This document shows, piece by piece, positions 1-64,000 of a stretch of 64,000 bases of DNA; position 1 is the first letter of the stretch, and the number at the start of each line of letters is the position of its first letter. Position numbers and translations under genes: made by a program. The stretch comes from Leucoraja erinacea. Taxonomy: Eukaryota. A model generated the notes under the pieces. That model had not been told where the DNA came from and did not search any database. It saw only the letters and a list, made by a program, of their open reading frames with translations. The stretch is from contig NC_073403.1 of assembly GCF_028641065.1 (NCBI RefSeq), positions 2,852,001 to 2,916,000 on the forward strand. The letters run 5' to 3'.

Positions 1-950
1 TGACACACCACCAGTGCCTCAACCGAGTGGCTGTGCTGAACCAAACATCAGCTGCTACTCAGCTGTGGTGCCATCATACAGGCCTGAAGGTCAGGTTTTC
101 AAGCCCATTCCAGAGCATGGTTTTGGGAGTAACTCAAGTCAAGTCAAGTCTATTTGTCACATACACATACGAGGTGCGCAGTGAAATGAAAAATGGCAAT
201 GCTCGCGGACTTTTGTGCAAAAAGACAAACAACAAAACAACCAAACAAACTATAAACACAATCACAACACACATATTCTTTTACATAATAAATAATGGAA
301 GGGAAAACATTCACGGGTCGAGCAGAATCTCCGGAGAAGGAATGGGCGACGTTCCGGGTGTCTAGCCCCTTCTTCGGACTGGGTTAGGGATAGCAGAAGC
401 GGGAGATACAGACAATGATGCAGAGAGACAAAGAACATCGAGGGTAGCAGGAGAGGATGTCGCAGAACTCTCTCTACATTACATGTTTAAGAAGGAACTG
501 CAGATGCTGTAAAATCGAAGGCAGACAAAATTGCTGGAGAAACTCAGCGGGTGCAGCAGCATCTATGGAGCGAAGGAAATAGGCAACATTTCGGGCCGAA
601 ACCCGGAAGGGTTTCGTCCCGAAACGTTACCTATTTCCTATAGTGGAGATTGTGCAACTCTTTGCATGGAGCGGAGGAAATAGGCAACGTTGCCCATTTC
701 CTTCGCTCCATAGATGCTGCTGCACCCGCTGAGTTACTCCAGCTAGTTGTGTCAGTTTAAAACAGGCATCTGCAGTTCCTTCCTAAACATGACCCGGGAA
801 CAAGCAGCTCCATTCAAGCCCACAGGAATTATGGACGCAGCCCAGACCATCTGACAAACCAATCTCCCTTCCACCGATCCTGTAATGATAGAGCAGGCAG
901 ACTTCAAACCATTCTTCAACGAAGTATATCAAATCATAAGATGCATGCAC

Positions 951-1119
951 AAGGGGGAGAGGGGGAGAGGGAGAGGGGAGAGGGGGAGAGGGGGGGGAGA
1001 GGGGGGGGACAGTGTGGGGACAGGGAGAGTGGGGAGAGGGGGAGGGGGGAGAGGGGGAGGGGGAGAGGGGGAGGGGGAGAGGGGAGAGGGGGGAGAGGGG
1101 GGAGAGGGGGAGAGGGGGA
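951..1119 (+). repeat. Polypurine (GGGGAGA)n-like low-complexity tract
   Basis: Almost pure G/A run of ~170 nt. Confidence 0.9.
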
Positions 1120-3377
1120 GACACACACAGTGCACGTGTGTCCCTGGAGAGGGAACATGCGGTGTTCACGGGGACTTTGGAGGTATTCCGTGGGCGCTTG
1201 TCACCGCGTGGGGTTGAGAGTATTGTGAATAATGATTGTAATGTTGTACTATAATGACACGATATAATGTAAGTTCGTTTTGTGTAGGACTTGATCTGTT
1301 GTATTATTTGATGTGTTGAATAAAGTCTTTGAAAAAGAAGGAAAAAAAAGACACATACAGCGTGCAAACAGGCCCTTTGGCCTAATTTGCCCACGTCGAC
1401 CAACAAGCCCCATCTACAGTAGTCCCACCTGCCTCCGTTTGACCCATATCCCTCTAATCCTACCTGTAAAAATGTTTCTTAAACATAGAAAATAGGTGCA
1501 GGAGTAGGCTATTCGGCCCTTCACCGCCATTCAATATGATCATCCCACTCAGTATCCCATCCCTGCCTTCTCTCCATACCCCCTGATCCCCTTAGCCACA
1601 AGGGCCACATCTAACTCCCTCTTAAATATAGCCAATGAACTGGCCTCAACTGCCTTCTGTGGCAGAGAATTCCACAGATTCACCACTCTCTGTGTGGGAA
1701 AAAAAATGTTTTTCTCATCTCGGTCCTAAAGGATTTCCCCCTTATCCTTAAACTGTGACCCCTTGTCCTGGACTTCCCCAACAACGGGAACAATCTTCCT
1801 GCATCTAGCCTGTCCAACCCCTTAAGACTTTTGTAGGTCTCTATAAATGACGTGATCGCACCTGCTTCAGCTACCTCCTCCGGCTGACCTCCCCACCACA
1901 AGCGTATTGACAGGAGTCACGGCCTCAAAAAGTCTGCCAGTATCATCAGAGACGCACACCCACCCTGATCACGTACTCACTCCTCCCCTCCCCAGCCCAT
2001 CGGGCCCGATATCTATATGTGTGCGCGCGTCTGTGTACATGTATACGTGTATCTTTAATATACATGCACCTGTATACATGCAATATCACACACATTCCAT
2101 ACCCCCAACACCCTTTGTTAAAATGTTGACCCTCAGATTCCCAATAAATCTTTTCCCCCTCGTCTTAAAGTCAGAACCTCCCCCCCCCCCCCCCTCAAGA
2201 CAATAGGCCATAGCTTTAAGGTGAGAAGGACAACATTGTAAGGAGATGTGCAACGCCTCCCCCCCCCCCCCCCCTTTAGAGAGGATAGCGGAGGGCCAGG
2301 AATGTACTGTTTTGGGTGGGGGAGGAGGCAGATATAATAGCCTTGTTTATGGGACGTTTGGACAGGCACTTGGATATGCAAGGAATGGAGGGTTGTGGAT
2401 CACGTGCAGGCATATCAGATTAGTTTATCACGGCATCATGCTCAGCATGGACACTGTGGGCCGAAGGGCCTGTTATCTGTGCAGAAATGCTGCCTGACCA
2501 AGAGATACTCCAGCACTTAGATATAGAGTTACCGCTCGGAAACAGGCCCACCGAGTCCGCACCGACCAGCGATTTTACCCGCCCCCACCCACCCACACAC
2601 ACACTAACGCAATCCTACACACACTGGGGCCAATTTACAATTATACCGAGCCAACTAACCAGACTTGTGTTCGACACAAGATTGCAGCATCTACAGTTCC
2701 TTATGTCTACCTCTGTCGTATTGTGCTATGCTCAGTGGCCGGATGGTGCTTTGGTCTGATGCTATGATCAGTGCTAAACTAAAGTCTTCCGTTCTGCTTT
2801 TAACAGGACACAGATGGAGTTTCTGCCACGTATCTTCACCATACAACTGGAGCTAAGCCAAGGAGAAAACTGAATGGCTTAGGAAACACAAACAAACCTG
2901 GAAAGCTTGATGGCTGGGATACATTCCAACAGGAGTTTAAGTCTCATGTTTTCAAGAGAGAGTTAGATTTAGTTCTTAGAGCTAAAGGAATCAAGGGATA
3001 TGGGGGGAAAAAAGCAGGAACGGGGTACTGATTTTCAATGATCAGCCACGATCATATTGAATGGCAGCGCTGGCTCGAAGGGCCGAATGGCCTACTCCTG
3101 CACCTATTGTCTAGTGTGTCCTTTTCTGTAAAGAAGCAACGCTGTTCCTTGTTTCTAAAGCTACTGTTCAGTGTGGGAGCTTTATACTTCCATTTAAAAA
3201 AAGCTTTGGGTTCACAATCTTGAACCCGAGGTAGCTAGGCCTTGTGGAAAAGTCCATTTCAGTTAGCAAATAAGGAGACACATTTTCTGTGTGTAGGAAA
3301 GAACTGCAGATGCTGGTTTAAATCGAAGGCAGACCAAAAAAGCTGGAGTAACTCAGCATCGCTTGAGAGAAGGAATG

Positions 3378-3410
3378 GGCGACGTTTCGGGTCGAGACCC
3401 TTCTTCAGAC
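3378..3410 (-). ncRNA. Minimal type I hammerhead ribozyme motif (Penelope-associated), representative intact copy
   Basis: The - strand reads GU CUGAAGA A GGGU CUCG ACCC GAAAC GUC GCCC. Self-cleavage activity is not shown. Confidence 0.65.
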
Positions 3411-5346
3411 TTCCTATGTCTCTATGACTGCCTTCACAACACTATGTATGGTGTTTTGTACCCTGGTCACACAGTATACAATGCAAACAAGATTAGGCAT
3501 GTACATTGCAACATAAACTAAAGCTAACTAGCAATAATCTGTGTGTTGGTGGTTTCTCTATAGTTTGATCAGAGACTGCTGTGGTGGCCCCTTATTTGCA
3601 AACTGAACTGGACTTTTCCAAAAGGCCTAGATACCTCGGGTTCAAGATTGTGAACCTCAAGCTTTTTTAAATTGGAAGTATAAAGCTCCCACACTGAACA
3701 GTAGCTTTAGGAACAAGGAACAGCAGATGTTTCTTTACAGAAAAGGACACAATAGACAATAGGTGCAGGAGCAGGCCATTTGGCCCTTCGAGCCAGCACC
3801 GCCATTCAATGTGATCATGGCTGATCATCCACAATCAGTACCCCGTTCCTGCCTTCTCCCCATATCCCCCGACTCCGATATCTTGAAGTGCCCCATCTCC
3901 CACAAAGTGCTGGAGTAACTCAGTGGGTCAGGCAACATTGTTAGAGAACATGGATTGGCGACACTTTGTCCCAAAAAGGAACTGCAGATGTTGGTTTACA
4001 CCACAAATGGACACAAGTGCTGGAGTAACACAGCGGGTCAGGCAGCATCTCTGGAGAACATTGATAGGCGACATTTTGTAATAACAAGGAAATACAGATG
4101 TTGGGTTTTTTTTTAAACCAAAAATGGACATAATATGCTGGAGTAACTCAGCGGGTCAGGCAGCATTTCCCCAGAGACAGAATTACACCATCATTTTGTG
4201 TCCATCTTAGATGATGTTTTGAGTTGGAACCTTTCTTTAGATTAAACAATAGACAATAGGTGCAGGATTAGGCCATTTGGCCCTTCGAGCCAGCACCGCC
4301 ATCCAATGTGATCATGGCTGATCAAACGGAAGGTTTAGGTTTATCATTGTCATGCAAATTCAGGTACTGCAACAAGCTTCGTTTTACATGCTCTCCCATT
4401 AAATCAGATCCTATACATGTATACAATCAAGCCAAACTCAGGCACAATAGGTAGCGTGAAGAGAAAGGTAGAGTGTGGAACATAGCTCTCAGTGTATGTG
4501 CTGTTCCAATAATTCATGCAAACAAGACCAGACCAGGATTGACACAAAAAGCTGCACATCCCTGGAGAGGGTAGGGCAGCAGAGTTCATAAGTGATAGAA
4601 GCAAAATTAGGCCATTCGGCCCATCAAGTCTACCCCGCCATTCAATCATGGTGGATTTATCTCTCCCATCTAACCCCGTTCTCCTGCTTTCACCCCACAA
4701 CCCCCGACACCCAGACTAATCTAGATCTATCTCTGCCTTAAAAATACCCATTGAGTTGGTCTCCACAGCCCTCTGCGGCAAATCATTCCACAGATTCACC
4801 ACCCTCTGTTCCTCTCTGGAGAAACGGAATATGTGATCAGGTTTAGTTTCCAGCATAGTATGTATTAGCTTGTTGAGTTCAGTGAGGGCAATAGCAGCAT
4901 GACTAAGGGCAGATGGGCATAGAGCATCTGGGTGAGGTGTATAACTAAGCACTGCATGGATTGCAGCTGAAACAGTCGTGGTCCTCCACTGCTTCCCGCA
5001 GATCTGTGCTGGATTAGGTACATTTGCTGCAGGCTCCTTATTATGAGCAAGAATAGTTGGAATCACTGTGCCTACCAGTCAGCAGACACGGGAAGAAAGC
5101 AAGAGTGAACTACTTATATGCCTGGGTGATCACCCTTCCCTGGAATGGAAAACAGCGAATGGTGTTCACACCCCCCCCCCCCCCCCCCCCCCCCCATCTG
5201 GAAACCCACGGGATCCATCACAGGTACTGACCTCCCCACCAGCAAAAGCATCCACAGGAGTCACTGCCTCAAAAAGGCACCCGGCATCGTCAGAGACCCA
5301 CACCATAGTGGTCATGCTCTCACCCTACTCGCCATTGGGAAGGAGG

Positions 5347-5791
5347 NNNNNNNNNNNNNNNNNNNNNNNNNNNNNNNNNNNNNNNNNNNNNNNNNNNNNN
5401 NNNNNNNNNNNNNNNNNNNNNNNNNNNNNNNNNNNNNNNNNNNNNNNNNNNNNNNNNNNNNNNNNNNNNNNNNNNNNNNNNNNNNNNNNNNNNNNNNNNN
5501 NNNNNNNNNNNNNNNNNNNNNNNNNNNNNNNNNNNNNNNNNNNNNNNNNNNNNNNNNNNNNNNNNNNNNNNNNNNNNNNNNNNNNNNNNNNNNNNNNNNN
5601 NNNNNNNNNNNNNNNNNNNNNNNNNNNNNNNNNNNNNNNNNNNNNNNNNNNNNNNNNNNNNNNNNNNNNNNNNNNNNNNNNNNNNNNNNNNNNNNNNNNN
5701 NNNNNNNNNNNNNNNNNNNNNNNNNNNNNNNNNNNNNNNNNNNNNNNNNNNNNNNNNNNNNNNNNNNNNNNNNNNNNNNNNNNNNNNNNNN
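5347..5791. other. Assembly gap (445 N)
   Basis: Run of N. Confidence 1.
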
Positions 5792-7420
5792 TGTGTGCGT
5801 ATATCTGTGTGAGGGTGTGTATGTGTGGGAGTGTATATACACATAAATATATATACCCACACACAACATACATATACATGCACACACTATATATATATCC
5901 ACACACACATCTCTGTAAATTGTTCCTCATGTGTAGAGAGCGGATGTGCAAGTGAGATAACATGGGACTAGAGTGAATGGGTGACCGATGGGCGGCATGG
6001 AGTCTGCGGGCTGAAGGGCCTGTTTCCATGGTGTATCTCCGAACTAAACTCGCTCCCAAGGGGAAACCCGCCCAGAAGGAACAGCCGCTCGAGTTGAATA
6101 TCACAACATTGCTGGCTTCTGCCAAATTGAGCGCAGGCAACAGCAGCACCATTGATGGCTGGCACGCTGGTGGGTGTAAGAGGTTAAAATAAGTCTTTTG
6201 TGAGAAGGCGGGTTCCCACAGACTTTACTGGATCTTTGTACAGTGGACCAGAAACAAAAAATTAAAAACTTCTCCATCAAGATTCCCACCCTCATCCCTG
6301 CAGTAGACAGACATACAGCAGTTAAACAATTTTAAGCAGGGGTTTTTAAATGTTTGTGAATTAACAAAACAGGAACAACATCTCAAGAGACAGCCTGTAC
6401 TAATGAACCTTCATCTAACCAAAAACTTATAAGTGATGGGGGAAGACATACAAATCTATTTTAATCTTCATCTCAAGGTGTTCAATGAAACGGGGCATGT
6501 CCTTTGGGAGGTAGACAACAGTGCTGGAGAAACTCAGCGGGTGCAGCAGCATCTATGGAGCGAAGGAAATAGCCAACGTTTCGGGCCGAAACCCTTCTTC
6601 AGACTTTTAACTTCTGAAGTCCTTTGGGAGCTTCTAAACTTTTAATTTCAGATTTTAGGAATGTGAATGAGCACTGGTTATATATATATATATATATATT
6701 TTTTAATGTTTTAACATCAGGGTTTTACACTGGCCTAAAAAAGCAATCCAAACTTTCTGCTAAAAAAAACTCTTTCAGATCCAATTTCAATGTGTGACGT
6801 GAAATAAATGGATCAACGCCCTCTACACAGCCTTATCGCCAGTAAAATGTATAATATTCTCACGCCCCACTGACCCGCATTGATTCTTTTTTTAAAGATT
6901 TAAATCCAACAAGAGCCTGAGATAATTTTATTTCAAAAATGACAATTTAATTCCCAAAACATGTTTAGACGACGGGGGGTGTGGGGGAAACAAACACACA
7001 ATTAAAAAAACAAAATGTAACCAAGAAAGATAGCCTTCAGTACAATCCTGAGAAAATAAACTCGCTTGGAAAAAAAAAATCTCCACGTATGGTGAATGAT
7101 TTTATTTTGTGTGTCCACGGGGAGAGAGAGAAAAGGGTTTGGTTAATATACTTCCGCCTTCTTGGCGCCTTCAACGGTGAGAAGGTCCCGAAATATTTTT
7201 TTAAAAAACGGAAACCATGACACGATTTCGCACTTTGTCAAGTCTGAAGAAGGGTTTCGGCCCGAAACGTTGCCTATCTCCTTCGCTCCATAGATGCTGT
7301 TGCACCCGCTGAGTTTCTCCAGCATTTTTGTCTACCTTAGTCGAGTTACGGTTTGTTACAGGGGGTGATTTGTCGGGGCCACTACAGATTGTTTGTCGAT
7401 CTGGCAAAGCTGCTGCCGTT

Positions 7421-7645
7421 CGTTACAATGAAACCGACGAGCTATACTTTGCTACAGTGAACTCGACCAGCTAGTTTGCTACAGTGAAACTGACGAGGTA
7501 GTTTGCTACAATGAAACTGACGAGGTAGTTTGCTACAGTGAAACTAACGAGCTACACTTCGCTACAGTGAAACTAACGAGCTACACTTCGCTACAGTGAA
7601 ACTGTTGTTGTTTGCTACAGTGAAACTAACGAGCTACAATGTAAC
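7421..7645 (+). repeat. Minisatellite with ~27-29 bp unit (GCTACAGTGAAACTRACGAG...), just inside LASP1 intron 1
   Basis: About 8 degenerate tandem units, visible directly. Confidence 0.9.
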
Positions 7646-7695
7646 CGATCAGCGAGAACCCAGACCGCGCCACCATGGTGTCCATTCCTGCTCAC

Positions 7696-7764
7696 CTTGT
7701 CTAGGCAGTTGACTTTTTCGGTCGGATAGACGATTTTTTTACATCTAGCGCACGGCGGATTCAT
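7696..7764 (-). CDS. LASP1: LASP1 coding exon 1 (start of LIM domain); the rest of the gene continues off the left edge of the window
   Basis: The reverse strand reads ATG...AAG|GTGAGC = [23 protein letters not shown] (69 nt, phase-0 donor), matching the LASP1 N-terminus. It is divergent from RPL23, as in human. Not in the ORF track (too short). Confidence 0.93.
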
Positions 7765-8154
7765 TTTACAAGGCTTTTTGTTCCCTCCTTTCGTTTTTTT
7801 TTTGTGTTTTTTTTCCCCCGAGACGCAATTCAGTCTTTCCAGACGCGTGGTAAAGATTTCTCAATCCTTTTTTTTCCCCCTCCCTCGCTCGCTCGCTGGC
7901 TCTGACTCCGTTTGAATCCGCTTCTGTGCGAAGCTGTTTTCTCTCTGATCTAATCAGGGTATAAACAGGAAGGGCACCGAAGAGCGAGCACGTCCAAAGG
8001 AGAGGGTTGGGTCTGGTAGCTGGGGGTGGGGGGAAAGATTTCCAGTGAGCGCGCACTCTGTCTGAGACGTTACACGTTTAGAGGAGGGACGTGGGCTGTA
8101 AAAGAGGGAGGGAGAGTATTCACAGAGAGAGAGAGAGATCACATGGATGACGAG

Positions 8155-8162
8155 TTTTTATA
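8155..8162 (-). promoter_or_regulatory. Candidate TATA box of LASP1
   Basis: TATAAAAA on the - strand ~390 nt upstream of the ATG, ahead of a CT-rich leader. The TSS is not verified. Confidence 0.45.
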
Positions 8163-11100
8163 CGCCACACGCACGCAATCCACAGCCAATGTTCAATGAT
8201 TGTGCATCAATGTTCAATGTTTGTTGTTCGAAGATCAGACAGATTCAACTCACTGAAGAAGGGCTACACACAAAAAAACTGGAGAAACTCAGCGGGTGCA
8301 GCTATTTCCTTCACTCCATAGTTGCCGCCTCACCCGCTGAGTTTCACCAGCACTTTTGTCTACCTTCAACTCACTTTCATTGATTGAACTGAATAAAGAA
8401 GCAGTCATGTCGGCAAACACACACACACCCACACAACAGGTTGGGCGATGATTTATGCGCCTCACCCGGGTTTATTACAAGTCGAGTTGCTGGAGAAAAA
8501 CTCAGCAGCACTTTTGTCTACCTTCAACTCACTTTCATTGATTGAACTGAATAAAGAAGCAGTCATGTCGGCAAACACACACACCACCCACACGCAGGTG
8601 TGGGCGATGATTTATGCGCGGCTAGACGTGGCTGATAACGCAAGGGTTTATTACAAGTCGACAAAAAGTAAATGCTGGAGAAACTCAGCGGGTGAGGCAG
8701 CATCTATGGGACAGGATTGGGGTCTCTAGATGTATTAATTCATCGGGAAGTTGGCTTTCATAATTGATTGGAACAGAATTAGGCCATTCGACCCATCAAG
8801 TCTACCCCCATCATTCAATCATGGCTGATCTGTCTCTCCCTCAAACCCCATTCTCCTGCCTTCACCCCATAACCCCTGACACCCGTACTAATTAAGAATC
8901 TATCTCTGCCTTAAAAAATATCCATTGATTTGGCCTCCACGCCGTTCTGTGGCAATTAATTCCATAGAGGATTCCAGAGTCCCCGGTCTCTTCCTGTTGG
9001 AGGCCGCTCCTCATTGCAGCCCCAACGATAACGGAGACCCGACGAGAAAAGGTGGGGTCTCCCGTCCAGGGGGAGATTAAAAACCCCACCCCACCCCCAC
9101 CCCCCCCCCACACACACCCACCCCAAGAAAATATAACAAAAACTACATAAAAACATAGACAGAAAATAATAAAACGCGGACGGGCTGCAGAGGCCGCTGC
9201 TGACGAGAGTCGCGCCGCCCACCGGATTAAATGGATTGAAGGGCCGAATGGCCTACTCCTGCACCTACTGTCTATAGTCTAGATTCACCACCTAAAGGAA
9301 TATCCTTTTAATTCTGAGGCTAGTTTAGTTTAGATTATTGTCACGTGTACTGAGGTACAGTGAAAAGCTTTTGTTGCGCGCTAACCAATCAAACTAACTA
9401 ATCAAATCCCTCTCACCTGTATCCACCTATCAGTCTAAAGAAAGCTCCCGACCCAAAACATCACCCATCCATGTTCTCCAGAGATGCTGCCTGACCCACA
9501 GTTACTCCAGAACTTTGTGTCAACCTATCACTATGCAGCCACCCCCCCCCCCCCCCCCCCCCCCCCCCCACCCCTCCCCTCCCCCCCCCCCCCCCCAAAC
9601 TTTTCCAGGTTTCTGTCCTCCTATTACAATAAGTCCAAAGAAAGGTCCTGAAATGTCTCAGTTGTAAACACGTATTGTCTTTCCACTATCTGGATAGCAT
9701 CCAAAAGAAAGCTTTTCACTGTACCTCGGTACACGTGACAATAAACTCAACTCAATGAACTAATTGTTGCCGAAGATAGATACATAAAGCTTGAGTATCT
9801 CAGCCAGTCAGACAGCATCTCTGGAGAAAAAGAATAGGTGACGTTTCACGTCGAGACCCTCCTTCAGACTGAGAGTCATAGAAACATAGAAAATAGGTGC
9901 AGGAGTAGGCCATTCGGCCCTTCGAGCCTGCACCGCCATTCGATATGATCGTGGCTGATCATCCAACTCAGTATCCCATCCCTGCCTTCTCTCCATACCC
10001 CCTGATCCCTTTAGCCACAAGGGCCACATCTAACTCCCTCTTAAATATAGGCAATGAACTGGCCTCAACTACCTTCTGTGGCAGAGAATTCCACAGATTC
10101 ACCACTCTCTGTGTAAAAAATGATTTTCGCATCTCGGTCCTAAAAGATTTCCCCCTTATCCTTAAACTGTGTCCCCCTAGTTCTGGACTTCCCCAACATC
10201 GGGAACAATCTTCCTGCATCTAGCCTGTCCAACCCCTTAAGACATTTGTAAGTTTCTATAAGATCCCCCCTCAATCTTCTGAATTCCAGCGAGTACAAGC
10301 CGAGTCAGGGGAAAGGGAAACAAGAGACATAATCAAGAGTCAAGAGTGTTTTATTGTCACATGTCCCAGATGGAACAATGAAATTCTTACTTGCAGCAGC
10401 ACAACAGAATATGTAGCCATAGACGGTGATACAGAGAGAAAGTGTTCAAGAAGGAACTGCAGATGCTGGAAGATCGAGGTACACAAAAATGCTGGAGAAA
10501 CCCAGCGGGTGCAGCAGCATCTATGGAGCGAAGGAAATAGGCGATGTTTCGGGCCGAAACCCTTCTTCAGACTGATGGGGGGTTGGGGGGGGAGAGAAGG
10601 AAGGAAAAAGGGAGGAGGAGGAGCCCGAGGGCAGGGGGATGGGAGGGGACAGCTCAAGGGTTAAGGAAGAGAGAAGAATACAGAGAGAAACATTGACTGT
10701 CCATATCCTCCACAGACCTGTAGAGTTACTCCAGCACTTTGTGGTTTGCTCAGGATTCCAGAATCTGCAGTTCCTTCTGTCTCTACTGTCTCTTGGCTGG
10801 GTCAAAGTCAGGCGTGGCTTGATAACACTCCTGTGAACTATATCAGGATGCATTACCACTTTATAGGAGCCATATAAATATAAATGTTCTTCTGACTCTC
10901 AATTCATGCACTAATAAGTGAAAGTCATAAAAGCTGCCTGAGGGCAGTTTCCATTAAGTTAAATTAACTTAAGGGAGTGGTGGGTATATGGTGCGATCTG
11001 CCAGAGGAGGCAGAGAGGGCAGGTACTATAATTTGTTTAGAGATACAGCACAGAAACAGGCCCTTTGGCCCACTGAGTCCGTGCCAACCAGCGATCCCCA

Positions 11101-11377
11101 CACACTGATACTATCCTATACACTGGGCAACATTTACACTTTTTACTTAAGCCAATTAACCCACAAATCTGTTTGTCTTTGGAGTGTGGGAGGAAGCCCG
11201 AACACCTCTGGAAAATCCTGCAAGGTCACGGGGAGAATGTACAAACTCCGTACACACCGTACCCATAGTGAAGATCGATCCGGGTCTCTGGCGCTGAAAA
11301 GCAGTCGCTCTATCGAGGCACCACAGTGCACACACTCGAACAGGTACATGTATAGGAAAGGAAAAGAAAACTAAACT

Positions 11378-12524
11378 CGGGGAGAAGAAAGGAAAAAGGG
11401 AGGAGGAGGAGCCGCGGATGCAGTAGATGAGGTTGGAGGAGATGCAGGTGAACCTCTGTCGCACCTGGAGCGACTGCTTGGGTCCTTGAATGGAGTCGAG
11501 GGGGGAGGTGAAGGGACAAGTGTTGCATCTCTTGCAGTTGCAACGGAAAGTGCCCGGGGAGGGGGTGGTACGAGAGGGAAGGGAAGAATTGACAAGGGAG
11601 TTACGGAGCGAGCGGTCTTTGCGGAAGGCTGACATGGGGGGAGATGGGAAGATGTGGCGAGTGGTGGGGTCACGTTGGAGGTGGCGAAACTGACGGAGGA
11701 TTACTTGTTGTATTTTACGGCTGGTGGGGTGAAAGGTGAGGACTAGGCGGACTCTGCCCTTGGTGCGAGTGGGGGGATGGGGAGAGAGAGCAGTGTTGCG
11801 GGGTATGGAAGAATCTCATCTGTGGTGGAGGAGGGGAACCCCCGTTCCCTGAAGAATGAGGACATTTCAGATGCCCTGGTGTGGAACGCATCATCCTGGC
11901 AACAGATGCGGCGTAGACGGAGGAATTGGGAGTAGGGGATGGAGTCCTTACAGGAAGCAGGGTGGGAAGAAGTGTAGTCCAGATAGCCACTGGAAATTGG
12001 AGGAACAGCACCTCATATTTTGCTTGGGGAGTCTGCATCCTGCGGGCATGAACATTGAATTCTCCCAATTGTGTTAGCCCTTGCTGTCTCCTCCCCTTCC
12101 TCAGCCCTCGGGCTCCTCCTCCTCCTTTTTCCTTCCTTCTCCCTGCCACCCCCTATCAGTCTGAAACATAGAAACATAGAAATTAGGTGCAGGAGTAGGC
12201 CACTCGGCCCTTCGAGCCTGCACCGCCATTCAATATGATCATGGCTGATCATCCAACTCAGTATCCCGTACCTGCCTTCTCTCCATACCCCCTGATCCCT
12301 TGGCCACAAGGGCCACATCTAACTCATCTAACATCTAACATCCACATCTAAGACATCTAACGTCTGAGGAAGGGTTTCGGCCCGAAACGTTACCTATTTC
12401 CTTCGCTCCGTAGATGTTGCTGCACCCGCTGAGTTTCTCCAGCATTTTTGTGAGCCATGGGAGTCAGAAGGTTTATAGTGGATTATATTTTGATTTTCCA
12501 GCATCTGCAGTTCCTTCTTAAACA
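11378..12524. mobile_element. Rearranged Penelope-like element fragment (linker/GIY-YIG region, inverted segments, nested CR1 tail)
   Basis: - strand: FRKDRSLRNSLV...CKRCNTCPF...FTCISSNLIYCI. + strand: KLEEQHLIFCLGSLHPAGMNIEF*, then 3'UTR and a hammerhead motif at 12361-12394. Confidence 0.82.
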
Positions 12525-15500
12525 GTTTAATTTCACTACATGAGCTGACGTTGCTGGAAACCAGGGACTGTGGATGGGGCAAATTAGCATGTAAATCCAG
12601 GATCAGCTTGGATTATTAAACCCAGCATGAATGCAATCTGTGGATCTGTAATTCTCATTTTTTATCAAATGCTTTGTCCCTGAAACATATGCAGCAGGAT
12701 TCAGAACATAACAAGTTGGGCGCTAACAGCTGAGAATGCTTAATTGCATCTTTTTGCACCTTCTACATGACTGTGTTCTGGACAGTAATCAGCCAGCGAG
12801 GAGCTCATGGGTGCCCTCTCATGGAGAGATGATTTGATTTGTAGATGGAACATGTTATTTCAAGAGTCAAGGTCATAGCTACTGAAATGGAAGTATGAAA
12901 TTCTTACTTGTGGCAGCACAATGTATATGTGAGCACGGTACTCTGTAAACACCGTCATAAACAACACAAAATAAACTCAGTATGGAACAATAATAGTGCA
13001 AAGACAAAATTAATTTCCCCAAAGTCTATCAAGTTCAGAGTGTAATTGTAACTTGTAGCATAAAATCTCCAAACATCTTTTTGGAAAATTGACTTTTTTT
13101 AACTAATAAAAACCTATTCTGACAGTAGGTGCGGGCTCTCCACAACTTGCATCTCCATTCTTTAAGTGACTTGCAAAATTCTCAGATAGACCACTGATTC
13201 GTCAGAATTAGGTGTGTGAATTGCGGTTCAGTTATTAATTTAGTTTATTGTCACGTGTACAGTGGTACAGTGAAAAGCTTTTGTTGCATGCTATCCAGTC
13301 AGCAGAAAGACAATACATGATTATAATCGAGCCATTTACAGTGTATAGACACATGACAAAGGGATAATGTTTAGTGCAAGGTAAAGCTAGTAAAGTCCGA
13401 ACAAGGATAGTCCAAGGGTCATCAATTAGGTGGACAGATGGATAGTAAGATGAAGGATATGGAGGCTTTGGTGCAGGACAGGTTTACCTGAATGCCAGAC
13501 CCGTAACGTCACCTATCCATGTTCTGCTGAGATGCTGCCTGACCCAAAATGCTGGAGTAACTCAGCGGGATAGGCAGCATCTCTGGAGAGAAGGAATGAG
13601 TGACGTTTCGAGTCGAGACCCTCCTTCACCCATTCCATCTCTCCCGCTGAGCTACTCCAGCATTTTGTGTCTACCTTCGATTTAAAACAGCATCTGCAGT
13701 TCTTTCCTACACATGCTGCCTGACCCATTGAGTTGCTCCAGCACTCCCTGTCTTCATTACCAGATTTACCAGTGTTACCTTAAGAAGAGGTTGGACAAAC
13801 TTGGATTGTTTTATCTGGAGAGTCAGGAGGCAGAGGGGCGACCTGATAGAAGATTATAAAATTATGAGAGGCGTAGATAGGGTAGACAGTCAGAACATTT
13901 ATCCCAGGATGGGAATGTCAAAGTTTGGAGAGCATAGGTTTAAGGTTTAAGGGACAAAGTTTAAAGAAGATACTGTATGTGGGATGTTTTCTCCTTCACA
14001 TGGAGAGTGCTGGAATGAGGATGAAATATGAAGAAAGACTGGATAGACTCGGCTTGTACTCGCTAGAATTTAGAAGATTGAGGGGGGATCTTATAGAAAC
14101 TTACGACATTCTTAAGGGGTTGGACAGGCTAGATGCAGGAAGATTGTTCCCAATGTTGGGGAAGTCCAGAACAAGGGGCCACACACAGTTTAAGGATAAG
14201 GGGGATGTCCTTTAGGACCGAGATGAGGAAAACATTTTTCACACAGAGAGTGGTGAATCTGTGGAATTCTCTGCCACAGAAGGTAGTTGAGGCCACAGTT
14301 CATTGGCTATGTTTAAGAGGGAGTTAGATGTGGCCCTTGTGGCTAAAGGGATCAGGGGGCATGGAGAGAAGGCAGGTACGGGATACTGAGTTGGATGATC
14401 AGCCATGAGGAGACAGATTCACTTCTGTGACCAGCATGCAGAGAATCGCCGAGCTTGGGTGCTCTAGGTGGTTTATGCATGCAACCTATAATGTAGCTAC
14501 CTCATCACCATTAACACGCCCCATCATATCAGTATAACTATGATCTCCTCCCCTTCCTTCCTCCCATTTAGTCCTGGTACGCCTGAAGGCTGGATGCAGC
14601 CAGTGCTGGGACGTGTGCCATGTGCTATAATCAAGGCTCTAGTAAAGGTTACTGTGCGTCAGACTGAGTCCCTTTACAGGTGCCATACTGTAAGTGGGTC
14701 CCCACTACTCCAGGCACCATCCTGGTGAATCACCTCAACACTCTCTCCAGCACAAATCAATTCTTCCTACAGTGTGTGGGGCAGAACTGCACACTGTAAT
14801 CATATCTAATCATGTCAGTGTTCGGTAACGTTGTAACATACAACCTCCTGACTTTGATAGTTATTATTGAATCTCCCTCTACTGTATGGTAACTCAAATC
14901 TCACTGTAACACTTGGTGCATGTGACAATAGACAATAGGTGCAGGCGTAGAGGACATTAGGCCCCTCGAGCCAGCATCGCCATTCAATGTGATCATGGCT
15001 GATCATCCCCGATCAATACCCCGTTCCTGCCTTCTCCCCATATCCCCTGACTCTGCTATTTTTAAGAGCCCTATCTAGCTCTCTCTTGAAAGCATCCAGA
15101 GAACCTGCCTATGAGGCAGAGAATTCCACAGACTCACCACTCTCTGTGAGAAAAAGTGTTTCCTCGTCTCCGTTCTAAATGGCTTACTCCTTATTTTTGA
15201 ACTGTGTGTGGCCCCTGGTTCTGGACTCCCCCAACATCGGGAACATGTTTCCAGCCTCTAGTGTGTCCAAGCCCTTAACAATCTTATATGTTACAATAAA
15301 TGTTATTTGAACTTGGTTTCTGATCCATAGGCCAGCTATCAGGGCCAGCACTATTAGTGAAATGTGACTCTAATGCTGTTGGGCAGCAGAGCAGAGCAGC
15401 GGTAGAATTGCTGCCTCACCGCGCCAAATAAAAACTCTCGATTAGTCTATTTCGCCTAGAATTTATAGGTTTGGATAGAGTGGATGTGGAGTCATTGCCT

Positions 15501-17507
15501 CAAAATTAAAGGATGTTCTTTTAGGAAGGAGATGAGGAGGAATTTCTTCAGTCAGAGGGTGGGGAATCTGTGGAATTCTTTGCCACAGAAGGCTGTGGAG
15601 ACAAAATCAGTGGATATTTTTTAAGGCGGAGATGGACAAATTGTTGACTAGTACAGGTGTCAGATATTACGGGGAGAAGGCAGGAGGGTGGGGTTAGGAC
15701 AGGGAGATAGATCAGCCATGATTGAATGGTGGAGTAGACTGGATGGGCCGAATGGCCTAATTCTAATCCTATCACTGATGATCTTACTACCTGGCTATCT
15801 ACCTTACTATCTGCCAAGGCAGGAGGGTGGGAGTAGGGGTTCGGCCGAACTTCACTAGGACTTCAGGGAGAGGTGCAATAGATCAGCCAAACAAAATGAT
15901 TGAATGGGACTGGCTGCTACGTGGCAAACTGCCATGCGGTGATGGAGCCGAAATGGACCGCCTATCTCACCAGGGACTAACTCTACAGAACGTCCTTCCA
16001 TTATTTATTATGTAAATGAATATGTGTGTTATGATTGTGTTTATAATTTGTTTGGTTGTTTTGTTGTTTGTCTTTTGCACAAAAGTCCGCGAGCATTGCC
16101 ACTTTCATTTCACTGCACATCTCGTATGTGTATGTGACAAATAAACTTGACTTGACTTGACTTGGCTCCACAGATTGACTTATTGAGTGACTGGCACAAT
16201 AGAAGCGACAAGATAGCCGGGGACAGAGAGGGAGGAGGGGGTGGGGGAAACGAAGACAAAATGTGCAAACTGGAGTTTAGAAGGATGAGAGGGTATCTCA
16301 TTGAAACATATAGGATTGTTAAGGGTTTGGACACGCTAGAGGCAGGAAACACGTTCCCGATGTAGGGGGAGTCCAGAACCATGGGCCACAGTTTAAGAAT
16401 AAGGAGTAAGCCATTTAGAACGGAGACGAGGAAACACATTTTCTCACAGAGAATTGTGAGTCTGTGGAATTCTCTGCCTCAGAGGGTGGTGGAGGCAGGT
16501 TCTCTGGATGCTTTCAAGAGAGAGCTAGATAGGGCTCTTAAAAATAGCGGAGTCAGGGGATATGGGGAGAAGGCAGGAACGGGTTACTGATTGGGGATGA
16601 TCAGCCATGATCACATTAAATGGCGGTGTTGGCTCGAAGGGTTGAATGGCCGACTCAATTCAATTGTTTTCAATTTAAAAACTTTATTGGCATGATAAAA
16701 ACATTGTTATATTGCCATAGTATAAAACATGACATACATATTTAAAATGCATAAGTATAAATACAAGTATACAGTGCATGGATAGATATGTCCCTGTACA
16801 TAAACTCGCAATAGGCCTAAAGCCCTTTATTGATTGCTACACATTCTTGCAGCTGTATGCAGTACAACACAATAGCAAGTTTAGCAATTCAATATTAATT
16901 TCTTAGATTCAGATTCAGATTCAGATTCAACTTTAATTGTCATTGGCAGTGTACAGTACAGAGGCAACGAAATGCAGTCAGTTAATGTCAATTAGTGTGT
17001 GCGTGCATATGTTCATGTTGGTCATTCACCGTCTCTCAGGTTATGGCATGCTGTTACGTATTGTGCATCAAGATGTGCCGTATTTCCTTCGCCAAGGATT
17101 ATTCTTAGTTTTGATGTGGTGAATCTCTGGAACTCTCTGCCACAGGGGGTAGTTGAGGCCAATTCATTGGCTATATTTAAGAGGGAGTTAGATGTGGCCC
17201 TTGTGGCTAAGGGGATCAGAGGGTATGGAGAGAAGGCAGGTACGGGATACTGAGTTGGATGATCAGCCATGATCATATTGAATGGCGGTGCAGGCTCGAA
17301 GGGCCGAATGGCCTACTCCTGCACCTAATTTCTATGTTTCTATGATGTATCATCTAGTTCTTTAAAATCAGGGGTTGCCACCCTGAGTTTGTCAAAGTAT
17401 GCTTTCCTGCACCTATTGTCTATTATCTATAAAAGCAAACAGCCAGGAGAGGGTCCAGACCAAAGATCCTATAGCGGAGGATCTTTGGCCCAGACCTATA
17501 ACTTACG

Positions 17508-17541
17508 AGTCTGAAGAAGGGTTTTGGCCCGAAACGTCGCC
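17508..17541 (+). ncRNA. Minimal type I hammerhead ribozyme motif
   Basis: AGU CUGAAGA A GGGU UUUG GCCC GAAAC GUC GCC. Confidence 0.65.
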
Positions 17542-18779
17542 TATTTCCTTTGCTCCATAGATGGACTGTTTGCCCTCCTCCCATTAGGGAGGCGGTACAG
17601 GAGCCTCAGGTCTCGTACCAGTAGGATGAGAAACAGCTTCTACAATAATACCATCACATTGCTGAACTCGGAGTCCTGCCGATAGACTTCTCCAGTCTCT
17701 CCGTCCACATTGTTCGATTATTGTTTGATTATTCTGTATTTTTATTTTTATTTCTATATTGCACTATACTACGGACTGACGCTAAACTGCATTTCGTTGT
17801 ACCCATACTCGTATTTGTGCAATCACATTAAAGTTGAATTGAATTGAATTGAATGTCTTGTATCCAGGACAAGGGGTCACAGCTTAAGGATAAGGGGGAA
17901 ATCCTTTAAAACCGAGATGAGGAGAACTTTTTTCACACAGAGAGTGGTGAATCTCTGGAACTCTCTGCCACAGAGGGTAGTTGAGGCCAGTTCATTGGCT
18001 ATATTTAAGAGGGAGTTAGAAGGGAGTTGACTCTGACATCGGGGGGAGAGGGAAGTGCAGGGGAGAGATACGTTTTTTTTTCCTTCCATCACAGCGAGGT
18101 GGAGATGCGCTGTGATGGATGTCTGTGTAAATTGTGTTGTGTCTTGGGTCTTTTTTTTATTGTATGTATGACTGCTGAAAATTAGTTTTCACTTGTTTTG
18201 TTATTTGTTCAAGTGACAAATAAATTGTAGCATTGCCACTTGTCATTTCATGCACATCTCGTATGTGTATGTGGGGATAAGAGGGTATTGACTTGTATCA
18301 CAGCTCGTAACACCAAAGATCCTATAGCAAAGCCATGATCATATTGAATGGTGTGCAGGCTCGAAGGGCCGAATGGCCTACTCCTGCACCTAATTTCTAT
18401 GTTTCCATGTATGTATGTTATGATTGTGTTTATAATTTGTTTGGTTGTTTTTGTTGTTTGTCTTTTCCACAAAAGTCCGCGAGCATTGCCACTTTCATTT
18501 CACTGCACATCTCGTATGTGTATGACTCTGACATCGGGGGGGGGGGGGGGGGGCAGGGGAGTGGATAGATAAGTTTATTTTGGCCTTCCATCACAGCCAT
18601 GTGATGGATGTTTATGTAAAATGTAATTATGTTGTGTCTGGGGTCTATTTGTGTGTAATGTATGGCTGCAGAAACGGCATTTCATTTGGACCTCCAGGGG
18701 TCCAAATGACAATTAAATAGACTATTGACTATTGATATGTGACAAATAAACTTGACTTGACTTGTGTCACAGCTCCTAA

Positions 18780-18940
18780 CACTTCCGCATCCCTGGTCAT
18801 TTCCTGGTCCCCCCGTCACGTGACGAGGTTGAATCGCGCCCCCACCCCCCCGGCTTCAGGGGGAGTACGCGCTTGCGTCATCGCGCGTTACGCGTTACGT
18901 CGATATATCCCAGAATGCACGGCGCGCGGCCTCTTTCCCT
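18780..18940 (+). promoter_or_regulatory. RPL23 promoter with 5'TOP/TCT initiator
   Basis: CpG-rich region. ETS/GABP-like CACTTCCG at 18780, palindromic E-box GTCACGTGAC at 18815-18824, TATA-like GATATATC at 18902, and pyrimidine tract CTCTTTCCCT at 18931-18940 just before the Kozak sequence GCCACCATG. Confidence 0.8.
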
Positions 18941-18952
18941 GCGCCAGCCACC

Positions 18953-18965
18953 ATGTCTAAGCGAG
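18953..18965 (+). CDS. RPL23: RPL23 (60S ribosomal protein uL14) coding exon 1 of 5; CDS spans 18953-27875, 423 nt, 140 aa
   Basis: ATG TCT AAG CGA G|GTAAG (MSKR G). Exon sizes 13+84+129+114+83 join in frame. Confidence 0.95.
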
Positions 18966-19179
18966 GTAAGCGGGAGGAGAGACCGGGCCCGGCATAATCC
19001 GCCGCCATCCGCTGTCGGGGTTACAACATCATGGACGTTACCGCCCCAGCCCGTCGTGTAACCACCCTAGCCGTCTTTCCACCCGGGTATTGGTCGACCA
19101 TCAACTAGATTACGCGGGTGGTAGATAGATGTTGGGAGTTGTTCTCCGGTGGCCCTGCCGCCATGTTGGGGGGGATGGT

Positions 19180-19610
19180 GGTGCTGGTGGGACTGGTCCT
19201 CCTGCTGGTCCTCCCAGCCAGGCCACTGTTCTGTGCATTGCAGTCAGCAACATGGGCTTGAGGACTCTCTTGAGGACTCTGGATCCCAGCTGGTGGGGCT
19301 GGTGCTCCTGCTGGTGGGGCTGGTGCTCCTGCTGGTGGGGCTGGTCCTCCTGCTGGTCCTCCCAGCCAGGCCACTGCTCTGTGCATTGCAGTCAGCAACC
19401 TGGGCTTTGGGGCTCTCTGATGAGGAGGAGGCCTCTGGATCCCAGCTGGTTGGGCTGGTGCTCCTGCTGGTTGGGCTGGTCCTCCTGCTGGTGCTCCTGG
19501 TCCTCCTGCTGGTGCTGCCAGCCAGGCCACTGCTCTGTGCATTGCAGTCAGCAACCTGGGCTTGAGGACTCCCTGATGAGGAGGATGAGGCCTCTGGATC
19601 CCAGCTGGAT
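19180..19610 (+). repeat. Nested tandem repeat in RPL23 intron 1 (21-bp GGCTGGTSCTCCTGCTGGTKG units inside three higher-order units)
   Basis: The block CAGCCAGGCCACTG.TCTGTGCATTGCAGTCAGCAAC..GGGCTT occurs three times, separated by 21-bp repeats. Confidence 0.9.
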
Positions 19611-21547
19611 TCATGCATCTCTCAACTGTGGAGCCAGAGTGATGCAAAGGCCACTTCATGGCACAAGTCAGCAGCCTTGTACTTCCACGGTCCCTTTCCC
19701 AGCACTGTAGTTCTGTGTGTGCCTCCTTTAACAGTCCTGTCTTTCTGGTTTCATAGAAACATAGACATTAGGTGCAGGAGTAGGCCGAATGGCCTACTCC
19801 TGCACCTAATTTCTATGTTTCTATTCGGCCCTTCGAGCCTGCACCATTCGCCATTCAATATGATCATGGCTGATCATCCAACTCAGTATCCCGTACCTGC
19901 CTTCTCTCCATACCCCCTGATCCCTTTAGCCACAAGGGCCACATCTAACTCCCTCTTAGCCAATGAACTGTGGCTTCAACTACCCTCTGTGGCAGAGTTC
20001 CAGAGATTCACCACTCTCTGTGCGAAAAATGTTTCCCCCTGTAGTCCTGTATGCCCTCCCTCCTCTTTAGCAGTTGTGCAGGGTCTTGGTGAGAGTGAGA
20101 CTATTATCCAGGTCAAGGGGTCACAGTTTAAGGATAATGGGGAAATCTTTTAGGACCGAGATGAGGAAAACTTTTTTCACACAGAGAGTGGTGAATCTGT
20201 GGAATTCTCTGCCGCAGAAGGTAGTTGAGGCCAGTTCATTAGCTATATTTAAGAGGGAGTTAGATGTGGTCCTTGTGGCTAAAGGGATCAGGGGGTATGG
20301 AGAGAAGGCAGGTACAGGATACTGAGTTGGTTGATCAGCCATGATCATATTGAATGGCTGTGCAGGCTCGAAGGGCCGAATGGCCTACTCCTGCACCTAT
20401 TTTCTATGTATCTATGGAAAAAGTCAGCAGCCTTGTACTTCCATGGTCCCTTTCCCAGCCTTGTAGTTCTGTGTGTGCCTCCTGTCTTTCTGGTTTCCCC
20501 CTTTAGTCCTGTATGCCCCCCCCCCCCCCCCCCAAACAGTTGTAGTTCTGTGTTCTTTAGCAGCCTTTAACAGTGTTGTAGTCATGTATGGCCCCCCTTC
20601 AGCAGTCTTTACTTTTGTACCTCCTCCCCACAAACTTAGTAGCCCTGTACCCCCTTTAGCAACCTTGTTTCCAGCTATCTTCCCATTCCTTGAAGAACAC
20701 CAAAATATTGGATTGCAGCATCAATTGCAGTGAATCTTTCGTTTTCTACTAAGTTTATGTTGAGGTATGTGCGCCTTTGAACTGCTGCTAGGCTGGGAAA
20801 TGGTAGTTCTGGTTCAGTGTTCTTCACTCTTTATTTTTCACTTTTGCACTACCTGATGTACCTGTCAATGATATGAATTGTTGAGAGGTGTGTAAGACAC
20901 TTGGCCATGATAACAAACAATACCAATACAAGGCCTTTTATTGCCACGTGTACCAATGTTAGGTCCAGCGATGTATCCTTATCACCTTGAATATAATATG
21001 AAGGACTGGCATCCCTGTCCTAAGATATAAATGTGCTTCACCAAGTTAATTATTGAGTTGAGTGGGTAACAGTTGTCACAAGCAGAGTCAATGCAGTCTT
21101 GAATTTAGAACGGCGGTGATCTTTTTAAATGGGTATTGTTTGTTTTAAAATTTCCTCTGACTTGAGGTGTCTTAAATCAAGAGGTCGGCCCCAATAACGA
21201 GTGTAAAAAGGAAAGGTAAAAAGTCTGAACAAGGGTTCTGACACAAAACATCGTCCATCTCATTTCTCCAGAGATGCTGCCTGGCCCACTGAGCTGCCCA
21301 GCATTTTGTGTCTTATCGCACAAAACAATTGGCCATTTGGGGCTGGGAAATTTCTTGACATGAGAATAGTAACGCTTTTGAATTCTCTAGCCAATAAGGA
21401 CTATGGAGATTTAAACGTTAATGATTTTTAGATACTAATGCAAGGCAATATTTTAGACCAGGTTTGAGGGAAATACGAGTGGACTTGAATTAATTCTAGT
21501 AATTAAGTATTTTCCTCCTGGGTTAAATAATCCACTCACCTCTATAA

Positions 21548-21685
<138 letters not shown>

Positions 21686-22545
21686 TAGAAGAAACAGTGC
21701 ACAACCTGTGAGTCACCGTATCTAAGGATTGGTATAAAATGTGCACTGTGGTGCAGTTGGTAGAGCTGCTGCCTCACGGCACCAGCGACCCAGGTTCGAT
21801 CCTGATCTCAATGTGCTGTTTGCACTTTCTCCCTGTGACTACCTGGGTTTCTTCCGGGTGCTTGGGTTTCCTCCCACATCCCAAAGACGTGCGAGCTTGT
21901 AGATTAATTGGCTTCGCTAAATTGCCCGTCGTGTGTGGGGAATGGATGAGAATGTGGGATAACAGAACTAACAGAACTTTGAATGGACAGACACTAAATG
22001 CTGGAGTAACTCAGTGGGACAGGCAAGGAATGGGTGATGTTTTGGGTCTCGACCTGAAACGTCGCCCATTCCTTCTCTCCAGAGATGCTGCCTGTCCCAC
22101 TGAGTTACTCCAGCTTTTAGTGGCTTGGGTCTAAACCAATTTCTGCAGTTCCTTCCTACAGAGTTGGAATGGTGGTCAGTGGAGATTTAGTGGGTGGGAG
22201 GGGCCTGTTTCCATACTGAATCACAAATTGTTTTATTTCCTGTGGTGTTTGTTATTTGCAGAGGCCGTTTGTTTTGTTGACCCATTCGCTCGATTGAGTG
22301 CATTGTTGTGTTTAATGCAGTTGTTTCTGGCTGCATTGGTTGCTGATTATGAATCAATCCAAAGCCTGCAGTTAACTTGCATAAGACACCTGATTATATC
22401 TAATAAGTTGATGGTGAAAGTCAATCCTCCCCATCATCGACTACATCTGCCTTTCACACTGCCTTGGGTAGGTAGCTAACATAATCCATGGCCCTTTACA
22501 CCCGTGGTCATAAGGCCAGATACAAAACCTGGAAAGTGATTCAAT

Positions 22546-23707
22546 AACAAGGTCCCACATAAGAGATTAGTATGCACACTTAAAGCACACGGTATTGGGG
22601 GTTCAGTATTGATGTGGATAGAGAACTGGCTGGCAGACAGGAAGCAAAGAGTAGGAGTGAACGGGTCCTTTTCAGAATGGCAGGCAGTGACGTGGGGTAC
22701 CGCAAGGCTCAGTGCTGGGACCCCAGCTATTTACAATATACATTAATGATCTGGATGAGGGAATTGAATGCAACATCTCCAAGTTTGCGGATGACACGAA
22801 GCTGGGGGGGGCAGTTGTTAGCTGTGAGGAGGATGCTAGGAGGCTGCAAGGTGACTTGGATAGGTTGGGTGAGTGGGCAAATACATGGCAGATGCAGTAT
22901 AATGTGGATAAATGTGAAGTTATCCACTTTGGTGGCAAAAACAGGAAAGTAGATTATCTGAATGGTGGCTGATTAGGAAAAGGGGCGATGCAACGAGAAC
23001 TGGGTGTCATGGTACACCAGTCATTGAAAGTAGGCATGCAGGTGCAGCAGGCAGTGAAGAAAGCGAATGGTATGTTACAAATTCATAGCAAAAGGATTTG
23101 AGTATAGGAGCAGGGAGGTTCTACTGCAGTTGTACAGGGTCTTGGTGAGACCACACCTAGAGTTTTGTGTACAGTTTTGGTCTCCTAATCTGAGGAAAGA
23201 CATTCTTGCCATAGAGGGAGTACAGAGAAGGTTCACCAGACTGATTCCTGGGATGGCAGGACTTTCATATGAAGATAGACTGGATAGACTCTGCTTGTAC
23301 TCGCTAGAATTTAGAACATTGAGGGGGGATCTTATAGAAACTTACAAAATTCTTGTATTGGGTTGGACAGGCTAGATGCAGGAAGATTGTTCCCGATGTT
23401 GGGGAAGTCTAGAACAAGGGGTCACAGTTTAAGGATAAGGGGGAAGTCTTTTAGGACCGCGATAAGAAAAATATTTTTCACACAGAGAATGGTGAATCTC
23501 TGAAATTCTCTGCTACAGAAGGTAGTTGAGGCCAGTTCATTGGATATATTTAAGAGGGAGTTAGATGTGGCCCTTGTGGCTAAAGGGATCAGGGGGTATG
23601 GAGAGAAAGCAGGTACGGGATACTGAGTTGGATGATCGGCCATGATCATATAGAATGGTAGGCTCGAAGGGCTGAATGGCCTCCTGCTTCTATGTTCTAT
23701 GTTTCTA
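22546..23707 (+). mobile_element. CR1-clade LINE, 5'-truncated (RT FADD motif to 3' tail), in RPL23 intron 2
   Basis: LGPQLFTIYINDLDEGIECNISKFADDTKLGG...VRPHLEFCVQFWSP; frameshifted; (CTATGTTT)n-type tail. Confidence 0.93.
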
Positions 23708-23884
23708 ACAGCTTCTTCCCTGTTGTTTCAGACAACAAACCAGTTCTGCCAGAAGCTGGGGTGTGGTGCCCATCTTCAAGCCTACCTCATTGTGAACTTT
23801 TTTCCCCGTAGTACTATATTCTACACTTATTTTGCCTCTGTACTTGTTTATGACTTGATAGTACTTGTGTATAGTTTGATTTGA

Positions 23885-24163
<279 letters not shown>

Positions 24164-24868
24164 TGAGCTCTTCGAAGTCGCGAGGATGCGGCGCCATGCA
24201 AGCGCCTAATAAGTCCGTAGATCATCCCGCCACAATAACCTGTTAGTCCACAGAAAGGTAATTCTGGAATGTAGATGTGCTTTACATTCCCTTCCCGTGG
24301 ACAACCCGGAATGTAAATCTGGATGAAATCCGTTCATTTTTCAGCCAAATTATCTATTGTCAGGTAGTGCTGGGAATGGTTTATTGCTCCATGGTGTCTA
24401 CACTCTGCGGCACAGCGGCAGAGACCCAGGTTCCACCCTGACTATGGGTGCTGTCTGTACGGAGTTTGTACGTACTGCCCGTGACCTGCGTGGGTTTTGG
24501 TTTGCTCTGGGGTTGCTCCTACACTCCCAAAGACATAGGTTTGTAGGTTAACTGGCTTGGTATCATTGTAAATTGTCCCCGGTGTGTAGGATAGTGTCAA
24601 TGTACAGGGATCGCTGGTCGGTGTGGACTCGGTGGGTCAAAGGATCTGTCTCCGTGCTGAATCTCCACACTAAAACACAGCACGGAGATGGTGATTTCAG
24701 GAAGTATGGAGACCAATTTTGAGCAGCCACTTCAAATATTGGAGGTTTGTTGGGTTATGTTGTGTTTCTTTTTCATCATTAAATCACTGAGTGAAAGTCT
24801 ACTGTAGTTTGCCTATTGAGTACCCATGTCATGGAATATCCTGACTTGGTTCCACTGACAGAATGGGT

Positions 24869-25008
24869 CACCCTCCTAAAAGCACTTGCTTGGTCCATGC
24901 CGTGGCTGTGGTGAGTTGTCGTGGATGGGGAAAGTAATTCATTCATTGCTCTTGGGTGAGATTGCAGATATTTTGTGCTGTACATTCTCAATCGACAGTG
25001 GAACAGTT
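24869..25008 (+). ncRNA. SNORA21: SNORA21-like H/ACA snoRNA (copy 1, RPL23 intron 3)
   Basis: Two-hairpin layout with H box AAAGTA (24931-24936) and ACA at 25003-25005. The blocks AAAAGCACT..GAGTTGTC and TTGGGTGA..TCAATC resemble SNORA21, whose known host is RPL23. Paralogous to 26627-26763. Confidence 0.82.
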
Positions 25009-26193
25009 CAACAGCATTACCTATTGCTTGGCGGAAAGAATGACCTGCTTCAATGTCACGCCTTCCATGGCCTGGGAACATCGCGCAGTGCATTTGATCT
25101 GTAGTTTCTGGGGTAACTGCGAGAGAGCAGCAGCCAGTCTGCACATAGCAGCATTGCATACATTCCTGTGCAATAATTCTTTTAAGATAGAACTGCAGAT
25201 GCTGGAAAAATCAAAGGTAGACTGAAATGCTGAAGAAACTCAGTGGGTGAGGCACCATCTATGGAGATAGGGAATAGGAGGCCTTTCGGGTCACGGCCCT
25301 TCAGAATCTATACAAAACTATGCAAATCTATGTTTATGGAGAGAAGGAATAAGTGACGTTTTGGGTCGAGACCCTTCTGTCGCCTATTCCTTCTCTCCGT
25401 AGTTGCTGCCTCACCCGCTGAGTTTCTCCAGCATTTTGTGTCTACCTTCCTGTGGGATAAAACATTTTTAGTTTGTAAATCCTGGTCACGGTACCAATAA
25501 CTTGAATGAACAGTGCCATGAATTTTATCTTCTGTCATCAGCATAACATTATAACAGCTTAGGTGGCCTAGTGGCGCAGCGGTAGAGCTGCTGCCTTACA
25601 ATGGCAGATACCCGGATTTGATTCTCACTCTGGGTGCTGTCTGCACAGTTTGCATGTTCTCCCCGTGACCATGTGGGTTTTCTCCAGGTGTTCATCCCAC
25701 ATTCCAAAGACGTACAGGTTTGTAGGTTAATTGGCCATGGTAAGTTGTAAAATTGTCCCTAATGTGTAGAATAGTGTTTATGTGCGAGGTGATCGCTGGT
25801 CGGCGTGGACTCGAGCCAAAGGGCTAGTTTTCGCGCAATGAATTCAATGAATTACTGCTGATAATGCAGAGTGTTCATGTCTGGAGTGGCGGGTTGAGCT
25901 CGTAACCTTTGGATTCAGCTGGCAATGCTGCTGACAAACTTCATGCAATACTATTTAGAGCCTTTTTTTGTATCTTGTTCGTGCTATTTAAACACTCTTT
26001 AGCCAAACTCTTTGTGCATGTAACTACCACAACATGCGTGTTGGCAACCAAACCAAACTCAGTCGCTGCTGATGACTTGGAACGAGTCCGGGGTATTGTT
26101 CTTTGTGCCGTGCCGTCAGTAAAGGAGGGGGCTCCTGCAAATCGTTAAGTGAAATTATTTCAACTGAATCAACCCATGTGTGAGAAGATATGA

Positions 26194-26478
<285 letters not shown>

Positions 26479-26626
26479 TGACTTTGAATTAAACACTAGT
26501 TCAAACATTCTGAAGAGGTATCCTGTGTCCATCAGCATGGATAAGGGCAGCATTATATCGATGAATGGCTCCAATACGTTTTTAACCTTTTCAGAACTCA
26601 ATAGTTTTATCTGTCAGATGGTCTAT

Positions 26627-26763
26627 TCCCTTCCAAAAAGCACTTGCTTTGCCTGTTCTCAGTGGCTCGGTGAGTTGTCAAGGGAGGCAAAGAAACACAT
26701 TGCTTTTGGGTGAGGTGGCAGCTTTTAACGTGCTGTTCAATCTCAATCAGTGATGTGACATTT
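26627..26763 (+). ncRNA. SNORA21: SNORA21-like H/ACA snoRNA (copy 2, RPL23 intron 4)
   Basis: H box AAAGAA (26689-26694). The second hairpin, CATTGCTTTTGGGTGAGGTGGCA...TCAATCAGTGATGTGACA, ends in ACA at 26758-26760 and closely resembles SNORA21. Confidence 0.88.
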
Positions 26764-27767
26764 TTCCTTTAGATCTTGTCACTTTACCACATCAAGGTAC
26801 TGAGGTATCTGGGTTGGTGTCGCTAAAGTAGGAGTGAGTCACTTGGTCACCACGCAATAGCTTACAACCCAACGGTATAAACATTGAACTCTCCCATTTT
26901 TATGTAGCCTTTAAAATCCACCCTTTCTCCCTCGCATCTACAATACACGGCACCTCAGGAAGGCCGTTAGCATTCATAAAGACTCCTCACGCCCTTGCAA
27001 TAGTCTGTTCGAACTTCTACCATATGGCAGACGGTTCAAGGCCTTCTACCCCCGCACCTCCACTCTTAGGAGCAGCTTCAGCCCCAGAGCTATAGCTGCT
27101 CTGAACCGGCCCTGCTGAGTGCCCCCGACTCCCCACATGAACTGTCTCCCTCGGATGGTCACGTCGCCCATTGACCCGGGCACAGACATATTTGCACTTT
27201 CTACTGCTTTAACTTTTTTTAAATCTTGTTTCTCTGGGTGTCTACATTTTTAGCTAATTAAGTTATTACATCGGATGGAAATTGCATTCCAAATCTCGTT
27301 GTACCTCTTGTGCAATGACAATAAAGATATATTATTATCCTCACTTTCTCCACCCACGCCTGTGCCCCACCACCTGAACTCGCGCCTATTTCTCTCCTCT
27401 CCTCTGGCTTCACAATTTGCAGCTCTTCAATCTTTCTGACTCGCACCTTTTTTAATCTCCGGCCTGTGTTCCAACCATCTGTCTTATCAAAACCCGTATG
27501 AGTCTGAATGTCTGAATGAGGATCTCATCCGAAACATCCGCTATCCATGTTCTCCAGAGATGCTGCCTGACCGACCCAGTTACTCCAGCACTGTGCCCTT
27601 TATATATTAACTTTTTCTTGCTTTCCTTTCTGGTTTTATTAGAAGCTTGTTTATTCATTCTATCAGCTCCACTTGCTACCATTCCTAGACGTGGAAGTAT
27701 GTTTTATCCCGACCTGCGTGGTCCGTGCGGGCTCTGCCACTTGAGGTTCCCCTGTTCTCCTTCCTGA

Positions 27768-27875
<108 letters not shown>

Positions 27876-27914
27876 GAGTTGGAAAGGTTTCCTGTCAAGA
27901 TTTCTGTACAATTC

Positions 27915-27920
27915 AATAAA
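27915..27920 (+). terminator. RPL23 polyadenylation signal
   Basis: AATAAA ~40 nt after the stop, followed by U/GU-rich sequence. A second AATAAA is at 28032. Confidence 0.8.
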
Positions 27921-28652
27921 TTTTTACCCAGCCAGAAAAATGATTACTGATTTATTTTTGACTTTTATATCGCGAGTTTTATTTGTAGTGTTCTGTAAGT
28001 AAAGATGCAGATTTCAATCCCCATGTTTGTAAATAAATTATCAATATTTAATGCATTCTTCAATTAGTCTTGCATTTTGATGTCTTTTTGACACAGTGAA
28101 TTAGTACATGTGTGAACTTTATCCATCAATCTATCATGTTCATTCTCCCAGCCTTGGTCCTCTGCCTAATTAGGCAATGTTCTGAGTGAAAGTTACGCCC
28201 CCTAAACATAATAGTGGCGCAGCGATAGAGTTGCTGCCTCGTGCAGCGCCAGAGACCCAGGTTTGATCCTAACTGCTGGTGCTGTTTATATCTTCTACCT
28301 GTGACCACGTGGGTTTTCTCCAGGTGCTCTGATTTCCACCCACACTTCAAAGACGTACGGGTTTGTAGGTTAATTGGCTTCAGTAAACATTGTACATTGT
28401 CCCTGGGGCTATCTTTGATCAGACTTTACTGGCTTTACCTTGCACTCAACGTTATTCCCTTGTGCACATTGTCATTCGCACCATTGTAATCGTGTACTGT
28501 CTTTCTGCTGATTGGTAAGCGCAACAAAACCTTTCCATTGAACCTCAGTACACGTGACAATAAACTATACTGAAATTGTCCCAAGTATGTAGGGTAAAAC
28601 TATCCTTGAGTATAGGAGCAGAGAGGTTCTGCTGCAGTTGTACAGGGTATTG

Positions 28653-29674
28653 GAGTCGGGATATGGGGAAAAGGCAGGAATGGGGTACTGATTGGTCATG
28701 ATCAGCCATGATCACATTGAATGGTGGTGCTGGCTGGCTCGAAGGGCCGAATGGCCTACTCCTGCACCTATTGTCTTTCTACTATTTCACTTCCCAAGGC
28801 TGCCTTCTGGAACATTTGTAATGAGAGCACTTCCACACTTCCATTGTCTATTATCTCAAATTGGATCTCAAAGTGGTTCAGAGACTTGGCAACATTCATA
28901 TTGGATGATATAGGCTGGGTTATAATTCGGCTTGTACTTGCTAGAATTTAGAAGATTGAGGGGGGATCTTATAGAAACTTACAAAAATTCTTGTCTACCT
29001 TCTGAGGAAAGACATTCTTGCCATAGAAGTACAGAGAAGGTTCACCAGACTGATTCCTGGGATGTCAGGACTTTCATATGAAGAAAGACTGGATAGACTC
29101 GGCTTGTACTCGCTGGAATTTAGAAGTTTGAGGGGGGATCTTTAGAAACTTACAAAATTCTTAAGGGGTTGGACAGGCTAGATGCAGGAAGATTGTTCCC
29201 AATGTTGGGGGAAGTCCAGAACAAGGGGTCACAGTTTAAGGATAAGGGGGAAATCTTTTAGGACCGAGATGAGAAAATCATTTTTTACACATCGGTGAAT
29301 CTGTGGAATTCTCTGCCACAGAAGGTAGTTGAGGCCACAGTTCATTGGCTATATTTAAGAGGGAGTTAGATGTGGCCCTTGTGGCTAAAGGGATCAGGGG
29401 GTATGGAGAGAAGGCAGGGAATGGGATACTGAGTTGGATGATCAGCCGAATGGCCTACTCCTGCACCTATTTTCTATGTTTCTAATTCTGTTTCCGCCCA
29501 CACGATGGAGACTGCAAGGCCCTGGTGCCAACTTTACCTGGCTAGTCCTCTTGACAAGCTTCTTCATCGCCTTGCCGCCGAAGGCGTGTTTGGAGTAAGG
29601 GTCTTTCTGCGCGTTATAGGGAGGGATTATATCAGACAGCTTGGGATGGACTCTCTCGTAGGCCAGGGATTTGT
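28653..29674 (-). pseudogene. Inverted partial duplicate of SPMAP1 exon 1 (3' part) plus the start of intron 1
   Basis: Reverse complement of ~32280-33345. Encodes KSLAYERVHPKLSDIIPPYNAQKDPYSKHAFGGKAMKKLVKRTSQ|GTAAAG and lacks the ATG-containing 5' part. Confidence 0.88.
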
Positions 29675-32182
29675 TGGAGTATTGCGTACAGTTTTGGTCT
29701 CCTAATCTAGCTCTCTTGAAAGCATCCAGAGAACCTGCCTCCACAGCCCTCTGAGGCAGATAATTCCACACACTCACCATTCTCTGTGAGAAAAAGTGTT
29801 TCCTCGTCTCCGTTCTAAATGGCTTACTCCTTATTCTTAAACTGTGGCCCCTGGTTCTGGACTCCCCCAATATCGGGAACATGTTTCCTGCCTCTAGTGT
29901 GTCCAAACCCTTAACAATCTTATATGTTTCAATTAGATACCCTCCCATCCTTCTAAACTCTAGAGTGTACAAGCCCAGCTGCTCCATACTCTCAGCATAT
30001 GGCACTCCCGCCATCCCGGGAATTAACCTGGTAAACCTACGCTGCACTCCCTCAATAGCAAGAATGTCCTTCCTCAAATTAGGGGACCAAAACTGCACAC
30101 AATACTCCACATTCTGTGTGAAAAAAACAAACTTTAAGCTTTGCTCCATTCTTACATGTTATTTGTTTCAATAACTGAGCGCAGGAGTAATTTCCACCAC
30201 CTTCACGTTGCCTTAAAGAGGATTAGGTGAGATAGCATGTGTCGGAAGGAACTGCAGATGCTGGTTTACACCAAAGACAGACACAAAAAGCTGGAGGAAC
30301 TCAGCGGGACAGGCAGCACCTCTGGAGAGAAGGAATGGGTGACGTTTCTGGTATCGTTCGCCATATGACAGGATCCGACAACCTGACGAACATTCCCCCT
30401 CCAGTACTTTACACGAGTTGCGTTTAGTCGCTTCCCCTAGCTCTCTCTCTATCCCTCCCCCACCCTAGTTATCCAACTGACAATACCTCAGCTGACAATG
30501 CACTATCGTAGATTTCCTTAAGCATCGCCTGCTTTGATATGCTGTTTTCACACCTCACTCTTCCATATCTCTAGTCTCCCCTGACTCTCGGTCTGAAGAA
30601 GGGTCTCGACCCAAAACGTCACCCATTCCTTCTCTCCAGAGACGCTGCCTGTCCAGTTACTCCAGCATTTTGTGTGTATATCTTAGTGGAGAAAAACGGA
30701 GCCGGGAACAGTTAGACACGGCAGAAGCTGATCGATAAACCCCTTGGATATCGTAACAAGTAGGAGCATTTCTTCAATAGTAATACGAGAAGGTCTTACA
30801 GACTATTTGTAAATTGTCCCTAGTGTGTGGGATAATGTAAGGCATACGGTAGTCGCTGGTCGGCACGGACTCTGTGGGCCGAAGGGCCTATTTCTGCCTT
30901 GTATATCTAAAGGTAACCAACATCAAAACTGCACAAATTTCCAGGTGTTTAAGAAGGAATTGCAGATGCTGGAAAAATCGAAGGTAGACAAAAATGCTGG
31001 AGAAACTCAGCAGGTGAGGCAGCATCTATGGAGCCAAGGAATAGGTGACGTTGAAGAAGGGTCTCGACCCGAAACTCCACAGATGCTGCCTCACCCGCTG
31101 GGTTTCTCCAGCATTTTTGTCCACCTACAAATTTCCAGGTGCTCAGCCAGCAAGGCCCCACCGTGTTCCTCTTTGAACACGTTCTCGGTGACTAATACCA
31201 AAGGTAGACAAAAATCATAGCAAAAGGATTTGAGTATAGGAGCATTCATAGCAAAAGGATTTGAGTGTAGGAGCAGGGAGGTTCTACTGCAGTTGTACAG
31301 GGTCTTGGTGAGACCACACCTGGAGTTTTGCGTACAGTTTTGGTCTCCTAATCTGAGGAAAGACATTCTTGCCATAGAGGGAGTACAGAGAAGGTTCACC
31401 AGACTGATTCCTGGGATGGCAGGACTTTCATATGAAGAAAGACTGGATAGACTCGGTTTGTCCTCGCTAGAATTTAGAAGATTGAGGGGGGATCTTATAG
31501 AAACTTACAAAATTCTCAAGGGGTTGGACAGGCTAGATGCAGGAAGATTGTTCCCGATGTTGGGGAAGTCCAGAACAAGGGGTCACAGTTTAAGGATAAG
31601 GGGGAAATCTTTACCTAGTCCTGCACCTATTTTCTATGTTTCTATGTAAAATGCTGGAGAAACTCAGCGGGTGCAGCAGCGACTATGGAGCGAAGGAAAT
31701 ATTCAACGTTTCGGGCCGAAATCCTTGTTCAATATACCAAATTCTACTTTTGGCACGTCTTAGTACTACCACAAACATAGCTCGATGCTGCTTCTTTGAG
31801 AGAGAATGTTTTTAAACCAACTTTAGATCAAGATGGCCCAATCTAAATGGTTAGTGAAGCAGCCTCTGCTGCTCCTTATATCTAAGCGTGTCAGCCTGTT
31901 CTTTGGAGCTAAATCTATACCTCGCTGGAGAATTGGAAAATAAAATGTGATTATTTTACTCGCGTCGCAATTGAAATTTGCAGGAATATTGTTTATTTCA
32001 TTTGCATCTGGGGTTTTTTTTTTAATCGTCGGCTAAAAATAGTATAACATGATATTTAAAGAAACGTAACAGTGGTTTCCCTGCATGTTGCCGCTGTGAC
32101 ATTTTGTGCCATTTGGTCGGGGCCGGTTTTTATATGTCGGCGGCGGTCGGGAGGCAGGCAGATTTGAACCGGCGCTGCAGTC

Positions 32183-32416
32183 ATGACTGATCGTTCCTGT
32201 CCTTCTGAGCTTTGTTGCCTGGATTATGGATACTTCAAGAAAGAGAAGGGTTTCGTGTTGGACAGCGTGGCCGTGTCCCACAAATCCCTGGCCTACGAGA
32301 GAGTCCATCCCAAGCTGTCTGATGTAATCCCTCCCTACAACGCGCAGAAAGACCCTTACTCCAAACACGCCTTCGGCGGCAAGGCGATGAAGAAGCTTCT
32401 CAAGAGGACTAGCCAG
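32183..32416 (+). CDS. SPMAP1: C17orf98/SPMAP1 (sperm microtubule associated protein 1) exon 1 of 3; CDS spans 32183-40513, 163 aa
   Basis: EKGFVLDSVAVS...PKLSDVIPPYNAQKD motif, donor CAG|GTAAAG, syntenic position between RPL23 and CWC25. The start codon is the most likely choice, not proven. Confidence 0.88.
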
Positions 32417-35400
32417 GTAAAGTTGGCAACAGGGCCTCGCAATCTCCATCGTCTGGGCGGAAACAGAATTAGAAACATAGAAAATAGGTGCAGGAGTAGG
32501 CCATTCGGCCCTTCGAGCCTGCACCGCCATTCAATATGATCATGGCTGATCATCCAACTCAGTATCCCATCTCTGCCTTCTCTCCATACCCTCTGATCCC
32601 CTTAGCCACAAGGGCCACATCTAACTCCCTCTTAAATATAGCCAATGAACTGGCCTCAACTACCCTCTGTGGCAGAGAGTTCCAGAGATTCATCACTCTC
32701 TGTGTGAAAAAAGTTCTTCTCATCTCAGTTTTAAAGGATTTCCCCCTTATCCTTAAACTGTGACCCCTTGTTCTGGACTTCCCCCAACATCGGGAACAAT
32801 CTTCCTGCATCTAGCCTGTCCAACCCCTTAAGAATTTTGTAAGTTTCTATAAGATCCCCCCTCAAACTTCTAAATTCCAGCGAGTACAAGCCGAGTCTAT
32901 CCAGTCTTTCTTCATATGAAAGTCCTGACATCCCAGGAATAAGTCTGGTGAACCTTCTCTGTACTCCTTCTATGGCAAGAATGTCTTTCCTCAGAAGGTA
33001 GACAAGAATTTTTGTAAGTTTCTATAAGATCCCCCCTCAATCTTCTAAATTCTAGCAAGTACAAGCCGAATTATAGCCCAGCCTATATCATCCAATATGA
33101 ATGTTGCCAAGTCTCTGAACCACTTTGAGATCCAATTTGAGATAATAGACAATAGAAGCGTGGAAGTGCTCTCATTACAAATGTTCCAGAAGGCAGCCTT
33201 GGGAAGTGAAATAGTAGAAAGACAATAGGTGCAGGAGTAGGCCATTCGGCCCTTCGAGCCAGCCAGCACCGCCATCCAATGTGATCATGGCTGATCATCC
33301 CCAATCAGTACCCCGTTCCTGCCTTCTCCCCATATCCCCTGACTCTGCTATCTTTAAGAGCCCTATCTTGCTCTCTCTTGAAAGCATCCAGAGGACCTGC
33401 CTCCACCGCCCTCTGAGGCAGAGAATTCCACACTCAGCTACCAAGACAGACGTGTACAGCAATTCATTTTCTCTCCACACAATTAAAGCAGGAATAATCT
33501 CCACCCTACCATAGTTACCCAACCAGACGCAACTAAATTTAAGGTAGCTCTTCTTCTCCAAGAACCCTTTTTTTGCTGAAGTCCACCCTCCGCCACCTCC
33601 AGTTTAGATTCCATTTGGAATATTTTTGGAGGATCAAGAACTATTTCTAAATTATTTGACTGAATTATATGTTTATTAGATGTTATAGAGTCATAGAGTG
33701 TGGAAACAGGTCCTTCGGCCCAAACTGCAGACACCAACCAACATGTCCCATCTAAGATAGTCCCACCAGCCTGCGTTTGGCCCATATCCCTCTAATCCTG
33801 TCCTATCCAAGTACCTGTCCAAATGTTTCTTAAACATTGCCCTGGTACCTGCCTCAACTGCCTCCTCATTCCAAACACCTACCACCTTCTGTGTGAAAAG
33901 ATTACCCCTCAGGTTCCTATTAAATACCCCCCCCCCCCCACACTAAACCTATGTGCTCTATATTACCATATAGTGGAGTATAGAGTATACCATATAGTGG
34001 AGTAAGACTGGATAGACTTGGTTTATACTCTCTAGAATTTAGGAGATTGAGAGGGGATCTTATAGAAACTTACAAAATTCTTAAGGGGTTGGACAGGCTA
34101 GATGCAGGAAGATTGTTCCCGATGTTGGGGAAGTCCAGGACAAGGGGTCACAGCTTAAGGATAAGGGGGAAATCCTTTAAAACCGAGATGAGAAGAACTT
34201 TTTTCACACAGAGAGTGGTGAATCTCTGGAACTCTCTGCCACAGAGGGTAGTTGAGGCCAGTTCATTGGCTATATTTAAGAGGGAGTTAGATGGGCCCTT
34301 GTGGCTAAGGGGGTCAGGGGGTATGGAGAGAAGGCAGGTACGGGATACTGAGTTGGATGATCAGCCATGATCATATTGAATGGCGGTGCAGGCTCGAAGG
34401 GCCGAATGGCCTACTCCTGCACCTAATTTCTATGTTTCTATGTTTCTATATGCTTTAGTTTCGTTTCGAGATACAACATGGAAACAGGCCCTTCAGCCCA
34501 TCAACTCCACATGAGCCATCGATCACCCATTCTATGTTGGTCACTAGTTCTATGTTAGCCCACTTCCATGTCCACAACTTTATCTTCCACAATATGTTGT
34601 ACATCTCTCATCTGTACACAGTGGACGACTTGATTGGAATCATGTATCGTCTTTTCTTTGGATAACATAGAAACATAGACAATAGGTGCAGGAGGAGGCC
34701 ATTCGGCCCTTCGAGCCCGCACCGCCATTCATTGTGATCATGGCTGATCGTCCCCTATCAATAACCCGTGCCTGCCTTCTCCCCGTATCCCTTAACTCCA
34801 CTATAGATAGCATGCAACTAAAAGATTTCACTGCCTCAGTACATGTGACAGTTCTAAACGGAACTCCCCAACACACTGGGGACAATTTACAGGGACAAAT
34901 GCACCAACAATCCCCTTAGTCTTTGGGACGTAGAAGGGAACCAGAGCACCTGGAGGAAACCCATGTGGCCACAGGGAGAATGTACAAACTGTGAAGGCCC
35001 TGGTTTAACTTCACAAAATGCAACACCTCGCACTGCTCTGCATTAAACTCTTATCAGCTGTTCCTCAGCCCGCGTCCAACTGATCAAGATCCCACTGCAA
35101 TTTTTGATAACCATCCACAATACATATAACAGCCTCATATATCCAGCACGGAGGTCGCAGAAGAAGACCAGGCCGACATGCTGGTGCAGCGGAGTTGCTG
35201 CCTCACAGCGCCAGAGACCAGGGTTCGATCCTGACATGGGATGCTTGTCTGTACAGAGTTTGTACGTTCTCCCCGAGAGCTCCAGTTTCCTCCCACCCTC
35301 CAAAAACCTACAGGTTTGTAGGTTAACTGGCTTGGTATAATTGTCAATTATCCCTAGTGTGTGTAGGATAGTGTTAGTGTGCGGGGATCGCTGGTCATTG

Positions 35401-35574
35401 TGGACTCGGTGGGCCGAAGGGCCTGTTTCCGCGCTGTATCTCTAAACTAAACTAAACTAAAGTTCTTGGCACATATCTGAACATTTTTTGGAAAACATGG
35501 GCAGAACTAAAAAGATAAGAGCTGAGTAAAAGATGAATGCAAGGACTACCTTATTAATAAGTATTCTTTATTAG

Positions 35575-35674
35575 GATCACGGTGGCACATCAAACAGCGG
35601 CTGGCTTGTGGACTATTTTTACAAAAATGGACCTGCTCAAAGATACCTCAGCAAGAGAAATATCAATGGAGCAG
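35575..35674 (+). CDS. SPMAP1: SPMAP1 exon 2
   Basis: TATTAG| DHGGTSNSGWLVDYFYKNGPAQRYLSKRNINGA G|GTAAGT. Not in the ORF track. Confidence 0.9.
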
Positions 35675-38600
35675 GTAAGTTATTTTAGATCCTTTTGTGT
35701 AGGGGGGTTGCAGGCAAGGTCATCGGGTCAAAGGGCGTGACGCACGGAGCAGCTCAATCCATGTGGAGGATATGGTGGCCTCGGTATATAACACACGAAA
35801 CGTATACTTTCTTTCCTGTTAAAAACCGCCAAAATGATCATTTTTTGCGCTGTAAATAATTGGGTGCTGTCATTGAAAGCAGGAATGTATCATGTCTAAA
35901 CTGGTGTTATCTCATGATGTAGAGTCTTTTACAATCCACCACAAATTGCCTCCTTCATTAGCGTGTCCAGAGACAGCATCATCTCGATAAGCCTTCGCTA
36001 AAGAAAGCGAACTTTAGATGCAGGAAGATTGTTCCCGATGTTGGGGAAGTCCAGGACAAGGAGTCACAGGTTAAGGATAAGGGGGAAATCCTTTAAAACC
36101 GAGAGGAGGAGAACTTTTTTCACACAGAGAGTGGTGAATCTCTGGAACTCTCTGCCACAGAGGGTAGTCGAGGCCAGTTCATTGGCTATATTTAAGAGGG
36201 AGTTAGATGTGGCCCTTGTGGCTAAAGGGATCAGGGGGTACGGAGAGAAGGCAGGTACAGGATACTGAGTTGGATGATCAGCCATGATCATATTGAATGG
36301 CGGTGCAGGCTCGAAGGGCCGAATGGCCTACTCCTGCACCTAATTTCTATGTTTCTATGAACTCAAAGTCAGAGCAATTTGGTTGCAATATTGTGGGGTT
36401 ATGTTTTTGGGTGACTGGGCGCTCAGAACTAAATGCTCTAGTATCGTTGCTCAGAACCCGAGCGCCACGGTGTAAGCGGCCAAAGGAGCGCATCCCTCGG
36501 GGCAGCCCCCGGGGTCAGCGGTGTCCGGCCACAGCCACCCAAGCAAAGTTGGGGACGGTCTGCTCCCTCCGCCCACCCAGAGTTACTGATCGCGCTGCAC
36601 TGACCCGCTCCTCCCCCCACCTCTCTCTCCCTCCCCCCCCCCCCCCCCCCCCAACCTCCCTCCAAACCCACTCCTCCCCCCCCCCGGGGATAGACGGCCC
36701 GGGGTCCACGATTGTGCAACCAGTCCGGAATGTGGGCCAGAAGAAGGGCCGGCTGTGCCAAGCCGGCAGCCATAGTAAATGCTTACCTGCAGTTCATCGC
36801 CTGTACTCCAGTTGGCGTTGCGTGGCAACATTACGGGTGAAAGGTCGTGACCTTGACTGCGTCCAACCTGCCTATAAAAATAATCCTATTATTGATTTCC
36901 TTTGATGATTTGTGAAATATTACAAAAGGGGGGCACAGTGGAGTTTGTACGTTCTCCCCGTGACCTGCGTGGGTTTTCTCCGGGATCTCTCGTTTCCTCC
37001 CACGCTCCAAAGACGTATAGATTTGTAGGTTAATTGGCTTGTATTAATTGTAAATTGGACCAAGTGGTGTGTAGTCTAGGGCTAGTATATGGGGATCGCT
37101 GGTCGGAGCAGAATCGGTGGGCCGAAGGGCCTGTTTCCTCGCTGTATCTCTAAACTAACCTAATCTGAGTGTGAAAGATTTGCTCTTGGACGGCATCCTT
37201 TGTATATAAAAATTCTTCCAGAATGACTCTCTTGAAAAAAAAAAAAGAAATTGCAGGCTCGAAGGGCCGAATGGCCTACTCCTGCACCTATTTTCTAGGT
37301 TAAATTATTCATTTGGCACTGGCAAATCGACCATGTGTCTTTCATGGGGGGGTCCAGAACCAGGGGCCACAGTTTAAGAATAAGGAGTAAGCCATTTGGA
37401 ACAGAGACGAGGAAACAGTTTTTCTCACAGACAGTTGTGAGTCTGTGGAATTCTCTGCCTCAGAGGGTGGTGGAGGCCGGTTCTCTGGATACTTTCAAGA
37501 GAGAGCTAGATAAGGCTCTTAAAGATAGCGGAGTCAGGGGAAATGGTGAGAAGGCAGGAATGGGGTACTGATTGGGGATGATCAGCCATGATCACATTGA
37601 ATGGCGGTGCTGGCTCGAAGGGCCGAATGGCCTACTCCTGCACCTATTGCCTGTCGTCTATTGTCTATTTCACTTCCCAAGGTTGCCTTCTTGAACATTT
37701 GTAATGAGAACACTTCCACACTGCCACTGGGGTTCGGGGTCACGTGTACAAGCTCAATAAACTTAGGAAATAAGTTGATGAACATTCACAGACACTACAA
37801 TGAGACCTTGCTTTAACACAGCCATAACTGACGCATGGCACAGTGGCACAGCGGTTAGAGCTGCTGCCCCACACCCCCTGACACCTGGATTAAATCCTGA
37901 CCTCAGCGGGACCGGCAGCATCTCTGGAGAGAAGGAATGGGTGACGTTTCAGGTCGAGACCCTTCTTCAGAATGCCTGTCCCGCTGAGTTACTCCTGCAT
38001 TTTGTGTCTACCTTCACAATATTAACAATAGACACCCTAGGGACAATTTACAGAGACTAATGAACCCACCCGCCACCCTTTGTGTGATAAAATTACCCCT
38101 CGGGTTCCTATTAAGTCCTTCCCCCCTCACCTTAAACCTATCTGCTCTGGTTCTCTATTTCCTTACTCTGGGCAACAGACTCTCTGAATCTGCCCGATCT
38201 ATTCGTCTCATGATTTTGTACACAGTCTGAATAAGAAATTTTCAGTCTTCTGAAATGATCAACTCTGTCAAACATGAAATGTACAAAAGAATGAATCCCT
38301 AAAGGGTAAAATATTACGGATGTCAAGATGCATCCTTTATGTCTTTGTGGCGCTCTGTAATCAGACAAGAACAGCGTGAAATGATGTAATTAAAGCAACA
38401 TTGGGGAAAAATAGCCCGCAGAAGAATTGTATTCTCAGATTAAGCATAACTGTGAGGACAGGCAGAATATAAATGTAGACATTAATGCCATCTTGGTAAC
38501 TCACAATGAATTGATTGATAATATCCATTGACTCCAATGACAGGCTGTGTGATTTAGTGCCTAGTAACATGACATAGTAACAGCATGAGTTTGAATATCA

Positions 38601-40355
38601 TTGTCCCACGATATCTCTTGTTAGCTGCTGCGGGCTGGCGCTGAATCCCCTCTTTAGAAACAAGTTGGCATCGAACACCATTCAAAGGCATTTTCGTCTT
38701 TGCCAGAGAGGTACAGTGGGCAAACTTGGTGGCGCAGCGGTAGAGTTGCTGTCTCACAGCGCCAGGGACCCAGGTTCAATCCTGACCACAGGTGCTGTCT
38801 GTACCGTACCTTCTCCCCGTAGAATTGTCCCTAGTGTGTAGGATAGAGCTGGTGTACGGGGATCGCTGGTCGGTGCAGACACAGTGGGTCGAAGGAAGGG
38901 CCTGTTTGAGCGCTGTACCTCTAAACTAAACTAAAGGGGAGATGTGATGTTTAGAGGTGAGTGGAAAAATGTGGCTGAGGGGGGCACCAAGGTCTTTGAA
39001 GATCATTAGGGGCATGGATAAGGTGAACACTCAGTCTTTTTCACAGGGTAGAGGATTGTAAAATTAGATGACATGGAGTGAAAATTAAGTACTTTTGAAT
39101 TTTAGAGATGCAGGGCAGAAACAGGACCTTCGGCCCACCGAGTCCGTACCGACCAGTGAACCCCGTACACTAGCACTCTCCCACACACATAGACACATAG
39201 AAAATAGGTGCAGGAGGCCATTCGGCCCTTCGAGCCTGCACCGCCATTCAATGTGATCATGGCTGATCATCCAACTCAGTATCCTGCTTTCTCTCCATAC
39301 TAGCCTTCTCTCCATACCCCCTGATCCCTTTAGCCACAAGGGCCACAACTCCCTCTTAAATATAGCCAATGAACTGTGGCCTCAACTACCTTCTGCGGCA
39401 GAGAATTCCAGAGATTCACCACTCTCTGTGTGAAAAAAGCTTTCCTCAGATTCAGATTCAGAATCAATTTTAATTGTCATTGTCAGTGTACAGTACAGAG
39501 ACAACGAAATGCATTCCTCATCTCGGTCCTAAAAGATTTCCCCTTTATCCTTAAACTGTGTGACCCCTTGTTCTGGACTTCCCCAACATCGGGAACAATC
39601 TTCCTGCATCTAGCCTGTCCAACCCCTTAAGAATTTTGTAAGTTTCTATAAGATCCCCCCTCAATCTTCTAAATACACTAGGAACAATTTACCATTTCAC
39701 CAAAGCCAATAAATCTACCAACCTGTACGTAGATTTGGAATGTGGAAGAAAACCGGAGGACCCGGGGTAAACCCACACGGCCACAGGGAGAACGTACAGC
39801 ACCACCAAGTCCGTGCCAACCAGCGATCATCCCGCACACAATACAGAACACCAGTGGTGTAAGGTTAAATTGAGCTGTGGTTAATTAAAAAAAAAGAAAC
39901 AACAGCAGAGTTTGGAAGCTCAGCATCGCCAAGGACTGCTCTCACCCCAACCATGGACTGTTTACCCTCCTACCATCCGGGAGGCGCTACAGGGCTCTCC
40001 GTTGCCGGACCAGCAGGTCCAGGAACAACTTCTTCCCTGCGGCTGTTATACTACTCAACACTGTCCCTCGATGACTGCCAATCCCCCCCCACCCCCCGGA
40101 CACTCCTCCCACCAGGAAAAAAGTACTATGACTGTATGCACGTAAATAGATTTATTTATTGCTCATATTTATGTCGCTCTTCTAGAGAGATGCTAACTGC
40201 ATTTCGTTGTCTCTGTACTGTACACTGCACAATGACAATAAAGTTGAATCTGAATCTGATCTGATCTGAAACCTACGTAAGAATTTTGAATAAGAATATG
40301 GGCGATGAAATGGTGCAAGGGGTTTGCATTGATTCTGTGCGCATTGATTTTGCAG

Positions 40356-40513
40356 GTCACGCGTTCAACGAATTCATCGGACACAGGGGATACTTAATGG
40401 ATGCCAAACCCATTTTTGGATACAATGGACAGTTTGGCTACAGGAGGAACACCCCCGGCCTGAGACTGAAGCCACATATATTCGGAGATATCTTCAATCT
40501 ACCACTGCATTAG
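40356..40513 (+). CDS. SPMAP1: SPMAP1 exon 3 (with stop codon)
   Basis: TTGCAG| GHAFNEFIGHRGYLMDAKPIFGYNGQFGYRRNTPGLRLKPHIFGDIFNLPLH TAG, containing the GYRRNTP motif. AATAAA at 40701. Confidence 0.9.
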
Positions 40514-42219
40514 TGATCAGAGGATTCTTCTCTCAAGAGGACCAAGAAATCAGGAGAAAATCATACGTTTTAAATAAGGATGTCTTTTTTTTTCAAGGAC
40601 GTTAGCTATTCTGAAGGACTGACTTAAACGCAATAGCAAGGAGAGTGTTGTGAGTTGAGACAAAAGATGCGTGTGACTGAAAATATGAAGTAAATCCTTA
40701 AATAAAGCAGTTATGGAACGGCAGAATGTTATCAATGTTTGCTTAATTTGGACGTTAGTCCTGTGTTTGATATAAATCCACTTTGTAGGTGTCTCCATGT
40801 TGTATAGCAGAACACAGAACAGTACAGTGCAGGAGCAGGCCTTCTGCCTGCTATGTATATGTCAAACATGATGCCAAATTAAGATGTAGAAACAAGGAAC
40901 TGCAGATGCTGGATTACAAACCAAGACATCATCAGTGTTTAGTTTAAGAAGGAACTGCAGATGCTGGAAAAATCGAAGGTAGACAAAAAGTGCTGGAGAA
41001 ACTCAGCGGGTGCGGCAGCATCTATGAAGCGAAGGAATAGGTGAAGTTTCGGGTCGAGATCCTTCTTCAGAATGATGTGGGGGTGGTGGGGGGCGGGAAG
41101 AAGAAAGGAAGAGGCGGAGACAGTAGGCTGTGGGAGAGCTGGGAAGGGGAGGGGAAAGAGGGAGAATGCAAGGACGACCTGAAATTGGAGAAATCATTGT
41201 TCATACAGCTGGTACACAAAATTGCTGGAGAAACTCAGCGGGTGCAGCAGCATCTATGGAGCGAAGGAAATAGGCAACGTTTCGGGCCAAAACCCTTCTT
41301 CAGACCGCTGGGATGTGTTTAGTTTAGATCAGAGTGTTTAGTTTAGTTTAGTTTAGTTTAGATTAGAGCAGTTTCGAGATACAGAGCAGAATCAGGTCAT
41401 TCAGCGCACCGAGGTTGCGCCGACCAGCGATCCCCGTACACGAGCACTAACCTACACAATAGAAACATAGAAACATAGAAATTAGGTGCAGGAGTAGGCC
41501 ATTCGGCCCTTCGAGCCTGCACCGCCATTCAATATGATCATGGCTGATCATCCAACTCAGTATCCCGCACCTGCCTTCTCTCCATACCCCCTGATCCCCT
41601 TAGCCACAAGGGCCACATCTAACTCCCTCTTAAATATAGCCAATGAACTGGCCTCAACTACCCTCTGTGGCAGAGAGTTCCAGAGATTCACCACTCTCTG
41701 TGTGAAAAAAGTTTCTTCTCATCTCGGTTTTAAAGGATTTCCCCTTTATCCTTAAGCTGTGACCCCTTGTCCTGGACTTCCCTAACATCGGGAACAATCT
41801 TCCTGCATCTAGCCTGTCCAACCCCTTAAGAATTTTGTAAGTTTCTATAAGGGTCAATTTACAATCTTTATCAAAACCAATTAACAGATGGTGTAACTCA
41901 TCGATTCTGGCAGTATCTGCAGAGGGAACGGAATCATTCCCTCCATAGATACTCGACGCTCCAAAGTTGATCGATGATCATATGCGGAATGTTGCAGTTA
42001 GGAGGAGGGATAAGGAGCGGACCTTGGACGACCAAATTTGGTTCTCGATTCCCCCCCACTCTGGGCAGGAGAATCTGTGCATTTACCCGACCTATTCCCC
42101 TCGTGATTTTGTACACCTCTATGAGATCAGCATGATTGCAGAAGGGATTATTATCATCTAGTGCAGGAGGTGGCAGCAGAGTTCAGCTTTAGTGACATAG
42201 AGGAGCTGCTGTAGCGGCG

Positions 42220-42850
42220 GCCTCCAGCCGCAGGGGGCAGTAGCCGGTCCTCCAGTTGGTCCTCCGGCCCGCAGTGGGCAGTAGCTGGTCCTCCAGCCGC
42301 AGGGGGGAAGTAGCTGGTCCTCCAACCGATCCACCAGCCGGCAGGGGGCAGTATTTTCTGGTCCTCCGGCCCGCAGGGGGGGAGCAAAGATCCTATAGCA
42401 GAGCTATAGGATCTTTGGGGGGGAGGGCGGTAGCTGCTCCTCGGTCCTCCGGCCACAGGGGGCAGTAGCTGGTCCTCCAGCTGGTCCTCCGGCCCGCAGT
42501 GGGCAGTAGCTGGTCCTCCAGCCGCAGGGGGGAAGTAGCTGGTCCTCCAACCGATGCTCTCCAGCCGCAGGGGGGCAATAGCCGGTCCTCCAGCCGCAGG
42601 GGGGCAATAGCTGGTCCTCCAACCGATCCTCCAGCCACAGGGAGCAGTATTTTCTGGTCCTCCGGCCACATGGGGCAGTAGCTGGTCCTCCAGCCACTGG
42701 GGGGGCAGTAGCTGGTCCTCCAACCGATCCTCCAGCCGCAGGGGGGCAATAGCCGGTCCTCCAGCCGCAGGGGGGCAATAGCAGGTCCTCCAACCGATCC
42801 TTCAGCCGCAGGGGGCAGTATTTTCTGGTCCTCCGGCCGCAGGGGGCGGT
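42220..42850 (+). repeat. GC-rich minisatellite immediately upstream of CWC25 (unit GGTCCTCCAGCCGCAGGGGGCAGTAGCT, with variants)
   Basis: About 630 bp of degenerate tandem units. Confidence 0.92.
42385..42417. mobile_element. 33-bp TIR-only micro-element (hAT-like) with 8-bp TSD
   Basis: GGGGGGAG [CAAAGATCCTATAGC AGA GCTATAGGATCTTTG] GGGGGGAG. Confidence 0.7.
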
Positions 42851-42957
42851 CGGGTCGAGGCCGAGTCCCGGCAGTGGCGGCTGACGCTGACGCTGACGCT
42901 GACGCCGACGCTGACGCCGACGCTGACGCCGGGCCGGGGGGCAGCTGTTGGGCAGCG

Positions 42958-42975
42958 ATGGGCGGCGGGGATCTG
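42958..42975 (+). CDS. CWC25: CWC25 spliceosome-associated protein, coding exon 1; exons 1-9 span 42958-63187, last exon beyond the window
   Basis: ATG GGC GGC GGG GAT CTG|GTGAGT = MGGGDL, within a CpG island. Confidence 0.93.
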
Positions 42976-43433
42976 GTGAGTGTCCGACACACACACACAC
43001 ACACGGGCCCGGGGAGAGGGGAGACCGGGGACGGGGAACGAGAGAGAGAGAGAGAGAGAGGCATGGAATCGAGGGGCTCGGGCACACTGAGGCCTAGCGG
43101 ATGTGGAGGGGAGGGGGAGGGGAGGGGGGAGAGAATGAGGGCTGAGTCAAGTGAGGGGTGGATGGATGGAGGGGGAGAGAGTGCCAGAGGAGGAGGGAAG
43201 GAGTGGAGGAGGAGAGGAGATGAGGAAGGGGAGGGAATTTGGTGTCTTGGTCCTCCAAAATATTCCAAATGGAATTTAAACTGTGGAGGTGGTGGAGGGA
43301 GGGCTGAAGCCAGAAAGGGTTATTGGGAAGAAAGAGCTACTTTAAATTTAGTTGAGGAGGGGAGAGAATGAGAGGAGATGAGGAATGGGGAGGGAATGAG
43401 GGGTGATGGCGAGCTGGAGGGGAGGGGAGGGGT

Positions 43434-43765
43434 TGTGTCCTGTCAAAGTGATCCACCTGTGTCCTGTCGAAGTGACCCAGTTGTGTCCTGTCAAAGTAAT
43501 CCACCTGTGTCCTGTCAGAGTGATCCACCTGTGTCCTGTCAGAGTGATCCACCTGTGTCCTGTCAGAGTGATCCACCTGTGTCCTGTCGAAGTGACCACC
43601 TGTGTCCTGTCAGAGTGATCCACCTGTGTCCTGTCAAAGTGACCACCTGTGTCCTGTCGAAGTGATCCACCTGTGTCTTGTCAAAGTGATCCACCTGTGT
43701 CCTGTCAAAGTGACCCACCTGTGTCCTGTCAAAGTGACCCACCTGTGTCCTGTCAAAGTGACCCA
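43434..43765 (+). repeat. Minisatellite of ~14 x 23-24 bp (CACCTGTGTCCTGTCAAAGTGATC) in CWC25 intron 1
   Basis: Contiguous near-identical units with no spacers. Confidence 0.95.
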
Positions 43766-44177
43766 GTGCCATCATAACCCATGTCTTGGTTTCTTGGTCC
43801 TCCCAAAATATTCCAAATGGAATTTAAACTGGAGGTGGTGGAGGAAGGGCTGAAGCCAGAAAGGGTCTTTGGGAAGAAAGGGCTACTACCTGTGAGGGGT
43901 GGGAGGTGATTATTTTTGTTGTGAGTTTTTCAATCCTGTTTACCAGCAAGGATAGACACAAAGCACTGGGGTAACTCAGCAGGCCAGGCAGCATCTCTGG
44001 AGAACAGCGACAGGTGATGGTTCGGGTCCTTCAAGGACTTTGGAAGTTACTCTGACGTTCGACAAAGCGCAGGCAGACACCACACTGAAGACTAATGTCA
44101 AGCATTAACTCTGCTCCTACTCTCCTCTTCTGTATCAAAGTGCTATGGGTTGTTTTCAAGCACAGTACAGTCCAGAA

Positions 44178-45037
44178 CCTTGCATTCCCTCTATCTCCAT
44201 CCCTTCCCCACCCTAGTTCTCCAATTAGTTTCACTGTCCTCCTGATTCATTTTCCTGTTTGCATGCCTCGTTGTCAGCTTCCCTTCAGTCAACAATGAAC
44301 TATTGTACATTTCCTTGATCAATGTCTGCTTTGATCTGTCCTTTTCATACCTTACATGCTCTTTGTACCCTTCCATACCTCTAGTTTCCCTCTCCCCTTG
44401 CTCCCAATCTGAAGAAGGGTCTTGACCCGAAACATCAACCATTCCTTCTCTCCAAAGATGCTGCCTGACCCTGAGTTGCTTGATCATTTTGTGCCTATCT
44501 TTGGTGTAAACCGGCATCTGCAGTTCCTTCCTACACAGTACAGAGATTGTTGCACCTCCTCCAACCTCATCTACTGTAGCCGCTGTTCCAGGTGTCAGCT
44601 TCTGTACACATCGACGAGACCAAGTCCAGGTTCGGCGATTGTTTCGCTAAACACCTCCGCTCAGTCCGCCTCAACCTACCTGACCTCCCGGTTGCTCAGC
44701 ACTTTAACTTCCCCTCCCATTCCCAATCTGACCTTTCTGTCCTGGGACTCTTCCATTGTCAGTGTGAGGCCCAGCGTAAATTGGAGGAACAGCACCTCAT
44801 ATTTCGCTTGGGTAGCTTACACCCCAGCGGTATAAACATTGACTTCGCTATCTTCAAATAGCCCTTGCTTTACTTCTGTCTCCATCCCTTCCCCTTCCCA
44901 GTTCTCCCACCAGTCTTACTGTCTCCAACTTTCTATCCCTGTCCCGTCCACTCCCCCGACATCAGTCTCGACCCGAAACGTTGCCCATTCCTTCTCTCCA
45001 GAGATGCTGCCTGTCCCGCTGAGTTACTCCAGCATTT
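44178..45037 (+). mobile_element. Penelope-like element 3' fragment, partial-tandem arrangement
   Basis: CTSSNLIYC.RC...ETK.RF....KHLRS......LPVAQHFN...H......LEEQHLIFRLGSLHPSGINIDF (GIY-YIG), flanked by two 3'UTR/hammerhead segments (44409 and ~44962). Confidence 0.82.
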
Positions 45038-46217
45038 CTTTGGGAAGATGTGATGGCTCTAATGAGAGTGCAGGAAAGCTCTCCCGCTTTTCCCAAATAA
45101 CTGTTTGAAATGCTAACATTCTTTTCAGCACAATGTTTAGTTTAGTTTATCATTGTCAACGTGTGCTGAGGTACAGTGAAAAGCTTTTTTATTGTATGCT
45201 ATCCAGTCAGCGAAAAGACTGTCCATGACTGTACATCCCTAATCTGAGGAAAAACATTCTTACCATAGAGGGAGTACAGAGAAGGTTCACCAGACTGATT
45301 CCTGGGATGTCAGGACTTTCATATGAAGAAAGACTGGATAGACTCGGCTTGTACTCGCTAGAATTTAGAAGATTGAGGGGGGGATCTTATAGACACTTAC
45401 AAAATTCTTAAGGGTTGGACAGGCTAGATGCAGGAAGATTGTTCCCGATGTTGGGGAAGTCCAGAACAAGGGGTCACAGTTTAAGGACAAGGGGGAAATG
45501 AGAAAGGACCGAGATGAGAAAAACATTTTTCACACAGAGAGTGGTGAATCTGTGGAATTCTCTGCCACAGAAGGTAGTTGAGACCAGTTCATTGGCTATA
45601 TTTAAGAGGGAGTTAGATGTGGCCCTTGTGGCTAAAGGGATCAGGGGGTATGGAGAGAAGGCAGGGATGGGATACTGAGTTGGATGATCAGCCATGATCA
45701 TATCGAATGGTGGTGCAGGCTCGAAGGGCTGAATGGCCTACACCTGCACCTATTTTCTATGTTTCTATGTTTCTATTACAATCAAGCCAAGTTGGTGTAT
45801 AGATACAGGATAAGGGAATATCATTTAGTGAAGTCTAATGACCGATTAAAGTTTTCCGAGGGTCTCCAGTGAGGTAGATGTTTGCTCAGGACTGCGCTCT
45901 GGTTGGTGATAGGATGGTTCAGTTGCCTGATAACAGCTGGGAGGAAACTGTTGCTGAATCTGGAGGTGTGCGTTTTCACACTTCTATACCTCTTGCCTGA
46001 TGGGAGAGGGGAGAAGAGGGAGTGGCCTGGGGTGAGACTGGTCCCTGATGATGCTGGCCTTGCCGAGGTAGATGGGAGGGAGGGAGGTTGGTTTGCGTGA
46101 TGGTCTAGGCTGTGTCCGCAGCTCTCTAAATTCCCGTATTCTTATCCTTGCTGATCTTTTTCTTCTGAATTATATGGCTTATTTCAAAGTAAAATCTCCT
46201 TCATCTGTCACTTGCAG

Positions 46218-46390
46218 AATCTAAAGAAGAGCTGGCATCCACAGACCTTGAAAAATGTTGAACGAGTGTGGAAGGCAGAGCAGAAACATGAAGCGGAAAA
46301 GAAAAAGATTGAGGAGCTTCAGCGGGAGCTCCGCGAGGAGCGAGCCCGAGAAGAGATGCAACGCCATGCGGAGGATAGCGGGGCCATGAA
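46218..46390 (+). CDS. CWC25: CWC25 exon 2
   Basis: TTGCAG| NLKKSWHPQTLKNVERVWKAEQKHEAEKKKIEELQRELREERAREEMQRHAEDSGAM AA|GTAAGT. Confidence 0.96.
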
Positions 46391-48908
46391 GTAAGTCGCT
46401 AGCGTTCTGGCCGTTTGCGCGCTGACTGCAAAACGGAGGAAGCCAGGAAAGCAAGAATCAATGAAGATAGACACCAATTGCCGGAGTAACTCAGCAGGTA
46501 AGGCAACATCTTTGGATAAAAAGGAATAGGTAACATTTTGGGCCAAGACCCTTCTTCAGATTGAGAGTCAGGGGAAAGGGAAACTAGAAGCATGTCTGAA
46601 GAAGGTTATCGACCCGAAACGTCACTTATTCCTTTTCTCCAGAGATGCTGCCTGTCCCGCTGAGTTACTCCTCCAGCATTTGGTGTCTATCTTCGGTGTA
46701 AACCAGCACCTGCAGCCTTAGAAATTAGAAACGGTATCGGGCCTGTGAAAGAACATCAGTGCACAATTCTGCCTTTTTTGCTTTACCCTCAAACTCCCTT
46801 TCCAATAAATCCTTACAGGCTTTTAAATCTATTTATAAAACAAGATTTTAATCTTAGTTTCAAGCCGACTGTTCTCGATCCTGACAGGTGAAGTCGATTC
46901 CCTTTCGCACCTCCCTATATCTATTGTGTGGGAATAAACTGCAGGTGCTGGTTTATACCCAAGATAGACACAAAATGCTGGAGTAACTCGGCAGGTCAGG
47001 CAACATCTTTGGAGTAAGAGGATGGGTGATGTTTTGGATCGGAACCTTTCCTCAGACTCAGAAGATGGGTTTCCAACCCATCCTTTTTCTCCAGAGATGC
47101 TGCTTAACCCGCTGAGTTAATCCAGCACTTTGTGTCTAACTTCCATAAATCTCTTGACGGTATTTAAGCCACACATTTCGACAACACCATAGCCATCTTG
47201 ATTGTGGGTGAACTGTCACTATATGTCATGTTGTTACTTGCGGGCAGAGCACCAAGGCAAATTCCTTGTATATGAATACTTGGCCAATAAACTTATTCAT
47301 TCATTCATAAATGCATTCATTCATGGATAATTACCCCATCAATTGAGCTGTGTGACCGCATCTTTATAAATTAGTTTGATATTTTTAAGCTCTTATTTAT
47401 TAATAGCAACGCTCCACTGATAATATGTGTCTGGGTAAGTTACGCATCTTTTATGGAGAAAGTTTGCTGTTCTTTCTTTCCACCACTCTAAAATGTATTA
47501 GCAATAATTAATCTGTAGTTCTAAAGACAGAAAAAATATTTAGACCTTTGGCAAATCTTATGTCCTGGCTTATGAAGGGTTTCTGAGAAGATGCCGAAAA
47601 ATGCAAAAATTAAAGGCTAATCAAGATTTTTGTGCTTGTTGAAAAAGGGAAAGAAAGTTGCAGATACTGGAAAACTGAAGTAAAATGAAGAAAGAGCTGA
47701 GTGGGACCTAATTTGTTGTTTGTTTCACTATCATAGATTGCATGTGGTGGGCTGAAGGGCCTGTTTCTGTGCTGTACAAATCCATGCATCTGTGTCTCTG
47801 AGATTCTAAAGAGGCCTTGAATATTCTGGATTTATTTGTGTTATTTCTTTCATTTCCTTTCATGTTGACAAAATTGAATTTTTATTTTTTTGAAGAAAAT
47901 GTCTCTCAAGAGACATTAATTTGAGATTTTAAATTGGAATTGGTAATATCGAGAATGAGCACAGTTAATTAGTTTAGTTTGTTGTGTTTAGTTTATTATG
48001 CCGTGAAAAGCTTAGCGTACAGTCTCAACTTATTAAAATCTACCTTGTCTGTTCAGTGGTAGACTCAAACAGCATGGAAGTTGGTTCTTCAGCCCAACAT
48101 GTCCATGCCAATCAAGATGTCCTTATGTGCCATTTATCCGTCTTTAGAACATGGAACATGGTAGAGTACAAGAACAAGGTTATTCGGCCCACAATATCAG
48201 TGCCAAACATGAGGCCAAGATAGATTATCATTATAGACAATAGATGCCATTCGGCCCTTCGAGCCAGCACCACCATTCAATGTGATCATAGCTGATCATC
48301 CCCAATCAGTACCCCCATTCCTACCTTCTCCCCATTTTCATAGAAACATAGAAAATAGGTGCAGGAGTAGGCCATTCGGCCCTTCGAGCCTGCACCGCCA
48401 TTCAATATGATCATGGCTGATCATCCAACTCAGTATCCCGTACCTGCCTTCTCTCCATACCCCCTGATCCCCTTAGCCACAAGGGCCACATCTAACTCCC
48501 TCTTAAATATATACAATGAACTGGCCTCAACTACCCTCTGTGGCAGAGAGTTCCAGAGATTCACCACTCTCTGTGTGAAAAAGTGAAAATTTTGATATTC
48601 GTTCATGACATAATCTGGATTGGCAGCTTGTTCGTAGATTAAAGATAGACACAAAATGCTGGAGTAACTCAGCGGGACAGGCAACATCTCTGGAGAGAAG
48701 GAATGGGTGACGTTTTGGGTCGAGACCCTTCTTCAGATGTTTATTTTGATTGTATGATACAGTGGCACCTGTGGCGTATATAAGTCCCCAGAGGTCTCCT
48801 CAGTGTGAAAGTATGGATTGAGTTTATACAGTTGCCCCCTCCTTGTCTGACTTCCTCGAGCTCTTCGCAGTGTTAAAGTGTAATGTCAGGTTGGATTTTT
48901 GTCTGCAG

Positions 48909-49145
48909 AAAGAAATCGGACCGTCTCGACTGGATGTACCAAGGCCCCTGTGCTATGGTGAACAAGGAGGACTACTTGCTGGGCAGACCCATCGACAAGT
49001 ACGCCACCGACAAGATGGTGGACGAGGAGTCTGGCCCTTCTTCAGACACTGGGCTACTTCCTGGCTCCATCTTCACGGCCACAGGGGCGAACTCTGCCTT
49101 GGATATGGCTTCCAAAATCCGGGAGGATCCACTGTTTACAATCAG
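48909..49145 (+). CDS. CWC25: CWC25 exon 3
   Basis: CTGCAG| KKSDRLDWMYQGP...YLLGRPIDK...DMASKIREDPLFTI AG|GTGGGA. Confidence 0.96.
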
Positions 49146-49837
49146 GTGGGAAAACTTGCTGCCTTCCATGCACTGATACTCAAGAGTAAGATCATGCAAC
49201 GGTACAGCACAGGAATGGACCCTTCGGCCCACAGTGTTTGTGCTGAACACAATGCTGTTAAACTGATCTATTCTGCCTGCACGTGATCCATATACCTCTC
49301 TATCCCTTGCACCTCCATGTGCATATCTAAAAGCCTCGTAAAAGTCATTGTCGCATCTGCCTCCACCACCACTCTTGGCAATGCGTCCCAGGCACCCATC
49401 GCTCTCTGTGTAAAACAAAGCTTGTCCTACACATTTCCTTAAAACTTCCCCACTCTCACTTCTGCTTCTTCTGCTTCTTCTTGTGTGGCGTGCACAGCCT
49501 AAAGTTGTAGGACAGCTTGGTCTATTTGGTCTTCTGTTTGTGCACGTCGAGTCGATTGCATTAGTCGAAACAGGGCGGACCACGTGAAGGTTGCAATCTT
49601 CCACCACCCCCCCCCCCCCCCCCCCCCCCCACCACTCTCACTTTATAGTGTTGGACGTTTCCACCCTGGGGGGTAAAAAAGGTTCTGACTGTCAACCCTG
49701 TCTATGTCACATACCAAAAGTTAGCTTGTTGGGAGAGAGATGAAGCCAGAAGGTTCTGGAATCTTTCAGCTTGATCTGTGTTACGCTGTACGTACACTGC
49801 TCCTTGATCCAACAATATCATGATCACATTTGACTTA

Positions 49838-50197
49838 ACCATATAACCATATAACAATTACAGCACGGAAACAGGCCATCTCGACCCTTCTAGTCCGTGC
49901 CGAACACGTATTCTCCCCTAGTCCCATACACCTGCGCTCAGACCATAACCTTCCATTCCCTTCCCGTCCATATAACTATCCAATTTATTTTTAAATGATA
50001 AAAACGAACCTGCCTCCACCACCTTCACTGGAAGCTCATTCCACACCGCCACCACTCTCTGAGTAAAGAAGTTCCCCCTCATGTTACCCCTAAACTTCAG
50101 TCCCTTAATTCTCAAGTCATGTCCCCTTGTTTGAATCTTCCCTACTCTCAGTGGGAAAAGCTTGTCCACATCAACTCTGTCTATCCCTCTCATCATC
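49838..50197 (-). mobile_element. CR1-clade LINE 3' fragment, third subfamily ((ATATGGTT)n tail)
   Basis: MRGIDRVDVDKLFPLRVGKIQTRGH...FFTQRVVAVWNELP. Confidence 0.85.
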
Positions 50198-50849
50198 TTT
50201 AAGGAAGGGATTTAAGAGAATCATCCACTGACCCATTTTATCGATGAAGTTCATAGAAGGATGAGTGGGGACCTCATTGGAACTTACCAAATAGGGAAAG
50301 GGTCAGATAGAGAGAATGTGGAGAGGATGGTTCCACTAGTGGGAAAGTCTAGGACCGGAGACCCTAGCCTCAGTAAAAGGATGTACCTTTAGAAAGGAGA
50401 TGAGGAGGAATTTCTCTGGTCAGATGCTGATGAATCTGGGGAATTCAATGCCACAGATGGCTGTGGAGGCCAAGTCAATGGACGTTTTTAAGGCAGAGAT
50501 AGATATATTCTTGATTAGTACTGGGTGTCGGGTTATGGGGAGAAGGCAGGAGAATGGGGTTAAGAGGAGAGATAGATCAGCCATGGTTGAATGACAGAGT
50601 AGACTTGAAGGACCGAATGGCCTAATTCTGTTCCTATCACTTATGAACTTATAGGGAAGGGAACCAAGGCATCCCATCCATAGTTTACAGGTGGCAAATG
50701 TGTTTCCCTATCAGTCTCAAAATGCTGGGTGAATGCAAGACCTGCCGCTCCCAATTTGATTATTTAAATACCTCGTCCTCCTTATTTTGACAGTAACAGA
50801 AGACGTTTATGGTATTGATTTTTATTGTTAAATAAATTGATGCTTGCAG

Positions 50850-50919
50850 GAAGCGTGAGGAAGAGAAAAAGAGAGAGACTTTAACTAATCCCATGAAAAT
50901 GAAGATGATCAGAGAAATG
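50850..50919 (+). CDS. CWC25: CWC25 exon 4
   Basis: TTGCAG| RKREEEKKRETLTNPMKMKMIREM |GTGAGT. Confidence 0.93.
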
Positions 50920-51079
50920 GTGAGTTGGCCTTCGTCTAGAGCTGCTGCCTCATGGGGCCAGAGACTCTGATTTGATCCAGACCTTGGGAACTGTCTGTGT
51001 GAAGTTTGCACGCTCTCACTGTGACCGCGCGCGGGTTTCTCACGGATGCTCTGGTTTCCTCGCACATCCCAGGCATCCC

Positions 51080-51992
51080 ACGAGGATGCTAGGCGACTGC
51101 AGAGCATGCTAGGAGGCTGCAAGGTGACTTGGATAGGCTGGGTGAGTGGGCAAATGCATGGCAGATGCAGTATAATGTGGATAAATGTGAGGTTATCCAC
51201 TTTGGTGACAAAAACAGGAAAGCTGACTATTATCTAAATGGTGGCCGATTAGGAAAAGGGGAGATGCAACGAGACCTGGGTGTCATGGTACACCAGTCAG
51301 TGAAAGTAGGCATGCAGGTGCAGCAGGCAAGTGAAGAAAGCGAATGGCATGTTAACATTCATAGCAAAAGGATTTGAGTATAGGAGCAGGGAGGTTCTAC
51401 TGCAGTTGTACAGGGTCTTGGTGAGACCACTCCTGGAGTATTGCGTACAGTTTTGGTCTCCTAATCTGAGGAAAGACATTCTTGCCATAGAGGAAGTGCA
51501 GAGAAGGTTCACCAGACTGATTCCTGGGATGTCAGGACTTTCATATGAAGAAAGACTGGATAGACTCGGCTTGTACTAGCTAGAATTTGGGAGATTGAGG
51601 GGGGATCTTATAGAAACTTACAAAATTCTTAAGGGGTTGGACAGGCTAGATGCAGGAAGATTGTTCCCGATGTTGGGGAAGTCCAGGACAAGGGGTCACA
51701 GCTTAAGGATAGAGGGGAAATCCTTTAGGACCAAGATGAGAAAAACTTTTTTCACACAGAGAGTGGTGAATCTCTGGAACTCTTTGCCACAGAAGGTAGT
51801 TGAGGCCAGTTCATTGGCTATATTTAAGAGGGAGCTAGATGTGGAACTTGTAGCTAAAGGGATCAGGGGGTATGGAGAGAAGGCAGGTACAGGATACTGG
51901 GTTGTATGATCATCCATGATCATATTGAATGGCGGTGCAGGCTCGAAGGGCCGAATGGCCTACTCCTGCACCTATTTTCTATCTTCCTATGT
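51080..51992 (+). mobile_element. CR1-clade LINE 3' fragment
   Basis: WQMQYNVDKCEVIHFG...YCVQFWSP...FFTQRVVNLWNSLP plus 3'UTR. Confidence 0.92.
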
Positions 51993-52852
51993 GTCCAAAT
52001 AGGGATCATATATAACTAGTGTCAATGTGTGAGTGATGATCGGTCTGGGCTGAAGGGACCATTTCCATGCTGTATCTCTTAACTAAACTGAAACTACACG
52101 GTTGATCCCTGTTTTTTAAATGGTTGAAGACACGCAACACTGATGGCTCCCAAACCGTCATTACGATGAAATAACTTTTTGGGTATTTTCCTCCAAACAA
52201 ACCTAGATTTCAATGCCTAACTCCTTCAACAGTTCGGGCAGGAACTGAAATTGTATGGGTGTACTTCGTTGACTATCCATAATTCAACAGCTAACTTTGC
52301 AGTAGGCAAGAGAATAAAATTACAGTCAGCCATGTTGTCAACAAAAACAACTGGAAATGCAATGTCTGTATCTTGTGAGGGTCTGAAAGTGGGTTTAGAA
52401 AGTAGAATGTGGAGAGGATGTTTCCGTAGCAGGAGGGTCAAGGACCAGAGGGCACAGCCTCAGGGCAATAGGACGTAACTATGGAATTGAGATGAGGAAG
52501 AATCTTTTCAGCCAGAGGGTGGTGAATCTGTGGAATTAATTGACTGGTGGAGACCAAGCCGATGGGTAATTTTAAAGTGGAGATGCAGAGGTTCCTAATT
52601 AGTAAAGGTGTCAAAGATTGCAGGGAGAAGGCAGGAGAATTGGGTTGAGAGGGAAAAATAGATCAGCTATGATCAAATGGCGGAGGATGCTGGATCTGCT
52701 TAATGGCCTAATTCTGCTTCAATGCCTTATGATCTTTAAGCTTATTAATGTCATGTGTACTGATGTACAATGAAAATGCTATTCAGTCAAATGTGGTAAT
52801 ACTATACACTAATGCAATCAAGGGAAACTCGGATACAATAAGTAGAAGAAAG

Positions 52853-53362
52853 AGCTCAGCATTAGACAATAGACAATAGGTGCAGGAGTAGGCCATTTGG
52901 CCCTTCAAGCCAGCATCGCCATTCAATGTGATCATGGCTTATCATCCCCAATCAGTACCCCGTTCCTGCCTTCTTCCCATATCCCCTGACTCCCCTATCT
53001 TTAAGAGCCCTATCTAGCTCTCTCTTGAAAGTATCCAGAGAACCGGCCTCCACTGCCCTCCGAGGCAGAGAATTCCACAGACTCACAACTCTCTGTGTGA
53101 AAAAGTGTTTCCTCGTCTCCGTTCTACATGGGTTACCTCTTATTCTTAAACTGTGGCCCCTGGTTCTGGACTCCCCCAACATCGGGAACATGTTTCCTGC
53201 CTCTAGCGTGTCCAAACCCTTAATAATCTTGTATGTTTCAATAAGATTCCCTCTCATCCTTCTAAATTCCAGGGTGTACAAGCCCAGCCGCTCCATTCTC
53301 TCAGCATGTGACAGTCCCGCCATCCCGGGAATTAACCTGGCGAACCTACGCTGCACTCCCTC
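52853..53362 (-). mobile_element. CR1-clade LINE 3' fragment, second subfamily ((CTATTGT)n tail)
   Basis: LDTLEAGNMFPMLGESRTRGH...KHFFTQRVVSLWNSLP. The same subfamily is at ~14925-15290(-), 16268-16655, 29706-30108(-), 37347-37670, 57950-58268. Confidence 0.9.
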
Positions 53363-53719
53363 ATTGTAGCACACCAGTTCCAGAGACAAAGTCCATTGTC
53401 TGCAATGGGGTAGAGGACAGCAAGTTCTTTTCCCAACGAGAAATGGTGCTTGATTTAAAGGTAGAAAAGAGATTTAAAAGAGTAGGGTGAAGTATGAGAT
53501 GATAGCAGCGACAAGTCGTAATTGCCCTGGCTCCAGCTTTGCCAATGTCGTTTCACTTTGTGGAGTGACGGTTTACTCCAGATTTATGTGGGATCTTAAT
53601 TAACGGGATCCACAGAGATCAGATGGTGCAGAGTCAGATGCATGATTTAAATATGTATATATATACATACATAAAAAGCAGAAAGAGAAATAAGTGTCCA
53701 ACTCTCTTTCTTTCAAAAG

Positions 53720-53829
53720 CTAAAAAAGAACCTGGATAAAACAGAAAAGAAGAAAAAGAAGGAGAAGAAGAAGAAGCACAAGAAACATCGGCACTCCAGT
53801 TCCAGTGATAATGGGCAGCACAAAACAAA
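53720..53829 (+). CDS. CWC25: CWC25 exon 5 (Lys-rich)
   Basis: CAAAAG| LKKNLDKTEKKKKKEKKKKHKKHRHSSSSDNGQHKT AA|GTACAG; phase matches exon 6. Confidence 0.87.
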
Positions 53830-54529
53830 GTACAGTATATTAACCATATAACAATTACAGCTGATCCGTGCCGAACCTGTGCCGAATATTAGCTGATAAT
53901 GTCAGCACCGGCTGCAGTATTGTGCCCAATCCTGGCTACCACACTTTGGAAAAGACCAAGGCTCTACGTTGGGCTGAGGGATATGGTTTAGTTTAGAGAT
54001 GCAACGTTTTAAACTCTCTGCCACAGAGGGTAGTTGAGGCCAGTTCATTGGCTATATTTAAGAGGGAGTTAGATGTGGCCCTTGTGGCTAAAGGGATCAG
54101 AGGGTATGGAGAGAAGGCAGGTACAGGATACTGAGTTGGATGATCAGCCATGATCATATTGAATGGCGGTGCAGGCTCGAAGGGCCGAATGGCCTACTCC
54201 TGCACCTATTGTCTATGTTTCTATGTAGAGCAAAGGGGAAGATACAGAGTGCAGAAGGTACTTCTCAAGAGTGCAGGAGGATGTATGGTGATCCTATTGA
54301 GGCGTACAAGATCGTGAGGAGGTGCAGGCTTGAAGGGCCGAATGGCCTACTCCTGCACCTAATTTCTATTTTTCTATGTTTCTAAACAGGCTCTTTGGCC
54401 CACCGAGGCCACCCCAACCAATAATAACCCAGTCACTCTAGTTCTGGGGTTCCCAACCTTTCTCGTCCCGTTTCCCCCTGGCAACTTGAATAGCACATAA
54501 CGATGTTATTTCACTTATTTATGAACAAC

Positions 54530-55192
54530 TAATGATGAAAGCAAATGGTATGTTGGCATTCATAGTAAAAGGATTTGAGTATAAGAGCAGGGAGGTTCTA
54601 CTGCAGTTGTACAGGGTCTTGGTGAGACCACACCTGGAGTATTGCGTACAGTTTTGGTCTCCTAATCTGAGGAAAGGCATTCTTGCCATAGAGGGAGTAC
54701 AGAGAAGGTTCACCAGACTGATGCCTGGGATGGCAGAACTTTCATATGAAGAAAGACTGGATAGACTCGGCTTGTACATGCTAGAATTTAGAAGATTGAG
54801 GGGGGATCTTATAGAAACTTACAAAATTCTTAAGGGGTTGGACAGGCTAGATGCAGGAAGATTGTTCCCGATGTTGGGGAAGTCCAGAACTAGGGATCAC
54901 AGTTTAAGGATAAAAGGGAAGTCTTTTTGGACCGAGATGAGAAAATCATTTTTTACACAGAGAGTGGTGAATCTGTGGAATTCTCTGCCACAGAAGGTAG
55001 TTGAGGCCACAGTTCATTGGCTATATTTAAGAGGGTTAGATGTGGCCCTTGTGGCTAAAGGGATCAGGAGGTATGGAGAGAAGGCAGGGATGGGATACTG
55101 AGTTGGATGATCAGCCATGATCACATTGAATGGCGGTGCAGGCTCGAAGGGCCGAATGGCCTACTCCTGCACCTATTTTCTATGTTTCTATG
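54530..55192 (+). mobile_element. CR1-clade LINE 3' fragment
   Basis: 189-aa ORF corresponding to the CR1 ORF2 C-terminus, plus tail. Same family at ~1482-1845(-), 9878-10300(-), 14025-14407, 17115-17343, 19752-20030(-), 20113-20413, 31215-31647, 32470-33060(-), 34005-34448, 36016-36358, 39188-39673(-), 41460-41850(-), 45237-45775, 48339-48582(-), 54012-54225, 56497-56756. Confidence 0.92.
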
Positions 55193-57084
55193 AACAGATA
55201 CCGGTATACCGGGACCAAACACAGTCAGTCAATGAGAAAAAATATGTAAAATCCCGAATCAACAAATGTACCTCCTGGGTAGGTGAAATTTACCCCCAGC
55301 TTGGGAGCCCTTGCTCTTGTTCTATATTATCTCATATTCACGCCCTTCACACCAGGGCCAATTTACAGAAAACAATTTACCTGCATCCCTGTGATAAACT
55401 CAAAATGCTGGAGTAACCTAGTGAGTCAGGCAGCATCTCTGGAAAACAATGGATCAGGTGACATTTTGGGGCAGGACCTTCAATTCAATTCAATTCAATT
55501 CAATTCATCTGCATCTAAAGTTCTTTTTTATTACATTTAACCTACAAACCTGCATGGATTTGGAATGTGGGAGGTAACCAGAGCATCCAGAGAAAACCTA
55601 TGCGGTCACAAGGGGAACGTGGAAACTCCGCAAAGACAGCACCCGTAGTCAGGATCAAACCCGGGTCTCTGGCGCTGTGAGACAGCAACTCTGCCACTGT
55701 GCCACCCCTATTCAATAAATGTCTGAACAGGGATTTGAACTCAGGACACCCGAAGCATCAGAATTACACATTACTCCCTCGTGAAAACCATACCTTTAAG
55801 CCAATAAATCAACGTCAGTTATTCAGTTATGTTTGAGGACAGAAAAGTTAGTCAAACCACAAAGGGAATAAGATTTGACAGAACCGTTTAAAATGACGAT
55901 AGCATAGATACACAGGGATCATTCTCAGTGGCAGGCGGGTCAGGAAATCAGAGAACAGATTAATTGGCTGATTGAACAATATTTCATTAGGCCTGAAAGG
56001 TGCTTCATAAATACAAGTCTTTAGTTCGATTGATTGATTGATTGATTGATTGAAGGTACAATATGGAAACAGGCTTCTCAGTCCACGTTGACCATCAATC
56101 ACCCGCTCACACTGGCCTGTCTATTTCCTTCCACAAATGCTGTCTGACCCTCTGAGTTACTCCAGCAGTTTGATTTTCCTCAGGTTTCCTGCATCGGAAA
56201 TCTCTTGTCACCCTAGCTCTGTTGTATGTGATGTTGAATAGCTATCCTCAATCAGCGTGATAAATGAATGATTGTTTAGTGGGCGTTTTGCTGGGAGAAA
56301 ATTGACTGCTGCGTTTCCTATATTACAATAGTGACTGCATTTTGGAAATACTTTACTAGCTGTACTTTTTTGGCACTCCCTGGGCCCAAGTAATATGCTG
56401 TAGAAGTCCCAAGTTTTCTTTACAGGCATCGCATGTTAGGGTTAAGAAAAATCCATTAAAAACTTTGTCCTCATTAGTTATTCCCTGACAGGTATTAGAG
56501 ATGAGAAAAACATATTTCACACAGAGAGTGGTGAATCTCTGGAATTCTCTGCCACAGAAGGTAGTTGAGGCCACCGTTCATTGGCTATATTTAAGAGGGA
56601 GTTAGATGTGGCCCTTGTGGCGAAAGGGATCAGGGGGTATGGAGAGAAGGCAGGGATGGGATACTGAGTTGGATGATCAGCCATGATCATATTGAATGGT
56701 GGTGCAGGCTCGAAGGGCCGAATGGCCTACTCCTGCACCTATTTTCTATGTTTCTAACATGTAGGTACAGCACATTACCTGAGAGAATGTATTGGCTGAA
56801 GCTCCATGATTGTCAAGTATTGATCTATTTTCAAATTTATATAAAGACACTGAATTAGAAGCCTAAATATAGGGGGGGGGGGGGGGGGGGATGGGGGGGA
56901 GGGGAGGGGGGGGGGGGGATGGATATATATAGAGAGAGAGCGAGAGAGAGACTTGACAGGATGGGGTTTTTTTTAAGTTCCGTGTTATTTGAAAACTTGA
57001 ATTTGGGAACGTTTGCAGTGTAACAATCAGTTTGTATTTCTTTACTCTGGAACAGAATCAACCTATATTTTTAAACTATTGCAG

Positions 57085-57148
57085 ACGGCGTGAAAAGAGC
57101 ACTTCACCCACGTCAGTCCAGAAGAAAATCGCTGGTTACGGTTTAAAG
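57085..57148 (+). CDS. CWC25: CWC25 exon 6
   Basis: TTGCAG| RREKSTSPTSVQKKIAGYGLK |GTTTGT (GYGL motif). Confidence 0.87.
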
Positions 57149-58449
57149 GTTTGTCCTCGTGCATCTTTGCTGCTTCTAAAATGCCTGGGTTTTTCTATTC
57201 GGTGTGTTGCAAATCCAGGTAATTGCTCTCAAAATGAAAAGCGTCCAAGTCTCTCATCATAGACGACACACACAACAATTTGGTGTCTTTATGTTATTGC
57301 AGCCAACCAGTGTGTCATTACGGCAGGTTTTAAGTGAACGTATCCATAACTTAAAATGTAATGATCACTCTTGACTCTAACTGCGCAATTGTAGGTGATT
57401 AAAGCTCTTTAATAACACACGGCAGTTGAGTTGGTTGTCATATTAAATATATCAACAGCAGATTAAAGTATTAATCGCCAAACTAATTATCAGATGTGTC
57501 ATTGTTGTTGCTTTTAACAGTACAGTTGAAATCCTAGCCTTTCATCACATAAAGGGTCGGGCTATGATACAAGTTTACGTTTAATACTGTCGTATGTAGT
57601 GAGGTACAGTGAAAAAACTTTGTGTTGCATGCTTTCAGTTAGGTCAGTTCTGGAATTAATTTAAATGTGTGCTCACTGAATATCAACAGTTTATCCATTG
57701 TCTTTTGTTAAAATTTCATAATTTTAAGCATATAAAATGTCCCCTGCTGAAGTTGCTCAGCATGTTTCACAGGAGTGTGGTTATTGCAATGCATAGCACA
57801 GTATTTTCTCCCTACTCAGTTTTAGGAATCTGCAGTTTTGTCTTTATCCATCGACATAGCAACAGAATTAGGCCATTCGGCCCATTGAGTTCAATCATGG
57901 CCAATCTATCTTTCCCTCTCAACTCCATTCACCTGCCTTCTCGCCGTGCTGTTGGGGGGGGGGGGGGGGTCCAGAACCAGGGGCCACACAGTTTAAGAAT
58001 AAGGAGTCGGCCATTTAGAAAGGAGACGAGGAAACACTTTTTCTCACAGAGAGTGGTGAGTCTGTGGAATTCTCTGCCTCAGAGGGCGGTGGAGGCAGGT
58101 TCTCTGGATGCTTTCAAGAGAGAGCTAGATAGGGCTCTTAAAAATAGCGGAGTCAGGGGATATGGGGAGAAGGCAGGAACTGATTGGGGATGATCAGCCA
58201 TGATCAAGTTGAATGGCGGTGCTGGCTCAAAGGGCCGAATGGCCTACTCCTGCACCTATTGTGTATTGTACTGTTTGACCGCATTACCACGCAAGCACCT
58301 GTAAATCTCCTTTAAAAAATTCCCATTGAGGTGGCGTCCACAGCCGTCTGTGGCAATGAATTCCACAGATTCACCATTTCGTGTTTCACAGCCTTAAATG
58401 GGAGGATGTTCCTTTCCGCCTTTCAGTGATCTTGCCATCTGCTCTCCAG

Positions 58450-58670
58450 GTGAAAGATTCTCACAGGATTAAACAACGACCTGCTTCCCCATCCCTTGAC
58501 CACGGTGAGGTGGCGCACAAAAGCAGGCCCAGGTCCAGGTCACGGTCGGGGAGCCACTCGCGATCAACAGCGCGGCAGTCTCACAAACGCAACAAGCATG
58601 AAGATTCGCGGGGTCGAAGATCCAGGTCATCATCTCGATCCCCTCCAAAGCACTCGAAGGCGCATTCACA
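58450..58670 (+). CDS. CWC25: CWC25 exon 7 (RS-rich)
   Basis: CTCCAG| VKDSHRIK...SRPRSRSRSGSHSRS...RSRSSSRSPPKHSKAHS CA|GTGAGT. Confidence 0.88.
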
Positions 58671-59619
58671 GTGAGTAAGACAAAATGTTTAAGCAAGAAC
58701 GGCAGATGCTGGAAAAATCGAAGGTAGACAAAAATGCTGGAGAAACTCAGCGGGTGAGACAGCATCTATGGAGTCTGAAGAAGTGTCTCGACCTGCAACG
58801 TCTCTTACTCCTTCGCTCCATAGATGCTGCCTCACCCGCTGAGTTTCTCCAGCATTTTTGTCTACCTTCACAGTGAGTCCATCACCTATCTCACCTGCTT
58901 TGTTATTGAAAGAAAGTTTTGTTTAATTCTTCCTCTCCTGCAGTTGCTGACGTGCTACAGTGCATGTTAGTGGCCGGCAGACTCTTATCCCAAATGCCAG
59001 GCTTGACGGTAACCACGGTAACCACAGGGTGGTGCAGCAGAAGAGTTGCCGCCTCACAGCGCCAGAGACACGGGATCCTGACCGCAGGTGCTGTCTGTGT
59101 GGAGTTTGCATGTTCTCCCTGTGACTGCGTGGGTTTCCTCCCAAGTGCTCCGGTTTCCTCACACGCTCCAAAGACGTACAGGCTTGTTACCACGCTGTAT
59201 CTGTCAAACTAAAAAACTAAAACCGGACGGAGCACCTGTGGAAACCCACCGGGTCACAGAGGGAACATGCAAACTCCACACGGACAGCACCCGAGGCCTG
59301 GATCGAATCAAGGTCCCTGGCGCTCTGAGGCAGCCCTAAAATTTCGGGAAAACATTTTTTTTGAACGAGAGACCCGGGTTCGATCCTGACTTCAGGTGCT
59401 GTCTGCACAGAGTTTGTACCTTTTCCCTGTGACCGTGTGGGTTTTCTCTGGGTGCTCCGGTTTCCTCCCACATTCCAAAGATGTGCAGGTTTGTATCTTA
59501 ATTGGCTTCTGTAAATTGAGCCTAGTGTGTCGGATAGAACTGGTAAACGGGTGACCGTGGGATGAGCACGCATGCCAAGCTGCAACGGCTTGTGTTCCTA
59601 ATACCATCCTAGCCATGTA

Positions 59620-60355
59620 GATTCAGATTCAGATTCAGATTCAGATTCAATTTTAATTGTCATTGTCAGTGTACAGTACAGAGACAACGAAATGCATTTA
59701 GCATCTCCCTGGAAGAGCGACATAGCAAATGATTTGAATAAATAATAATAAGTGTCCGGAGGGGGTGGTGATTGGCAGTCACCGAGGTACGTTGTTGAGT
59801 AGAGTGACAGCCGCCGGGAAGAAGCTGTTCCTCGACCTGCTGGTTGGGCAACGGAGAGACCTGTAGCGCCTCCCGGATGGTAGGAGGGTAAACAGTCCAT
59901 GGTTGGGGTGAGAGCAGTCCTTGGCGATGCTGGGCGCCCTCCACAGACAACGCTTGCTTTGGACAGACTCAATGGAGGGGAGCGAGGAACCGGTGATGCG
60001 TTGGGCAATTTTCACCACCCTCTGCAATGCCTTCCAGTCGGAGACAGAGCAGTTGCCATACCATACTGTGATACAGTTGGTAAGGATGCTCTCGATGGTG
60101 CAGCGGTAGAAGTTCACCAGGATCTGAGGAGACAGATGGACCTTCTTCAGTCTCCTCAGGAAGAAGAGACGCTGGTGAGCCTTCTTGATCAGAGTTGAGG
60201 TATTGTGGGTCCAGGAGAGGTCATCGGAGATGTTGACTCCCAGGAACCTGAAGCTAGAAACACGTTCCACCTCCGTCCCGTTAATGTGGATGGGGGTGTG
60301 CGTGCCGCCTCTGGACTTCCTGAAGTCTACAATGAGCTCCTTGGTAGACATTGAA
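59620..60355 (-). mobile_element. Rex1/Babar-type non-LTR retrotransposon 3' fragment with (GAATCT)n tail
   Basis: TKELIVDFRK...FRFLGVNISDDLSW...KKAHQRLFFLRRLKK...LLPSGRRYRS. A shorter copy is at 39920-40265(+), with related 3' ends at ~17561-17855, 26940-27330 and 63235-63580. Confidence 0.88.
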
Positions 60356-60447
60356 AGAGCTGTAGAATGATCAGTTCTAACGAGAAGGTAGACAAAAATG
60401 CTGGAGAAACTCAGCGGGTGAGGCAGCATCAATGGAGCGAAGGAAAA

Positions 60448-60481
60448 GGTGACGTTTCGGGTCCAGACCCTTCTTCAGACT
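60448..60481 (-). ncRNA. Minimal type I hammerhead ribozyme motif downstream of a Penelope GIY-YIG C-terminus
   Basis: The - strand reads AGU CUGAAGA A GGGU CUGG ACCC GAAAC GUC ACC. Confidence 0.65.
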
Positions 60482-60717
60482 GATTGGGGGTGGTGGGGGC
60501 GGGAAGAAGAAAGGAAGAGGTGGAGACAGTGGGCTGTGGGAGAGCTGGGGAGGGGAAGGAGGGAGAAAGCAAGGACTACTTGAAATTGGAGGTCAATGTT
60601 CATACCGCTGGGGTGTAAACTACCCAAGCGAAATATGAGGTGCTGCTCCTCCAATTTGCAGTGGGACTCACTCTGGCCATGGACAGAAAAAGTTCTAACG
60701 AGAATTTATTTTTGAAG

Positions 60718-60804
60718 GTACTCTGACACGGGAAACACCCAAGCACGAAAAATATCCCCAAAGAGAGAAGGATACCAGAGGAAGCCTCATTCCAGTCAGT
60801 CCAG
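60718..60804 (+). CDS. CWC25: CWC25 exon 8
   Basis: TTTGAAG| YSDTGNTQARKISPKREGYQRKPHSSQS AG|GTATTT; phase 2 at both ends, joining exons 7 and 9. Confidence 0.8.
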
Positions 60805-63025
60805 GTATTTGTCACTCCAGCTCCATGCAAATGGGGTGGGGAGATATTAATGTTTAAAGCTATAACGTAGAATGGAATCAAAATACATGATTGCTTTTCA
60901 TTTAATTGATCTTGCTGGGATAAAAGGGAAAATAAAAAATATAAAACTGTTGACGTATTATCATAATATATCATCAAAATAATTTGCCAGGGAATACCAG
61001 ACTACCGAGGGAGGCAACAGCAAATCTAATCTGTACCTTATCTCAAACCCTAAGCCAAGTGAAATCATGAGCTGCTTTAGCTTTTATTTTGATTAATTGC
61101 GCCCCTTGTACTGTTCAATAAGTCCAAGGCTGGTTTTATTTTTTCCCCTTAGCGTCACTTTCCCGGGTTTAACTTTGTGTTCCTTCCTTCCTTTAAAATC
61201 TAACAAACCCTGTCTTGAGCATTCTTGGCAGCTGAGAATCCACAGCCTTCTTGGATAAAGAATTACAAATTATCGCCAACCTACAAGGAAAGACATGTTG
61301 TCTTCCCCCAAGCCCTGAAAAGCAATCCCTTACTTTGAGACTCTGGTTAGTAGTTATAGAGTCATATATAGCATGGATCCAAGCCCTTCGACCTTAACTT
61401 GCCCATACCGCCCAATGTGCCCCATCTCCACTAGTCCCACCTGCCTGCATTTGGCCCACAACCTTTCCTATCGATGTACTTGTCCAAATGTCTTTTAAAT
61501 GATATGATACCTGCCTCAACTACTTCCTCTGGCAGCTTGTCCCAATATACCCACCACCCTCTGTGTGAAAAAAGTTGCCCCCCGGGTACCTATTCAATCT
61601 TTCTGCTCTTACCTTAAACCTATGTCTTCTGGTTGTTGATTTCCCTACTCTGGGCAAAAGGTTCTTGTCATGCTGTGGATTGCGGGCATAATGGAGGCAA
61701 ATGGGACTAGCCCAATATCCCAACTTAGTCGGCATAGACAAGGTATGTCAAGGGCTATTTACACGTATATGACTATGACACAAGTCAAGGAAAGCACCAA
61801 TTCTGTATCTACCCAGTCAGATCCTTTAAGTTAATTTTCTTCAATTGTTTTGAAGAGATTCTTCTGAACTTGAGCGTTTAGGCCTGGTCTGCTTTTTCAT
61901 CAGGCTGATGGCCAAAATTATCATGGCAGACGGCTTAACAGTTCACTGTTCTATGTCCTGGTAATTATGTATCGTGATATCTTCTTGCAAAACACATGCT
62001 CAACATCTAGGTGCTTAGTATTCCATAACTAGACTAGGCTTGTATTCACTGGAGTTTAGAAGGATGAGTGGGGGGAGGGGTCTTATAGAAACATGTAAAA
62101 TTATAAAAGGACCGGACTAGCTAGATGCAGGAAAAATGTTCCCAATGTTGGCCGAGCCCAGAACCAGGGGCCACACTCTTAGAATAAAGGGGAGGCCATT
62201 TAAGACTGAGGTGAAAAAAAACATTTTCACCCAGCGAGTTGTGAATTTGTGGAATTCCCTGCCACAGAGGGCAGTGGAGGCCAAATCACTGGATGGATTT
62301 AAGAGAGCGTTAGATAGAGCTCTTGGGGCTAGTAGAATCAAGGGATATGGGGAGTACGCAGGCACGGGTTATTGATTGGGGATGATCAGCCATGATCACA
62401 ATGAATGGCGGGTGCTGACTCGAAGGGCCGAATGGCCTCCTCCTGCACCTATTGTCTATGTTTCTATATTTCTATGTAATCCAGAATATAATGAGCAGAT
62501 ATAGAGGAGGGTTGATCAATTGAGTTATCTTTGCTTGCTGCAGGCTCCGAGCAAACACTTGGAGCTTGTGTGCAGCCATTAACAATGGCCTGCAACACCC
62601 CTACATACGATGCTATACGGTCCATAAGTTATAGCAGCAGAATTAGGCCATTAGTCTACTCCACTATTTTATCACGGGCGATCTATTTTTCCCTTTCAAA
62701 CCCATTCTACTGTCTTCTCCCCATGACCCCTGACACCCGTACTAATCAAGTCAACCACTGCCTTAAAAATATCCATTGATGGCCTCCACAGCCGTTAGTG
62801 GCAATGAATTCCACAGACTCACCACCCTCTGACTAAAGAAATTGATCCTCATCTTCTTTCTAAAGGTACATAATTTTATTCTGAGTCTGTGACCTCTGGT
62901 TCTAGACTCTCCCACTAGTGGAAACATCTTCTCCACATCCACTCTATCCAGGCCTTTCAATATTCGGTACATTTCAATGAGGTTTTCCCCTCACCCTTCT
63001 AATGAATGTGTTGGGATTCCTGCAG

Positions 63026-63187
63026 GAACCTTTCAGCAGAGGAGCTTGAACACAGACGTTTGGAGATGATGGAGAATGCTAAGTGGAGAGATAAAACCCG
63101 AGAGAGTAACATCAAGAGGTACAAAGAAGAGGAAGCATTGGAGCAAGAACTTGACAAAAGAGATTCCAAGGAAGCGAAATTCCTCCA
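63026..63187 (+). CDS. CWC25: CWC25 exon 9
   Basis: CTGCAG| NLSAEELEHRRLEMMENAKWRDKTRESNIKRYKEEEALEQELDKRDSKEAKFL CA|GTAAGT. Confidence 0.94.
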
Positions 63188-63686
63188 GTAAGTATTGCGT
63201 ATGTTAGCGTTGTGATCTGCTTATGATTTTAGGAATCCCACACCATCCTGGCCACACACTCATCTCCCCGCTACCTTCAGGTAGACGGTACAGGAGCCTG
63301 AAGACTGCAACAACCAGGTTCAGGAATAGCCACTTCCCCACAGCAATCAGGTTATTAAACTCGGCTCGGACAAAGCTCTGAACATTAATAACCCATTATC
63401 TATTATTTTGCACTTTATCAGTTTATTTATCCATGTGTGTATATATTTATACAATGGTATATGGACACACTGATCTGTTCTGTAGTCATGCCTACTATAT
63501 TCTGTTGTGCTGAAGCAAAGCAAGAATTTCATTGTCCTATCAGGGACACGTGACAATAAACTCTCTTGAATCTTGAATCTTGTGCAGGTGGTTCTTGTAA
63601 AATGCTAGTTGGATGCAACATATGTGTAACACTCTGTATCACACAAGTCGAATTGGTTATAATGCAACTTAGATCAGGAAGTAGAG

Positions 63687-63987
63687 TGGTGGTAGCGCTG
63701 CGATAGAGTTGCTGCCTCACAGCGCCAGAGACCCAGGTTCGATCCTGACTACGTGACCTGTCTGTATGGAGCTTGTACCTTCTCCCCATGACCAGCGTGG
63801 GTTTTCTCTGGGAGCTCCGGTTTGCTTCCACACTCCAAAGAAGTACACGTTTGCAGGCTAATTGGCTTAGGTAAAATTGTAACTTGCCCCTAGTGTGCGG
63901 AGGATAGTGTTAGTGCGCGGTGATCGCTGGTCGGCACGCACTAGGTGGGCCGAAGGGCCTGTCCCTGCGCCGTATCTCTAAACTAAA
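63687..63987 (+). mobile_element. tRNA-derived V-SINE (HE1-like)
   Basis: A/B-box head (..GATAGAG..GGTTCGATCC), central V-domain (GTGGGTTTTCTC..CTCCGGTTT..CCACACTCCAAAGA) and CR1-like tail. Other copies at ~11035-11330(-), 21745-21960, 24405-24675, 25570-25840, 28213-28400, 35181-35462, 36938-37160, 38729-38935, 55540-55708(-), 59028-59222, 59367-59560. Confidence 0.85.
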
Positions 63988-64000
63988 GGAAACTCAGCTA

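Follow-up and report, generated by a model that had tools for sequence, protein, structure and literature searches.

Minimal hammerhead motifs dispersed in a skate genome are probable by-products of Penelope reverse transcription

A 64,000-nucleotide stretch of Leucoraja erinacea DNA (the window, by which we mean the whole stretch analysed) is scattered with copies of a short motif that carries a hammerhead ribozyme core, some of them inside host introns, which raises the question of where the copies come from and whether they cut the transcripts that contain them. On balance, we consider it probable that they are minimal type I hammerheads from the pLTR of a Penelope-like element, that the dispersed copies are dead by-products of reverse transcription and that they do not cleave host RNA. 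The nine intact or near-intact copies and six degenerate copies listed by the initial annotation were all verified in position and strand. A strict hammerhead descriptor matched the window 12 times, compared with a mean of 0.19 and a maximum of 2 in 100 Markov-1 simulations, while an Rfam search of the window gave no hammerhead match at E ≤ 1. The family comprises 52–53 fragments in the window, and its features are as follows (TSD, target-site duplication).

3327..3411, minus: micro-insert (hammerhead plus tail), complete motif 3378-3410; sense, LASP1 intron 1
6509..6605, minus: micro-insert with 12-bp TSD, core intact, stem I of 1 bp; sense, LASP1 intron 1
7241..7337, plus: micro-insert, complete motif; antisense, LASP1 intron 1
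10480..10653, minus: pLTR retaining its native pyrimidine tract, with a long tail; stem III of the motif CpG-decayed
11409..11989, minus: inverted segment of the parent ORF (RT thumb and linker region), head-to-head with the 11982..12167 part
11982..12167, plus: GIY-YIG C-terminus with its stop codon, then pLTR ending where the hammerhead core begins
12168-12360: presumed CR1-type 3' end, inserted at the start of the hammerhead core
12361..12451, plus: complete motif (N7 = G) and tail, 3' of the presumed CR1-type insertion
17508..17563, plus: complete motif with truncated tail, intergenic
21222..21313, plus: decayed micro-insert, G12 lost; sense, RPL23 intron
30588..30678, plus: copy in which CpG decay has turned G12 into A
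37902..38013, no strand assigned: head-to-head pair; minus-strand motif 37940-37972 lacks the G10.1-C11.1 pair and one stem I pair
40968..41204, minus: pLTR fragment, decayed motif
41211..41306, minus: micro-insert, complete motif, intergenic
44405..45042, plus: partial tandem of motif and tail (44405-44500), GIY-YIG remnant (44494-44855), and pLTR with 5'-broken motif (44954-45037)
46465..46692, no strand assigned: head-to-head pair, CWC25 intron 2; sense copy 46593-46627 with stem II mismatch
48643..48737, minus: micro-insert, G12 changed to A; antisense, CWC25 intron 2
58722..58867, no strand assigned: inverted-repeat insert, tail fragment head-to-head with decayed motif
60386..60684, minus: 5'-truncated copy with GIY-YIG C-terminus, pLTR, complete motif (60448-60481) and tail; 14-nt flanking duplication

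GIY-YIG C-termini had been proposed upstream of the motif, and we located them at 11982-12068 and 60589-60684; a third, at 44494-44855, is newly recognized. The copy at 12361 is split from its own ORF end by the insertion of ~190 bp within the motif, which we take to be of CR1 type, and the inverted segment at 11409..11989 corresponds in tblastn to query residues 398-598 at 84-91% identity. The placements in LASP1 intron 1 and CWC25 intron 2 agree with exon positions: LASP1, on the minus strand, has exon 1 at ~7730 and exon 2 some 39 kb beyond the window, and CWC25, on the plus strand, has exon 2 at ~46220 and exon 3 at ~48910. Both gene names are presumptive, being assigned from peptide motifs.

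The minimal type I architecture that had been claimed, with a loopless palindromic stem III and an extra A after A9, is borne out. The core (CUGANGA ... GAAA ... UH) is unchanged across six subfamilies except that H17 is C or U, stem III is ACGU in all six, and stem II is paired in 97.4% of cells across 19 copies, with G10.1-C11.1 present and A9.1 invariant. Stem I has only 2 bp (U2.1-R1.1 and G2.2-C1.2), short of the 4-6 bp set for Penelope hammerheads. The difference between subfamilies in stem II, previously described as structure-preserving, is compatible with pairing (U-A to U-G) but one-sided, as none of eight pairs changes on both sides in the 19 copies; two pairs carry one-sided U-A/U-G changes, and covariation does not exceed that of shuffles in these copies, which are too closely related for a sensitive test. 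Conservation of core over flank gives a mixed picture: the core is invariant in the six subfamilies, but the 65-nt tail is nearly as conserved. In the window, the core is intact in 11 of 24 scanned copies, and six of 25 copies with the 5' part of the motif keep the core, a 4-bp stem II, a palindromic stem III and a 2-bp stem I (five of 24 from the scan plus the 17508 copy, which the scan dropped for its short tail and which was scored separately). Among three sense copies singled out earlier, only that at 3378 has a complete motif; the 6572 copy has a single stem I pair, and the 46593 copy has, besides its mismatch, an inverted partner 30 nt upstream.

The claim of a very high copy number holds genome-wide. 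Scanning 2.19 Gb gave 49,850 exact matches to the core pattern (24,804 and 25,046 on the two strands), and the reversed pattern gave none in the same scan; the window has six where 1.4 are expected, about 4-fold above the genome average. In total, the genome carries about 50,000 intact copies and fragments numbering roughly 860,000. CpG decay strikes G12, which is intact in 138 of 197 genomic copies, with 9,846 single G12-to-A variants in the whole genome, and the CG of stem III is retained in 103 and decayed in 94 of the 197.

A Penelope origin had also been claimed, and the motif indeed lies in both pLTRs around an RT/GIY-YIG ORF. The parent reads pLTR(motif), ORF, pLTR(motif) over 3.3-4.1 kb: at 15 of 21 selected loci, a pair of motifs on one strand brackets an RT/EN ORF at that spacing, and the motif lies ~120 nt 3' of the stop codon. 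The ORF matches RVT_1 (E=5.9e-7); its C-terminal GIY-YIG motif was identified by eye in a natural ORF, whereas Pfam matched no GIY-YIG on the query ORF but lists PF01541 on several of the 3,091 homologues, the closest named of which are from sharks and rays (62-73% identity). Between RT and EN, the linker contains a CX4CxxC finger; a CX2-5CxxC linker defines the Neptune/Nematis type (PMC8557442), and with its RT, GIY-YIG and this finger the parent classifies as an EN+ Penelope-like element with a Neptune-type linker. Partial tandems, inverted 5'-truncated copies and an optional 30-40-nt tail are all present in the family.

The ends of the inserts are informative about how they formed. Dispersed copies are 90-135 bp long with 9-15-bp TSDs, and they stop at one of two 3' sites, which lie about 35-40 nt from each other; among 27 TSD-flanked inserts, the 3' end falls at +89..98 in 19 and at +128..137 in 8. 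Their 5' ends cluster at a conserved YYAG|TCTGA directly before the core and away from the cleavage site, with 17 of the 27 starting at -2..+3. In 190 young copies from 1.46 Mb, the per-nt truncation hazard reaches 0.066 at -4..+3 (39 of 74 at risk, with the -4..-3 bins inflated by copies of subfamilies absent from the reference set), compared with 0.004 at the cleavage site (2 of 124) and no more than 0.004 upstream. Among non-inverted copies that start at -4..+3, 17 of 42 have such TSDs, versus 8 of 128 starting further in (Fisher p=7e-7) and two of 368 shifted controls. Seven of 40 long copies start at -6..+4, and 29 extend past the proposed start on its upstream side, which calls for frequent read-through or tandem templates. 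One full-length copy (L225, n=1) starts exactly at the first base of the cleavage product; in the long insertion L077, all three motifs share an identical core mutation, and a dead core was therefore apparently copied. As the ends record, cleaved RNA is rarely the template, and the usual starting point of the pieces, just ahead of the ribozyme, likely marks the beginning of the element RNA. The initiator consensus, YYANWYY, fits 89 of 97 copies with native upstream sequence, although just 5 of the 41 positions upstream of the motif are invariant across the six subfamilies. No excess of cap-derived G is evident at insert junctions.

We infer that transcription by Pol II begins at the A of YYAGTCT, which resembles an initiator; this RNA start is putative, the RNA runs being fragmented or 3'-primed and dominated by host read-through. 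With such a start, the element RNA would carry the hammerhead right at its capped 5' end. By analogy with the anole element in vitro, the element protein would nick both target strands and begin cDNA internally, at tail sites. Beginning at the 5'-proximal tail, it would copy 90-135 nt to the RNA 5' end and yield micro-inserts; beginning at the 3' pLTR tail, it would yield long copies, and twin cDNAs pairing at the TCAG-N-CTGA palindrome could give head-to-head inserts. The template would be mostly uncleaved RNA. Any cleavage would call for a dimer and protein help and would benefit the element, through cap removal or the cutting of tandem transcripts, rather than the host. Once inserted, copies are eroded by mutation at a pair of CpGs overlapping G12 and stem III. 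More speculatively, the fusion of the initiator to the 5' edge of the hammerhead might make a protein-triggered, dimer-dependent decapping switch on the element mRNA, with internal initiation 90-135 nt from the cap mass-producing several hundred thousand promoter-less micro-inserts. If true, this would be a SINE-like repeat class without a SINE transcript, and the largest hammerhead load in the literature compared.

The initial annotation instead saw latent ribozymes in host pre-mRNA, and sense copies in one pre-mRNA might dimerise, or be aided by the element protein, and so cut host transcripts often enough to matter biologically. Intact cores are certainly plentiful (14-21 copies per 700 kb, or about 4x10^4 to 7x10^4 genome-wide), the module is present in 0.11% of bulk RNA reads, and the anole ribozyme cleaves when its own protein is present (PMC11167929). 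About 80% of single-cell reads over the motif are antisense (strand calibrated on an H1-like gene), which could reflect loss of sense RNA; however, the excess extends over the EN region, far from the motif, and priming bias is therefore a sufficient cause. Introns show no purge of sense copies: in 659 kb, a small sample of 15 intact copies divides into 7 sense and 8 antisense and fragments into 96 and 110, with solo copies leaning antisense (43 versus 61, p=0.095), and the most abundant single transcript with an intact copy carries it antisense. No molecule-end pile-up appears at the cut site in any of four RNA runs, from libraries poorly suited to showing one. Folding supports the earlier suggestion of inactive monomers, with predicted P(stem II) ≤0.03 in 6/6 and 5/5 constructs, the core predicted to be sequestered by a downstream CCUUC, and an active dimer predicted at -7.1 versus a dimer MFE of -31.0 kcal/mol and held by just 8 intermolecular base pairs. 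In an earlier study, monomers did not cleave and dimers cleaved little (PMC4209133). Host cleavage is accordingly improbable, and within host genes the copies probably do nothing.

Two further readings concern the 5' cluster itself. An antisense template could prime itself at the TCAG-N-CTGA palindrome, as proposed for a rotifer Penelope (PMC3846280), making the cluster a fold-back site rather than an RNA start. The 940 exact head-to-head palindromes genome-wide, the inverted junctions in 27 of 69 copies starting at -4..+3 and the abundance of antisense RNA suit this scheme, but the other 42 are not inverted, 17 of these with clean TSDs, CTAG and TTAG subfamilies lack the full upstream palindrome, and the anole protein uses sense RNA in vitro (PMC11167929), which leaves self-priming with a slim chance. 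Alternatively, the pyrimidine tract and YAG could form a 3' splice site, so that a pLTR intron would end at helix I; splicing-factor binding there, or a processed RNA end, would stop RT on the unspliced template and give the same cluster. Tract and YAG occur in all subfamilies and fit a splice site as well as an initiator; in D. virilis, the intron stops at the 5' end of helix I (PMC4209133); and bulk poly(A) depth drops about 10-fold, from 400-570 in the EN region to 30-40 over the tract, although single-cell depth does not fall there. Yet the ORF end has no conserved donor, the one spliced junction tested has no genomic copies, none of the best-supported 15 of 146 joints is GT..AG, the dominant RNA junction at the AG of YYAG is a genomic insertion, and left flanks consist of target duplications and short fillers with no shared exon. 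We regard splicing as rather unlikely and retain the RNA start as our reading.

The arrangement of a ribozyme motif in metazoan Penelope pLTRs was already described in 2014 (min-HHR; Cervera and De la Pena, PMC4209133). Those hammerheads share with ours the type I core without loop III, palindromic 15.2/16.2, an extra base between 9 and 10.1, the G10.1-C11.1 pair, and presence in both pLTRs and in mostly solitary copies genome-wide. The skate stems I and II (2 and 4 bp) are shorter than those of Schistosoma families (4-5 and 7-8 bp), and its exact copies outnumber the about 9,000 of X. tropicalis and 4,000 of coelacanth, as counted by different methods; cartilaginous fish were not noted in that paper. 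PAc, the Poseidon element of the green anole (Frangieh et al. 2024, PMC11167929), has two internal RT start sites, and both strands are nicked and extended; hammerhead mutants insert normally in vitro, and cleavage needs protein. In both elements the hammerhead sits where pLTR meets ORF and a pair of 3' end sites defines the tail, and neither gives indication of cleaved RNA as the main template. Unlike PAc, the skate linker has its Neptune/Nematis-type finger, the first Met of the skate long frame lies ~165 nt behind the motif rather than at stem II, and the 5'-end cluster at the upstream edge of the motif was not noted for PAc. The D. virilis pLTR (Schostak et al. 2008, PMC2377424) resembles that of the skate in its YAG abutting helix I of a hammerhead with a 2-bp stem I, and it has an internal TATA-less promoter, as proposed for the skate. 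In D. virilis a 75-bp intron is proven and transcription starts 46 nt upstream of it, whereas the skate start and intron are putative.

The role of hammerheads in Penelope-like elements has been stated as an open question (PMC8557442), and the intact and fragmentary copy load of the skate genome offers unusual statistical power on it: insert ends suggest that the RNA has a fixed 5' terminus at the ribozyme edge, and a vertebrate can evidently carry intact minimal hammerhead cores by the thousand in its introns in sense orientation. Animal non-LTR retrozymes (Li et al. 2026, bioRxiv 10.64898/2026.07.22.740005), present in one chondrichthyan genome, are likewise non-autonomous and Penelope-derived, with type I hammerheads and monomer derivatives. 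They are defined by tandem arrays with a hammerhead in each unit, complete in two or more successive units, and number at most 14,255, whereas the copies in the window are solitary or head-to-head. A two-unit tandem of 611 nt is present outside the window, at locus L079.

The hammerhead motif family is a real feature of this genome. Every copy listed in the initial annotation was found in the window, and a strict descriptor returned 12 matches there against a mean of 0.19 in 100 Markov simulations. Family fragments in the window number 52-53, more than the 3' ends of a repeat that we take to be CR1 (about 32). Across the whole 2.19-Gb assembly the exact core pattern has 49,850 matches, divided equally between the strands, and a reversed-pattern control has 0. 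Seventy evenly spaced 10-kb stretches contain 276 family fragments (394 per Mb), and extrapolation from this sample gives about 8.6x10^5 genome-wide with a standard error of about 10%. The core and a 4-bp stem II are kept in 21 of the 276, the palindromic stem III as well in 18 and a 2-bp stem I in addition in 14; the same sample puts nominally intact copies at about 4x10^4 to 7x10^4 genome-wide. At window 12168-12360, a CR1-type 3' end lies within a hammerhead core; owing to a partial duplication, a complete motif still follows on its downstream side. Two blocks of a 24-nt tandem repeat occupy 43381-43813. An Rfam scan of the window gave no match to any hammerhead family, its sole above-threshold match being SNORA21 in RPL23, where an 82-bit and a weaker 37-bit copy occur:

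Window 24870-25008: SNORA21, in an RPL23 intron, 82 bits
Window 26628-26763: weaker SNORA21-like copy, in the intron preceding that of SNORA21, 37 bits

We find LASP1 on the minus strand and RPL23 and CWC25 on the plus strand, LASP1 and CWC25 as placed by the initial annotation, which pictured some copies as latent ribozymes within host pre-mRNA. Cleavage of host transcripts by dispersed copies now appears unlikely: intronic copies show no significant bias in orientation, the core is predicted to be sequestered and read ends do not pile up. The introns of LASP1, RPL23, CWC25 and five glypican-family genes, 659 kb in all, hold 96 sense and 110 antisense fragments (p=0.37), with 7 versus 8 among intact copies, 43 versus 61 among solo copies (p=0.095) and 70 versus 63 for the CR1 control; none of 10 subsets of the Penelope-like element (PLE) family shows a significant orientation bias in these introns. 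In predicted folds, GAAGAAGG of the core pairs with a downstream CCUUC in a helix, and the predicted probability of stem II is <=0.03 in all 11 folded constructs. For a 51-nt copy, the active double hammerhead has a predicted energy of -7.1 kcal/mol versus -31.0 for the best dimer. In PMC4209133, monomers were without cleavage and dimers cleaved at a low level, which agrees with inertness. In a set of 197 copies whose anchor filter favours intact 5' halves, 59 have lost G12 and 94 the CG of stem III to CpG decay. In 9,846 copies G12 is the only difference from the intact pattern.

Four RNA runs bearing the same species label were also examined. In bulk RNA, 14,388 and 14,695 of 12.9 million records carry the motif region; depth is maximal over the motif and its tail in the four runs, and none of them has a pile-up of molecule starts or ends over the motif region. 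The top single carrier in bulk RNA is a presumed H1-like mRNA, named from its sequence:

L143:1526-1622 (a stretch outside the window; contig C37 of the assembly, G000:C37:7620607-7620703), antisense: intact micro-insert (motif plus tail) in the long polyadenylated 3' UTR of a presumed linker-histone H1.0-like gene

Single-cell reads over the motif, with strand calibrated on this H1-like gene, are 77-84% antisense. This may reflect loss of sense RNA or a real antisense excess instead of priming bias, but the excess is equally strong over the GIY-YIG endonuclease (EN) region of the parent element (L069:1200-1860, runs X21 and X22), and priming bias would therefore suffice to explain it.

Searching with window 11500-12165 and then with follow-up stretches recovered many long, near-identical copies of the parent element. 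Two same-strand motifs 3.3-4.1 kb apart flank its ORF in 15 of 21 selected loci, where a motif follows the stop codon by about 120 nt. The ORF has a CX4CxxC-type linker, a mark of the Neptune and Nematis clades according to PMC8557442; the parent is of this type, and a 'Poseidon' identity was dropped on account of the linker. Of 7,999 entries scored, 3,091 are homologues of its protein; the nearest with a name come from sharks and rays (62-73% identity), an affinity that puts the host in the cartilaginous fishes. A single open frame from first Met to EN end is present in 0 of the 21 loci, the longest open stretch being 1,052 codons. EN remnants stand ahead of the motif in the window at 11982, 44494 and 60684. 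In one copy (L039:3017-3330), a proline-rich tandem repeat of ~30 nt enlarges the N-terminal part of the ORF. In another long insertion (L077), the motifs at 732, 4750 and 5810 all have one core mutation in common, which suggests copying of an element whose core was already dead and fits transposition without cleavage.

For conservation we number from the T (U2.1) immediately before core CTGA as +1; the AG ahead of it occupies -1 (A) and 0 (G), H17 falls at +29, and the 3' side of the cut begins at +30. A pyrimidine-rich upstream is present in 161 copies, 97 of which fall into six clusters of >=5 each; the other 64 were left out. Invariant columns across the six clusters make up 5/41 upstream, 3/4 at -3..0, 26/31 of the motif, and 21/30 and 28/35 of the tail. 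The initial annotation would expect the core to be better conserved than its flanks: all catalytic-core positions are indeed invariant across the six clusters, but they are not exceptional within their surroundings. Tail columns are conserved alongside the motif, so conservation extends over a module of ~100 nt beginning at YYAG. Variable motif positions are loop L1, 11.4 (A/G), 11.1, H17 (C/U) and 1.1 (A/G); variation at 11.1, confined to one small cluster, is likely CpG decay. Covariation among 19 closely related copies was not above shuffles (92% paired cells, 0 two-sided changes). A further subfamily (L143:1490-1526 and L144:1495-1528) has a distinct 30-nt segment directly ahead of the motif, and this too ends in YAG/YGG.

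The 5' ends of inserts cluster at the same boundary. The motif's 5' part is retained in 248 of 549 fragments in 1.46 Mb; 118 of these have junctions within about 10 nt upstream, family-type upstream was scored in 97, some of which are inverted junctions, and 21 were flagged as inverted. Genome-wide, exact head-to-head palindromes centred on TCAG-W-CTGA number 940. In a set of 190 young copies, the per-nucleotide truncation hazard runs from 0.009 to 0.023 across most of the module, 0.004 (2/124) at the cut site, 0.066 (39/74) at -4..+3 and <=0.004 upstream. Because copies from subfamilies not represented can swell the -4..-3 bins, we turned to target-site duplications (TSDs) for a cleaner comparison. 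Duplications of 9-15 bp were found around 17 of the 42 non-inverted copies whose start lies at -4..+3, around 8 of 128 with a start at +4..+60 and around 3 of 53 that start further upstream, compared with 2 of 368 shifted controls. Among inserts that have TSDs and begin after -60, 27 in all, 17 start at -2..+3 and 11 at -1/0 (precision 1-2 nt); their 3' ends lie at +89..98 in 19 and +128..137 in 8, and the fillers of 0-33 nt that separate TSD from insert include some inverted tail pieces. Short copies have no excess of 5' ends at the cleavage site (3/316 start at +29..31; mean 2.9 per nt over +10..59). Forty long copies, taken as top matches and hence biased to an intact start, begin at -6..+4 in 7 cases, exactly at +30 in 1, at +46..55 in 3 and further upstream in 29. 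The copy at +30 (L225; G000:C12:56128390, minus) is a full-length element that begins exactly at the first base past the cut site and, as a single case, is possibly a copy of cleaved RNA.

What defines the YYAG boundary? The initiator consensus is YYANWYY; 89 of 97 copies conform to it with YYAGTCT, whose A, the initiator's +1, coincides with the peak of 5' starts, and on the favoured reading element RNA would start at this initiator-like sequence. If so, reverse transcriptase (RT) initiation at the 5'-proximal tail would yield precisely the 90-135-bp inserts. A cap-derived extra G is not evident at the junctions. For the anole element, PMC11167929 describes nicking and extension of both target strands and internal RT start at two sites, which define the tail; the two 3' end classes of the skate inserts match these two sites. 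Insertion there was unchanged by hammerhead mutants, and cleavage requires protein.

YYAG after a pyrimidine tract also fits a splice acceptor. An intron ends at helix I in D. virilis (PMC4209133 and PMC2377424), and bulk poly(A) depth falls about 10-fold over the pyrimidine tract. However, we found no conserved donor in the family, 0 spliced genomic copies under one donor hypothesis, in which the stop-codon region is the donor for the motif, and nothing of GT..AG type in the best-supported 15 of 146 joints. Splicing of host exons into the AG was considered and rejected: the dominant RNA junction is the genomic antisense insertion in the H1-like 3' UTR, and left flanks are TSDs. Alternatively, inserts may arise from an antisense template by self-priming, the model set out in PMC3846280; this accounts for the inverted insert class but leaves the direct, TSD-flanked class unexplained.

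In 2014, PMC4209133 described minimal hammerheads in pLTRs as well as their dispersal as solitary copies, and counted about 9,000 in Xenopus and 4,000 in coelacanth. For cartilaginous-fish PLEs, our literature search found hammerheads in one species in a 2026 retrozyme preprint and none beyond it, although the supplements of Lunse et al. 2017 may list shark or skate examples; with that work outside its scope, the search found no paper on the family's copy number or 5'-end cluster. Copy number and insert-end statistics are useful for the question of what the PLE ribozyme does. The preprint (bioRxiv 10.64898/2026.07.22.740005) counts tandem retrozymes in one chondrichthyan. In the skate, L079:1864-2475 contains a direct tandem of two intact motifs, spaced by 611 nt and accompanied by short ORF ends only, a retrozyme-like unit that could form a dimer in cis.
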